Assembly: GCA_950097015.1 (NCBI GenBank)
Contig: CATNEN010000011.1
Location: 5,456,001 to 5,520,000, forward strand
DNA: 64,000 bases
Direction of reading: 5' to 3'
Source of the DNA: Macrostomum hystrix
Lineage: Eukaryota; Animalia; Platyhelminthes
In this document: positions 1 to 64,000 of the stretch, piece after piece
Position numbering within the stretch: position 1 is the first letter of the stretch
Layout of the letters: every line of letters begins with the position of its first letter
Translations under genes and position numbers: made by a program
Notes under the pieces: model-generated
Database searches by the model: none
What the model was told of the DNA's origin: nothing
What the model saw: only the letters and a program-made list of their open reading frames with translations

Positions 1-551
1 TATACACATGATGGCGGTGTTTAACTGCACAAAACAAAAGAATTGCCGATTAGGAGGAGAGAGAAATGCGAGAGACGGGCGTTCACCCGCTGTTCGAAAA
101 AAAGAGAGGGAAAGCAGTAGAAAGGCATGTGGCTGGTTGGTTATTAAGCATTGCAAATTGTTTGTTTGGCTCACAAAATAAGACTGGGGGTTGGCTTGGG
201 GCAAATCTCTCTGAGTCCAAAGTTGCTGCTGCTGCTCAATATTACTCGTAGAATTCCAGTCAACGCCCTCTACAGGTTTTTGCTTTCTGCATACGTACGT
301 AATACATCTCTTTCTGGTCCAAACCATTTCTAAGTGTGTGATGCGAGAGTAAAGGCTCGCGTCTTCATCTCTTTCCATTCAGTATATGATTGCTATTTAG
401 CTCTGGGCAGAGAGGCTGGAGGGGTGGTTGGAAAAAACAGATGAAAAGGGCGATGTCTAGCTCAGAAAATAGAACTGAGCTGCTTTTAGGAGGCCGACTT
501 TGCTGCTGCTTGAAACAGACAGATTCAAACTCTGTTAAAAAAACCAATTAG

Positions 552-3500
552 ATCAGGAGGATAATGGTGCTCACAAACAAGGAGGCGTCGTTTGTAATTC
601 ACGCGACTGGTCAGGGCAATCCGGAGGTGAAAATCACAGGTGAGGATGATGTCACAGCATCTTACATTGTTATTAGCGCGACTAAAACAACTATAATACG
701 AGTAGATTATTTATTAGATAACAGACTAATTGTGTGTGTGTGTCCAGCGCTATAGTCAGGTGAGCTCTATCCTTATTATTTTAACTTTTATTAACGTTTG
801 TCTCATTATAATTACAATATCGGTAATCAATAGCCTAATTTACATACCCTTTGTTTGTCTCACAAGCTGTTCGCTGTTCAATTAACTACTTAATCTAGTC
901 TTTGTAGCACCTAATACAATAATAAAGAGCAATTGTAGCTCATCAGAGGACGTTTTCAACGCAAAACAATCAACCTCACCAATCAACAAAGCACTTCAGG
1001 CCCAGTGCTGTCATGCCAAGGTAAGGTAAGTCTATTGTTATCCGAGTCTTGTCTAGTGCTTTTCTAAGAAACACCGGACCACCCGCAGATCCCAGCGGCA
1101 GGCTGGTCGACTTCAAGCGACAGACGCGAGGCAACGGCCTGGAGATCCGATGGACACCCAGGGTCAATGGGCCCCACCAAATTCGAGCCATTGGCCCGAA
1201 CGGGCAGACAATGCCGGGCTATCCGGCCACGGTGAATGCGTACGATCCCAGGCAGGTGCGAGTGCTGCAGAAAACCCATCCGGCTCGACTGTCTGAGCCC
1301 GTACACTTTGAAGGTCAGATCCGAGTTAGGCCTTGAGAAGCTCAGTTGAAATTTTACTTTGGACTAAATCGTTACATTGTTCGTTATTAATCGTATTAAC
1401 TTTCTTGGACGGAGCCTTGTGTGTCATTGTGCATTTATTCTACTTCGCTAGACCAATATTTTAAAGGCCAACTACTATTAGTAGAGCAATCAGTTCTGTA
1501 AGGCGTCTGACTGTCCAATTAAGGTCTAGGGACAAACTCCAAGGCACAGTGACATTCTACACTGCCTGACGATGAGAAAGTCAAGGCAGGTGTACACACC
1601 TGCGTGAGTGTGTGCTCAATGGTCAGCGGAATGGGCAGAATTGCCTCCTCGCTTCGATGTCAGTAAAGTTGGCACCCATTCAACAGCAGTGCGAACTGAA
1701 GCACCGAACTGAAATTTTTATGAGTGGAGTTGGGAATCGAATTTCCGACCTCCAGGTCGTGAGTCTGTAGCTCTAATCTATAGGCTACAACCGCTGCCTC
1801 TCATTTCAGTGGATACCTACGAAGCGGGTTCTGGCCAGCTGTCCGCAACAGCCGAGAACCTTGTCACCCGCGACATCATGGACGTAGACTGCAACCTCAA
1901 AGCGCCTTACATCTACGACCTCGTGTTTACTCCGCTGACTGAGGGCGAGCACGAGCTGCAGGTGTGCCTCAACGGGGAACTCGTGCCGACTAGACTGCGC
2001 TTTACACCCGCGTCCGAGATTGAGGCCGTCATCCTCAGCGAGATGCAGCTCGATGACAAGACCTACGAAGCCCCGGTGCGGCGCCAGCCTTCCAAACCGA
2101 AGCAGCAGCCGTCGAGGCCGGCGCCGAATCGCGACTATGACGGCACCGACGGTGGTGGAGGGCCCTACCAGGCGCACATTGTGGTGACAGCCGATCTGGA
2201 CAAGCTCAACTTCGACATGCCAGTCGCTGACTACGGAACCAAAACCAATTCTCCGTCGAGCACCTTGAGGTCAAACAAGTCAATCGGCAGTCTAGCTCCC
2301 GTCGTTGAAGTCCAGGTGCCTCAGTACGTGCCGATTCACCACACCATCGAGTTCGAGATCAGCGGCATCCCGACTAAGGCGGCCTTCCGGGTGTCGGTGA
2401 AGAACCCGCACGGCCAGATGGAGCAGTGCGAGAACCGACGCAGCGGCAGCCAGCTGTTCATCACCTTCACGCCGCACCTGTCCGGAGCCCATCGATTCTT
2501 CGTCGAGGTCAACAATCGGTATGTTTCTGACACAGAGAAGCCACCTTATTGTCTGGCGTTCGACTGGACCAAGATCACATCCAAGCTGAAATCGCCTGTT
2601 GGGTTCCTGGACGAGCCTGTCGTCGTTGAAGTGGACGCATCGAAATGCGGCGGCGGCCTTGTTGAGTGCGTGGTGAAGCTGCGCAAGACATTCTCGTATC
2701 AGGGCAGTCTCATTGTGGCGGACTCGGAGTCGGTGGCAAATGACGAGTCAGATGCCGGCTCGATCGCCTCGAGATCAAGAAACTACGGCTCGCTAATCAC
2801 GACTAAGCCCGATGACCGGTGAGAAACGAAAAATAATTTATTCTCACAACACTTTTGTGGGTCATATTGGTTGTCATGTGTTTAAATAGCACTAAAAGCC
2901 CCCAATTCCCTTCTCACCTGGGGCTAATTAACAGTAGATATACAACGGGGGGATTTCAAATACCCACACTTTCACGAAAAGCGGTCATTCACCTGTGGGA
3001 GCTAACTTTTTACCTGTCACCTGTTAGCTCATAGCTAACTTTACCCATTCCAGGTACATGATCTCATTCAACCCCGACCGAGCCGGAGTCTACGAGCTAA
3101 ATGTCACCTACGACAACTTCCCCATCCCCGACTCGCCGTTTGTCGTCTCTGTCGTGGACTTCCCGGCTATCCGGCTCTCGGGCCAAGGCCTTCGCGTGGC
3201 CCCGATCTTCTCGGTTGCCTGGTACCGCATCGAGGTGATCAACGGCCCGTCTAAACACCTCAGCATCACGGTGACCAATCCGCTCAATCTGCCCGTGGAC
3301 TGCACCTTGACAAAGTGGAATGACGGCCTTCTGTGCGAGTGGACCCCGGATCTGGTTGGCATGTATCACTTGCAGATCTTCCTTGGCGACCGGCTGCTCG
3401 ACAAGAGCTCCTTCGAGTGCCACGCCTACGACATCGATCGGGTCAAGGTTGTCGAGTACGACAAGGTGAGTTTCATTGTCTACATTAAATTATGACGTCA

Positions 3501-6500
3501 TTTTGGATTCACCAACCAAGCCAGACTGCACCGGCACTCAGGTGGGCATTGTTGGCCAACGGATGAGATTCGAAATCAACGCCGAGGGCGCCAGCGGCGA
3601 CGGCGTCTCCGAGATTGTGCCCTTAGTCCTGCCGTTGAGCGAGTACAAAACCCTGCAGGACAAGAAGGCGGCCGCCCTGAGTCAGTCGGAAGCCGGACTC
3701 CCACTGGAGCTGCGAACCAAGAGCCAGAATGTTGTGGAGTATAGCTTTGTGCCGGCGGAGGGCCAGCAGCACGTTATTGAGGTCTTTTTTAACGCGCAGT
3801 CGTTGCAGCGTGAGTCCTCTGCTTGAGCTCGCTTCTGTCTTTATTTTTCGTTTATATTTTTGTGCGTATGTACGGCTGCTGTTCAGTCCATGGACTGGGG
3901 GGACAACGCCACACCAACCCTCAATTACCTCAGCTAAAGGACACAACTTTTTCCAGTGTAGTCTGGAATCGAACCCCAGACCTTTAAGTCGTTAGTCAGA
4001 CGCTCTAACCACTAGGCATTGGTGGTTCACGTTCTTCATTCTACACTGTTAAAACGCATTCGCATTGTTTCCAGAGTGTCCAATCATGGTGTACGTTCTG
4101 TCCGAGCTCGACATCATCAACCAGCTGGCGCCCACCAGTTTTCCCTGGGTGCCGTGCCGCGTGGAGACTCGGCTTCGTTTCGGCACCCGGCTGGAGAACT
4201 ACCAGCTGAATGTGCAGCCGGACCGACTGGCTGCCGTGGTCCGAGGTTCGAGTCGCAAGGATACACACACGCGCGCACACTTAGAATCATAGAATAATTT
4301 GTAGGATTGTTTAATTATTATAAGACTGCGGCTAAATTTACTCCTAACTCGCTTCCAATTCCTAAACTAGCTCCGTCCCGCGGTGTCCTGTCCAATCGCG
4401 TGTCAACCCAACGCGACACCGGCGAGTTTCACGTGCACTTCACGCCACAGGAGGCCGGGCCTCATCTGGTCGAGATGAGCTACGGCGGACAGCCAATCAA
4501 AGGCAGCCCGTTCACCGTGAATGTCTATGACCCGAGCCGGCTGAAGATCACCTACGAGGATCGGGTGACCATCACGCGGCCTGCCACGGTGCTCGTCGAC
4601 CTGACCGAGGCTGGCGAGGCGCCGTTGCAGTTGAAAGTCGCCCCACCGTCTGGCAGTCACCTGGCTGTGCTGGTGAGCTGCAAGACGGGTTGCTGGGTCA
4701 TGGTAGTCTGTTTAGTTAGATCATAGGTCATTGCGGTCTTTTGACTAGTGGAGCGTCGGACCCACGACTTAAAGGTCGCGGGTTCGATTCAAATCGGTAC
4801 AATTAGTGTTCTTTAGCAGGACACTTAACTCTGAATTGCTTCAGATACAGAGTGAACTTAATTAAGACTTAACCCGGCTAATTAGTAGGTACCAGGGGTT
4901 ATTGAGGGTGGGTGTGGCGTCCCCTTCAGTCCATGGACAGAATAGCTGTACGCAGCCTTCTGATACCCAGCGTAATAGCTACGGCTGCTGTCGGCTGCAC
5001 ATCTGGCCCAATTGGGGCAGGTGTAATCAGATATTGATTATTATTAGGTCATAGTGAATCATGGTGGATTTTTAGGTCATAGTGGATTTTTAGGTCATAG
5101 TGGATTTTTAGGTCATAGTGGATTTTTAGGTTATAGTGGATTTTTAGGTCATAGTGGATTTTTAGGTCATAGTGGATTTTTAGGTCATAGTGGATTTTTA
5201 GGTCATAGTGGATTTTTAGGTCATAGTGGATTTTTAGGTCATAGTGGATTTTTAGGTCATAGTGGATTTTTAGGTCATAGTGGATTTTTAGGTCACATGG
5301 ATTTTTAGGTCATAAGTGGATTTTAAGGTCATAGTGGATTTTTAGGTCATAGTGGATTTTTAGTTCATAGTGGATTTTTAGGTCATAGTGGATTGGTAGG
5401 TCAGAATTTTTTGACAGCAAACAACTTTAGAAGGCTCATCGTCTAGCTCTAGCTCATCGGCAAATGAAGCAATCACCACCACGAACTTGTACAGGAGGTC
5501 CCATCCGGTCAGGCGGGAGTGACTCGCTTCGACTACGTACCAGCGGAGCTCGGCATCCACGAGCTGACATTGTTTTTTAACGGTGCCGAAGTCGAAGGCT
5601 GCCCGCTCCAGCAGGTGGCCCGCAGCCCGGAGATGGCGGTGGCGCACGGAGAGGGCCTTGTAGAAGCCCAGCTGCACCGGCCCACTCACTTCTTTGTGGA
5701 TCCCAAGGGCCAGCGGGGCGACGTTTTCGTGCAAGTCGACGGTAAATATGTCTAACATATGTTACACTGCGCCTAACCTGTTAGACAACACCATGTCTAG
5801 CCCACAGATGTCTAACATGTAACACCCTGTCTAACAGTTGACAACCTGTCCAACAGGTAAAAACCTGTCTAACAGGTGAAACTCCTGTCTAACAGGAGAA
5901 ACTCCTGTCTAACAGGTGAAACTCCTGTCAAACAAGTAACAACCTGTCAAACAGGTGACACTCCTGTCTAACAGATAATTCACCTGTCTAACAGGTGAAT
6001 GGTGAAACTCCTGTCTAACAGGTAACACCCCGTATAACAGATGAAACTACCTGTCTAACAGTTGAAATTCCTGTCTAACAGGTAACACCCTGTCTAATGT
6101 GTGACACCCTCCCAACCCACTCAGGTCCGACTTCAATCAGCGCCTGCCAGGTGGAGCCCACCCATGACGGCCAGTTCAGGGTCTCCTACACGCCCAGCGA
6201 AGTTGGCCGCCACTCGGTGCAGGTTCGCTGGAATGACGAACCTATTCCGGGCAGCCCCTTCAAACCGTTGGTCATCGACCTGGCCTCCATACAGTGCCTG
6301 TCCGGCGGACCTGAGCAGGACGGCTCTCGCCAGCTGCCGCAGCTCATTGTTGGCCGACCGCACCGCATCGTGTTCGACGCGTCCCGCGCTGGCCCGGGTC
6401 GTCTGACAGCGGAAGTGTCCGGGCCGGCCAGGGAGCCGCTGAGCTGCTCTGTCAACGGCGACTCGCTGACATTCACACCGACTGTGCCCGGCGATCACCA

Positions 6501-9500
6501 GGTGGGTGGCTGCTAGCATTGATTAGTCAGCTTGTTCTAACCGGCTGTTCTAACGTGTCTAACAGGCTGTGTCTAACAGGCTGTGTCTATCAGGTTGTAG
6601 CTAACAGGTTGTACTTAGTATCTAACAGGTACAAGTGTCTTATAAAAAAATAACCCCCCTACCACCCAGGTTCGGGTGTGGTTTGGTGACAAGCCAGTGC
6701 CCAACACGCCCTACCGCGGCCTTGCCGAACTCGAAGAGCTGGTTGCTGATCACACCAAGGTCGTGCTGAGCGGCCGCGGTCTCAAGGAAGCTCGCGTCAA
6801 AGAGGAAGCTGCCTTCCTATTGGACGGCAGTCAGGCAGGTAGCGGTCGGCCGTCTATTCGGATGCTTTCAACCGATGCCGACGGAGGCCAAGTGGAAGTT
6901 CAGTGTCGCAGCATGGGCGAGGACAAGTACAAGTGCACTTATACTCCGCATAAGCCGGGCCAGTACCAGCTGCACATCAACTGGTCTGAAAGGCCATTGC
7001 GGGGCAGCCCGTTCAATGTGCAGGTTCAGGGACAGTCTGAGGCTAACAGGATAGTCTGCAGGTATGCGACTGAGAGTTATTCAATATTCTCATTGAATGG
7101 GTGAATGGGCAATGATCCCACTTTGGGATTTCTCCCACTCCCATTTCGGGATTTCTCCCACTCCCACTTCGGGATTTCTCCCGCTCCCATTTCGGGATTT
7201 CTCCCACTCCCACTTCGGGATTTCTCCCACTCCCATTTCGGGATTTCTCCCACTCCCATTTCGGCATTTCTCCCACTCCCATTTCGGGATTTCTCCCACT
7301 TCCATTTCGGGATTTCTCCCACTCCCATTTCGGGATTTCTCCCACTCCCATTTCGGGATTTCTCCCACTCCCACTTCGGGATTTCTCCCACTCCCATTTC
7401 GGCATTTCTCCCACTCCCATTTCGGGATTTCTCCCACTTCCATTTCGGGATTTCTCCCACTCCCACTTCGGGATTTCTCCCACTCCCATTTCGGGATTTC
7501 TCCCACTCCCACTTCGGGATTTCTCCCACTCCCATTTCGGCATTTCTCCCACTCCCATTTCGGGATTTCTCCCACTTCCATTTCGGGATTTCTCCCACTC
7601 CCATTTCGGGATTTCTCCCACTTCCATTTCGGGATTTCTCCCACTCCCATTTCGGGATTTCTAGCGGAATCGCATTTTAAGATAGCTGCAACAATCCCAC
7701 AAAATGATTTTCGATGGAGTCCTACCTTGGGATTTTTTTCCTTAATTTCGGGATCTTTGAAAGAATCCTCATTTAAACGGGGCGTTTGAGAAAATACTGC
7801 TTTGGGATATTTAGTATAATTCTCAATGAGGATTTTAGGAACAGATATTTTGCATTAAGGGATTTCAAATCAAAGCGATCTTGCATTAGAGTAATATGGG
7901 ATTTTAGGATTAGAGATTTACGGTGCCCTAATAAAGGGATTTAGTGATAAAAATTTAGGATTACGGGATCTAGGAAAAAGGGGTTTGGGATCAAAAGACT
8001 TGCGATCGATGAATAGGGATTCGGGAATATTGGCTTGAGATGAAAGAATTTGGGAATAAGGGATTTGGGATTTGGGATTAAGGGATTTGGAATTAAGGGA
8101 TTTGGGATTAAGGGATTTTGGATTATGGGATTTGGGATTAAGGGATTTGGGATTAAGGGTTTTGGGATTAAGGGATTTGGGATTAAGGTGTTTAGGATCG
8201 AAGAATTTGGGATTAAGGGATTTCGGATTAAGGGACTTAATATTTAAATGAAATTTTACCTGGGTGATGAGATTTAAGTGAAAGTTCCGAAAAAACCACA
8301 AGCACGACCTTACCGCTCTATTAAATCAACAGCGGCGAAGGCCTTCGCCAGGGCATCATCGGCCAGGAGATCAAGGCCACCATCGACACCCGTCGAGCGG
8401 GTCCGGGCGACCTCACTGCCCGCTGTCACGGCCCAACGAAGCCGGCCTTCTGCGAGCTGTTCGATCATCAGGACTGCGCCTACACGCTGAGCGTGCGGCC
8501 CCAGGAGCCGGGCAAGCACGTGCTGGTGATCGAGTACAACGGCGAGCAGGTGCCAGGCTCGCCATTCAGCCTGCGGGTATCGCCGGCTCCTGACGCCAGC
8601 CGGGTCAAGGTGTTCGGCCCAGGTGTTGAGCACGGCGTCATTGACAGCTTCCAGAGTCGATTCGTGTGCGAGACCAAGGGAGCTGGGGCCGGCCAGCTCA
8701 CTGTGCGGATTCGGGGGCCGAGGGGTGAGTAATGCGGATTTGAACAAATGTGTCAATGATCCCGAAATGTGTGAACAATCTCAAAATGTGTGAATGATCC
8801 CAAAATGTGTGAATGATCCGAAAAATGTGTGAATGATTCCAAAATATGTGAATGATTCCAAAATGTGTGAATGATTCCAAAATTTGTGAATGATTCCAAA
8901 ATGTTTGAATGATTCCAAAATGTGTGAATGATTCCAAAATGTGTGAATGATTCCAAAATGTGTGAATGATTCCAAAATGTGTGAATGATTCCAAAATGTG
9001 TGAATGATTCCAAAATGTGTGAATGATCCCAAAATGTGTGAATGATCCCAAAATGTGTGAATGATTCCAAAATGTGTGAATGATCCGAAAAATGTGTGAA
9101 TGATTCCAAAATGTGTGAATGATTCCAAAATGTGTGAATGATCCCAAAATGTATGAATGATCCCAAAATGTGTGAATGATTCCAAAATGTGGGAATGATC
9201 CCAAAATGTGTGAATGATCCGAAAAATGTGTGAATCATTCCAAAATGTGGGAATGATCCCAAAATGTGTGAATGATCCCAAAATGTGTGAATGATTCCAA
9301 AATGTGTGAATGATCCGAAAAATGTGTGAATGATTCCAAAATGTGTGAATGATTCCAAAATGTGTGAATGATTCCAAAATATGTGAATGATTCGAAAATG
9401 CGTGAATTATCCTAAAATTTGTGAATGATCCGAAAAATGTGTGAATGATTCCAAAATGTGGGAATGATTCCAAAATGTGGGAATGATCCCAAAATGTGTG

Positions 9501-10381
9501 AATGATTCCAAAATATGTGAATGATTCGAAAATGCGTGAATTATCCTAAAATTTGTGAATGATCCGAAAAATGTGTGAATGATTCCAAAATATGTGAATG
9601 ATTCCAAAATGTGTGAATGATTCCAAAATGTGTGAATGATTCCAAAATGTGTGAATGATTCCAAAATGTGTGAATGATTCCAAAATGTGTGAATGATTTC
9701 AAAATGTGGGAATGATCCCAAAATGTGTGAATGATCCGAAAAATGTGTGAATGATTCCAAAATGTGGGAATGATCCCAAAATGTGTGAATGATCCCAAAA
9801 TGTGTGAATGATTCCAAAATGTGTGAATGATCCGAAAAATGTGTGAATGATTCCAAAATGTGTGAATGATTCCAAAATGTGTGAATGATCCCAAAATGTG
9901 TGAATGATCCCAAAATGTGTGAATAATAAAAAAATGTGTGAATGATATTGAAAAATGTGAGAATGATGCTAAAATGTGAGAATGATGCTAAAATGTGTGA
10001 ATGATGCTAAAACGTGTGAATGAATTGAACAGGTGTGTGAATGAGTTGAACAGGTAAGTAAGTCAGATAAAGATGTGTGTTAATGTTAGTTAAACAGAAT
10101 CTCACCAAACAACAATTTCAACACATGTCATTCACCCAGGCGCCTTCCATGTCGAGATGGAACGCGAGTACCAGAAGGATCGCACCATAATGTGCCACTA
10201 CGACCCATCTGAGCCTGGCGAGTACCAGATTCACATCCGCTGGTCCGGAGCCCATGTTCCCGGCTCGCCATTCGTAGTGAACCTGTTCCGCAGCCAGGCT
10301 GAGCTGGACGACTTTTTGGCTAGAAATCCGGGCGAGGCCACCAACAGGCGCCACCAGAACGGCACCCCGTTCGAGTTCTGA
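552..10381 (+). CDS. jbug: Filamin-like protein, jitterbug/FLN-2 type (5'-partial, 12 exons, ~1374 aa in window)
   Basis: Phase-consistent GT-AG exons 552-639, 1089-1313, 1810-2818, 3054-3465, 3542-3809, 4075-4245, 4371-4672, 5495-5741, 6125-6501, 6670-7061, 8333-8724, 10140-10381 (4125 nt, no internal stop). Repeated filamin Ig motifs (e.g. FTPQEAGPHLVEMSYGGQPIKGSPFTVNVYDP). C-terminus GAFHVEMEREYQKDRTIMCHYDPSEPGEYQIHIRWSGAHVPGSPF resembles the jbug-type end as I recall it. The first exon boundary is uncertain. Confidence 0.88.
1538..1652 (+). mobile_element. SINE family A, partial
   Basis: CAAGGCACAGTG...CTGCCTGACGATGAGAAAGTC...GGGCAGAATTGCCTCCTCGCT. Confidence 0.75.
3885..4015 (-). mobile_element. 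SINE family B, partial (further partial copies at ~1670-1790, 14320-14530, 16730-16815, 23455-23530, 56365-56410, 57655-57745)
   Basis: CAGTCCATGGAC core and/or GGAATCGAACCC reverse B-box. Confidence 0.68.
4742..5035 (+). mobile_element. tRNA-derived SINE family B, full-length
   Basis: B-box GGTTCGATTC (4781-4790), AGCAGGACACTTAAC, CAGTCCATGGAC core, 3' GGCTGCACATC...GGGCAGGTGTAATCAG. Confidence 0.78.
5045..5394. repeat. 18-bp minisatellite (GGTCATAGTGGATTTTTA)
   Basis: Direct tandem periodicity, in a filamin intron. Confidence 0.95.
5775..6095. repeat. ~20-bp minisatellite (CTGTCTAACAGG core); a related short array at 6535-6630
   Basis: Tandem CTGTCTAACAGGTGAAACTC-like units. Confidence 0.88.
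7125..7661. repeat. 23-bp minisatellite (GGGATTTCTCCCACTCCCATTTC)
   Basis: Tandem periodicity. Confidence 0.95.
7890..8240. repeat. 15-bp minisatellite (GGGATTTGGGATTAA)
   Basis: Tandem periodicity, degenerate at the 5' end. Confidence 0.88.
8735..10050. repeat. 19-20-bp minisatellite (CCAAAATGTGTGAATGATT)
   Basis: Fills the last filamin intron. Confidence 0.96.
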
Positions 10382-11068
10382 TCTGGTTTCTTAGAAAATA
10401 AACTGATTAAACTTTTCAGCACGACTGTACTATTCGTTTATATGACAAAAGCAACATTAGTTTTGTTATACTAATTCCGTATATAATATAATTTACATGG
10501 ACGTGTATCTTATTTATAAATTAAGATTTTCATTCATCAAATCTTTCTATTTTTATTTAAAGTCCATTACGGCAATGCAAGAAAAGAAAGTGTGTTTTAA
10601 ATTTTTCACAGATTCAAATTTTCTGGCTAAAAATAATTTTTTTTCCTAAACTGAGATTTTATTAAATAAAAGACTATTAATATTCTTATTCTTTAACTCA
10701 GATTTCTAACAATTTCGATTTGGCAATTAACATTTGTTTGAATGAGAAAAAGAGTGGCCTAATTACTGTACCAATTCAGCTAACAATAAACAGAGTTTTT
10801 TAAACTTCAATTATGAATAAAAAAGTGCTGTGAAAATCTCTGCCTTGTTACTCATTGATTTAATTGTTTGATCTATCGGCAAATTATTTTATGCAAATGA
10901 ATTTCGAATTTTTCATTTACTTTCTGAAATTAAATTTAAGTTGTTGCGGATACTACTTATATGCGGACACTACTTATACTACTTATACGGCTTCATGACC
11001 AATACGTCGCGAGTTCGAGTCTCAGCCAAAGAGAATAAAAATGGTGTCCTTGAGCAGGACAATTATTT

Positions 11069-11430
11069 GGGTCAGTGGCAGAGCGGTCTAACGCGTCTTG
11101 CCTCTCGCACCAAGGTCCCTGAGCTCGATTCCACGGTGACGCCATATTCATATAGGGCGCTGCCGCGGAGAGAAGGCTTGGGAGCTTGTCGTGCAATTTA
11201 CGTCCTTCGGGCCAACCTCCGAGGCACAGTGAGAGTGTGCACTGCCTGGCGATAAGAAAGTCAGGCAGATGTACACACCTGTGTGAGCGTGTGCCAGCGT
11301 ACAGTATCTGAGTACGTGTGTACTCAGAGTCAGCGAAGTGGGCAGAATTGCCTTCTCGCTGGCTGCGGGTCGGGTGTCAACAAATGATTTACCATTGCAC
11401 GCAGCCCTCCTGCAATTATTACTTTTATGT
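11069..11430 (+). mobile_element. tRNA-derived SINE family A, full-length copy
   Basis: A-box TGGCAGAGCGG, B-box-like GAGCTCGATTCC, core CTGCCTGACGATGAGAAAGTCAGGGCAG, 3' end GCAGCCCTCCTGCAATTATT. Homologous to at least 7 other copies in the window. Confidence 0.8.
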
Positions 11431-11436
11431 AAAAGC

Positions 11437-11575
11437 AGTGTTGGGCGCGTTACCAAAATAAAGTAACGGCAATGGCGGCAACGATCGTTACTAACCATTT
11501 GGTAACGGAAAAATTCCAAAAATACTAACGGTCGCTACTTTTAATCGTTACTTTCAGTTTTTTCCGCTTTTACTA
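11437..11575. mobile_element. Probable one-ended hAT-like MITE remnant
   Basis: Starts CAGTGTTGGG, followed by clustered GTAACG/CGTTAC subterminal-type motifs. No partner TIR found. Confidence 0.35.
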
Positions 11576-11578
11576 TTT

Positions 11579-12696
11579 TGAGAATCAGTGGTAGAAATAT
11601 GAGAATCAGTGATAGAAATATGAGAATCGGTGGTAGAAATATGAGAATCAGTGATAGAAATATGAGAATCGGTGGTAGAAATATGAGAATCAGTGGTAGA
11701 AATATGAGAATCAGTGATAGAAATATGAGAATCAGTGGTAGAAATATGAGAATCGGTGGTAGAAATATGAGAATCAGTGATAGAAATATGAGAATCGGTG
11801 GTAGAAATATGAGAATCAGTGGTAGAAATATGAGAATCAGTGATAGAAATATGAGAATCAGTGATAGAAATATGAGAATCAGTGATAGAAATATGAGAAT
11901 CAGGGATAGAAATATGAGAATCAGTGGTAGAAATATGAGAATCAGTGGTAGAAATATGAGAATCAGTGGTAGAAATATGAGAATCAGTGGTAGAAATATG
12001 AGAATCAGTGGTAGAAATATGAGAATCAGTGGTAGAAATATGAGAATCAGTGGTAGAAATATGAGAATCAGTGGTAGAAATATGAGAATCAGTGGTAGAA
12101 ATATGAGAATCAGTGGTAGAAATATGAGAATCAGTGGTAGAAATATGAGAATCAGTGATAGAAATATGAGAATCAGTGGTAGAAATATGAGAATCAGTGG
12201 TAGAAATATGAGAATCAGTGGTAGAAATATGAGAATCGGTGGTAGAAATATGAGAATCAGTGGTAGAAATATGAGAATCAGTGGTAGAAATATTAGAATC
12301 AGTGATAGAAATATGAGAATCAGTGGTAGAAATATGAGAATCAGTGGTAGAAATATGAGAATCAGTGGTAGAAATATTAGAATCAGTGATAGAAATATGA
12401 GAATCAGTGATAGAAATATGAGAATCAGTGGTAGAAATATGAGAATCAGTGGTAGAAATATGAGAATCGGTGGTAGAAATATGAGAATCAGTGGTAGAAA
12501 TATGAGAATCAGTGGTAGAAATATTAGAATCAGTGATAGAAATATGAGAATCAGTGGTAGAAATATGAGAATCAGTGGTAGAAATATGAGAATCGGTGGT
12601 AGAAATATGAGAATCAGTGGTAGAAATATGAGAATCAGTGGTAGAAATATTAGAATCAGTGATAGAAATATGAGAATCAGTGGTAGAAATATGAGA
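11579..12696. repeat. 21-bp minisatellite (AGAATCAGTGGTAGAAATATG)
   Basis: Highly homogeneous array; source of the spurious 384-aa ORF. Confidence 0.97.
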
Positions 12697-12968
12697 GTGT
12701 TGTCACGAACTGATTTGTATTACTTTGTGTGAAAATCTTGTCAACTTTTACTGGATTATTGAAGATGTAACGTTTTCTGGTTGAAATGAGAAAATGCTTC
12801 AAGTTTCGTGAATAAGTGACAACATAAATTATTGCATTCAATTTTATTTGATGCAATATGCCTGCGTGATTACATTTAGCATGTAGTTTCGAGAAATCAC
12901 CATGAAAATTTTCAATCTAAAAATCTGCTCGTTATTCATTAGAAATGATCTTGAATTGATATTCCGAT

Positions 12969-13673
12969 TCACAGATTGGCGCAGAGCCGTTTCGCAAACA
13001 GCACCGCATTCTGCAGCACGTCAGGGTCCAGCTTCTCGAACGGGCGCGAGCTCGTGACCTGGTCCATATACTCCTGAATGTGCAGCACTTTGAGTTTGTC
13101 GAATCCGAATGACTCAAAGATTCTCTCCGAATACTTGCTTCTTGTGAATTCAAAAGCTAACTCCAGCTGGAAGTCCTTGGCCACCTCCAGCGAGAGCTGC
13201 ACCAACCGCTTGGCGATGCCGCGACCAGCGTGACTGTCTCCAACCACCAGGTATTTGAAGGCCATGGCGCTGCTCACTCCGTAGTGTTTGAACAGGTCCA
13301 CACTGCTAGTCAGCTGGTCGAACATCCGGTAGACGATGCTGTCCTTCGGGTAGCGAGCGGCCACCTCCGGGTCCGACACCAGCGGGTGCTTCTGGCAGCC
13401 GTCCTCGACGCGTTCGACGCAAGCCAGGCAGGCGCCGACGATTTGGCCGCTGTTCGCGTCCTCCACCACCAGAGAGACGCCCGCATCCAGCATGCCTGGA
13501 ATGAGCTGACGCGAAGCCTCGATGTCGGCTGGGTACTCCATGCTCAGGCAGACACAGACTGGACTTCTCGGGTAGTACTGAGTAGCCAGGAGCTGCCAGA
13601 CTGCTTCAGAGTCAACCGCGGTGGCTGATCGGTAGACCAGACCGTCCACTTCTCGGCGAAAGCTTGGCTTCAT
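12969..13673 (-). CDS. GNAT-family arylalkylamine N-acetyltransferase-like protein, copy 1 (intronless, 234 aa)
   Basis: ATG at 13673 (MKPSFRREVDG...). Acetyl-CoA motif A HAGRGIAKRLVQ and SKYSERIFESFGF align with insect AANAT. AATAAA on the minus strand at 12843-12848. Confidence 0.88.
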   Translation of the reverse strand: MKPSFRREVDGLVYRSATAVDSEAVWQLLATQYYPRSPVCVCLSMEYPADIEASRQLIPGMLDAGVSLVVEDANSGQIVGACLACVERVEDGCQKHPLVSDPEVAARYPKDSIVYRMFDQLTSSVDLFKHYGVSSAMAFKYLVVGDSHAGRGIAKRLVQLSLEVAKDFQLELAFEFTRSKYSERIFESFGFDKLKVLHIQEYMDQVTSSRPFEKLDPDVLQNAVLFAKRLCANL

Positions 13674-14030
13674 CTTCGACACTTTGATACCGCGTCGGAA
13701 ATTCTCCAAAAAGCAATTTAAACCCTGCAATATAATTTTGCCCCATATATATATACTTTTTTATACTCAAAACACGCACACAGATAACAGATACAGGACC
13801 GTCGCACTTTAAACAAGCCGAACTTGTTTCAAGGCTCAGCCAGTTCCGGTTCTGGTTTAAACTTGTCTAACTCAACAAGTTAAAAGCGTTATAAACAGGT
13901 TAAAATCGTTTTTAAAGCTATTGGCATGCTTAGAAGGGTCAACTGGAGGTTATTGATTGGTTTAGTCATTTCTTAAAATATTTTTGCCATTTTCCTTCGG
14001 GCTCATTGCTTGGAACTGAAAATGTTCGAG

Positions 14031-14275
14031 TTGGGGCGAGTGGCAGAGCGGGTCTAACTCTAAATGCGCTTCCCTCTCGCACCAAGGTCCCGAGCTCGAT
14101 TCCGCGGGGAGGCAGCATTTATTTGGGGCGCAGTGGCGGACAGAAGGCTTGGAGGCTTGTCGCACAATTTACGCCATTGAGGGCCAACCTCCAAGACACA
14201 ATGAGAGTGTACACTGCCTGACGACGACGACGAAGAGAAAGTCAGGGCAGGTCTACACACCTGTGTGAGCGTATG
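14031..14275 (+). mobile_element. SINE family A, 3'-truncated
   Basis: GTGGCAGAGCGGGTCTAAC...GAGCTCGATTCCGC...ACACCTGTGTGAG. Confidence 0.78.
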
Positions 14276-14816
14276 CTTGTGTACTGTATCTTTGTGCTAT
14301 GGGCTGTCAAAGAATGCTGCAGAACAGCTGTTCAGTCCAAGGGAGCCACACCCACCAAAATGTATACCTCGACAAATCCTGGCACCCATTTACAGCTGAA
14401 TAAATTGAAGCACTAGGTACTAAGTAGTTAAGTGTCTTGCTTGAAGACACAAATTTGAGCCTGGAAATGGCACGATGGCGACCCAGCGATCGAACCATTG
14501 GTCCTGTTCTAAGTTGTCTAGCGCCGGTTCGCATTTAAAGTTTGTCCTTTGAAGTTCGTAAGAGCAGACCTTATCAGCTTGTGTGCTCATACAGAGGTCA
14601 GCCAGACTGTAAAGGTAAGCTCTGATAAGAGGAGACTGATGCGCCTAGTCAAAGTAAGCGTGCGTCAGTCAGCTGACACGAAAGGTCGAAAGTGCTGGAT
14701 CAGCTTCGAGATAAAGTTCTCTTATTAGTTTTTTATTCGGTCACATTTTTTGTCCATTCGTGTACATCTTATCTCACGTGCAAGTGCAATTCGGCAGTTG
14801 AAATGTTAAAGCTTTT

Positions 14817-15050
14817 AGTTATAATAATAATTGCAGGAGGGCTGTGAACAATGGCACACACTCCTGAGCACGCACGCACACAGATACCATGCGCAGGAAC
14901 ACACTCACACAGGTATTCAAGCCTGTCCTGACTTTTTTTACAAGCCCCCAAGCCTTTTCTTCGCCGCTGCGCCCGAAATGAATGTGGCCTCACCGCGGAA
15001 TCGAGCTCAGGGACCATATTGAGAGAGACAAACGCATTAACCGACCTGCC
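14817..15050 (-). mobile_element. SINE family A, internally deleted
   Basis: Reverse complement of the tail (ATAATAATTGCAGGAGGGCTG) and of the head (GCGGAATCGAGCTCAGGGACC). Confidence 0.72.
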
Positions 15051-15371
15051 CCTCACCTAGCTTGCGAAGGAGTGGCCCAGTGGTTAGACTGTTGTAGCTT
15101 CGGACGCATCTCCGCATAAGGGAGGACTCTATTGGTTTATCCTGTGACTTGAATTGGCACCGGACAGGCAGAAAATGCACTTCTCAGACCTCACTGCAAA
15201 TTTTGCATTGCAGGTAGCGATGTATGGCGTCAAACACAGTGACTGCCCTGGTGTCCCAGACGATGTCCCAGAAGACATCATTCATAATTGCTTTCAAATT
15301 ATGTTAGATTATCCGAAAACGATTAGGAAAAGGTCAGAGTTGGTCAGAGTTTAATGTGACCAACAGCAATG

Positions 15372-15900
15372 TCAAAGCAGCCTGGCACACAGCACTACAT
15401 CTTTCAGCACCGCAGGGTCCAGCTTCTCAAACGGTCTTGTTCCCGTGAACTCATCGAAATACTCCTGTACAAGCAGCCGGCTGAGCTTCTCGAAGCCTAG
15501 AGACTCGAAGATTCTCTCCCGAGTGTTTGTTCGTCGTGATCACGTAAACCAGCTCCTGCCCGAAGTCTTTCGCTGCCTCAAAACTGAATTCGGCAAGACG
15601 GAGTCCAATGCCCCGTCCAGTGTAGCTGTCGGTGACCAGCATGAACTGGCACGCCGAGATAATGCTGAATCCATAGCTCTTCATTCGGCCATCAGCTGGT
15701 CGAGCTGTTTGCGAACTCTGACCATCATCCGGTAGATGATGCTGTACTTCGGGCAGCAAGCGGCCAGCTCATGATCCGACACCAGCGGGTGCTTCTGGCT
15801 TTCGTCCTCAACAACCAAAGAAACACCACCATCGCCCAAGATTTTCGGGATGAGGTCATGCGCCGCCTGGACATCTGCTGGGTAGTCCATCTGCAGACTT
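15372..15900 (-). pseudogene. AANAT-like GNAT pseudogene, copy 2
   Basis: Homologous blocks in three frames (MDYPADVQAAHDLIP..., YTGRGIGLRLAEFSFEAAKDF, ...RPFEKLDPAVLKDVVLCARLL*). It has a 19-codon internal deletion, at least two frameshifts (~15690, ~15520) and no recognisable 5' end. Confidence 0.82.
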
Positions 15901-17045
15901 CGATTCACCAGATGATTGGTCAACTCTGGCCCCATCCTACCAGCCTGAGTGTGTGAGCGCGCAGCTATATGTTGAATTTCAGGCTCGGCGTTTACAAAAA
16001 CCTGTCAATTAAAGAACAAACTCCTGCAGCAACTGATGAACTCATTATTTATTAAGCTGGGTGAACATTCATTCTCATTTTTCCAATTTCCCGAGACTAA
16101 AACTTTCGTCCTTTTGGTGTCAGAAGCCTGGAGTTCCGAACACTAGAACACAAGCTCTCAAGAAAATTTAGTTGCCTAATATCTGCGCACCAGACTACTG
16201 TCAGTAATTTAAATGAGCTTGACTAACGTTAAGTAAGTGGTCCACTTTTATTTCACGTTTGCCAAAGAAACGGACTCTCGCTTAAAAGGGAAAAAACGAA
16301 AAACGGTTAGACACAATTCAGTGAGACTGAGCTGAACGGCACACTGAAATATTTACCATACTAATCTTTGCAGCCTAGGAAACATCTCTCAGTGCTGTTA
16401 TTCTGAGATTATACATTTTCACTTAGTTTGCTCTTGTGAAGTTTATAAACAAACACACGAGCCCGCTGCTTGCAGAAATATGAAAATGAAAATTTACCAT
16501 GTAAGGAAGAACATGACTAAACACACTCGCAGCCATTTGCAGTGCTTATGAAAACAATATTTCACAAACTTTGGCAAACAATTTTGCCAGCTTCTAGTTT
16601 TAGAACAATCCACTAGAAACCAATGCAAACACTTCCTAAAGTGCAGCTCAGCATTTTTGATTAGTTCTTAACAATTATTGGGTTGTAAACATACTAATTA
16701 CTGCGAGTAATAATGGCTGACTACACTTGCCCCAATTGAGCCAGATGTACAGCAGACAGCACAGCCGCAGCTATTGCACGACTGTTCAATCCATGGACGC
16801 CACACACACACCCAGTTAAATGTCTTTCTAAATGACACAAATGGTTTCAGTGGAATCGGGAATTTACTTTAAAATCGACATTGAAATCGTGATTCCGACA
16901 CTCCAACAACACGGCTACGGCCTCCTTTCATTAGTGACCAACGAACTAACCTGTGAAAAACTTTCATTTCAACCTGAGTTTCTTATTATCGAGCTAGAGA
17001 TAACTATTACTGGTACCAGTTGCCTGCTTTTGTAAGTCACGTACC

Positions 17046-17195
17046 CTTGGTGACACTAGACCCGCAGTCAGCGAGGAGGCACTGCTGCCTATTCTGCTGA
17101 CTCCTGAGCACACACGGACACAGATAACCAAACGCAGGTGTGTACAACTGCCCTGACTTTCTCATCGCCAGGTAGCGCACACTCTGTGTAATTAC
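17046..17195 (-). mobile_element. SINE family A, 3' part
   Basis: TTGGTGACACTAGACCCGCAGTCAGCGAGGAGGC...CCCTGACTTTCTCATCGCCAGG. Confidence 0.72.
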
Positions 17196-17794
17196 ATTCT
17201 TACGCCCTAAAGGGCTTGAATTGCCTTCTGCTTCTCTCTACCTTCTCACAATTTCTTCACCTCTGTATGATCAGTGAAACATTTCTCTGTTGTCCTGATT
17301 TGCTTTCCTACTTTTTGACTTAGTCAAGATCTTATTCTCTGATTCTTTCTCATTTCAAAGTCAAATTTTAGCGGACATGTAATCACGACAGCTGATCCCG
17401 CAGAAATTCAACAGAAATCGGGAACTCCAAATTAAGTTTCCTCCTCTTTGAGTCAAAGAAAATTTCTTTGACTTCGACTTCTTTGATGGAGGCTTCATCA
17501 AAAAAGGTCCGTGATTGAGTTAGTCAGGATTGTGTTTCGAGTCACAATGTGCCTTCATCAAATCAGCAAATATGTAGCCCTGCCAGTCGGAAAAACAGAA
17601 CACAGAATGGGAAAGTTAAATTTCATATTTATTCTATTTCAACTATTTTAATGAGAATTCAAATGAATATGATCAGATGTCTGCAGGTATAAACTTTTAT
17701 CCATAAGAAAATGGTTGTCAATATGCATAGATCAGATTATTTTTTTGGTGTGCTCAAAGTCAAATTGCTCAAAATTCTATTTAAATGATATTCT

Positions 17795-18487
17795 TTAGAG
17801 TCGTTTAGCATACAGCACCGCGTTTTGCAGTGACTCCGAGTCCAGCTTCTCAAACGGTCTCCCGCCCGTGACCCCGTCCAAATAGTCAGGGATGTGCAGC
17901 ACGTTGATCTTGTCGAAACCGAGTGTGTCGTAGATTCTCTCCGAGTACTTGCTGCCAGTGAAAGCTGTCACCAGCTCCAGCTGGAAGTCCTTGGCCACCT
18001 CCAGCGAGAGTTGCACCAACCGCTTGGCGATGCCGCGACCAGCGTGACTGTCTGCAACCACCAGAAATTTGAAGGCCATGGCGCTGCTCACTCCGTAGCG
18101 CTTGAACAGGTCGAAGTCCGCGGTCAGCTGGTCGAACATCCGGTAGATGATGCTGTACTTCGGATAGCGACTAGCCAACTGCGGGTCAGACACCAGCGGG
18201 TGCTTCTGGCAGCCGTCTTCGACGCGTTCGATGGACGAGAGCCGAGCGCCAATCAGCTGGCCGGAGGCGGCGTCCTCCACCACCAGCGAGACGCCCTCCT
18301 CGATGATGCTCGGCATGAGCTGGTGGGACGCCTCGATGTCGGAAGGCAGTTCCATGTTCAGGCAGTGACACAGAGCGGTTCTCGGGTAGAACTGTGTTGC
18401 CATGAGCTGCCAGACTGCCTCAGTGTCAGCCACGGTGGCTGTCCGATAGACCAGGCCGTCTAATTCTCGACGAAATATCGGCTTCAT
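17795..18487 (-). CDS. AANAT-like GNAT acetyltransferase, copy 3 (intronless, 230 aa)
   Basis: Complete ORF MKPIFRRELDG...AVLYAKRL*. Motif A HAGRGIAKRL. AATAAA on the minus strand at 17628-17633. Confidence 0.9.
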   Translation of the reverse strand: MKPIFRRELDGLVYRTATVADTEAVWQLMATQFYPRTALCHCLNMELPSDIEASHQLMPSIIEEGVSLVVEDAASGQLIGARLSSIERVEDGCQKHPLVSDPQLASRYPKYSIIYRMFDQLTADFDLFKRYGVSSAMAFKFLVVADSHAGRGIAKRLVQLSLEVAKDFQLELVTAFTGSKYSERIYDTLGFDKINVLHIPDYLDGVTGGRPFEKLDSESLQNAVLYAKRL

Positions 18488-18949
18488 TTCTTATCGTGTT
18501 CGGTGTTTTCTGATAATTTTTCTCCAAACGTTTCTCTGAATCGCGAGCAAAGATTCTTTTTATTAACAGGGCCGCTGCTTGGGGCTGTCAAATTTCTGAT
18601 CGAGAGTGGCGTTAGAGAGGCCAATGGAGGTGGGGGTAGGTCGAAAAGCCAGTCGGACACTCCAACCAGTGGGCGTTGGCGGACTAAGCGATCTGGGGGA
18701 GAGACTGGGGGGTAGGGTAGGAAAGGGAGTTGCTGGGGAGAGATTACAGGGTACCGAATGGACACAGCAACCTGTGCCGTACACTGTACGGTGCAAGGGA
18801 GCCGAGAGGAATAAATAAGATTGGGGGGAGGAAAATTTGGGGAGACAGAGTGTCCAGGAGAGGAAGCAACAGAAATTGAAATCTCTTTTGCGTTGCCTCT
18901 TTAAATTGTCTGCATGCCGAATGAAAAGCTATTTTATAGATTATGAAAC

Positions 18950-19303
18950 TAGTATCAGCCCCTGCTTCGATTCCAGTATGAGCAGCTCCTGCTTCGATTC
19001 CAGTATCAGCTCCTACTTCGATTCCAGTATCAGTTCCTGCTTCGATTCCAGTATCAGCTCCTGCTTCGATTCCAGTATGAGCAGTTCCTGCTTCGATTCC
19101 AGTATCAGCTCCTGCTTCGATTCCAGTATCAGCTCCTGCTTCGATTCCAGTATGAGCAGTTCCTGCTTCGATTCCAGTATGAGCAGTTCCTGCTTCGATT
19201 CCAGTATGAGCAGCTCCTGCTTCGATTCCAGTATCAGCCCCAGCTTCGATTCCAGTATCAGTTCCTACTTCGATTCCAGTATGAGCAGCTCCTGCTTCGA
19301 TTA
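18950..19303. repeat. 24/27-bp minisatellite (CTGCTTCGATTCCAGTATCAGCTC)
   Basis: Tandem periodicity. Confidence 0.93.
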
Positions 19304-19497
19304 TAATTTTCAGTCAAACCTGTGCCTAAGACATACGTCGCTATTGCTGTTTAGAAAAGCCAGACATTCATTGTTTGTTTATTTTCGAGCCTGGAGTAAA
19401 AATGGCAGTTCTTAATTACGAGCAACTACAAGTTCTGTGCTTGAGTTCTCAGAGTGCTGAGCAGTTTCAGTTGTGACAGACAAAGTCGCTGGTGCCG

Positions 19498-21564
19498 TCA
19501 GCCGCGACAGTTCTCGATGCTGACGGACGTCACAACGACTCGACCGTGCGCGCTGGCCGAGTTGCCACCGGCTGTGGCGTTGCAGCGGCTGCCGGAGCAG
19601 AAGGAACCTCCGCCACCTCCGGCCTGACCAACTTCCGTGCCAGCTCCACCGCCGCTGAAGCCGCCGCCGCCTCCGCTGCCTCCGCGTCTGACTCCCCCGA
19701 CTATGACTTCGGCATATGCAGCACCGCCGCCACCAAAGCCGCCGCAGCCGCCACCGCCGACCCATCCGTCGACTCGGCCTAGTCCGCTGAGTCCCTCAGC
19801 GCTCGAGTTGGACATCCAGCCAGCTCCCGGACCGCCAGGGAGACAAGACTCCGGGTTTCCACTCGCACACGGCACAGTTGACATGTCCATGCCCGACTGT
19901 CCGTTCGCTCCTCCGAAGCCGATCGCCAGGAAGTTCAGCCCGATGGAGTCGGTTCCGTTCACTCTGTCCTGACCGTCAAGGCCTGCAGAGAATGGGAAAG
20001 CTCACACTGAGCTGTATCCACTCACAGCCAATCAGCAAACACGGTTCAGCTGAGCGTCTCTCACAGCCAATCAGCAAACACGGCTCAGCTGAGCGTCTCT
20101 CACAGCCAATCAGCAAGCACGGCTCAGCTGAGCGTTTCTCACAGCCAATCAGCAAACACGGCTCAGCTGAGCGTCTCTCACCGTCGAATTCGATCGCAGC
20201 CCCTCCGCCTCCGCCTGCAGCCAGCAGCAGCTCGCCGCGGTTGTCGACGTACACGAATGAGCCGCCGCCGCCGCAGCCGCGGCCTCCGATAGCTCTCTGA
20301 CCGACGACAATGGACAGCACGGTGCCTACGGTGAGGTTGAAGAAGCCTAAGATGGCCGCTCCTCTGCCGCCTGTGGTTGAGACATAGTCAATTAAGCCGC
20401 CGCTGGCTCCGAAGGCCTCGATGCGGTAGCAGCCGGTCTGCGGCACGGCGGCAAGCTGCACAGATCCGAAGGAACCATCGCCGCTGTCTGCAAAGTCAGC
20501 AGTCAGGAATGAATGCAATCAGCTCAGGAATGTCTCAGAGACACTCGTCATTCACAGGCTGAGCTGGTCTGCTCACACCGACTCACTCAGGAAGGTGCCG
20601 TTGGCAGCTCGAATCGGACTTCTCCGCGGGAAGTTCGCGGTCTGGTCGTAGAAGGTCTCAGTGAGCCACAGCTCATCGCCAGCTTTGCCTCCCAGGCTGA
20701 CGGGCTCCTTCAGGCAGTGGGCTGACTGGGCATCGAACTCGAAGAAGTGCACCAGCTGGCACTCAGCGGCTCTGTTGTTGAAGCTCAGCAGAGCGCATCG
20801 CTTCTTGATGCACTGCACAGCGCAGAAGGCCAGCGAGTCGGCGACCTTCTCGAGCGTCACTTCGAAGCACGGCAAGCTGGCGTTGAGTTGAATCGGTCCG
20901 GGGCGCAGGTCGAGTCCGTTGATTTCGGTGTGGGGCGCAATAGGGCTACTGGCTGCAATGGGAAGTGAGAAGTGTGCTCAGGTCACAGCTGAGTGAGTGA
21001 GGAGTGTGCTCAGGTCACAGCTGGGTGAGTGAGGAGTGTGCTCAGGTCACAGCTGGGTGAGTGAGGAGTGTGCTCAGGTCACAGCTGGGTGAGTGAGGAG
21101 TGTGCTCAGGTCACAGCTGGGTGAGTGAGGAGTGTGCTCAGGTCACAGCTGGGTGAGTGAGGAGTGTGCTCAGGTCACAGCTGGGTGAGTGAGGAGTGTG
21201 CTCAGGTCACAGCTGGGTGAGTGAGGAGTGTGCTCAGGTCACAGCTGGGTGAGTGAGGAGTGTGCTCAGGTCACAGCTGGGTGAGTGAGGAGTGTGCTCA
21301 GGTCACAGCTGGGTGAGTGAGAAGTGTGCTCAGGTCACAGCTGGGTGAGTGAGAAGTGTGCTCAGGTCACAGCTGGGTGAGTGAGAAGTGTGCTCAGGTC
21401 ACAGCTGGGTGAGTGAGGAGTGTGCTCAGGTCACAGCTGGGTGAGTGAGGAGTGCTCAAATTAATGAAAGCGGCAGTGAAACTCAGCAAGTTGCAGGAAG
21501 TCTGGAAGGTGTCGGTAAACTCACTCAGCACGCAGAGCAGAAGTGCAGTCTTGGCGTGGTCCAT
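19498..21564 (-). CDS. Secreted PAN/apple + ALK/LTK-type glycine-rich-domain protein (4 exons, 398 aa)
   Basis: Exons 21564-21525, 20952-20587, 20487-20182, 19982-19498 (1197 nt; all three introns phase 1, GTGAG donors). Hydrophobic N-terminus MDHAKTALLLCVLTSSPIA. Apple-like SLAFCAVQCIKKRCALLSFNNRAAECQL. Glycine-rich-domain motifs GCYRIEAFGASGG, GGRGA, LSIVVGQ, GGGGSFV, LLLAAGGGGG, GGGGGFSGG, GGGGGSF. No TM or kinase domain. Confidence 0.8.
20021..20180. repeat. 39-bp tandem repeat x4 in intron 3 of the glycine-rich gene
   Basis: CTCACAGCCAATCAGCAAACACGGCTCAGCTGAGCGTCT. Confidence 0.93.
20972..21455. repeat. 32-bp tandem repeat in intron 1 of the glycine-rich gene
   Basis: GTGTGCTCAGGTCACAGCTGGGTGAGTGAGGA. 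Confidence 0.95.
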
Positions 21565-22135
21565 AACTGGCTGTCGCAGGGAGCGGAGCGTCGGCTCGAA
21601 GCGGCACAGCCGAGTCACTCAAATTTATCCAGCTCGCTGTGTATCTGCTGGCGTCCCTGGCAACAGGCCTGTTTGCCTGGCGAGATATGTGTCCCACCCG
21701 CATCTCGCCAAGACGAGTGGGGATGGCGTTGACAACTGCCTGACAGGCTCCGCCTGACGTGGCACATCAGAGCAGCTGCGTTGCCATGGAGACGGAGTAA
21801 TGTTCTCGGCTCGGTTAGCAGGGTAGACTCTAGAAGAGAATGAGCACTACATGGCACTCGTATTTTAATTAGCAAATTTTCCTTGGCTTGGATGACGTGC
21901 AAAATATTCCGTTTGAATCTGGGGATCTCATCAGGGCTGACAGGCCTTGGCCCGCGAATACTCCTTTGTTTATTAATTTGTCAATTTTATTCTAATCTTA
22001 AGTCTATTTTAACGTCCAATTGTCTAGTCGAATTCAGAGAATAATAGTCGGCACGATAATATGTTTTCTTCTGTTGCTTAACATTACATTTTTATTTTAT
22101 AACTTGACTAATTGTTGTTAAATATTTATTTAAAT

Positions 22136-22838
22136 CAGGGGTAGGCAAACTTATTTGCTGGCGGGCCAAAGAGAGAGCCTAAAAGACGACAGCGGGCCGC
22201 ATTGACTGTATAAATATGAAATAGGGGAGAGATGAGACACGGGAGAGATGAGACAGGGAAGAGATTAGACACGGGAGAGATTAGACACGAAAGAGATTAG
22301 ACACGGGAGAGATTAGACACGGGAGAGATTAGACACGGGAGAGATTAGACACGGGAGAGATGAGACACGGGAGAGATTAGACACGGGAGAGATAAGACAC
22401 GGGAGAGATGAGACACGGGAGAGATTAGACACGGGAGAGATGAGACACGGGAGAGATTAGACACGGGAGAGATAAGACAGGGAAGAGATTAGACACGGGA
22501 GAGATAAGACAGGGGAGAGATTAGACACGGGAGAGATTAGACACGGGAGAGATTAGACACGGGAGAGATTAGACACGGGAGAGATTAGATACGAGAGCGA
22601 TGAGACACGGGAGAGATTAGACACGGGAGAGATAAGACAGGGAAGAGATTAGACACGGGAGAGATTAGACACGGGAGAGATAAGACAGGGAAGAGATGAG
22701 ACACGGTAAAGATGAGACACGGGAGATATTTCACGAGAGATGAAACAGGAAACTGTAGATGTCAGAAGGGGCAACGGGCCGGATTTGGGAGCTTCAAGGG
22801 CCGCATCTGGCCCGCGGGCCGGAGTTTGCCGACCCCTG
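22136..22838. mobile_element. hAT-superfamily MITE (703 bp) with an internal 16-bp satellite
   Basis: TIRs CAGGGGTAGGCAAACT / AGTTTGCCGACCCCTG. 8-bp TSD ATTTAAAT at 22128-22135 and 22839-22846. GGCCCGCGGGCC subterminal motif. Confidence 0.92.
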
Positions 22839-22898
22839 ATTTAAATCCAAGTTATTTCGCTTCGAATCTGTGTTTTTTAAAGATCCATTCTCAACACA

Positions 22899-25375
22899 TC
22901 AGATCTTCTTAGCGTAGAGCACGGCACTTCTGAGCACAGCCTCATCCATTGTTGAGAACGGTCTCAGCCCATTTAGACCGTCAACATAGTCAACGAGTCG
23001 CAGTTCGTTCAGCCGGTCGAAGCCCAGTGCTGAGTAGATGTGCTCAGAATGCACACTGGCTGTACAGGTTGTGGCCAACGGGACGCCCAACTTGGCAGCC
23101 AAATCCATCGACAGTTGAACCAACTTCTTGGCGATGCCTTGGCGAGCATGTGTCCGGGCTACCACTAGAAACTTGAAGGACATTGCTCGATCGACGTTGT
23201 ACTTTTCGGCCAGGTCCACAGTTGCGGACAGATGGTCGAACATTCGATAGACTGCGCTGCACTTTGAATAGCGAGCGGCCAGGTCAGGATCGGACAGAAG
23301 AGGGTGGCGAGAGGAGCTGCTGCTGCCACTGCTGCTGCTGCTGCTGCTGCTGCTGCCGCTGCTGCCGCCGCTGTGTGTGCTCAGCTGGTCGATTGTAGTA
23401 GGCCTGGCACCGACTAGTTTTCTAAATATTGAAATATTTGTGTACTGTTCCTGTTGTTCCTGAGAAGCTAGGAGTCGAACCCGCGACCTTCAAGTTGTGA
23501 GTCCGTATTCCACAAGCTTACAACCACTTTGGCCGTGTTAGACACAGTCCGTGTTAGACACAATCCATGTTAGACACAATCCATGTTAGACACAATCCAT
23601 GTTAGACACAGTTCGTGTTAGACACAGTCCGTGTTAGACACAGTCCGTGTTAGACACAGTCCGTGTTAGACACAGTTCGTGTTAGACACAATCCATGTTA
23701 GACACAGTTCCTGTTAGACACAATTCGTGTTAGACACATTTCTTGTTAGACACACAGTTCGTGTTAGACACAATCCATGTTAGACACAATCCATGTTAGA
23801 CACAGTTCGTGTTAGACACAATCCATGTTAGACACAGTTCGTGTTAGACACAGTCCGTGTTAGACACAGTCCGTGTTAGACACAGTCCGTGTTAGACACA
23901 GTTCGTGTTAGACACAATCCATGTTAGACACAATCCATGTTAGACACAATCCATGTTAGACACAGTTCGTGTTAGACACAATCCATGTTAGACACAGTTC
24001 GTGTTAGACACAATCCATGTTAGACACAATCCATGTTAGACACAGTTCGTGTTAGACACAATCCATGTTAAACACAGTTCGTGTTAGACACAATCCATGT
24101 TAGACACAATCCATGTTAGACACAATCCATGTTAGACACAATCCATGTTAGACACAATCCATGTTAGACACAGTTCGTGTTAGACACAATCCATGTTAGA
24201 CACAATCCATGTTAGACACAGTTCGTGTTAGACACAATCCATGTTAGACACAGTTCGTGTTAGACACAATCCATGTTAGACACAATCCATGTTAGACACA
24301 GTTCGTGTTAGACACAATCCATGTTAGACACAATCCATGTTAGACACAGTTCGTGTTAGACACAATCCATGTTAGACACAGTTCGTGTTAGACACAATCC
24401 ATGTTAGACACAATTCGTGTTAGACACAATCCATGTTAGACACAGTTCGTGTTAGACACAATCCATGTTAGACACAATCCATGTTAGACACAGTTCGTGT
24501 TAGACACAATCCATGTTAGACACAGTTCGTGTTAGACACAATCCATGTTAGACACAATTCGTGTTAGACACAATCCATGTTAGACACAATTAGTGTTAGA
24601 CACAATCCATGTTAAACACAGTTCGTGTTAGACACAATCCATGTTAGACACAATCCATGTTAGACACAATTCGTGTTAGACACAATCCATGTTAGACACA
24701 ATCCATGTTAGACACAGTTCGTGTTAGACACAATCCATGTTAGACACAGTTCGTGTTAGACACAATCCATGTTAGACACAATCCATGTTAGACACAATCC
24801 ATGTTAGACACAATCCATGTTAGACACAGTTCGTGTTAGACACAATCCATGTTAGACACAATCCATGTTAGACACAATTCGTGTTAGACACAATCCATGT
24901 TAAACACAGTTCGTGTTAGACACAATCCATGTTAGACACAATCCATGTTAGACACAATTCGTGTTAGACACAATCCATGTTAGACACAATCCATGTTAGA
25001 CACAGTTCGTGTTAGACACAATCCATGTTAGACACAGTTCGTGTTAGACACAATCCATGTTAGACACAATCCATGTTAGACACAATCCATGTTAGACACA
25101 ATTCGTGTTAGACACTGTCCGTGCTACACAACTCACCCAGAGGCCTTGTCCTCAGCTATAAGGGTGACACCGTGCTTCAGAATTGCGGGCAGTAGCGAGT
25201 GCAGAATTTCTACATCATCAGGCAGTTGCATTCGCAAGCAGCTGCACAATGGCGTTCTCGGATAAAACTCTGAAGCCATTAATTGCCACAAGGCTTCTGT
25301 GTCTTCCAAACTGGCTGTTCGGTAGATTAAGCCGTCGAATTCTTCAAAAACTTGCAGCCGATTTTCAGAGAACAT
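22899..25375 (-). CDS. AANAT-like GNAT acetyltransferase, copy 4 (2 exons, 253 aa)
   Basis: Exon 1 25375-25137 (ends GG|GTGAGT) and exon 2 23421-22899 (TTTAG|A) join in frame: ...EDKASG|KLVGARPTTIDQ...RHPLLSDPDLAARYSK...HARQGIAKKLVQ...VLYAKKI*. Confidence 0.87.
23535..25115. repeat. 16-bp minisatellite (CAATCCATGTTAGACA / CAGTTCGTGTTAGACA) filling the GNAT copy-4 intron
   Basis: Two alternating unit variants. Confidence 0.97.
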
Positions 25376-25789
25376 TTTCCGAAGTTTTCGTAAAGAATTA
25401 ACTACAATTTACCAGTTCTGACATTGTGTTTTGCATTTAAGTGATTTCAATTGGACACAACCTAGCAGTCACTAGCCTGTGGTTTGACTATATTCTCTCG
25501 ATAGTTTAAAACATAAAATTGACCTCTTTCCAAGCGATATACAAGTCCAAAGGTCATACTATTTTTTTGTTTAAAATTAGTAGATATGTTTTAAACAAGC
25601 TAAAATCTCATATCTGGACAGGCAGAAGAAAATGAGAAACTGTGAAATTTTGTCAGTGCAGGTTACAACCTGCAACAATTCGTCTGAAAGAATATTTTTC
25701 AGTTGGAAGCCAAAACATTATACGAGACAAGTTTTCAAAGCCGATGAACAAGAATATGGGTATTTGAAATCCCTCCGTGTCTTTTCGAA

Positions 25790-25925
25790 GCGCAAGGACA
25801 GCTGGATTAACACCGATAATTGTCTCGGGCTGTCTCGCGCTGCTGTTCCTTGTCCCTCCACTGCCCTCCGCCAAGCCCTGCTTGGACTCAACCACAGGGA
25901 CATCAGGACAGTCGCCATGGTCCTC
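25790..25925 (+). mobile_element. Degenerate fragment of a LINE related to the 33.6-39.7 kb element
   Basis: Translates to [39 protein letters not shown], versus [40 protein letters not shown] in ORF2. Confidence 0.75.
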
Positions 25926-25969
25926 AAACTCAAAGCTCTCCGACGTTTTCAGGCCTGAGAATATCTGCC

Positions 25970-26290
25970 AGCTCATTGGAGGGCTGCGGCCAATGGCACA
26001 TCATTTAGTGACAGTACGAGTAGACACGCAGCCAGCGAGGAGGCAATTCTGCCCATTTCGCTGACTCCTCACACAGGTGTGTACATCTGCCCTGACTTTC
26101 TCATCGTCAGGCAGTGTACACTTCCACTGTGCCTTGGAGGTTGGCCCTCAATTACGTAAATTGCACCACAAACCCCCAAGCCTTCTCTCTGCCGCTGCGC
26201 CCCAAATAAATGTGGCCTCGCTGCGGAATCGAACTCAGGGACCTTGGTGCGAGAGGCCAACGCGTTAGACCGCTCTGCCACCGACCCCAA
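25970..26290 (-). mobile_element. SINE family A, full-length
   Basis: Head ...GGAATCGAACTCAGGGACC...CCGCTCTGCCAC and tail GGAGGGCTGCGGCCAATGGCAC. Confidence 0.82.
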
Positions 26291-26839
26291 TTCGACAGGA
26301 GTTAGCATGAAGGGCGGCCTCCGCGCTGCATCCGTTTTGATGTCTCCAGCAGCCAAGTCACGTAACACAGGCTAGACGAAGTTATTTGTACCCGTGACGG
26401 CCGACTAAACTACTATCGAGTAGGCAGTGCAGAATTTTTTTTAAACTGAAGCCAGAAACTTTCTACTGGTGCCATTAACAGTGGATAAGTGCAGAAAAAT
26501 CTACCTCATATCTCGCAACAACACGGATAATTGATTGATCAATCGATACGAGTGGCATTGTTACTCGTAGTGGAGTTTGCTACTAATAAGCATTAGACAC
26601 GGCTCACAAAACTGTACCGTAGCTGTGCAATACTCGCGAGGGCCTTGTTCTGTTCAAGGGAATATTTCATAGGCACATAAATTAAGAATTTCAAATACGC
26701 CTGTTCGTTTTTTTGATCATAAGCGCCCAACAGAACCAGTTGAAATGAAAAAAATGTTCTTTTAAAAGGAAACTCGACTGTTTGTCCTGTAAACATTTAA
26801 TGCTCGTGTTCTCCTTCTTAGAAATATGTAATTTTTCCT

Positions 26840-27500
26840 CCACTCTCCCTGCCTCTCTCCCTGCCTCTCTCTCCCTGTCTCTCTCACTGCCTCTCTCCCT
26901 GTCTCTCTCCCTGCCTCTTTCTCCCCGTCTCTCTCCCTGCCTCTCTCACTGCCTCTTTCTCCCCGTCTCTCTCCCTGTCTCTCTCCCTGCCTCTTTCTCC
27001 CCGTCTCTCTCCCTGCCTCTCTCACTGCCTCTCTCCGTCACTCTCTCCCTGCCTCTCTCACTGCCTCTCTCCGTCACTCTCTCCGTCACTCTCTCCGTCA
27101 CTCTCTCCCTGCCTCTCTCCGTCACTCTCTCCGTCACTCTCTCCGTCACTCTCTCCCTGCCTCTCTCCGTCACTCTCTCCGTCACTCTCTCCGTCACTCT
27201 CTCCCTGCCTCTCTCCGTCACTCTCTCCGTCACTCTCTCCGTCACTCTCTCCCTGCCTCTCTCACTGCCTCTCTCCGTCACTCTCTCCCTGCCTCTCTCA
27301 CTGCCTCTCTCCGTCACTCTCTCCCTGCCTCTCTCCGTCACTCTCTCCGTCACTCTCTCCCTGCCTCTCTCCGTCACTCTCTCCGTCACTCTCTCCCTGC
27401 CTCTCTCCGTCACTCTCTCCCTGCCTCTCTCCCTGCCTCTCTCCCTGCCTCTGTCCCTGTCTCTCTCCCGGCCTCTCTCCCTGCCTCTCTCCCTGCCTCT
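26840..27500. repeat. 12-bp pyrimidine-rich minisatellite (CTCTCTCCCTGC)
   Basis: Tandem periodicity. Confidence 0.93.
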
Positions 27501-28104
27501 CTTCCGTTCTCAGATCCTTCTCAGTATATCGCAGTCCAAATATTCTAGATTCAATTTTTATCTCGTCCTATGCAAAAGATAGATTGTTTCTGTCACTCTG
27601 CAAGCCTCAAACTATCGCTAATCGCTAACCCATGGTACAGAAAATGTTTACCGACATCTATTCTGCCCTCCCAGCTCATTCTCCATGGCATATTTCCTTC
27701 CACCCTATCCAGGACGCACACTCAGCGACCGGTTCTCACCAGACAATAGCAGATATTGCCTATGGAATTCACCTGACAGGGCCATCATTCCATTGCTATT
27801 CCAGTAGCCATGCAGTTGTTTTGCTGAAAACAACCGCTCAGGTCATAGGCCATGATTTTAAAATCATGCTAGCCAATGATCTGATGGAAGGCCGGTGTAA
27901 TTAAAATGAATGCTTGCGGGACTCGATGTGTGCTATAGATAGAGGAATGTGAAAAAATACAATAGGAATTCTGCAAAATGGTCAAGTTGAAAATTCTTTA
28001 AAAATAACACGTTCTGCGTCGTATAAGTTTGCATTCAGAAGAGTGAAAACAATATGAATAGGGACAAATTTGAAGAAAATATAGATATTATGAGAGATTT
28101 AGAG

Positions 28105-28438
28105 AGACAAGCAGAAGGAGAGAGGCAAGGAGAGAGGCAGGGAGAGAGGCAGGGAGAGAGGCAGGGAGTGAGGCAGGGAGAGAGGCCGGGAGAGAGGCAG
28201 GGAGAGAGGCAGGGAGAGAGGCCGGAAGAGAGGCAGTGAGAGAGGCAGGGAGAGAGGCAGGGAGAGAGGCAGGGAGAGAGGCAGGGAGAGAGGGTGGGAG
28301 AGAGGCAGGGAGAGAGGGTGGGAGAGAGGCAGGGAGAGAGGCAGGGAGAGAGGCAGGGAGAGAGGCAGGGAGAGAGTTGCGGGGAGAGAGGCAGGGAGAG
28401 AGGCAGGGAGAGAGGCAGGGAGAGAGGCAGGGAGAGAT
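28105..28438. repeat. 12-bp purine-rich minisatellite (GCAGGGAGAGAG), inverted relative to 26840-27500
   Basis: Reverse complement of the unit above. Confidence 0.93.
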
Positions 28439-29059
28439 GCTGGTAAAGAAGCATGGACAGAATCAAGCTGTTAGTTACAGAGAGGTATTTTAGCATCAGC
28501 AGTGGATAAAAACCTGCAAACAGGCAGCAATTAAGGCGGGGGTGTGAAGTTGGCAGTCCTATTCACTCAGATGTGTTGGCGAGACCAGGTGAAGGCATTT
28601 CAAAATGGCAGCTGCGGCATTACATCTTTCAGTACTTAGCAAAAAAAGCCTTAAAAATGAAGTCACTTTTTTAACCTTTCCCTATGCCCAAAGATCCACT
28701 GGGCAGCTGATCTTATTTCTGCCAATGTTTTCAGAAGCAATAAAGTCTGGACTTTTACTTTCTTGCCCTGTTTGGTTTCAAGTGTTAGGGGGCGCGGCGA
28801 GTTGATTTCCTGGCTTGAGGAGCCGACGACTGAAGTTGCATACAAGTCTGTTTCTAGATTACTTTTAAAATGTGCGGCTACATGAAAGTTAAGCACTTGC
28901 CCACGTGCCCATGTTTTATACCTGCTTTATAGCTAAAAAACGCATGAAATAGCCTACTAAAGTACTGAAGAAATTTCTGAAGAAGCACTGAAGCAATGCC
29001 TGAAGTTATACTGAAGGTTTACTGAATGAAAACCTGAAGGTACATGGAATCAATGCCTG

Positions 29060-29400
29060 AAGGCACACTGAATGAATTCCTGAAGTTACACCTAAGGAAT
29101 GCCTGAAGGTACACTTAGTGAATGCCTGAAGGTACACCGAGTGAATGCCTGAAGGTACACTTAGTGAATGCCTGAAGGTACACCGAGTGAATGCCTGAAG
29201 GTACACTTAGTGAATGCCTGAAGGTACACTGAGTGAATGCCTGAAGGTACACCGAGTGAATGCCTGAAGGTACACCGAGTGAATGCCTGAAGGTACACTG
29301 AGTGAATGCCTGAAGGTACATTGAATGAATGCCTGAAGAAACACCGAATGAATGAATGAAGGTTCACTGGAGGATACTGAAGGCACACTAATGGATACTG
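29060..29400. repeat. 23-bp minisatellite (GAATGCCTGAAGGTACACCGAGT)
   Basis: Tandem periodicity. Confidence 0.92.
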
Positions 29401-29869
29401 AAGGTACACTGAATGATACAGAAATATATTCTGAAGGAAAACTGAAGGAATGTGAACTTGAGGTTCACTGAAGGTCTAATAAATTATATTAGACAGTACC
29501 TAGAATTAGTTTTTGAAGCTAATTGTTCCTGTCAGAGATTAGACCAGTTTGAATTATTAGACCAAGTTTTTTACTCAGGGAAATCGCGTTTTGCACTTTA
29601 ATTTAGTTTGAATGATTAGAAAGACGGATTGCCAGCACTGCATTTTGACTGTGTCCGTAAATTTACAATTAACTGCACAGCTTCAATTTGTTTGTCTGTC
29701 AAAGTTATAGTTTGGCGTACCTTCATAATCTATTAAAATTAGGGATTCCTGATAAGAATTTTAGTCTGTCTAACCCCCGCATGAAAGTCTTTCAGGGGTG
29801 AGAAATGGGTAGTTCTGGGTACCCAGATTCGGAGACAAAATTACGATTAGTTAAAAACTGATTTAAAGA

Positions 29870-30530
29870 GTGAGAGGGGCATTGTGAGAAGGGGAAAGTG
29901 AGAAGGGAGAGTGAGAGGGGTGATTAGGAAAGGGAGATTGGGAAGGGGAGAGTGATAAGTAGATAGTGACAAGAGTAGAGTGAGAAGGGTAGAGTGAGAA
30001 GGGTAGAGTGAGAAGGGTAGAGTGAGAAGGGTAGAGTGAGAAGGGTAGAGTGAGAAGGGTAGAGTGAGAAGGGTAGAGTGAGAAGGGTAGAGTGAGAAGG
30101 GTAGAGTGAGAAGGGTAGAGTGAGAAGGGTAGAGTGAGAAGGGAAGACTGAGAAGGTAGAGTAAGAAGTGGAGAGTGAGAAGTGGAGAGTGAGAATGGAG
30201 AGTGAGAAGGGTAGAGTGAGAAGGTAGAGTAAGAAGTGGAGAGTGAGAAGTGGAGAGTGAGAAGGGTAGAGTGAAAAGTGGAGAGTGAGAAGTGGAGAGT
30301 GAGAAGTGGAGAGTGAAAAGGGAGAGTGAGAACTGGAGAGTGAGAAGGGGAGAGTGAGAAGTGGAGAGTGAAAAGGGAGAGTGAGAACTGGAGAGTGAGA
30401 AGTGGAGAGTGAGAAGGGAGAGTGAGAATGAAGAGTATGAATGGGAGAGTGTGAAGGAGGGAGTGATAAAGGGAGGTTGCGAAGTAGAGCCTGATAAGGG
30501 GAGAGTAAGATGAGTAGTGAGAAGTGTTGG
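29870..30530. repeat. 14-bp purine-rich minisatellite (GAGTGAGAAGGGTA)
   Basis: Tandem periodicity. Confidence 0.92.
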
Positions 30531-30791
30531 AAGCGAAAAAGATGCTGAAATGTTGAGTGTAAGTGTTACAGAACTAAGCACTCACACCAGCGAATGTAGT
30601 CAAAGATATTCTCCGCTTCTCATTGGCCAGTTAGTCTTTTCAGCCAATCACAGATAGATGTTTCGACTCCTTAAATTTCCCGCATCCTTCGCATTTTCCT
30701 GGCAGAGCCAAATGCAATAAACTCCTAGCATTGTCTAGTATATCCTACAAATCCCTATTGTCCCTGATCCCTGATCCCTGTAGATCGCTAG

Positions 30792-33700
30792 TCAAAGATG
30801 AACATCACAGTTGGCTACTTCAGTCATCCGCCTTTCTCCGACTTTGTCCACGGCCGGGTTGAAGGCGTGTTCTGGGACCTGCTGCAGCCGGCCCTGAACG
30901 GCTGTCTGGGTCACGACGTCAGCTACCAGATGCGCCGGTTCACCAACGAGGACGCGCTGTTGAAGGGCGGCCTGTTGGAATGCAACATTAGCTTTCCCGT
31001 GACTAAAGGACCTCTGTACTCAGCACTGCCACCTTCAACTTTTATTCCCGTCTTGAGAACTCCAGGTGAGTGTCAGGTGACGGGTGGGGTAGATTAGACA
31101 CAGGTGGGGAAGATTATACACAGGTGGGGAAGATTAGACACAGGTGGGGAAGATTAGAAACAGGTGGGGAAGATTAGACACAGGTGGGGAAGGTTAGACA
31201 CAGGTGGGGAAGATTAGAGACAGGTGGGGAAGATTAGAAACAGGTGGGGAAGATTAGACACAGGTGGGGTAGGTTAGACACAGGTGGGGAAGGTTAGACA
31301 CAGGTGGGGAAGATTAGAGACAGGTGGGGAAGATTAGAAACAGGTGGGGAAAATTAGACACAGGTGGGAAATATTAGAGACAGGTGGGGGAAGATTAGAA
31401 ACAGGTGGGGAATATTAGACACAGGTGGGGAAGATTAGAGACAGGTGGGGAAGACTCAGGGACTGAAGTTGGTCTAAATCGAGTAAAATAACCAAGGCTT
31501 TTAAATGCTTATTGGCTATCTGATTATATTGAAATCAGAAATTTATAAAAATATACAACGCAAATTGAACTCTGCCTAGAGAAATGCAAATCTACACTTC
31601 CAGTCTGGTGTATTTGAAAAGCTAATTTAGATAGAATGAAATTTGAGTAGGGAGTGGGGAAGAGATTTTGACAAAATTGCATCAGTAAACACACGGAATG
31701 CCACAGCTGTCAAGTGTGGTTCATTGGCTTTCCACAGCGCATGAGTAAGCCCAGCTGGTTAAGCACAGAGAGTGCATTCAATTTCACCAATACTTGTCTA
31801 AACAGGTTCTCAGCATTGATGAAATTGGCCACTCAGTTTCTTCAGCTACTGAAGTTCCACTGCTGACTAAAGTTTCTGAGCTTGACTAGTGCCTGAAGCC
31901 CCTTCAATTGACAACGGAGAAGAGACGGAAGAGATGAGACAGTGGAGAATCGACACAGGGGAGTCGACACAGGGGAGTCGACACAGGGGAGAAAATGAGA
32001 CAGGGAAGAGACGATACACGGGAGAGACGAGACAGGGAGAGATGAGACAGGGAAGACGAGACAGGGAGAAAAGTGACAGGGAGAGATGAGACAGGGGAGA
32101 GATGTGACAGGGAGAGATGTGACAGGGAGAGATGAGACAGGGAGAGATGAGACAGGGAAAGATGTGACAGGGAGAGATGAGACAGAGAGATGAGACAGAG
32201 GAGATGAGACAGGGAGAGATGAGACAGGGAGAGATGAGACAGGGAGAGATGAGACAGGGAAGACGAGACAGGGAGAGATGAGACAGGGAAGACGAGACAG
32301 GGAGAAAAGTGACAGGGAGAGATGAGACAGGGGAGAGATGTGACAGGGAGAGATGAGACAGGGGAGAGATGTGATAGGGAGAGATGAGACAGGGGAGAGA
32401 TGTGACAGGGAGAGACGAGACAGGGAAAGACGAGACAGGGAGAGATAAGACAGAGAGAGATGAGACAGGTGAGAGATGAGACAACAGGACAGATGAGACA
32501 GAGAGAGATGAGACAGGGAAAGATGTGACAGGGAGAGATGAGACAGGGAGAGATGAGACAGGGAAAGATGTGACAGGGAGAGATGAGACAGAGAGATGAG
32601 ACAGAGGAGATGAGACAGGGAGAGATGAGACAGGGAGAGATGAGACAGGGAGAGATGAGACAGGAGAGAGATGCGACAGGGAGAGATGAGACAGCGGAGA
32701 GATAAGACAGAGGAGATGAGACAGGGAGAGATGAGACAGGGAAAGATGTGACAGGGAGAGATGAGACAGAGAGATGAGACAGAGGAGATGAGACAGGGAG
32801 AGATGAGACAGGGAGAGATGAGACAGGGAGAGATGAGACAGGAGAGAGATGCGACAGGGAGAGATGAGACAGCGGAGAGATAAGACAGAGGAGATGAGAC
32901 AGGGAGAGATGAGACAGGGAGAGATGAGACAGGGAGAGATGAGACAGGGAGAGATGAGACAGGGAGAGATGAGACAGGGAGAGATGAGACAGGGAGAGAT
33001 GAGACAGGGAGAGATGAGACAGGAGAGAGATGCGACAGGGAGAGATGAGACAGCGGAGAGATAAGACAGAGGAGATGAGACAGGGAGAGATGAGACAGGG
33101 AGAGATGAGACAGGGAGAGATGAGACAGGGAGAGATGAGACAGGGAGAGATGAGACAGGGAGAGATGAGACAGGGAGAGATGAGACAGGGAGAGATGAGA
33201 CAGGAGAGAGATGCGACAGGGAGAGATGAGACAGCGGAGAGATAAGACAGAGGAGATGAGACAGGGAGAGATGAGACAGGGAAAGATGTGACAGGGAGAG
33301 ATGAGACAGAGAGATGAGACAGAGGAGATGAGACAGGGAGAGATGAGACAGGGAGAGATGAGACAGGGAGAGATGAGACAGGAGAGAGATGCGACAGGGA
33401 GAGATGAGACAGCGGAGAGATAAGACAGAGGAGATGAGACAGGGAGAGATGAGACAGGGAGAGATGAGACAGGGAGAGATGAGACAGGGAGAGATGAGAC
33501 AGGGAGAGATGAGACAGGGAGAGATGAGACAGGGAGAGATGAGACAGGGAGAGATGAGACAGGGAGAGATGAGACAGGAGAGAGACGCGACAGGGGAGAG
33601 ATGAGACAGCGGAGAGATGAGACAGCGGAGAGATGAGACAGAGGAGATGACTTACTTGACTTAGCGGCAGGGGGCCTCCATGACGGACGCAGCGAGGAGG

Positions 33701-36700
33701 CGGCTGTTGCCGCCCATATCGCTAACCCCTGGCAGCCAGACGGCCTCCAGCGAGGCGGTGCCGCTCAGGGTGGTCCGTCGGTCGGTTCCGCCGCGCGATC
33801 TTCCTCGCCATAGGCTGGGAAGAAATCAGCTCGGCCGGTATCCCGGAGGAAGTGGGCGAGCTGAGGGATGTTCTCGGGCGAGCAGGCTTCGGCAAGAGTC
33901 GGTGCCGGCCCGAGGTGTTTTAGCCTAGCCCGGGTGAAGGCCGGGCAGTGGCAAATGAAATGCTCGGCGTTTTCACGGCCGGAGCAGCAGAAAGGACACG
34001 TTTCCTCAGGCACGTGGCCTTGGAGGTAGCGGTGTCTGGTGAAGCAGCCATGTCCCGAAAGGGCCATGGTGACTGCTCTCAGGTCTCTGCGGTTTAGCCT
34101 GAGTAAGGCCTTACGCAGGTTACTAGAGGGGGTTGGCACCGCAGCCCTGGACTGGCGACAGTTCAGGGTGCTGGACCACCTCCTCCGGTGCTGGGTCTCC
34201 ATCCAGTGGTTGATGCTGGAGTTGACAACGGAGGCGGGGATCGGGGATTCCGGGCCCGGGCCCATCAGGGAGCTGGCTGCTCCAGCCTTTGCAAGCTCGT
34301 CCGCCATCTCATTCCCTGTGAGCCCGGCGTGCCCAGGGATCCACATCAGCTCCACCTTGTTAGACTGCGCCAAACCGTTTAACTGGTTGTTGCAGTCCAA
34401 GGTGGTTCTGGAGCGAGAGGTGCAGCGACTGAGGGCCTTGAGGGCTGCTTGACTGTCGGAGTGAAAAAAGATCCTCCGACCAGCCAGCTGCCTCTGGCGC
34501 AGCTCAGCCGCACAGAAGCTGATGGCGAGCATTTCGTTTTGGAAAACGCTTGAGCTCTTGCCACAGTGTTGGGAGTGGGTCCAGAGGACCTCGCCACCCG
34601 AGGCGACGCACACCCCGAATCCCGATTTACCGTTCATCAGGGAGCCGTCAGTGTAACAGTGGACTGCGGGGTCATCCCAGCAGTCCTTTACCTCATTACG
34701 AGGGAAGATGCTGACTTTGTACCTGTGGCTCCGGAGTAAAGTGGCCGGGGCCCCGTCCGAAAGGATGGTGAGCCCTCCGCACTCGCCCAGAGTTTTCAGG
34801 CAGAGGTCAGAGTGGGGCAGAAGGGAGCGCTTCGAGAAGGCTCGCGAATTCTGGAAGGATACACCCGCATCAAGGAGACGACGGGTGGACTTTGCCGCTT
34901 CCCCCTTAACAAAAATGTCAATGGGTGTAGCGTTGAGGAAAGCGTTCATGCCTTCAAAGGGAGTGGAGGGTGGGGCGCCCAGCGTCATGCGACAGGCTCT
35001 GCCCTGCACCCTATAAAGCGCCTCCAGGTTTTTCTGGATGCTCATGGCACTGGCCCAGATGAGGCCAGCGTAAGCGACTGACGGTCTAATGATCGCCGTG
35101 TAAATCCACCAAAGGTTTTTGGGGGTTAGCCCCCAAGTGGTGCCCACGGCTCGCCTGACTTGCGCCAGAATGGCCAGGGCCCTCTTGGCCTTTGTGGTAA
35201 TGTGCGGGGTCCAGTTAAGCCTATGGTCTAGCAGGATACCAAGGCACCGGACCTGCTTTTCCATGGCAATATTCTTGCCATAGAGAGTCAGAGGCTCAAT
35301 GGTCCAGCGCAGCCTGCTGGTAAACATAACCGCAACGGTCTTGGACTCAGAGAGTCGGAGCCCGCATTGGTCCGCCCAGCGCACCGCCCTGTTGATAAAG
35401 CCCTGAATGAGGTCCCTGGTGGTTTCCGCCGAGGGGCCCGCGCAGATGGCGGTCACATCGTCGGCATATCCCACCTTCAGGACTGGGTCAGGCCGAGTGC
35501 TTTTTAGCAGCTCATCCATGACGAGATTCCACAGCAGTGGGGTGAGGACGCCACCTTGGGGCCCTCCTTTTAGGACAGGTGCCGAGAGCACCCTGCCTTC
35601 GAGGTGGGCCACCACGTGGCGATTCCGGATCATGTACATGACCCAACGGACGAGGTGGGGGTGAGTGGCCCTGGAAACCAGGGCCTTCTCAAAGGCTTCG
35701 AAAATAACGTTATCGAAGGCCCCCTCAATATCAAGGAAAACAGCCAGGGCAAAACCGCTGCCCAGCACTGCCTTCTCGAGAGTCTCCACAATGCAGTGGA
35801 GGGCGCTCTCCGTGGACCGGCCCGCCCGAAAGGCGTGCTGGTTTGGTGAGAGCGGGGCCCGCCCTAGCTCTACAGTAAGAAGGCGCCAGAGCACCAGTCT
35901 TTCCATGAGCTTGAGGCAGGTGGAAGTCAAGCTTATCGGGCGATAAGACTTGACCGAGCGATAGTCGCCTTTGGCGGGCTTCGGGATGAAGACGACCCGG
36001 GCTTCATGCCACCGCGCTGGTACGTAGCCCAGCACGATGCAGGCCCGTAGAAGTCTGCAGAGGAGATGGAGGAAGCGGCCATTTTTAACCGCTTCATGCA
36101 GAAAGGCCGGATATATACCATCTGGCCCAGGTGCTTTAAAAGGATTGAATGACTTAGCCGCGCGAACGATGCGGTCATTCGTAACGAGTGACTGAGCCAG
36201 GCCCTGACCTCCACGCGAGTGGTCGTCTGGGCCGAAGTGCGCCGGTACACTCGGGAAGAAATGCCCTAGCATAAGCTCGAGCGTTTCCTCCGGGCGCTCA
36301 GTGATCGAGCCGTCCGGCTTTTTAATCGATGAGAGCTTGGAGAAGCGGTCGTTGGTGAGCGCCTTTACCACGCGGGCCGTGGGCCGCGAGCCCTCAAGCC
36401 CTTCGCAGTATTGTCGCCACTTGTCCGCTTTTGCCCTTCTGACCCGGCCCTTAAACTCATGGATGGCGCGAGTATAGGCCTCTTTGTCATCAGGGTCGTG
36501 CGAGGTTTTCAGCTTCCTCTGGAGAGCCTTAGCTCGGCGTCTTAGGACTCCGAGCTCGGGGTTCCACCAGGGGGCCGATTTTTTGCCTTTGTAGGCTTTG
36601 AGCGGGCAAGCCATTTCGTAGGCCTCTGTGATGGCGCCGCCCAGCAGGGCAGCCACTCCATCCAGGTCCTGCGTGGTTTCCATGGCCATGGAGGGGTCAG

Positions 36701-39700
36701 AATCCCGAAGGCCCTCATGCAGCTTTTGGCTGAACGCGGGCCAGTCGGTATTTCTGACATTACGCCTCCAAATAGGCTTTTGCTTCTTATCGGGGGTGCC
36801 GATGTTGAAACGGATGAAACGGTGGTCCGAGAGCGAGCTTTCGGTCTCCCACACCTCCCACCCCAGCACCCTTGGGAGGATGCCGGGTGAGGCCAGGGTG
36901 ACGTCAAGCACCTCAGCCCACCGCCCATTGTCGAAAGTGGGCGTGTTGCCCACATTGCAGAAGTTTAGAGGCGTGCCGCTGACGAAGGCCAGGAGCTCTT
37001 CGCCGCGGTCATTGATTTTTGAGCTACCCCAGTGGGTGTGATGCGAGTTTACATCTCCCGCGAGGAGCAGCTCGAAGTTTCGTGCCCTGGCGAATTCACA
37101 GAGGGCGACGAGGGTATCGCTAACCACGGGGGCGTCGCCTGCCAGGTAGGCGGATGCCACGAGGGTCAACTTGTTAGGCACAATGTGTGCAGATTGGATG
37201 ACGCAGATGTCCCCGTTAGAGAGATCGGGTCTCATCCACGCATTTAAGGCTTTTGCGGCATAGATCAGTGATCTAGGGCGGACAGAGTCTGCCATGCAGA
37301 AGCAGTCATAGCCAGCAGGAATGTTGCTTGGCTTGTTCTTTGATAGCCAGGGCTCCTGCACAAGTACAAGGCCCGGCATCATGCGCTCTGTCGTGCGCAT
37401 CAGATTGACTGATGCTGCCACGCAGTGCTGGGTGTTAACTTGCAGACATGATATTCCGGGGATCATCATGCAGGCAGAGGTCTACTTGGAGGGGGACCCA
37501 GCCAGAAGGCGGTCCTCCTCCTCCGGGTCGATGTCGGTAGCCATGGGCTCCTCCGTGCCCAGGCCCCGAGCCGGAGACGGGAACTCGACGGCGTCAGCCG
37601 CCCAGTCCCCGCCCCCGGCCCCGAGCCCAGGCCCAGAGTCGCCCTCAACTGGAGCCGACACCGCTCCCTGGGCCGTGGGAGGGGCGCTCGAAGGGCCCTG
37701 CTCGATGGAGCTGGGCACCTCTGAGGCCTCCCCCGTAGCCCTTGGTTGCGGCGCCCGCCCCGGTGGGCCACCGCGCATCTCAGCGCGCAGCTGGGCCATC
37801 TTGGCGGTTCGCACCACCTCGGAGGCCCGCTGGAGAAGGCCCCGGCGCTTTGTGACACGCGCGGGGCGACGCTCAGAGCTGCCAGCGATGGCACGCTCTG
37901 GCCTTTTTTTGGCGGGACGACTGGGCCCTGCCCCCAGTCCCAGCCTTGGGGTCCGAGGACCCTTCATTGGCCGGTACGGTGGTGGGCCCGGTCTGACCTC
38001 GGGTTTTATCCGCCTCGAAGGCGAAGATTTTGGTCTTCCACAGACCAATGCAAATGTTGGCGCCATCTGGGTAGCGGCGTGTCCATTGCTCGGACAGGCC
38101 CAGAATGGCGGTGAAACCGGTGCCGTCGGGGCGCAGGATCGTGCGGTGCACGATCAGGCCCGCTGTCGGCAGCTCCCGGTTCATCGCGATGAGGCCCCTG
38201 CGGAGGTCCTCAGCGCTGGTGACGACACTTTTCGCCGGGACGAAGATACGGTGTCGCTTGGTCTTTGGTGGCTCGTTCTCCCGTAGGAACTCGAGGCCAG
38301 CCGCCCAGCTCTGCGTGGGCAGCAACTCGAGGAGCCGCCGCCCCGATTCCGCATCGCCGGGCCAGACGACGAAGCACGATTCCCTGGTAGCGCTTGCGCC
38401 GACCGCCAGGGGCTCGCCCTTCAGTTGAAGTTGCCACAACATAGCATCTATGTTGCGGCAAATGTCGCTGAGCTGTTCGCTGCTCAGCCTTTTCCCGTCT
38501 CTGCCGGTGATGATGACGGCAGGTTGCCTACGTGCGATGGCGGCGTAGGTAGCTTGTGGTCCCGGGCCCTGTCCGGTGGCGTCCCCACCCTCGGGATCTG
38601 CGTCGGCGGTGGGCACAGGGCCCTCCGCCTCCGCTTCTCCTTCGGGCCGGGCAGCCGTCCGGATGGGCGCCGGGCCCTCCTTGGCCCGCGACCCTGGCCT
38701 CGGGGCGTCGTGGGCTCCGCCCCGTGCAGGAGCCTGGGCAGGAGGCACAAGGCCCCCCGCCCCAGCCCCCGCCCTAGGCAGAGCCCCTTCGGCCCCTCTG
38801 GCCTGGGCCTGGTCCTTGGTCAATGGAGCCGACGTGCCGTGGGCCAGCATGCGCCTACGGCGTTTTGCCGCTCCAGAGGTGGTGGAGCGCTTAGCGCCCC
38901 GGTCATCGCGCGAGTTGGGCAGCGCGGCATTTGTGGCGGTCGCGGGGCCAGCTAGCCCGGGCGCCGCAGCGTGTATGGCCTCAGGCACCATGGTGTCCTC
39001 GGCCGGAGCAGTTGAAGGGCTAGAAGCCATTGAAAGCTGCAATGAAGAGAGGGGCTTCCTGTAGACACAGGCAGGAATAACCCGCTCAGCCGCGATCCCA
39101 AAACTGAGCGGGGGCAGCCAAAAAAGACAAGTTACAACCCGGGGTGGGATGCCAGGACCACCGGGAGGAACCGTAAGAGACCAGACTACTCCCTGGCCAA
39201 GCGTCCATCAGCACGGTCAACACTGGGACATTGGAGGGTGCCATTGAGCCGGCGCCGAGGCCTGCGGGCTGGCCGCAAACCCTGTTAAGGTCAAAGGGTG
39301 ACACCTGTCCCTCAGGGCCGTAGCCAGAGGTACCTGATCACGCACAGGTGCACGAAAAATGCGGACAAGCCACATACCCTGTTAAGGTCAAAGGGTGACA
39401 CCTTTCCCTCCAGCCGGGGCTAGAGGTACCCAGTTTGGCCGGAGGCCCTGGATGGGTCATCCAGCGCTGTTGCCCATTCTGTCCGGCTGCCCTAGGGTCA
39501 GCCTTGAACACTCGCGGGACGTGTACCCATGGGTCAGCTGACGGGACAGCGTTGGAGGGATTCCTGCACCCGAAGGTACAGGTCTCCTTCCTGCCAGGCC
39601 TGCTCAAAAAACGGCTGCAGGTGTGAGGCATCGCAGACCAAAGCCCGTGGGCCTGGACTGACTCATACCTCACAGGCACTGTGTCCCGCCGGTGCGAGCG

Positions 39701-42700
39701 ACAGAGGAGATGAGACAGAGGAGAAACGAGGCAGGGTAGATGGAACAGTAAAAAGCAAATCAATTGAATTCAATTGATTTATGCTCAGAGTTTTCATATT
39801 GTGGGGAACTGGTGTAGTCAAGTTATTGGAGTTCAATTTTATGACTAAGTGGTGACTTTATTATTTAGGAAATCGATAATCTACAGGCATGAATTATTCA
39901 TGACCTCAGTTGATAGATTTGGCAAATATTTAGCCAGCCAGATTACGTCAAAAACAGATTGTGCACTTTGCTCACGAAGCGGGTTTAGGATGTGGATTAA
40001 GTGCCCAAGCGGGGCATTGCAGAGTGTTCAGGCTTGGTCTAATCTGCAAATCTTCGATTTTCCTACTTGGTCTTGATGAAGTCAGGACAAGCGAACTGGA
40101 CTGAAAGTGTGTCATTTCCTTTTTGAATGCATTATGCTCGAAAAAAAATTGTTACTGCAGCCAGTGTTTATCAGGAACAAGAAGTCCTAAATCTAAGATT
40201 TAACAACTCGTCAGATTCACAGTAAAGAGAAATGAGACAGTAGAGAGAAATGAGACAGTAGAGAGAAATGAGACAGTAGAGAGAAATGAGACAGTAGAGA
40301 GAAATGAGACAGTAGAGAGAGATGAGACAGTAGAGTGTGATAAGACAGTAGAGAGAGATGAGACAGTAGAGAGAGATGAGACAGTAGAGAGAGATGAGAC
40401 AGTAGAGAGAGATGAGACAGTAGAGAGAGATGAGACAGTAGAGAGAGATGAGACAATAGAGAGAGATGAGACAGTAGAGAGAGATGAGACAGTAGAGAGA
40501 GATGAGACAGTAGAGAGAGATGAGACAATAGAGAGAGAGATGTGACAGTAGAGAGAAATGAAACAGTAGAGAGAGATGAGACAGTAGAGAGAAATGAGAC
40601 AGTAGAGAGAGATGAGACAGTAGAGAGAGATGAGACAATAGAGAGAGATAAGACAGTAGAGAGATGAGACAGTAGAGAGAGATGAGACAGTAGAGTGAGA
40701 TAAGACAGTAGAGAGAGATGAGACAGTAGAGTGAGATGAGTCAGTAGAGTGAGATGAGACAGTAGAGTGAGATGAGACAGTAGAGTGTGAAAATACAGTA
40801 GAGAGATGAGACAGTAGAGTGAGATGAGACAGTAGAGTGTGAAAAGACAGTAGAGTGTGAAAATAAAGTAGAGTGTGAAAAGACAGTAGAGAGATGAGAC
40901 AGTAGAGTGAGATAAGACAGTAGAGAGATGAGACAGTAGAGAGATGAGACAGTAGAGTGAGATGAGTCAGTAGAGTGAGATGAGACAGTAGAGTGTGAAA
41001 AGACAGTAGAGAGATGAGACAGTAGAGTGAGATGAGACAGTAGAGAGATGAGACAGTAGAGTGAGATAAGACAGTAGAGTGAGATAAGACAGTAGAGAGA
41101 TGAGACAGTAGAGTGAGATAAGACAGTAGAGTGAGATAAGACAGTAGAGAGATGAGACAGTAGAGTGAGATAAGACAGTAGAGAGATAAGACAGTAGAGT
41201 GAGTTAAGACAGTAGAGAGATGAGACAGTAGAGTGAGATAAGACGGTAGAGAGATGAGATAAGAAGAGGAGTTTCTGCAGATTGTCGGATTGAATAAGCT
41301 TCGCGGGCTGCAGTTTTCCGATCCCGTGTTAATGTTCGGATCCCAACAGTTATAATAGCAGAGTATAACCAAGTTCCTAACGTTTTTAATGTTCTTTATA
41401 ATTATTCCAATATCCTGTATAGGTTTTAAGAGCAATGCACGACCCCGAGAACAGTCACTCACACTCACTCACTCTCAAACTGACAAGAATTGGTGGATCG
41501 TTGCAATGGCGCCTTAAAATTGTGAAACAGGTGGATCTGACGCAGTCCCTTGGCACTGCCAATTTTTGTGCCGGATTATACGAGAAGTTGAGTCAGGGGA
41601 TTATATACCAGACTTACTTGAGAAGCAACTTAGCACTGAATGGAAATTCACACTTTGTGGGTTTATAAGTGTGAATAAAAAGACTCAAGAGTCAATGGAC
41701 TCAAGCTCAAAGTCTGGTTCAAAGCTTGAAAAAAAATTAACACGAATTGCTTTTTTTCTGTCAATCTCTTTCGTCACAAACTGTGAGGACTGTCCGTTCT
41801 TTAGAAGTACCAAAGTCTGTCACAGACTATCTCAGGTTGTCTAACAGGTTTTGATTGTGTCTAACAGGTTTTGATTGTGTCTAACAGGTTTTGATTGTGT
41901 CTAACAGGTTGTGATTGTGTCTAACAGGTTGCGATTGTGTCTAACAGGTTGTGATTGAGTCTAACAGATTGTGCTAGTGTCTAACAGGTTGTGATTGTGT
42001 CTAACAGGTTATGGTTGAGTCTAACAGATTGTGCTAGTGTCTAACAGGTTGTGATTGTGTCTAACAGGTTATGGTTGAGTCTAACAGATTGTGCTAGTGT
42101 CTAACAGGCTGTCATTGTGTCTAACAGGTTATGGTTGAGTCTAACAGATTGTGCTAGTGTCTAACAGGTTGTGATTGTGTCTAACAGGTTATGGTTGAGT
42201 CTAACAGATTGTGCTAGTGTCTAACAGGCTGTCATTGTGTCTAACAGGTTGTGCTAGTGTCTAACAGGTTGTGCTAGTGTCTAACAGGTTGTGCTAGTGT
42301 CTAACAGGTTATGATTGTGTCTAACAGGTTGTGATTGTGTCTAACAGGTTGTCATCTGTCTAACAGGTTGTGATCTGTCTAACAGGTTGTGATCTGTCTA
42401 ATAGGTTGTCATCTGTCTAACAGGTTGTCATCTGTCTAACAGGTTGTCATCTGTCTAACAGGTTGTGATCTGTCTAACAGGTTGTCATCTGTCTAACAGG
42501 TTGTGATCTATCTAACAGGTTGTGATCTATCTAACAGTTTGTGATCTGTCTAACAGGTTGTGATCTGTCTAACAGGTTGTCATCTGTCTAACAGGTTCTG
42601 ATCTTCTAGAATTTCCTCCCAACAGGTGCGGTTTGGCTGGACCCGACAGCTGGACCGCACGAGTCGGCGAGCATGTCGCAGCTTCGTGTTGTGGCCCAGG

Positions 42701-45700
42701 CGTGGCCCCTGCTGCTCATCATTCTGGTGTCCTGCTCATTCGCTGCCGTGCTGGTCTGGTTCATGGTGAGCATAGACTCATCAACTGCTTGGATAGCTTA
42801 GAGTTTTATTGCCGAAAAACTCGAAATCTCGCTTAAAATCTTTGCCGATATCTCACCTAAAATCTCACCCCTAAGTCTTATCTCACTTAAAATCTCACCT
42901 AATATTATTCTTGAAGTCTTATCCGAAGATCTCATTCGAAAACTCGGCCTAAAGTCTCGCCAAAATCCAAATCACATAAAAAATCTCACCTAAAGTCTCT
43001 CGCAAAATCCCACACGAAATCTCACATAAAACTCTCTCCCTAACTCTCACCCAAAATCTCACCCAAAATCTCACCCAAAATCTCACCCGAAATCTCACCC
43101 GAAATCTCACCCGAATTCTCACCAGAAATCTCATCAGAAATCTCACCTGAAATTTCACCTTAAATCTCACCTAAAGTCTCACTCGAAGTCTCACACTCTC
43201 TCGGTGATATTCCAGGAGCGGCTGAAGAATCCGCAAGAGTTTCCGCGTCCATTTGTGCGCGGCTTCTGGGAGGGCTGGTGGTGGGCCTTCATCACCATGA
43301 CAACCGTTGGGTGAGAATAAACTCGAATACACACTGAGGCGAGGTATATTATCAAATAGCTCGCGCTGCTTGGCTTATGAGTACAGTGTTAATTTATTCT
43401 AAAGTTTGTTGCGCAGAAGTTTTTACTATTCGTCAGAAACTTAACTTGGTCGGCTGCAGTCATTGCAAAATTTACATATTTAAAATTTACGAGTCAGCGA
43501 GTATGACTCACGTTTTTTTAATTTCATTTACTCAAACTCACTGACTTTATGCCGGGGTCCTTTCTCCGAGTACTACCTGTGCTCGCTGAGAAGCTGCGTG
43601 CCTTCCCACAAGCCGAAGCTGCAGGTGGCAGTGCAGCAGGCGGTGGAGGAGATTGGATTCACGAGATGGAGGAGCAGCTGCGACGGGCGAAGCAGCTGTT
43701 TAAGACAATGCGGAGAGACCTGGATTCGAGTGAAGATCGACTGACAGGTCCGATGACAGCTCGGATTGAGACAGCGCTTGTGTGACAGCGCGACATGGAC
43801 GATGTGAGAAGCTACAGGCAGGAGACGTGTCGAAGCTTGTCGAGCTGACGATGTCCATGGAGTTGTCGCTCGATGACTTGAAGGCGGACTTTGATCGGCT
43901 GCAGAAGTCGCTGGAGGAGAGCTTGGCAGCGGAGCAGCAGCTGGAGCGACTGGGGCAGGTGTCGGAGCAGTTCGGCAGAGCGTTGGCTCGTGTGAACGGG
44001 ACCGCTGAGGGCTGGAGAGACGCTGAGGTCAGCGCGACACCCGAGGAGATCGACGACGCAGTGAAGGCGCATGAGTCACGAGAGAAGCTGGATAGCTCTT
44101 GGCTATCACTCAAGACCACCTGTTGTCACCTCGACTCGACTCAACGAGAAAATTTAATATTTTAGCTGTTTCCGAGGGATTTCCGAGGGATTAATTATAA
44201 TAACTGCAATGGCACATCATTTGGTGACACTAGACCCGCAGCCAGCGAGGCAATTCTGCCCATTTCACTGACTCCTGAGCACACACGCACACAGGTGTGT
44301 ACACGTTCTCATCGTCAGGCAGTGTACATTTCACTGTGCCTTGGAGGTTGGCCCTCAATGGCGTAAATTGCACGACAAGCCCCCAAGCCTTCTCTCCGCG
44401 GCTGCGCCCCAAATAAATGTGGCCTCGCCGCGGAATCGAACTTAGGGACCTTGGTGCGAGAGGCAAACGCGTTAACCGCTCTGCCACCGACCGTCTTCCC
44501 AAAGGATTCAATTTTCTTCAATTTCAATAGTTTTCACGTTGACAAAAGTGCATTAATTTTGCAAGGCAATTATAAAGCTGTCAAACCAGTAAAAGTGCAC
44601 TCAGTCACACAAGCGTTCACAGTATCGAGTAAGAGCTTTAAATAATTAATTTGGCCTACTCCTGAATAACAAGGCGAGTCGTTAATACCTAGCTGGTCTG
44701 TCTGTACTAGTACATAATTACTTATCCAGCTAGATCCACTTGACAACAGCAGTAGTTTGAGTTCAGCTCTTTCTCTTGTATCATCGCGTACAATGCCGGA
44801 TATGTCTGGAGAACTCAGCAAGTTTTATAATGAGCAATTTTATCTCTGTTACAATGTCTCTAGACTGTCCCGCTTATTGCTTCCCTGTCTGTGTGACTTG
44901 ACAGCACTGCTGTGACTTCATGTCAAAACATTATTAAACAGTATTAGAGGCAAAATAAAGTGTCAGACGCCAATTGCCGGGCTTACTGAAACCTGTACCT
45001 AGTATATACGTTTAGGACTTGCATTCTGTAGCTTAACTGAATCAGGCACAGAGTGCTGCATAACATTTGTCAGTTTTGATGTAAAAATGAAAAATCCCTT
45101 ACCTTCATCTCCCCTCGAGATCTTCTGATAGGAGTCCCCGACTAAAAATCTGACACAGAGAATCTCACAGAGGAAAATGATCAAACACTAAGAATGCTGC
45201 GCCCAAAAATTCTAGAACAATCCACCGACTGTAATCTCCGAGTCTTAATCACACAGCCGAAAATCCCCACTTATAATCCCCCACGCAAAATCCCCCCTCA
45301 TAATCCTACCACCTATAGTCCCCCGCCCATAATACCCCCACAATAATCCTCCACCCGTAATCTTCCACTCTTATTCCTCGACCATAATCCCCGAAAAATC
45401 CCCAACTCATAATCCCCACCAATAATCCCCGCCCATAATCCCCCGGCAATAATCTTCCACCCATAATCCTCCTCCCATAATCCTCCACCCATAATCCTCC
45501 ACCCATAATCCTCCACCCATAATCCTCAACTTAAAATCCTCCACACATAATCCTCCACCCATAATCCTCCACCCATAATCCTCCACCCATAATCCTCCTC
45601 CCATAATCCTCCATCCATAATCCTCCACCCACAATCCTCCTCCCATAATCCTCCATCCATAATCCTCCATCCATAATCCTCAACTTAAAATCCTCCACAC

Positions 45701-48700
45701 ATAATCCTCCACCCATAATCCTCCACCCATAATCCTACACCCATAATCCTCCATCCATAATCCTCCTCCCATAATCCTCCATCCATAATCCTCCACCCAC
45801 AATCCTCCTCCCATAATCCTCCATCCATAATCCTCCATCCATAATCCTCCTCCCATAATCCTCCTCCCACAATCCTCCATCCATAATCCTCCTCCCATAA
45901 TCCTCCTCCCATAATCCTCCATCCATAATCCTCCACCCATAATCCTCCTCCCATAATCCTCCACCCATAATCCTCCTCCCATAATCCTCCACCCGTAATC
46001 CTCCACTCTTATTCCTCGACCATAATCCCCGAAAAATCCCCAACTCATAATCCCCACCAACAATCCCCGCCCATAATCCCCCTGCAATAATCCTCCTCCC
46101 ATAATCCTCCATCCATAATCCTCCTCCCATAATCCTCCATCCATAATCCTCCTCCCATAATCCTCCATCCATAATCCTGCTCCCATAATCCCTCGACCAA
46201 AATTACCCACCAGAAATTCCCACTCATAATATCCCACCTGACGTCTTACTGCATGAAATTCAAGTATGTTCCGCATGTTCTGCTGGCTGATGTACTTTAA
46301 CTGGGGTTTACCTGCGGTTCTTTTGGCGATGGCAAAATCACTTTTATATTTTTTATTCTGCGCCGAAAAAATAAGGAAGACAAATAACTGTCACTCAATC
46401 TTAACTAGACACGGTGGCTGACGCGTCAACACTAGATCCCATCTAGATTTGATTGTCTCTAACGAAGCCGCTTCCCTTTTCTCCCCACCTCCATGTAAGA
46501 GATTTTACAGCCTTGTTACGCTGGAACACTAACAATACTACTAAAGAGTCCTCTCGTTATGTAAAGCAGTTAGTGCAATCGCTATGTACTTTAGCATATG
46601 TACTTTAGCATATGTACTTTAGCGATCCGCGCCGTTGTAACAAGCCCGCAATGTGCTAAATTAATAACACTGTCTATAATCCAACCCACCAGGAACCTAT
46701 TCTAGTCTCGCCTATGTATCTCACCTCAAGTACTTAATCTCATCTCTAGTCTCTAATCTCACTTTTAGTGCCTAATCTCACTCCCAGTGTCTAATCTCAT
46801 TTCCAGTGCCTAATCTCACTTCTAGTATCTAATCTCATCTCTAGTATCTAATCTCATTTCTAGTATCTAATCTCATCTCTAGTATCTAATCTCATTTCTA
46901 GTATCTAATCTCATCTCTAGTATCTAATCTCATCTCTAGTATCTAATCTCATTTCTAGTATCTAATCTTATTTCTAATATCTAATCTCACTTCTAATCTC
47001 TAATCTCACCTCTAGCCTCTAATCTCATCACTAGTCTCTAATCTCACCTCCGTTGTCAAATCTCACAGCCAAGCACCCACTGCTCCATTGTCAGGTACGG
47101 AGACCGCTCGCCCAAGACCATTGTCGGTCGCCTCTTCGCAATGATATGGATCAGTTTCGGCTTAGTGCTGATCTCCATGTTCACAGCAGTGGTGACTGCA
47201 GCTCTGAGCCAATCAGCTCAGGGACCCGAGGAGGATTACAGATTCTTCCAGACCAATGTGAGACGGCTGCGAGCTGTGGATTATGTTAGATTCTGGGTTA
47301 GGAATATGTTAGATTCTGAGTTAGGAATATGTTAGATTCTGAGTTAGGAATATGTTAGATTCTGAGTTAGGAATATGTTAGATTATGAGTTAGGAATATG
47401 TTAGATTCTGAGTTAGGAATATGTTAGATTCTGGGTTAGGAATATGTTAGATTCTGGGTTAGGAATATGTTAGATTCTGGGTTAGGAATATGTTAGATTC
47501 TGGGTTAGGAATATGTTAGATTCTGGGTTAGGAATATGTTAGATTCTGAGTTAGGAATATGTTAGATTCTGGGTTAGGAATATGTTAGATTCTGGGTTAG
47601 GAATATGTTAGATTCTGGGTTAGGAATATGTTAGATTCTGAGTTAGGAATATGTTAGATTCTGAGTTAGGAATATGTTAGATTCTGAGTTAGGAATATGT
47701 TAGATTATGAGTTAGGAATATGTTAGATTCTGGGTTAGGAATATGTTAGATTCTGGGTTAGGAATATGTTAGATTCTGAGTTAGGAATATGTTAGATTCT
47801 GGGTTAGGAATATGTTAGATTCTGGGTTAGGAATATGTTAGATTCTGGGTTAGGAATATGTTAGATTCTGAGTTAGGAATATGTTAGATTCTGAGTTAGG
47901 AATATGTTAGATTCTGAGTTAGGAATATGTTAGATTATGAGTTAGGAATATGTTAGATTCTGAGTTAGGAATATGTTAGATTCTGAGTTAGGAATATGTT
48001 AGATTCTGAGTTAGGAATATGTTAGATTCTGGGTTAGGAATATGTTAGATTCTGGGTTAGGAATATGTTAGATTCTGAGTTAGGAATATGTTAGATTATG
48101 AGTTAGGAATATGTTAGATTCTGGGTTAGGAATATGTTAGATTCTGGGTTAGGAATATGTTAGATTCTGAGTTAGGAATATGTTAGATTATGAGTTAGGA
48201 ATATGTTAGATTCTGGGTTAGGAATATGTTAGATTCTGAGTTAGGAATATGTTAGATTCTGGGTTAGGAATATGTTAGATTCTGGGTTAGGAATATGTTA
48301 GATTATGAGTTAGGAATATGTTAGATTCTGAGTTAGGAATATGTTAGATTCTGAGTTAGGAATATGTTAGATTATGAGTTAGGAATATGTTAGATTCTGG
48401 GTTAGGAATATGTTAGATTCTGAGTTAGGAATATGTTAGATTCTGGGTTAGGAATATGTTAGATTCTGGGTTAGGAATATGTTAGATTATGAGTTAGGAA
48501 TATGTTAGATTCTGAGTTAGGAATATGTTAGATTATGAGTTAGGAATATGTTAGATTCTGGGTTAGGAATATGTTAGATTCTGGGTTAGGAATATGTTAG
48601 ATTCTGAGTTAGGAATATGTTAGATTCTGAGTTAGGAATATGTTAGATTCTGAGTTAGGAATATGTTAGATTCTGAGTTAGGAATATGTTAGATTATGAG

Positions 48701-51700
48701 TTAGGAATATGTTAGATTCTGGGTTAGGAATATGTTAGATTCTGAGTTAGGAATATGTTAGATTCTGAGTTAGGAATATGTTAGATTCTGGGTTAGGAAT
48801 ATGTTAGATTCTGAGTTAGGAATATGTTAGATTCTGAGTTAGGAATATGTTAGATTCTGGGTTAGGAATATGTTAGATTCTGAGTTAGGAATATGTTAGA
48901 TTCTGGGTTAGGAATATGTTAGATTCTGGGTTAGGAATATGTTAGATTCTGAGTTAGGAATATGTTAGATTCTGAGTTAGGAATATGTTAGATTCTGAGT
49001 TAGGAATATGTTAGATTCTGAGTTAGGAATATGTTAGATTCTGGGTTAGGAATATGTTAGATTCTGAGTTAGGAATATGTTAGATTCTGGGTTAGGAATA
49101 TGTTAGATTCTGAGTTAGGAATATGTTAGATTCTTGGTTAGGAATATGTTAGATTCTGGGTTAGGAATATGTTAGATTCTGGGTTAGGAATATGTTAGAT
49201 TCTGGGTTAGGAATATGTTAGATTCTTGGTTAGGAATATGTTAGATTCTGGGTTAGGAATATGTTAGATTCTGGGTTAGGAATATGTTAGATTCTGGGTT
49301 AGGAATATGTTAGATTCTGAGTTAGGAATATGTTAGATTCTTGGTTAGGAATATGTTAGATTCTGGGTTAGGAATATGTTAGATTCTGGGTTAGGAATAT
49401 GTTCGAAAAAAGAGAGAATAAGATATTCTGATTAGGGAGATTCTGAGTCCGGAGAATGGGAGATTCTGAGTCGGGAAAGTGGGAGATTCTGAGTCGGGAA
49501 AATGGGAGATTCTGAGTTGGGAGAATGGGAGATTCTGAGTTGGGAGAATGGGAGATTCTGAGTTGGGAGAATGGGAGATTCCGATTTAGGAAAATGGGAG
49601 ATTCTGAGTCGGGAAAATGGGAGATTCTGAGTTGGGAGAATGGGAGATTCCGATTTAGGAGAATGGGAGATTCTGAGTTGGGAAAATGGGAGATTCTGAG
49701 TCGGCAGAATGGGAGATTCTGAGTTGGGAGAATGGGAGATTCTGAGTCGGGAGAATGGGAGATTCCGAGTTGGCAGAATGGGAGATTCCGATTTGGGAGA
49801 ATGGGAGATTCCGATTTGGGAGAATGGGAGATTCTGAGTCGGGAGAATGGGAGATTCCGAGTTGGCAGAATGGGAGATTCCGATTTGGGAGAATGGGAGA
49901 TTCCGATTTGGGAGAATGGGAGATTCTGAGTCGGGAGAATGGGAGATTCCGAGTTGGCAGAATGGGAGATTCCGATTTGGGAGAATGGGAGATTCCGATT
50001 TGGGAGAATGGGAGATTCTGAGTCGGGAGAATGGGAGATTCCGAGTTGGCAGAATGGGAGATTCTGAGTTGGGAGAATGGGAGATTCCGATTTGGGAGAA
50101 TGGGAGACTCTGAGTCGGGAGAATGGGAGATTCCGAGTTGGCAGAATGGGAGATTTCGTGTTGGGGGAATGGGAAAATCAAAGTTGGAAGAATGGGAGAT
50201 TTTTAGTTGGGGATATTGTAAAAGTTGGCTTGGGAGAAATGTATATAGGGAGTTGGGGAAATTGCAGATTTTAAGTTATTAAAATGGGAGATTTTGTAAC
50301 AGGGAGAATCGAAAACAAACTTTTCATTAACCTGAACCTTCAGATCACGGTTATCAACGGCTCACATGAGCAGGTGCTGGTGTACGAACTCGGATCAACT
50401 CCGATCGGAATTGCCGACTGGCAGTCGCTGATGCTGCTGGCTCCGGACAATGACACCAACAACGGCACCGACAGCAATCCGGGAAATGTCATGGATGACA
50501 GTGCCAGCAATGACACGTCCTCAGATGAGGCTCCTCATCACGGCGCCCTAATTGAGCACTTCATGTACCTGCACATGCGCCAGGAGCATCCAGGCAGAAT
50601 GCGGAGTCTGAAGCCTCAACTGGTGCTCAAGAGGCCGTCTGTGAGGGGCGTGCATTCAAATCTGCCAGCCAGAGCTTCGATTTGTCTGGCTGAAGCCATG
50701 CTCAAACATCAAATTAGCGTCTACAGTCTGGTGATCGGACATCAGCACGTTGAAGATCGGGTCTGCTGACTGTACATTTTGATGAAAAGAAACTTGAAAT
50801 TTGTGATTCGTGGAAACTTATCGTCATTTTTAACTTTCCAACCCATTTCTCTCTCGTCGCTCCCATTTCTTCCCCTTCTTCCCCGTTTCTTCCCTTTCTT
50901 CCCCATTTCTTCCCCTTCTACCCTATTTCTTCCCTTTATTTCCCATTTCTTCACCTTCTTCCCCATTTCTTCCCTATCTATCCAATTTCTTCCCCCTTTT
51001 CCCCGTTTCTTCCCTTTCTCCTACGTTTCTTCCCTTTCTTCCCATTTCTTCCCCTTCTTCCCCATTTCTTCCCCTTCTTCCCCATTTCTTCCCTTTCTTC
51101 CCCATTTCTTCCCCTTCTTCTCCGTTTCTTCCCCTTCTGCCCCGTTTCTTCCCTTTCTTCCCCATTTCTTCCCCTTCTACCCTATTTCTTCCCTTTATTT
51201 CCCATTTCTTCACCTTCTTCCCCATTTCTTCCCTATCTATCCAATTTCTTCCCCCTTTTCCTCGTTTCTTCCCTTTCTCCTACGTTTCTTCCCTTTCTTC
51301 CCATTTCTTCCCCTTCTTCCCCATTTCTTCCCCTTCTTCCCCATTTCTTCCCCTTCTTCCCAATTTCTTCCCCTTCTTCTCCATTTCTTCCCTTTCTTTC
51401 CCATTTCCTCCCCTTCTTCCCCGTTTCATCTATTTCTTCTCCATTTCTTCCCTTTCTCCTACGTTTCGTCCCTTTCCCATTTATTCCCCTTTTCCTCATA
51501 CATTCCCTTTTATTGCCTATTTATTTTATCTGTTTCTTATTTCTTCCATACGTATAATTTATAATTAATACTAACTGATTACACCTGCCCAATTGAGTCC
51601 GATGTGCAGCCGACACCGCAGCCGCAGCTATTGCGCGGCGCATCTGAAGGCGGCGTACGAGTACAGCTGTTCAGTCCATGGACTGGGGGGACGCCACACC

Positions 51701-53964
51701 CACCGTCAATCACCCCAGCCAATGCTGGCACCCATTTAACAGCTGTTTGAACTGAAGCAATTCGGAGTTAAGTGTCTTGCTAAAGGACGCAAATTGTTTT
51801 AGTAGAGTCGGGAATCGAACCCCCGACCTTCAATCCCTTTACCCCCTTCCATTCCTAAACTAAAAAAATAGTTTGTCCAATTTCTACCATGATATTTGAT
51901 TAACTATCAAATATCACTTTCTGGGCTAGATTTCACTCGATAATGATATAATTTCAATCAAATATCCGCAGGCCTCAGAGCAACCGGTCGCAGTGGAGGT
52001 CGCCCAGTCGCTGTTTTCAACAAGCAACAAGCACCTAGGCATTGTGGCAGCCGTGTTTGGCATTGTGTTTCTCGCATTGCTGGTCTGGGAAAAGCTTTAT
52101 TGGCAGCCAAGAAATCCTGAGTATAAATGTGAGCCATTAAAATGCTGGAGTATCTCTTAATTCACTTTCATTTCTACCTAATTAGCGGCAATAAAATTCG
52201 AGCAGATGCAAAAAAATCTGGGACAAAAACTGCCCAGAAAAAGGAATATTTATTTATTTTTGCCACTAATAAAGATTGCATCACGGATTGAATGAATAAC
52301 AGAATTATTCCCAAAGGAATCCTGATCTCGAGCGGATGCTCTAAAATTTTTTTTCTAGAGAATTTTAAAAAGTTACCCAGGAAAAGCTAGGAACGCAGTT
52401 TCCTTAGCCAGGCATCTTTTCGCATTGCGTTGCTTATCATAAACTCAGATTCTCCCAAATGTCATTTTCTAATCCCTATAGGATACTATCACTGCTCACC
52501 AGAGCTTTTACCTAACTTTCTAGGTTGAAACTTTCCTAGAAAAATAATACTCTTTCCCATTATCCACACACGCGATCTCCCATTCAGAAATCCTAACTCG
52601 GAATCTCCCATTGTCCTAAATCAGAATTTCCCATTCTCACAACTCAGAATCTCCCATTCTCCCAACTCGGAATCTCCCATTATCCCAATTCGGATTCCCC
52701 CCATTCTTCCATGTGCCCCATTTGATTATCCCATTCTCCTAGCTTGGATTATCCCATTTACCCAACTTCGAATGTACAATATTCCAAACTCAGATTCTCC
52801 TATTCTCCCATTCTCCCAACTCGAATTCTCCCGTTTCTAACAACTCAAAATATCCCATTCTCCCAACTCAAATTCTACCGATTTTAACAACACGGAATCT
52901 TCCATTCTCCCAACTCGAATTCTCCTATTCTCCCAACTAAAAATATCCCCATTCTCCCAACTCGGAATCTCCCATTCTCCCAACTCGGAATCTCGCATTC
53001 TCCCCAACTTGGAATCTCCCATTCTCCCAACTCGGAATCTCGCATTCTCCCCAACTTGGAATCTCCCATTCTCCCAACTCGGAATCTTGCATTCTCCCCA
53101 ACTTGGAATCTCCCATTCTCCCAATTCAGATTCCCCCATTCTTCCATGTGCCCCATTTGATTATCCCATTCTCCTAGCTTGGATTATCCCATTTACCCAA
53201 CTTCGAATCTACAATATTCCAAACTCAGATTCTCCTATTCTCCCATTCTCCCAACTCGAATTCTCCCGTTTCTAACAACTCAAAATATCCCATTCTCCAA
53301 ACTCAAATTCTCCCGATTTTAACAACACGGAATCTTCCATTCTCCCAACTCGAATTCTCCTATTCTCCCAACTTGGAATCGCCCATTCTCCCCAACTTGG
53401 AATCTCCCAGTCTCCCAAACTGGGAATCTCCCATTCTCCCAACTCGAAATATCCCCATTCTACCAACTCGGAATCTCCTATTCTCCCAAATCGGAATCTC
53501 CAATTCTCCTAACTCGGAATCTCCCATTCTCCCAACTCGGAATCTCCCATTCTCCCACTCGGAATCTCCCATTCTCCCAACTCGGAATCTCCCATTCTCC
53601 CAACTCGGAATCTCCCATTCCCCCAAATCGGAATCTCCCATTCCCCCAAATCGGAATCTCCCATTCTCCCAACTCGGAATCTCCCATTCTCCCACTCGGA
53701 ATCTCCCACACGCCATTGCCAGTCGTGGAGATGAACTGGAAGTACGAGAGGCAGAAGAAGGAAGCCGAGTTCGGTCGCGAGCTGGACTTCAAAGCGTTTT
53801 ACCGGCACTCGCGGCGGGGCGAGGCGCCGAAAGCGAGACCGGAAAGTCGGCAGCGGCAGTTGCGAAATCGTGAGTCTTTGTCAGACAAAGACAACAATGA
53901 CATTGCGGCTTCGCCAGCAGCGAATGATGAAAGCAATCGATTCAATTGCACAAGCAATGCTTGA
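30792..53964 (+). CDS. Ionotropic glutamate receptor-like ligand-gated channel with K+ selectivity filter (GluR0/AvGluR1-like); 7 exons, ~495 aa, 5' end uncertain
   Basis: Phase-consistent exons 30792-31065 (S1: [12 protein letters not shown]...[10 protein letters not shown]), 42626-42765 (M1: [22 protein letters not shown]), 43216-43310 ([10 protein letters not shown]...[15 protein letters not shown]), 47095-47257 ([37 protein letters not shown]), 50344-50760 (S2), 51972-52128 (M4: [18 protein letters not shown]), 53723-53964. Total 1488 nt, no internal stop. Confidence 0.85.
31090..31453. repeat. 20-bp minisatellite (ACAGGTGGGGAAGATTAGAC)
   Basis: Tandem periodicity. Confidence 0.93.
31915..33650. 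repeat. 15-16-bp GAGATGAGACAGGG satellite with higher-order duplications, interrupted by the LINE
   Basis: Tandem periodicity; a short remnant continues at 39700-39730. Confidence 0.95.
33765..37469 (-). CDS. LINE ORF2: AP endonuclease + reverse transcriptase + RNase H + CCHC zinc knuckle (1234 aa)
   Basis: APE motifs LVQEPW, GDVNSHH, SDH. RT motifs [39 protein letters not shown]. RNase H YTDGS and WIPGHAG...[13 protein letters not shown]...HFICHC. Confidence 0.96.
37482..39030 (-). CDS. LINE ORF1 (DUF4780-like domain), apparently split by a +1 frameshift
   Basis: ATG 39030 to stop 37873 (KRHRIFVP...[16 protein letters not shown]...[11 protein letters not shown]). An overlapping frame continues to TAG 37482-37484 with an acidic tail ([14 protein letters not shown]). 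Confidence 0.7.
40222..41262. repeat. 18-bp minisatellite (GAGACAGTAGAGAGAGAT)
   Basis: Tandem periodicity. Confidence 0.95.
41840..42596. repeat. 20/18-bp minisatellite (GTCTAACAGGTTGTGATTGT)
   Basis: Tandem periodicity; ends ~30 nt before the exon-2 acceptor. Confidence 0.94.
42855..43195. repeat. 12-bp minisatellite (AAATCTCACCCA)
   Basis: Degenerate tandem periodicity. Confidence 0.85.
43560..44150 (+). pseudogene. Frameshifted spectrin-repeat/coiled-coil gene fragment nested in channel intron 3
   Basis: Helical peptides in at least three frames, including [22 protein letters not shown] (spectrin-repeat-like W...HE pattern). No usable splice sites. Confidence 0.4.
44185..44492 (-). mobile_element. 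SINE family A, full-length
   Basis: Same head, core and tail as the 25970-26290 copy. Confidence 0.82.
45290..46195. repeat. 14-bp minisatellite (ATAATCCTCCACCC)
   Basis: Tandem periodicity. Confidence 0.93.
46735..47048. repeat. 19-bp minisatellite (AGTATCTAATCTCATCTCT)
   Basis: Tandem periodicity. Confidence 0.9.
47282..49402. repeat. 23-bp minisatellite (TTAGATTCTGAGTTAGGAATATG)
   Basis: 2.1-kb highly homogeneous array. Confidence 0.97.
49430..50225. repeat. 23-bp minisatellite (GAGTTGGGAGAATGGGAGATTCC)
   Basis: Tandem periodicity. Confidence 0.94.
50845..51480. repeat. Pyrimidine-rich TTCTTCCCC satellite (a similar CT-rich tract lies at 54170-54530)
   Basis: Low-complexity tandem units. 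Confidence 0.88.
51574..51835 (-). mobile_element. SINE family B, full-length
   Basis: Reverse complement of the 4742 copy: CTGATTACACCTGCCCAATTG...CAGTCCATGGAC...GTTAAGTGTCTTGCT...GGGAATCGAACCC. Confidence 0.8.
52590..53710. repeat. 23-bp minisatellite (GGAATCTCCCATTCTCCCAACTC), inverted copy of the 49430 family
   Basis: Exact reverse-complement unit. Confidence 0.93.
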
Positions 53965-55019
53965 TTAGTTTTAACATTGAATTACAGATTTCAAGGACAT
54001 GATTTGATGCGAGTTGAATTGTACTTTAAACTGGTATGACAGATTTATGACGCAACGCTTTTTCTAACAAGCGCATACAATCACACTGTAGAAATATAAA
54101 TTGGCGGTCTTTTATTTTCAAATTTCTTTTTTACTCTTACTTACTGAAATTGTATCATTTATGTCGTAATGTCTCCCTTCACATCACTTCCTCCATTTTT
54201 CTGCTCTCACCATTTTCACCCCTCTCTCTGCCGTATCTCTATCTCTACAATGGTCTCTCCCTCCCACTTCTCCCCTCTCTCTCCCACTTCTCCTCTCTCT
54301 CTCCCCCACTTCTCCCCTCTCTCTTCCACTTCTCCCCTCTCTCTCCCACTTCTCCCCTCTCTCTCCCACTTCTCCTCTCTCTCTCCCACTTCTCCCCTCT
54401 CTCTTTTCCATTTCACCCCTCACTCTCTTCCACTTCTCCCCTCACTCTCTTCAATTTCTCCTCTTTTTCTGTTATTTATAATCCAAATGGTTCCCACTTC
54501 TCCCAACTCTCTGTCCCATTTTTATTCTCTCCCTGCCAATTATCCCATGTCCTCCACTTTTCCCTTTTCCACTGTTTCCTGACTGTTTATATCTATTTTG
54601 ACGTGTCAATAAAAAAATCCTTATCGAATTTTCGCCTTGAATACCAAGGTTCTTACACACCTGCGACACTTTATCGGCAATCACTTAAATTAGATATATA
54701 TTGCATTACACACTTTATCTATCAAATATTTCTAATAAGCTGTTCATTATAAATAAACATAGTTATTTGTTGTAAATCGATTAAAGTGCATAAATGTGTG
54801 GAAACTATGACATAATGTTTAATTACGCACAATAAAATGCAAATTTTAATTTTAATAGCCTTACATCATAACTAAACACAATGCTCCAATAATAACAATT
54901 TTTCGGTGCATCATTTTGTCCAGTCATTTTGATAAATCTGTGTGATCAATGATTTTTGAGATTTGGACTATTCGAGGTGGGAAAATAGAGGATTCTTATT
55001 TGGGATAATGCGAGATTCC

Positions 55020-55330
55020 AAATTGGGAGCATGGGAGATTCCGAGTTGGGAGCATGGGAGATTCCGAGTTGGGAGAATGGGAGATTCCGAGTTGGGAGAA
55101 TGGGAGACTCTGAGTTGGCAGAATGGGAGATTCCGAGTTGGGAGAATGGGAGATTCCGAGTTGGGAGAATGGGAGACTCTGAGTTGGGAAAATGGGAGAC
55201 TCTGAGTTGGGAAAATGGGAGACTCTGAGTTGGGAGAATGGGAGATTTTGAGTTGGGAGAATGGGAAGATTCCGATTTGGGAGAATGGGAGATTTCGAGT
55301 TGGGAGAATGGGAGACTCTGAATTGGGAGA
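55020..55330. repeat. 23-bp minisatellite (GAGTTGGGAGAATGGGAGATTCC), third array
   Basis: Same unit and orientation as 49430-50225. Confidence 0.92.
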
Positions 55331-56123
55331 AATCGATTTTTAGTAAAGGCTTTTTCGCCTCTTAGATTTCCAGCTATCGATCATAATTTTTTAGCGGAAC
55401 ACAACAGCAAAAATATGACAGTTTTTTGTTCGCTTGTTTTTGTTCGCAAGTTAAATTTTCTGTACTCGTTCGTAGAATTATTACGGCAAACACACTCACG
55501 TATTTGAATTATTTATTTACCCATCTACTAAGTTACTGGTCTGAGCATATAATGCATTTCTTATTTGAACAGTTGTCATTTTTTTTGTCAGAATTTTATT
55601 CGCCAATTCAGATTCAAATTTCTCTAGTGTGCATTTTTTCTCGAAAAGTTAACTCGGGCCTTACAAACTGGCTTGGTTTGCACTGAAATTCTAGAACTTA
55701 TTCAAAGCAGAAGAATAATTTGTTTAGTATAAAACTAACTCAAATAATTTCAATGGAAAGTTAAAAGTTTTTAATAGAGAAAAACTGTTTATTATTATTT
55801 TTTTAAACTTTCTTTAATAAAAGATTTGAGAACATTAGAGAACTACTGTAGGGCTTAGCACTGGAAGAGTTTTTGTTAACAAAAGCAAAAAAATTGTCAA
55901 TTACTGAAGAGGCGCAGTATAAGCTACTGTAAGTAGAATTCTCAGTAAATTGTGGAAGCTGTTTCAGATTGTGATTATAACAAAAATGTTCATCTAGCCC
56001 TTAGGGCAAGATTTTCAACACTCGAAAAAACTATTTTTAGCGACCAAAAAATATCAGGAAGACAATGTTAAGACATCGAGGTCTGCAAAAACTGTCTCGG
56101 AAATCCCATCGAGCTTTTTTGGG

Positions 56124-59100
56124 TTAATAGACGTCGACAATTTCGTCGGGACAGGCGCACTGCAGGTCCATCTGCTGGTCGTCGAGTTCGGCGTTGGCGG
56201 CTCTGTTGACGGCCTCCTGGCCTCGAATGCCAGCCAGGATGAAGTGGCGACTGGCCAGGAGGGCCTCTGCCGCAGCCTGAAATTGATGAAAGGTTGAGAA
56301 ATTTCCTTTAAACTTCCTTTCAAGTATCTTTTTAAAGGGTACGAATTGTTCCAATGGAGTCAGGAATCGAACCCCCTACCTTCAAGTCGTGAGTCCGGCG
56401 CTCTTAAAACTAGGCTAAAACCCAACTGGAGCGACTAGAGAGTTGACAAAAGTATCATTCTTTTTTATTTTTAAGTTTTTGCCCCAACCAATCAGAAAGC
56501 GACTTTGGTGACAAAATTTCTTCCTTCATTGTGTTTGGCTCGACCAATCAGTGATCACATAGGAGACGAAATTGCATTTGTTAATGTCTCAAAGTGACCA
56601 ATCGCAAAGTGAATAATACGAGGTTAACCTCGTAGGTTAACGTCAACAGGGCAAGGGGGCAAAACACCTCTTACTCTTAAAGTACCTCTTAAAATATTAA
56701 AAACATCGCCATAAAAATCTAGAACACTGGCTAAAACTTTCCTCTTTATCGGATAAAACAACTTTCGTCAGGGTGTCTGATTGCTAAAACTACCGATAAT
56801 TTCACAAAAATCGATCATTCGTTTCGGAAGCTTTCGTGAAGTAGGCAGTGGGTATTTGGAATTCCCCCCCGTGGTCTCTCCCACGAACTTAGTTTCAAAT
56901 AGAAGGCAGCAAAGTTCATTAGTCCTAATTCACCCGAAGCTTCCGCTTGGCGTTGAACTCCTTCAACGTAGCCTGTGCATTCTCCAAATGCTCCTCCTTG
57001 GTTGCCAGGCCAGTGACCCAGGGGTGCTGCAGGGCCTGACCGGCTGTCAGGCGCTTCTCCGGGTCCACCGTCAGCAGCCGGCTGACGAAGTCCTTGGCGT
57101 TCTTGGAAACGTCCGACCACCAGAGCGGGTCGAACTTGAAGTCGCCTCTCAGAATGGCGCGGTACATCTGGCGCTCATCCTCGCAATAGAATGGCTCGTA
57201 GCCGCAGAGACTGAAGACGTCAGAGTTGACAGCTTGTTGCGGGACGGTTCATTAATCAATAATTGATCGCCAGTTTCAGACTCACAGTATAAAGCTGATC
57301 ACACCAACCGACCACATGTCAACGGCTGAGTTGTACTGCCTGCCCAGTAGCAGCTCGGGCGCACAATAGCCCGGTGTGCCGCACACTGTTTGTGTCTGCA
57401 CATCGGCGCTGCAGATTTTGCTCAGGCCGAAGTCGGCTTAAAAAAATAAGAAATCGGCAATGCGGAACCAAGTTCATCAATCACACGAACGCACACAGGT
57501 GCGTACATCTGTCCTGACTTTCTCATCACTGTGCCTTGGAGATTGGCCCTCGCGGAGCATTATCTCCGCGGCAGCGCCACAAATGAATCGAGCTCGGGGG
57601 GGGGGCCTCTGAGCGAGAGGTAACACCTAAACCGCACAGTCACTGTCACCTAGCCCTGTTGCGCACAGTTGCAGATGTTCAGTCCATGGACAGTGCTGGC
57701 AGCAAAGATTTCCACCCCACCTGATGCAGGTAAGAGTCTTAAAGTTGTGCAAATGTTTCAGCAAATACTTACCGATTTTTATTTTTGCATCGTCGCTCTC
57801 ATTCTCATACAGAATGTTCTCAGGCTGAAAAAACAGGGACACATCTCATTAATTTAGCTTCTAAATACGGTTCAATTGCGATTTAAAAATTTTTCAAATC
57901 CTACCTTGAGATCCCGGTGAATCACGCCGGCCTCGTGCAGGTGTTTCAAGCCCTCTAGAATCTGTCGGACGCAGTTAGCAGCGTCCTTCTCCGAGTAGAA
58001 AACACGCAGAACTATTCTAAAGAGTTTAGAGTTTGTTTTGAATTGATATATTGATGAGGTAACAACTCAACTTCCGATATTGACACACGCATGAGAGAGT
58101 AAAGCAAGTTGCCAAATAAAAAAACAATACCTGTCAAAGAGCTCACCGCCCGTCACCAACTCCAGGACCAGAAATATTTCTTTGTGATTCTCGAAGACCT
58201 CCTTCAGACGAATCTGGCAGTTTAAATGAACGAGACAGCGGATGAGATGAGACACGGGATGAGATGAGACACGGGATGAGATGAGACACGGGATGAGATG
58301 AGACACGGGATGAGATGAGACACGGGATGAGATGAGACACGGGATGAGATGAGACACGGGATGAGATGAGACACGGGATGAGATGAGTCACGGGATGAGA
58401 TGAGACATGGGATGAGATGAGACACGGGATGAGATGAGACACGGGATGAGATGAGACACGGGATGAGATGAGACACGGGATGAGATGAGACACGGGATGA
58501 GATGAGACACGGGATGAGATGAGACACGGGATGAGATGAGACACGGGATGAGATGAGACACGGGATGAGATGAGACATGGGATGAGATAAGACACGGGAT
58601 GAGATGAGACACGGGATGAGATGAGACACGGGATGAGATGAGACACGGGATGAGATGAGACACGGGATGAGATGAGACACGGGATGAGATGAGACACGGG
58701 ATGAGATGAGACACGGGATGAGATGAGACACGGGATGAGATGAGACACGGGATGAGATGAGACACGGGATGAGATGAGACACGGGATGAGATGAGACACG
58801 GGATGAGATGAGACACGGGATGAGATGAGACACGGGATGAGACGAGACACGGGATGAGATGAGACACGGGATGAGATGAGTCACGGGATGAGATGAGACA
58901 CGGGATGAGATGAGACACGGGATGAGATGAGACACGGGATGAGATGAGACACGGGATGAGATGAGACACGGGATGAGATGAGACACGGGATGAGATGAGT
59001 CACGGGATGAGATGAGACATGGGATGAGATGAGTCACGGGATGAGATGAGACATGGGATGAGATAAGACACGGGATGAGATGAGACACGGGATGAGATGA

Positions 59101-60352
59101 GACACGGGATGAGATGAGACACGGGATGAGATGAGACACGGGATGAGATGAGACACGGGATGAGATGAGACACGGGATGAGATGAGACACGGGATGAGAT
59201 GAGACACGGGATGAGATGAGACACGGGATGAGATGAGACACGGGATGAGATGAGACACGGGATGAGATGAGACACGGGATGAGATGAGACACGGGATGAG
59301 ATGAGACACGGGATGAGACGAGACACGGGATGAGATGAGACACGGGATGAGATGAGTCACGGGATGAGATGAGACATGGGATGAGATGAGACACGGGATG
59401 AGATGAGACACGGGATGAGATGAGACACGGGATGAGATGAGACACGGGATGAGATGAGACACGGAATGAGATGAGACACGGGATCAGATGAGACACGGGA
59501 TGAGATGAGACAGGGAACTAAATATTTGGAAAGGTTCAGTGTGGCAGATAATTGGAGTTTTTACTCTCGTGGTAAATGAATATGCACTTACAACATGCTC
59601 ATGGCTGATATGAAGCAAAATTCCCACCTCCGCCGTGACAATTTTTCTGCTAGTCTGAAATAACAGCATTTAAAGAATCAAGTTCTGACACGGCATATAC
59701 TGGGAAATAGAAGCGGGGAGGTATTTCTACATTGAATTTTAATTTACGCTCGTAGTTCCGTACCTTCTTCTGAATGATTTTCACAGCCCAGACTTCCGTT
59801 GAGCCATGTTTTCGGCACTCGTTGACAACAGCTGTGGCACCCCTAATTTCAATAAAAATTAGCAGTGAATGAGAATTAGCGAATGTAGTAGTATAAAATT
59901 GCTCAATTTTAACTATATTTAAATAATCACTGTATTCCTCAGTTTATAATGTACTATTCATTAGAAGTTACTTCAATATCTTCAATATATGCTTTAAGCA
60001 TGCTAAATGCTTAATAATTATATTAAAAAATACTATTATTTATTTATTGCTTAATCTAAATATTTATGTAATTTTACAACACTTATATACTAATTAAATA
60101 ATAGAAACAAAGAAAGACAAAAACGAAAGTAATATTCAATAACAACAAAAGATTATAAATAAAATTCCCGAGATACAAGAAGTACAAAAATCAAGGAACG
60201 GTAAGCACGCAGAACAACTCTCCTTTAATTAGCGATTTTGAGCTGGAGTAAACAAGAAATGAAATACCTTACCTTCCCAGTTCTCTGCCACGTTCATAAA
60301 CCGAATCAAAAGGAATAACTTTTTCACTTGCGTCAATCCAATACTCAGACAT
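56124..60352 (-). CDS. CAMK4: Calcium/calmodulin-dependent protein kinase type IV (9 exons, 349 aa)
   Basis: Exons 60352-60273, 59842-59764, 59654-59592, 58213-58131, 58016-57905, 57824-57773, 57436-57286, 57210-56934, 56276-56124 (1050 nt). Motifs YWIDAS...[49 protein letters not shown] and RGAT are CaMKIV-type. Confidence 0.92.
57487..57640 (-). mobile_element. SINE family A, internally deleted, in a CAMK4 intron
   Basis: CACACAGGTGCGTACATCTGTCCTGACTTTCTCATC...GAATCGAGCTCGGG. Confidence 0.68.
58232..59512. repeat. 17-bp minisatellite (GAGATGAGACACGGGAT) in CAMK4 intron 3
   Basis: Near-perfect tandem array. Confidence 0.97.
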
Positions 60353-61591
60353 TTTAGACAACTATACTACACTAAATAGTAATATTTAGATTAAGACCAT
60401 CTCTGTTACGGTACGGACAATAAACCATTGTAATAAATTAGATTGAAAACGAGTTATTTACAGTAACGATAAGGACTTTGCTGCAAAAAAGCTAAAATAA
60501 TTAAATTTATGTGGTAAAAGTAAATAGATATATAAAAACCTAAGCTTTAAAACTTTCTTAACTAAAATCGGGACATTTTTGTTAAAACACACATACTTTT
60601 TGTAAGACCGTAATCAGTAATCTGATATAAAAACGTCGTTTGCTACAGTCTCTTTCCTTTGAATATAATTCATATAAGATCAATCTCAAAGGAAGGCATT
60701 CTCTGGAAAATTATTACTTCATCAAAAGTAAAAAAATGTTTGATTTTTGCAATTGTGTACGGCATACGCTGCATGTGGCTTTACCTATATGTATATTGTG
60801 GCGATTTTATGGTTTTCATGCATGACCTGAAATTGATGAAAAAAATTATTACGAGGCAGAAATAATGTCTTTCGTATTATTTTAACATTTGTTTAAAGCC
60901 AACTCAACCTATCAGGCTTTTTTGTTTGAGCTGCAGAACCTACGTTACAAAATATTAAAAGTACACGTGCCTATAAATACAAAAACTTGGAAATCATACT
61001 TTTCAGAAATTAAAAAAATATATGCACAATTTAAATCTGAGTTAGCAATGTGGTAAACACTTTTCGTCTCATTGTACTGTTTGTTTACTTTTTTAATCGT
61101 TGCCGTTGCATAATGATAAATATATGAAGCAGGATTGCGTAAATAAATTTGACAAACGATTTATATAAATTATTTAACCTGACCTTTATATAAAAGGTCG
61201 GCCTTTTATATATATATATTATATATTCAAATTATATATAGTATATATGCCAACAAAACAAGCAACATAAATATTGCTTGTACCTACAAAAAGATGTACA
61301 TATATAATTGTGTAAAAGTACCCTAAGCTTGAAAATAAATGGTATAAGTGTGAGAGTGTGAGATTGGCACACAGTGGTCAGTTCAGACTCTTCAGTGGAG
61401 TTAAAAAAAGATATGCAAAAAAACTAAAAAATCTGCATTATCTAGCTGGATATAGTCATATTAGCAAAATAGCGATAATTGTGCAGTGCGATTGCACACA
61501 ATAAAACAATAAAAGAACTCAACACTCAAACATAATTAAATCAGATCTACTAGTAGAGTAGTGAAACACAGTAGCGTGACAATTAGGAGTC

Positions 61592-61828
61592 TTATCGCTC
61601 CTCCTCAACATTGAATCCACGATACACTTGATCTTCGGTATCATCATCGGCGCTTCGTCTGGACCGACTGCGCCGAGAGCTGCTGTTAAAGATTCGACAG
61701 CAGACAGCTCCGATCACAATCAGACCAACAACACCGCCCACGCAGACATAGATTATGGCCCCGAACCAGATCTGTTCAGGATCTGAACTATGGCCCCGCG
61801 GTACAGCTGGTGCGGCTGTTGATGACAT
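61592..61828 (-). CDS. Small single-pass membrane protein (78 aa), or terminal exon of a larger type-I membrane protein
   Basis: GC-rich island in AT-rich DNA. IWFGAIIYVCVGGVVGLIVIGAVCC is followed by a basic stop-transfer stretch RIFNSSSRRSRSRR. The frame stays open to an acceptor (TTTCAG) at 61912. Confidence 0.55.
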   Translation of the reverse strand: MSSTAAPAVPRGHSSDPEQIWFGAIIYVCVGGVVGLIVIGAVCCRIFNSSSRRSRSRRSADDDTEDQVYRGFNVEEER

Positions 61829-62109
61829 CGTGTTGCCGACCGCAGAAGGCCCAACACCGTAATTAGATAATGTGACAATAGTAAAGATTACGCATTGACT
61901 TGTAAAAGCAGTCTGAAATATTTTTTTGCTATCGAATTGAGCTTCGAATATGCACTTATCTATTTATTATGAGACTGAGTAGATATGAGACGTTAGATAA
62001 AGTACATAAGAGACAGCTTAGACAGAGCATATTTTGAGACGGTAGATAGACGATATTGTAGAGTAGATAAGAGACAGTAAACTAGAGTAGATATGATATT
62101 GTTGACTTA

Positions 62110-62890
62110 AATAGATCAGAGACAGTAGACAGAGTAGATAAGATATGGTAGACAGAGTAGATAAGATATGGTAGACAGAGTAGATAATATATGGTAGACA
62201 GAGTAGATAAGATATGGTAGACAGAGTAGATAAGATATGGTAGACAGAGTAGATAAGATATAGTAGACAGAGTAGATAAGATATGGTAGACAGAGTAGAT
62301 AAGATATGGTAGACAGAGTAGATAAGATATGGTAGACAGAGTAGATAAGAGACTGTAGATAGAGTAGATAAAAGACGGTAGACAGAGTAGATAAGATATG
62401 GTAGACAGAGTAGATAATATATGGTAGACAGAGTTGATAAGAGACTGTAGACAGAGTAGATAAGATATGGTAGACAGAGTAGATAAGATATGGTAGACAG
62501 AGTAGATAAGAGACTGTAGACAGAGTAGATAAGATATGGTAGACAGAGTAGATAAGATATGGTAGACAGAGTAGATAAGAGACTGTAGACAGAGTAGATA
62601 AGATATGGTAGACAGAGTAGATAAGAGACTGTAGACAGAGTAGATAAGATATGGTAGACAGAGTAGATAAGAGACTGTAGACAGAGTAGATAAGATATGG
62701 TAGACAGAGTAGATAAGAGACGGTAGACAGAGTAGATAAGATATGGTAGACAGAGTAGATAAGATATGGTAGACAGAGTAGATAAGAGACGGTAGACAGA
62801 GTAGATAAGATATGGTAGACAGAGTAGATAAGATATGGTAGACAGAGTAGATAAGATATGGTAGACAGGGTAGATTTGAGACGGTAGATA
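62110..62890. repeat. 23-bp minisatellite (GTAGACAGAGTAGATAAGATATG)
   Basis: Tandem periodicity. Confidence 0.95.
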
Positions 62891-63424
62891 AAGTAGGCGA
62901 TTCACAAAAGCACTTCTTACAAACTGATGTCTAAGTAAATTTGCCAACATATCGTTGCAAATTCAGACTCGCATGCGATGAGTTTCTGAGCTTTAGATGC
63001 TTTGAGTTTAGACAGAAAAATCTCTTACCTAGAAAGAACAAAGCCAATTAGAAAATCCATCACTGAACAGCCTTTTACCTCAGCCGTGCTTCTAATTTTA
63101 ACCATTACGCAGCAAGTGTCGCATCATGCAACTGACTAGGTACAAACAGTGTACAGCTGCAAGCATTGTACAGCAGCTGAAACCTAGCAATATTGCTATT
63201 TGTGCAGCAGAAGATCTGGATATGTAATTTAGTTTCTTAAAAACGACTTTCTTTCTAGCAAAAATTTTATAGAAGTAACTCAGTTGCGTCCCCAATACAA
63301 TCCAAATATTGTAGCTTTTAGTTTAAAGTTTATTTGTGTCGATCATTCATTTCATTTAGATAGACTTGCTCATATAGTTGATCATACAGTTAATCATAAA
63401 GTAATCATTTGGTAGTTCATAGTA

Positions 63425-64000
63425 GCTAAACAGTAGTATCTAAATGATGCTGAACTGTAGTATCTGAAGGATGCTAAACAGTAGTATCTGATGGAAGCTA
63501 AACAGTAGTATCTGAAGGATGCTAAACAGTAGTATCTCTAGGAGGCTTAACAGTAGTATCTGAAGGAGGCTAAACAGTAGTATCTGAAGGATGCTAAACA
63601 GTAGTATCTGATGGAAGCTAAACAGTAGTATCTGATGGAAGCTAAACAGTAGTATCTGATGGTAGCTAAACAGTAGTATCTGAAGGATGCTAAACAGTAG
63701 TATCTGATGGAAGCTAAACAGTAGTATCTGATGGAAGCTAAACAGTAGTATCTGATGGAAGCTAAACAGTAGTATCTGATGGAAGCTAAACAGTAGCATC
63801 TGAAGGATGCTAAACAGTAGCATCTGAAGGATGCTAAACAGTAGTATCTGAAGGATGCTAAACAGTAGTATCTGAAGGATGCTAAACAGTAGTATCTGAA
63901 GGATGCTAAACAGTAGCATCTGAAGGATGCTAAACAGTAGTATCTGATGGAAGCTAAACAGTAGTATCTGATGGAAGCTAAACAGTAGTATCTGAAGGAT
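63425..64000. repeat. 24-bp minisatellite (CTAAACAGTAGTATCTGAAGGATG), runs off the window
   Basis: Tandem periodicity. Confidence 0.95.

Follow-up and report, generated by a model that had tools for sequence, protein, structure and literature searches.

A predicted ligand-gated channel subunit with a K+ channel filter and an M4 helix in the flatworm Macrostomum hystrix

The stretch of Macrostomum hystrix DNA analysed here (the window, 64,000 nucleotides) contains on its + strand, at 30792-53964, a gene whose product, about 493 residues long, is probably a channel subunit of an ancient animal branch of the iGluR superfamily; this branch retained the pore of the prokaryotic GluR0 type, and the channel would be opened by a ligand. 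That the channel gene is real and intact, and that its family membership is sound, can be stated with high confidence. That the channel is both ligand-gated and K+-selective is a prediction from the sequence, for and against which the chances are about equal.

In the accepted account of the origin of iGluRs, the starting point was the fusion of a binding protein with an inverted K+ channel, and the later steps were the gain of M4 and an amino-terminal domain and the loss of K+ selectivity. Two examples underlie this account, GluR0 from bacteria and AvGluR1 from a rotifer (PMC12332018). The animal family to which the flatworm gene belongs represents a third state in this series, found in three phyla, in which M4 has been gained and the K+ filter kept, and in which there is no amino-terminal domain. 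If its members are ligand-gated and K+-selective, animals would possess a new kind of fast inhibitory receptor, one on which engineered ligand-gated K+ silencers could naturally be modelled.

Exon structure of the channel gene

Seven + strand exons, all bordered by AG acceptors and GT donors, join into a single open frame of 493 codons (1488 nt) without stops, which starts at the ATG at 30798. The first-pass annotation had described seven small exons spliced in frame over 23 kb: all seven exons and the frame were recovered, but exon 5, with 417 nt, is not small. The order that it had claimed for the encoded parts (S1, M1, pore, M3, S2, M4, cytoplasmic tail) is that of the joined frame, in which the pore and M3 strings that it had quoted were both found.

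Exon 1 (30792..31065, donor GTGAGT) encodes the S1 half of the ligand-binding domain (LBD). The AG of its acceptor, at 30790-91, is possibly a trans-splice site. No combination of ATG, hydrophobic segment and phase-0 donor that could form an upstream signal-peptide exon was found at 24000-30790, and the 5′ end of the gene model is provisional. A weak similarity ('KC…') at 30701-30740 was considered as an upstream coding part and was dropped, being in the wrong phase. Exon 2 (42626..42765) encodes the region before M1 and M1 itself, a stretch of 22 residues. Exon 3 (43216..43310) encodes a cytoplasmic loop, the pore helix and the first half of the filter, its last 15 residues leading up to the GG at its end. 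Exon 4 (47095..47257) completes the filter (G|YGD) and also encodes the motif DRSPKT..GR, the 24 residues of M3 and the beginning of S2. Most of S2, with INGSHE, GALIEHF and a conserved Cys, is encoded by exon 5 (50344..50760), together with a variable loop rich in N, D and S. Exon 6 (51972..52128) encodes the linker before M4 and the 18-residue M4, and exon 7 (53723..53964) the cytoplasmic tail, which includes a stretch of 17 residues, and the stop codon.

The filter, TMTTVGYGD, is interrupted within its first Gly codon (GG|G) by the intron between 43310 and 47095, and because of this split a degenerate pattern for an uninterrupted coding sequence of TTVGYGD has no match in the window. The joint between exons 6 and 7 is in phase 1 and creates a Phe codon; the 18 residues spanning it can be set beside the corresponding 18 residues of Macrostomum lignano. 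The weakest splice site of the gene is the donor of exon 5 (CGG|GTCTGC). Minisatellite arrays lie beside the exons in every intron, and a LINE lies inside intron 1. A satellite is also present at 47282.

Binding domain, pore and membrane topology

For the window, Pfam was run exon by exon, and whole-protein Pfam, structure comparisons and searches used relatives. The exons encoding S1, S2, M4 and the tail matched no Pfam family. The first-pass annotation had expected a K+ channel pore domain (Ion_trans_2) together with a periplasmic-binding-protein type 2 domain; the former was found, and the latter was not detected by Pfam in the S1 and S2 exons. In whole relatives, Lig_chan (PF00060, cut-off 30.8) is matched by M. 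lignano P0001 (32.2 bits) and by the coral protein P0009 (34.6 bits).

Profile comparisons connect the two halves of the domain to their cnidarian counterparts. A cnidarian S1 HMM matches window S1 with 21.9 bits (maximum of 500 shuffles, 4.1), and window S2 scores 16.9 bits against cnidarian S2 (shuffle maximum, 6.7). Flatworm and cnidarian profiles align by hhalign at 93% for S1 (E 3e-7) and 92% for S2 (E 6e-7), with controls at 2% or less. The direct profile link between flatworm S2 and bacterial S2 is not significant (0.6%), and the two are linked only via the cnidarian profile. The AF2 model of coral P0009 (pLDDT 76.7) has as its top Foldseek matches LBD+TMD chains of NMDA and AMPA receptors (E 1e-13, about 450 columns). 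In VIA-align, the top match of its clamshell is the GluR0 LBD 2pyy (Z 21.4, rmsd 2.1, 202 residues), followed by 1ii5 with Z 20.4, and GlnBP and others with Z about 20. In the AF2 model of the M. lignano protein, the LBD has pLDDT below 50, Foldseek matches are to K+ pores only, and the confident part matches KcsA and MloK1. The expectation that S1 and S2 would model as a clamshell was thus borne out in the coral protein; the flatworm clamshell, which was modelled with low confidence, is suggested by profile homology.

Among the ligand-contact positions in the window, the Gly-Ser of S2 (in INGSHE) and the Glu in GALIEHF are kept. No residue of the window protein, of M. lignano or of the hemichordates aligns with the arginine of the S1 Thr..Arg motif. 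With this arginine missing, binding of the flatworm ligand probably differs from that of a standard alpha-amino acid. This result lowers the claim of an amino-acid receptor and leaves the claim about architecture unaffected. The same residue bears on an alternative in which the pore conducts K+ or cations and the flatworm ectodomain has lost the ability to bind a small ligand, the channel being a leak or constitutive channel, or gated otherwise (by a protein partner, pH or ions), or a heteromer partner of paralogs. In its favour can be counted, besides the S1 arginine, the low LBD confidence of the M. lignano model, the long flatworm stem branch (1.72 changes per site), the variable low-complexity loop in S2 and the presence of other paralogs in the same genome. 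This alternative is nevertheless unlikely, given that S1 and S2 are collinear with the cnidarian clamshell and significantly similar to it, that the S2 Gly-Ser, the acidic position and the conserved Cys are kept, and that the frame is open across about 270 ectodomain codons.

Exon 4 of the window alone matches Ion_trans_2 with 34.3 bits (cut-off 22.5) and Lig_chan with 25.9 bits; the Ion_trans_2 match in exon 3 is weak, and among PDB entries exon 3 best matches the K+ channel Lmo2059, in its pore. Exon 4 aligns with K+ channel pores and also with M3 of AMPA and NMDA receptors, including an AMPA receptor stretch of two blocks (10 and 12 residues). The K+ signature T-x-x-T-x-G-Y-G-D follows a pore helix with an aromatic cuff (15 residues in the window), and the full signature of the re-entrant pore loop occupies 11 residues. 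The claim of an intact K+ filter was upheld, both by TMTTVGYGD in the joined frame and by the above-threshold Pfam match of exon 4. The SYTANLAAF motif of M3 has not been kept: the corresponding 11 residues of the window retain three of its nine positions (T, A, A).

The presence of GYG in a filter is in itself no proof of K+ selectivity; HCN channels have kept GYG and are weakly selective. It could be argued from this, and from the addition of M4 and of the iGluR-like motif DRSPKT..GR after the filter, that the channel is ligand-gated and a non-selective cation channel despite its signature. This is a rather improbable reading: the pore helix and filter (F/WWWA-x-x-TMTTVGYGD) are as in Kv channels, the family profile matches the pores of Kv, KvAP and KcsA with E 1e-12 to 1e-13, and the filter residues T250, T251, G253, Y254, G255 and D256 do not vary among 23 family members. 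GluR0, with the same type of pore, has been described as K+-selective (PMC12332018; bioRxiv 10.1101/2021.01.27.428399).

The favoured reading, a ligand-opened channel with a GluR0-type pore, also predicts a topology. S1 and S2 hold seven of the eight N-X-S/T sequons of the window protein, and M1 and M4 are followed by positive charges; the topology would be inverted, with S1 and S2 outside and the filter towards the cytoplasm. M4 is an 18-residue hydrophobic helix in the window (residues 383-400); its counterpart in the M. lignano model is predicted with confidence (pLDDT 85-94), and in the coral model it corresponds to helix 434-472. Hydrophobic N-termini resembling signal peptides are present in the cnidarian and hemichordate proteins. 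There is no amino-terminal domain: in flatworms and hemichordates, S1 is separated from the start or the signal peptide by 2-10 residues, and cnidarian members have only about 50 extra N-terminal residues, or Ig or CUB domains instead.

Integrity of the gene and the animal family

Contigs from three RNA runs (X3, X4 and X5) depart from the genome exactly at the donor of exon 4, at 47257; therefore, the gene is transcribed, and is spliced at this donor. RNA depth at the locus is low (2-4), and the RNA support for splicing is restricted to this donor. Of the splice junctions that the first-pass annotation had proposed to confirm by RNA, the exon 4 donor is spliced, and exons 2-3 and the 43310/47095 joint lie outside RNA cover.

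The M. lignano proteins P0001, P0005 and P0003 match the window exon by exon, in the same order and phase. Against P0001, exon 1 is 44% identical (tblastn, E 1e-19), exon 3 is 88% identical, and exon 5 matches with E 1e-23 (tblastn). The joints between exons 1 and 2, 2 and 3, 3 and 4, and 6 and 7 are mirrored in M. lignano sequences, e.g., the first reads ...LRTPGAVWL... and is present likewise in P0003. Two extra segments of P0001, one after S1 and the other after M3, are absent from P0003, from corals and hemichordates and from the direct joints of the window, and are probably retained intron. A convergent CaMK-like kinase gene adjoins the channel gene, with synteny kept in M. lignano. An extension of the gene to 58012, suggested by P0001 and P0005, was rejected, the region being the antisense strand of the kinase gene; the UniProt models P0001 and P0005 are chimeras.

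That 493 codons over seven exons are free of stops and frameshifts, that three runs yield spliced contigs, and that the pore has remained 88% identical to that of M. lignano while the loops have diverged makes it very improbable that the gene is a decaying or silent copy, i.e., a pseudogene whose exons only look intact. Such a copy would be in keeping with introns swollen by satellites and a LINE, the low RNA depth, the weak donor of exon 5, and the degenerate appearance of the close M. lignano relative P0003, which has YGG where others have YGD.

The family of this channel gene includes more than 80 cnidarian proteins and two hemichordate proteins (Saccoglossus and Glandiceps), all with Lig_chan and Ion_trans_2, and those of flatworms. 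Its hosts are corals, jellyfish, acorn worms and flatworms, and model cnidarians such as Nematostella have dozens of paralogs. The S1-M1-P-M3-S2 order is common to the window and all aligned relatives. The nearest relatives found outside the family are bacterial GluR0-type proteins; most classical iGluRs were beyond the reach of the search, so this ranking is no test against them. In a tree without eukaryotic iGluRs (classical iGluRs, plant GLRs and AvGluR1), the animal family and the bacterial GluR0-type proteins are split at 100/100, and the window and M. lignano are joined at 100/100. A recent transfer from bacteria or a contaminant, which the bacterial nearest relatives might suggest, is refuted in practice by six spliceosomal introns and by a monophyletic animal clade with members in three phyla, as well as by an M4 and tail that are absent from bacteria and by flanking animal genes in conserved synteny with M. 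lignano.

The claim that this is an animal gene has thus been borne out, for a flatworm gene. It had also been placed in a poorly characterised, GluR0-like lineage, with AvGluR1 named beside GluR0. The likeness to GluR0 stands, both in the nearest relatives and in the coral clamshell, whose best structural match is the GluR0 ligand-binding core. The family does not resemble the rotifer lineage, however: it has no amino-terminal domain, and it is widespread in Cnidaria and present also in Hemichordata, a broader range than the annotation had supposed. No paper on the family was found, in agreement with its description as poorly characterised, and it is old and apparently unstudied. The main phylogeny of metazoan iGluRs required at least four SYTANLAAF residues and excluded such sequences by design, which is why the family stands outside that large survey (PMC6307864).

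Proposed mechanism and comparison with known systems

In the mechanism proposed, S1 and S2 would form an extracellular two-lobed domain interrupted by M1, the re-entrant pore loop and M3, and followed by M4 and the cytoplasmic tail. Four subunits would assemble into a tetramer with an inverted K+ pore, its filter facing the cytoplasm. Closing of the clamshell on an extracellular ligand would pull M3 and open the gate, and the resulting efflux of K+ would hyperpolarise or shunt the cell. More tentatively, the cnidarian, hemichordate and flatworm family may be a surviving intermediate between GluR0 and modern iGluRs that provides fast ligand-gated inhibitory K+ currents, the flatworm pocket having perhaps been rebuilt for a ligand other than a standard amino acid.

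Like AvGluR1, which could be compared by its description only, the family consists of animal iGluR-type subunits with M4 and a K+ channel signature in the pore loop. As summarised in PMC12332018 from a report of 2011, AvGluR1 has the full eukaryotic iGluR architecture including the amino-terminal domain, which is absent from the animal family.

The classical animal iGluRs (AMPA, kainate, delta, NMDA, epsilon and lambda) share with the coral protein the fold of LBD and TMD including M4, and two 10-residue blocks of GluA4 align with the post-filter and M3 block of the family. In contrast to them, the family is without an amino-terminal domain, has a K+ filter where they have the Q/R/N site, and keeps only the three SYTANLAAF residues mentioned above.

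Tetrameric K+ channels (Kv/Shaker, KvAP, KcsA and KvLm) resemble the family in the pore helix and filter. They differ in that the family has no voltage sensor, has an extra M4 helix, and has its pore inserted into an extracellular binding domain, which is thereby divided into two halves; this pore should therefore lie inverted in the membrane.

The closest comparison is with GluR0, a prokaryotic glutamate-gated K+ channel of Synechocystis and Nostoc (Chen et al. 1999, as cited in PMC12332018). The two share the S1-M1-P-M3-S2 order, the lack of an amino-terminal domain, the full T-x-V-G-Y-G-D filter and a near-identical pore block (ER..NP.EF…G.W.GFWWA.VTMTTVGYGD..P.(S/T)..GR), and the GluR0 LBD is the closest to the clamshell of the coral member. 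Bacterial GluR0-type proteins carry SBP_bac_3 or Lig_chan-Glu_bd, whereas S1 and S2 of the family are not so detected by Pfam, and flatworm members are without an alignable S1 arginine. Unlike GluR0, the animal family forms a separate clade and has M4, a cytoplasmic tail, spliceosomal introns and a distribution among animals.

Gene structure and neighbouring genes

The channel gene lies on the plus strand, and its seven exons (30792-31065, 42626-42765, 43216-43310, 47095-47257, 50344-50760, 51972-52128 and 53723-53964), the borders of which were fixed manually before the exons were joined by script, form a single stop-free frame of 1488 nt, which encodes 493 residues, starting with the ATG at 30798. 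Acceptors are AG and donors GT throughout; GTGAG is the sequence at five of the six donors, and the weakest, that of exon 5, reads GTCTGC. The K+ filter, TMTTVGYGD, was not found unbroken in the window by DNA pattern search. Translation around both borders revealed that a glycine codon of the filter is divided, as GG and G, between the end of exon 3 at 43310 (followed by GTGAGA) and the start of exon 4 at 47095 (preceded by a CAG acceptor). In the predicted protein, M1 corresponds to residues 115-136, the pore helix and filter to 154-171, M3 to 181-205 and M4 to 383-400. Exon 4 by itself scored 34.3 bits against Pfam Ion_trans_2, above the cut-off, and 25.9 bits against Lig_chan.

When exon 1 was used as query in an exhaustive HMMER search, eight proteins were returned in all, the best being from the flatworm Macrostomum lignano. 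When three proteins of that species (P0001, P0005 and P0003) were aligned to the window, every exon was matched, in order, with exon-wise identities of 44% (S1, the first half of the ligand-binding domain, LBD), 58%, 88% (pore), 62%, 41% (S2, the second half), 39% and 46%. The direct joint of exons 1 and 2 (…VLRTPGAVWL…) is present in P0003, whereas P0001 reproduces the exon 2-exon 3 and exon 3-exon 4 joints and has a counterpart at the exon 6-exon 7 joint, which in the window is phase 1. Thus, the borders, the open frame and the ordered match bear out the first-pass annotation, which had proposed seven exons in one frame with an intact K+ filter.

P0001 and P0005 have a further match, through their C-terminal parts, at 56940-58012. 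An extension of the channel gene to 58012 was rejected, because a CaMK-like protein kinase gene (Pkinase; 56925-58300, minus strand), convergent with the channel gene, occupies the opposite strand here. It follows that the channel gene ends at 53964, that M. lignano shares this gene order, and that the models in two M. lignano UniProt entries, A0A1I8J4Y3 and A0A1I8GUP9, are chimeric, with an SGF29 Tudor domain first, the channel next and antisense-translated kinase last.

The locus is absent from all runs on record as RNA. Three small runs from one organism, of a kind not on record (X3, X4 and X5), each contain one contig on exon 4 (depth 2-4), which ends exactly at 47257 and continues for 33-211 letters that depart from the genome sequence, as expected of a spliced transcript, whereas a DNA run (X2) continues straight from exon 4 into the intron; the exon-4 donor is therefore in use. 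Of the proposed splice junctions, this donor thus has transcript evidence, while the filter-spanning joint of 43310 and 47095 rests on the cross-species protein match and not on RNA, as all X3-X5 contigs on exon 4 stop short of its acceptor and there is no cover of exons 2-3.

Intron content

Minisatellites with 12-23-base periods fill the introns and border directly on the exons; a LINE lies in intron 1. This explains why no long ORF reveals the gene, and agrees with the earlier claim that its exons are hidden among satellites. Each intron has its own array, of up to 115 copies (31083-31454, 31917-33650, 40219-41254, 41838-42602, 42980-43194, 45262-46191, 46718-47050, 47278-50211, 50862-51457 and 52591-53708), and several arrays end within 20-50 bases of a splice site. 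A 23-base unit at 47278-49747 is related to units at 49435-50211, 52591-53708 and 55000-55331; these share the sequence GGGAGATTC…GAGTT, in both orientations.

The LINE (33765-39042, minus strand) is apparently intact, with a GC content of ~0.60 versus ~0.45 in its surroundings. It has a 1234-aa ORF with endonuclease (Exo_endo_phos), reverse transcriptase and RNase H, and an upstream 389-aa ORF for which there was no Pfam match. In intron 3, 43549-44165 (plus strand) contains two coiled-coil-like ORFs of 78 and 127 aa without a clear Pfam family. They are covered by abundant X3-X5 contigs (depth 50-370), 90-99% alike and with small indels. The stretch appears to belong to a repeated family that is expressed, rather than to be an exon of the channel. 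The stretch 44100-44580 is a very high-copy interspersed repeat with many variant joints, the summed contig depths of which reach 2.2 million (DNA run) and thousands (X3-X5): probably a SINE-like element.

Ectodomain, pore and topology

An AF2 model of the coral family member P0009, built from a 23-sequence alignment, had a mean pLDDT of 76.7, with S1 and S2 at 85-94. Its best Foldseek matches were NMDA and AMPA receptor chains, either full-length or LBD-TMD (E 1e-13, ~450 columns). VIA-align placed first the Nostoc GluR0 ligand-binding core 2pyy (Z 21.4, rmsd 2.1, 202/212 residues), then bacterial amino-acid-binding proteins and the Synechocystis GluR0 core 1ii5 (Z 20.4). Modelling thus indicates that the family ectodomain is a true clamshell, and that the subunit has the shape of an iGluR LBD+TMD+M4. 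The predicted clamshell was therefore recovered for the coral protein; in the model of the M. lignano orthologue, M1, P, M3 and M4 alone fold well, the LBD is below pLDDT 50, and KcsA and MloK1 are the sole Foldseek matches. For this reason, homology in the flatworm branch was tested by profiles: window S1 scored 21.9 bits on the cnidarian S1 HMM (best of 500 shuffles, 4.1), and window S2-M4 scored 16.9 bits (shuffle best, 6.7). By hhalign, flatworm versus cnidarian profiles gave 93% for S1 and 92% for S2; for S2, bilaterian versus cnidarian gave 99% and cnidarian versus bacterial 97%, with swapped controls at most 2%.

Against PDB sequences, the family profile matched K+ channels alone at 1e-12 to 1e-13 (KvLm, Shaker, Kv1.2 and KvAP), KcsA being weaker (~1e-9). 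The alignments of window exon 4 alone to K+ channel inner helices and to an AMPA/NMDA receptor stretch were equally weak. Judged from these alignments, the filter resembles that of K+ channels, and the post-filter motif and M3 resemble those of iGluRs; three residues of SYTANLAAF are kept, and no more.

In an alignment of three groups, S2 retains its Gly-Ser (INGSHE) and an acidic residue (GALIEHF, with D in most cnidarians). The arginine of the bacterial S1 Thr..Arg has no counterpart in flatworms or hemichordates, and many cnidarians have R/K a few positions away. Of the eight N-X-S/T sequons, S1 and S2 contain seven, and M1 and M4 are each followed by basic residues. Cnidarian and hemichordate proteins begin with hydrophobic, signal-like segments; no upstream signal exon was found for the window gene. 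All three flatworm sequences have a Met directly before N-(I/L)-T-V, and an AG at 30790-91 sits 6 nt upstream of the ATG. Thus, translation may start at 30798, possibly after trans-splicing, with M1 as a signal anchor.

The family in animals and its relatives

The family was gathered with the M. lignano protein, then its coral match, as queries. It comprises more than 80 clusters, from stony corals, sea anemones, octocorals, jellyfish (Rhopilema) and a hydrozoan (Hydractinia); a search with the flatworm pore region added the hemichordates Saccoglossus kowalevskii and Glandiceps talaboti. The cnidarian members found, of 470-580 residues and named 'uncharacterized' or 'Potassium channel domain-containing', all have Lig_chan, Ion_trans and Ion_trans_2. 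The next-best matches are bacterial GluR0-type proteins (350-390 residues; SBP_bac_3, Lig_chan-Glu_bd, Lig_chan and Ion_trans_2).

In a maximum-likelihood tree of 40 rows with a bacterial root, the animal proteins form one clade (100/100), separate from the bacterial GluR0-type proteins. The window and M. lignano proteins pair at 100/100 on a long stem (1.72). The hemichordates join this pair with weak support (82/51), and the main cnidarian clade stands next to the resulting group (96/93). The tree does not fit a recent transfer; it fits vertical descent, with many losses, from the cnidarian-bilaterian ancestor. A deep, long-branched clade of the family from Logan/ENA assemblies (P0133, P0141, P0144 and P0145; 100/100) has kept the filter as TMTTVGYGDK. 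The range of the family may be wider than three phyla.

The observation of the first-pass annotation is confirmed, and its interpretation, a ligand-gated, probably K+-selective and hyperpolarising receptor, has the support that sequence and fold can give. The channel architecture is established; from GluR0 and iGluRs we infer tetramer formation, gating and selectivity. By this analogy, the channel would be an inverted K+ pore of four subunits, in which clamshell closure would pull open M3; K+ leaving the cell would then hyperpolarise it.

A 2025 review (PMC12332018) gives only GluR0 and the rotifer AvGluR1 as iGluR-type proteins with a K+ signature, and the main metazoan survey (PMC6307864) excluded any sequence that kept fewer than four residues of SYTANLAAF. 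Two recent papers on iGluR evolution make no mention of such a family, and literature on GluR0 with cnidarian, Nematostella or metazoan terms yielded nothing relevant. Most subscription journals were outside this scope, so 'undescribed' is provisional.

The family is a GluR0-like K+-filter channel in animals, with M4 and without an amino-terminal domain. GluR0 is described as having neither M4 nor an amino-terminal domain (bioRxiv 10.1101/2021.01.27.428399). Between the ends of M1 and M3, bacterial and animal proteins are nearly the same (ER..NP.EF…G.W.GFWWA.VTMTTVGYGD..P.(S/T)..GR…W…(S).FTA..T..L), but after S2 only the animal proteins have a conserved pre-M4 segment, M4 and tail. One cnidarian subfamily (P0064, P0131-P0140 and P0146) has N-terminal Ig (I-set) and CUB domains, some members also FN3, in the position where classical iGluRs have their amino-terminal domain.
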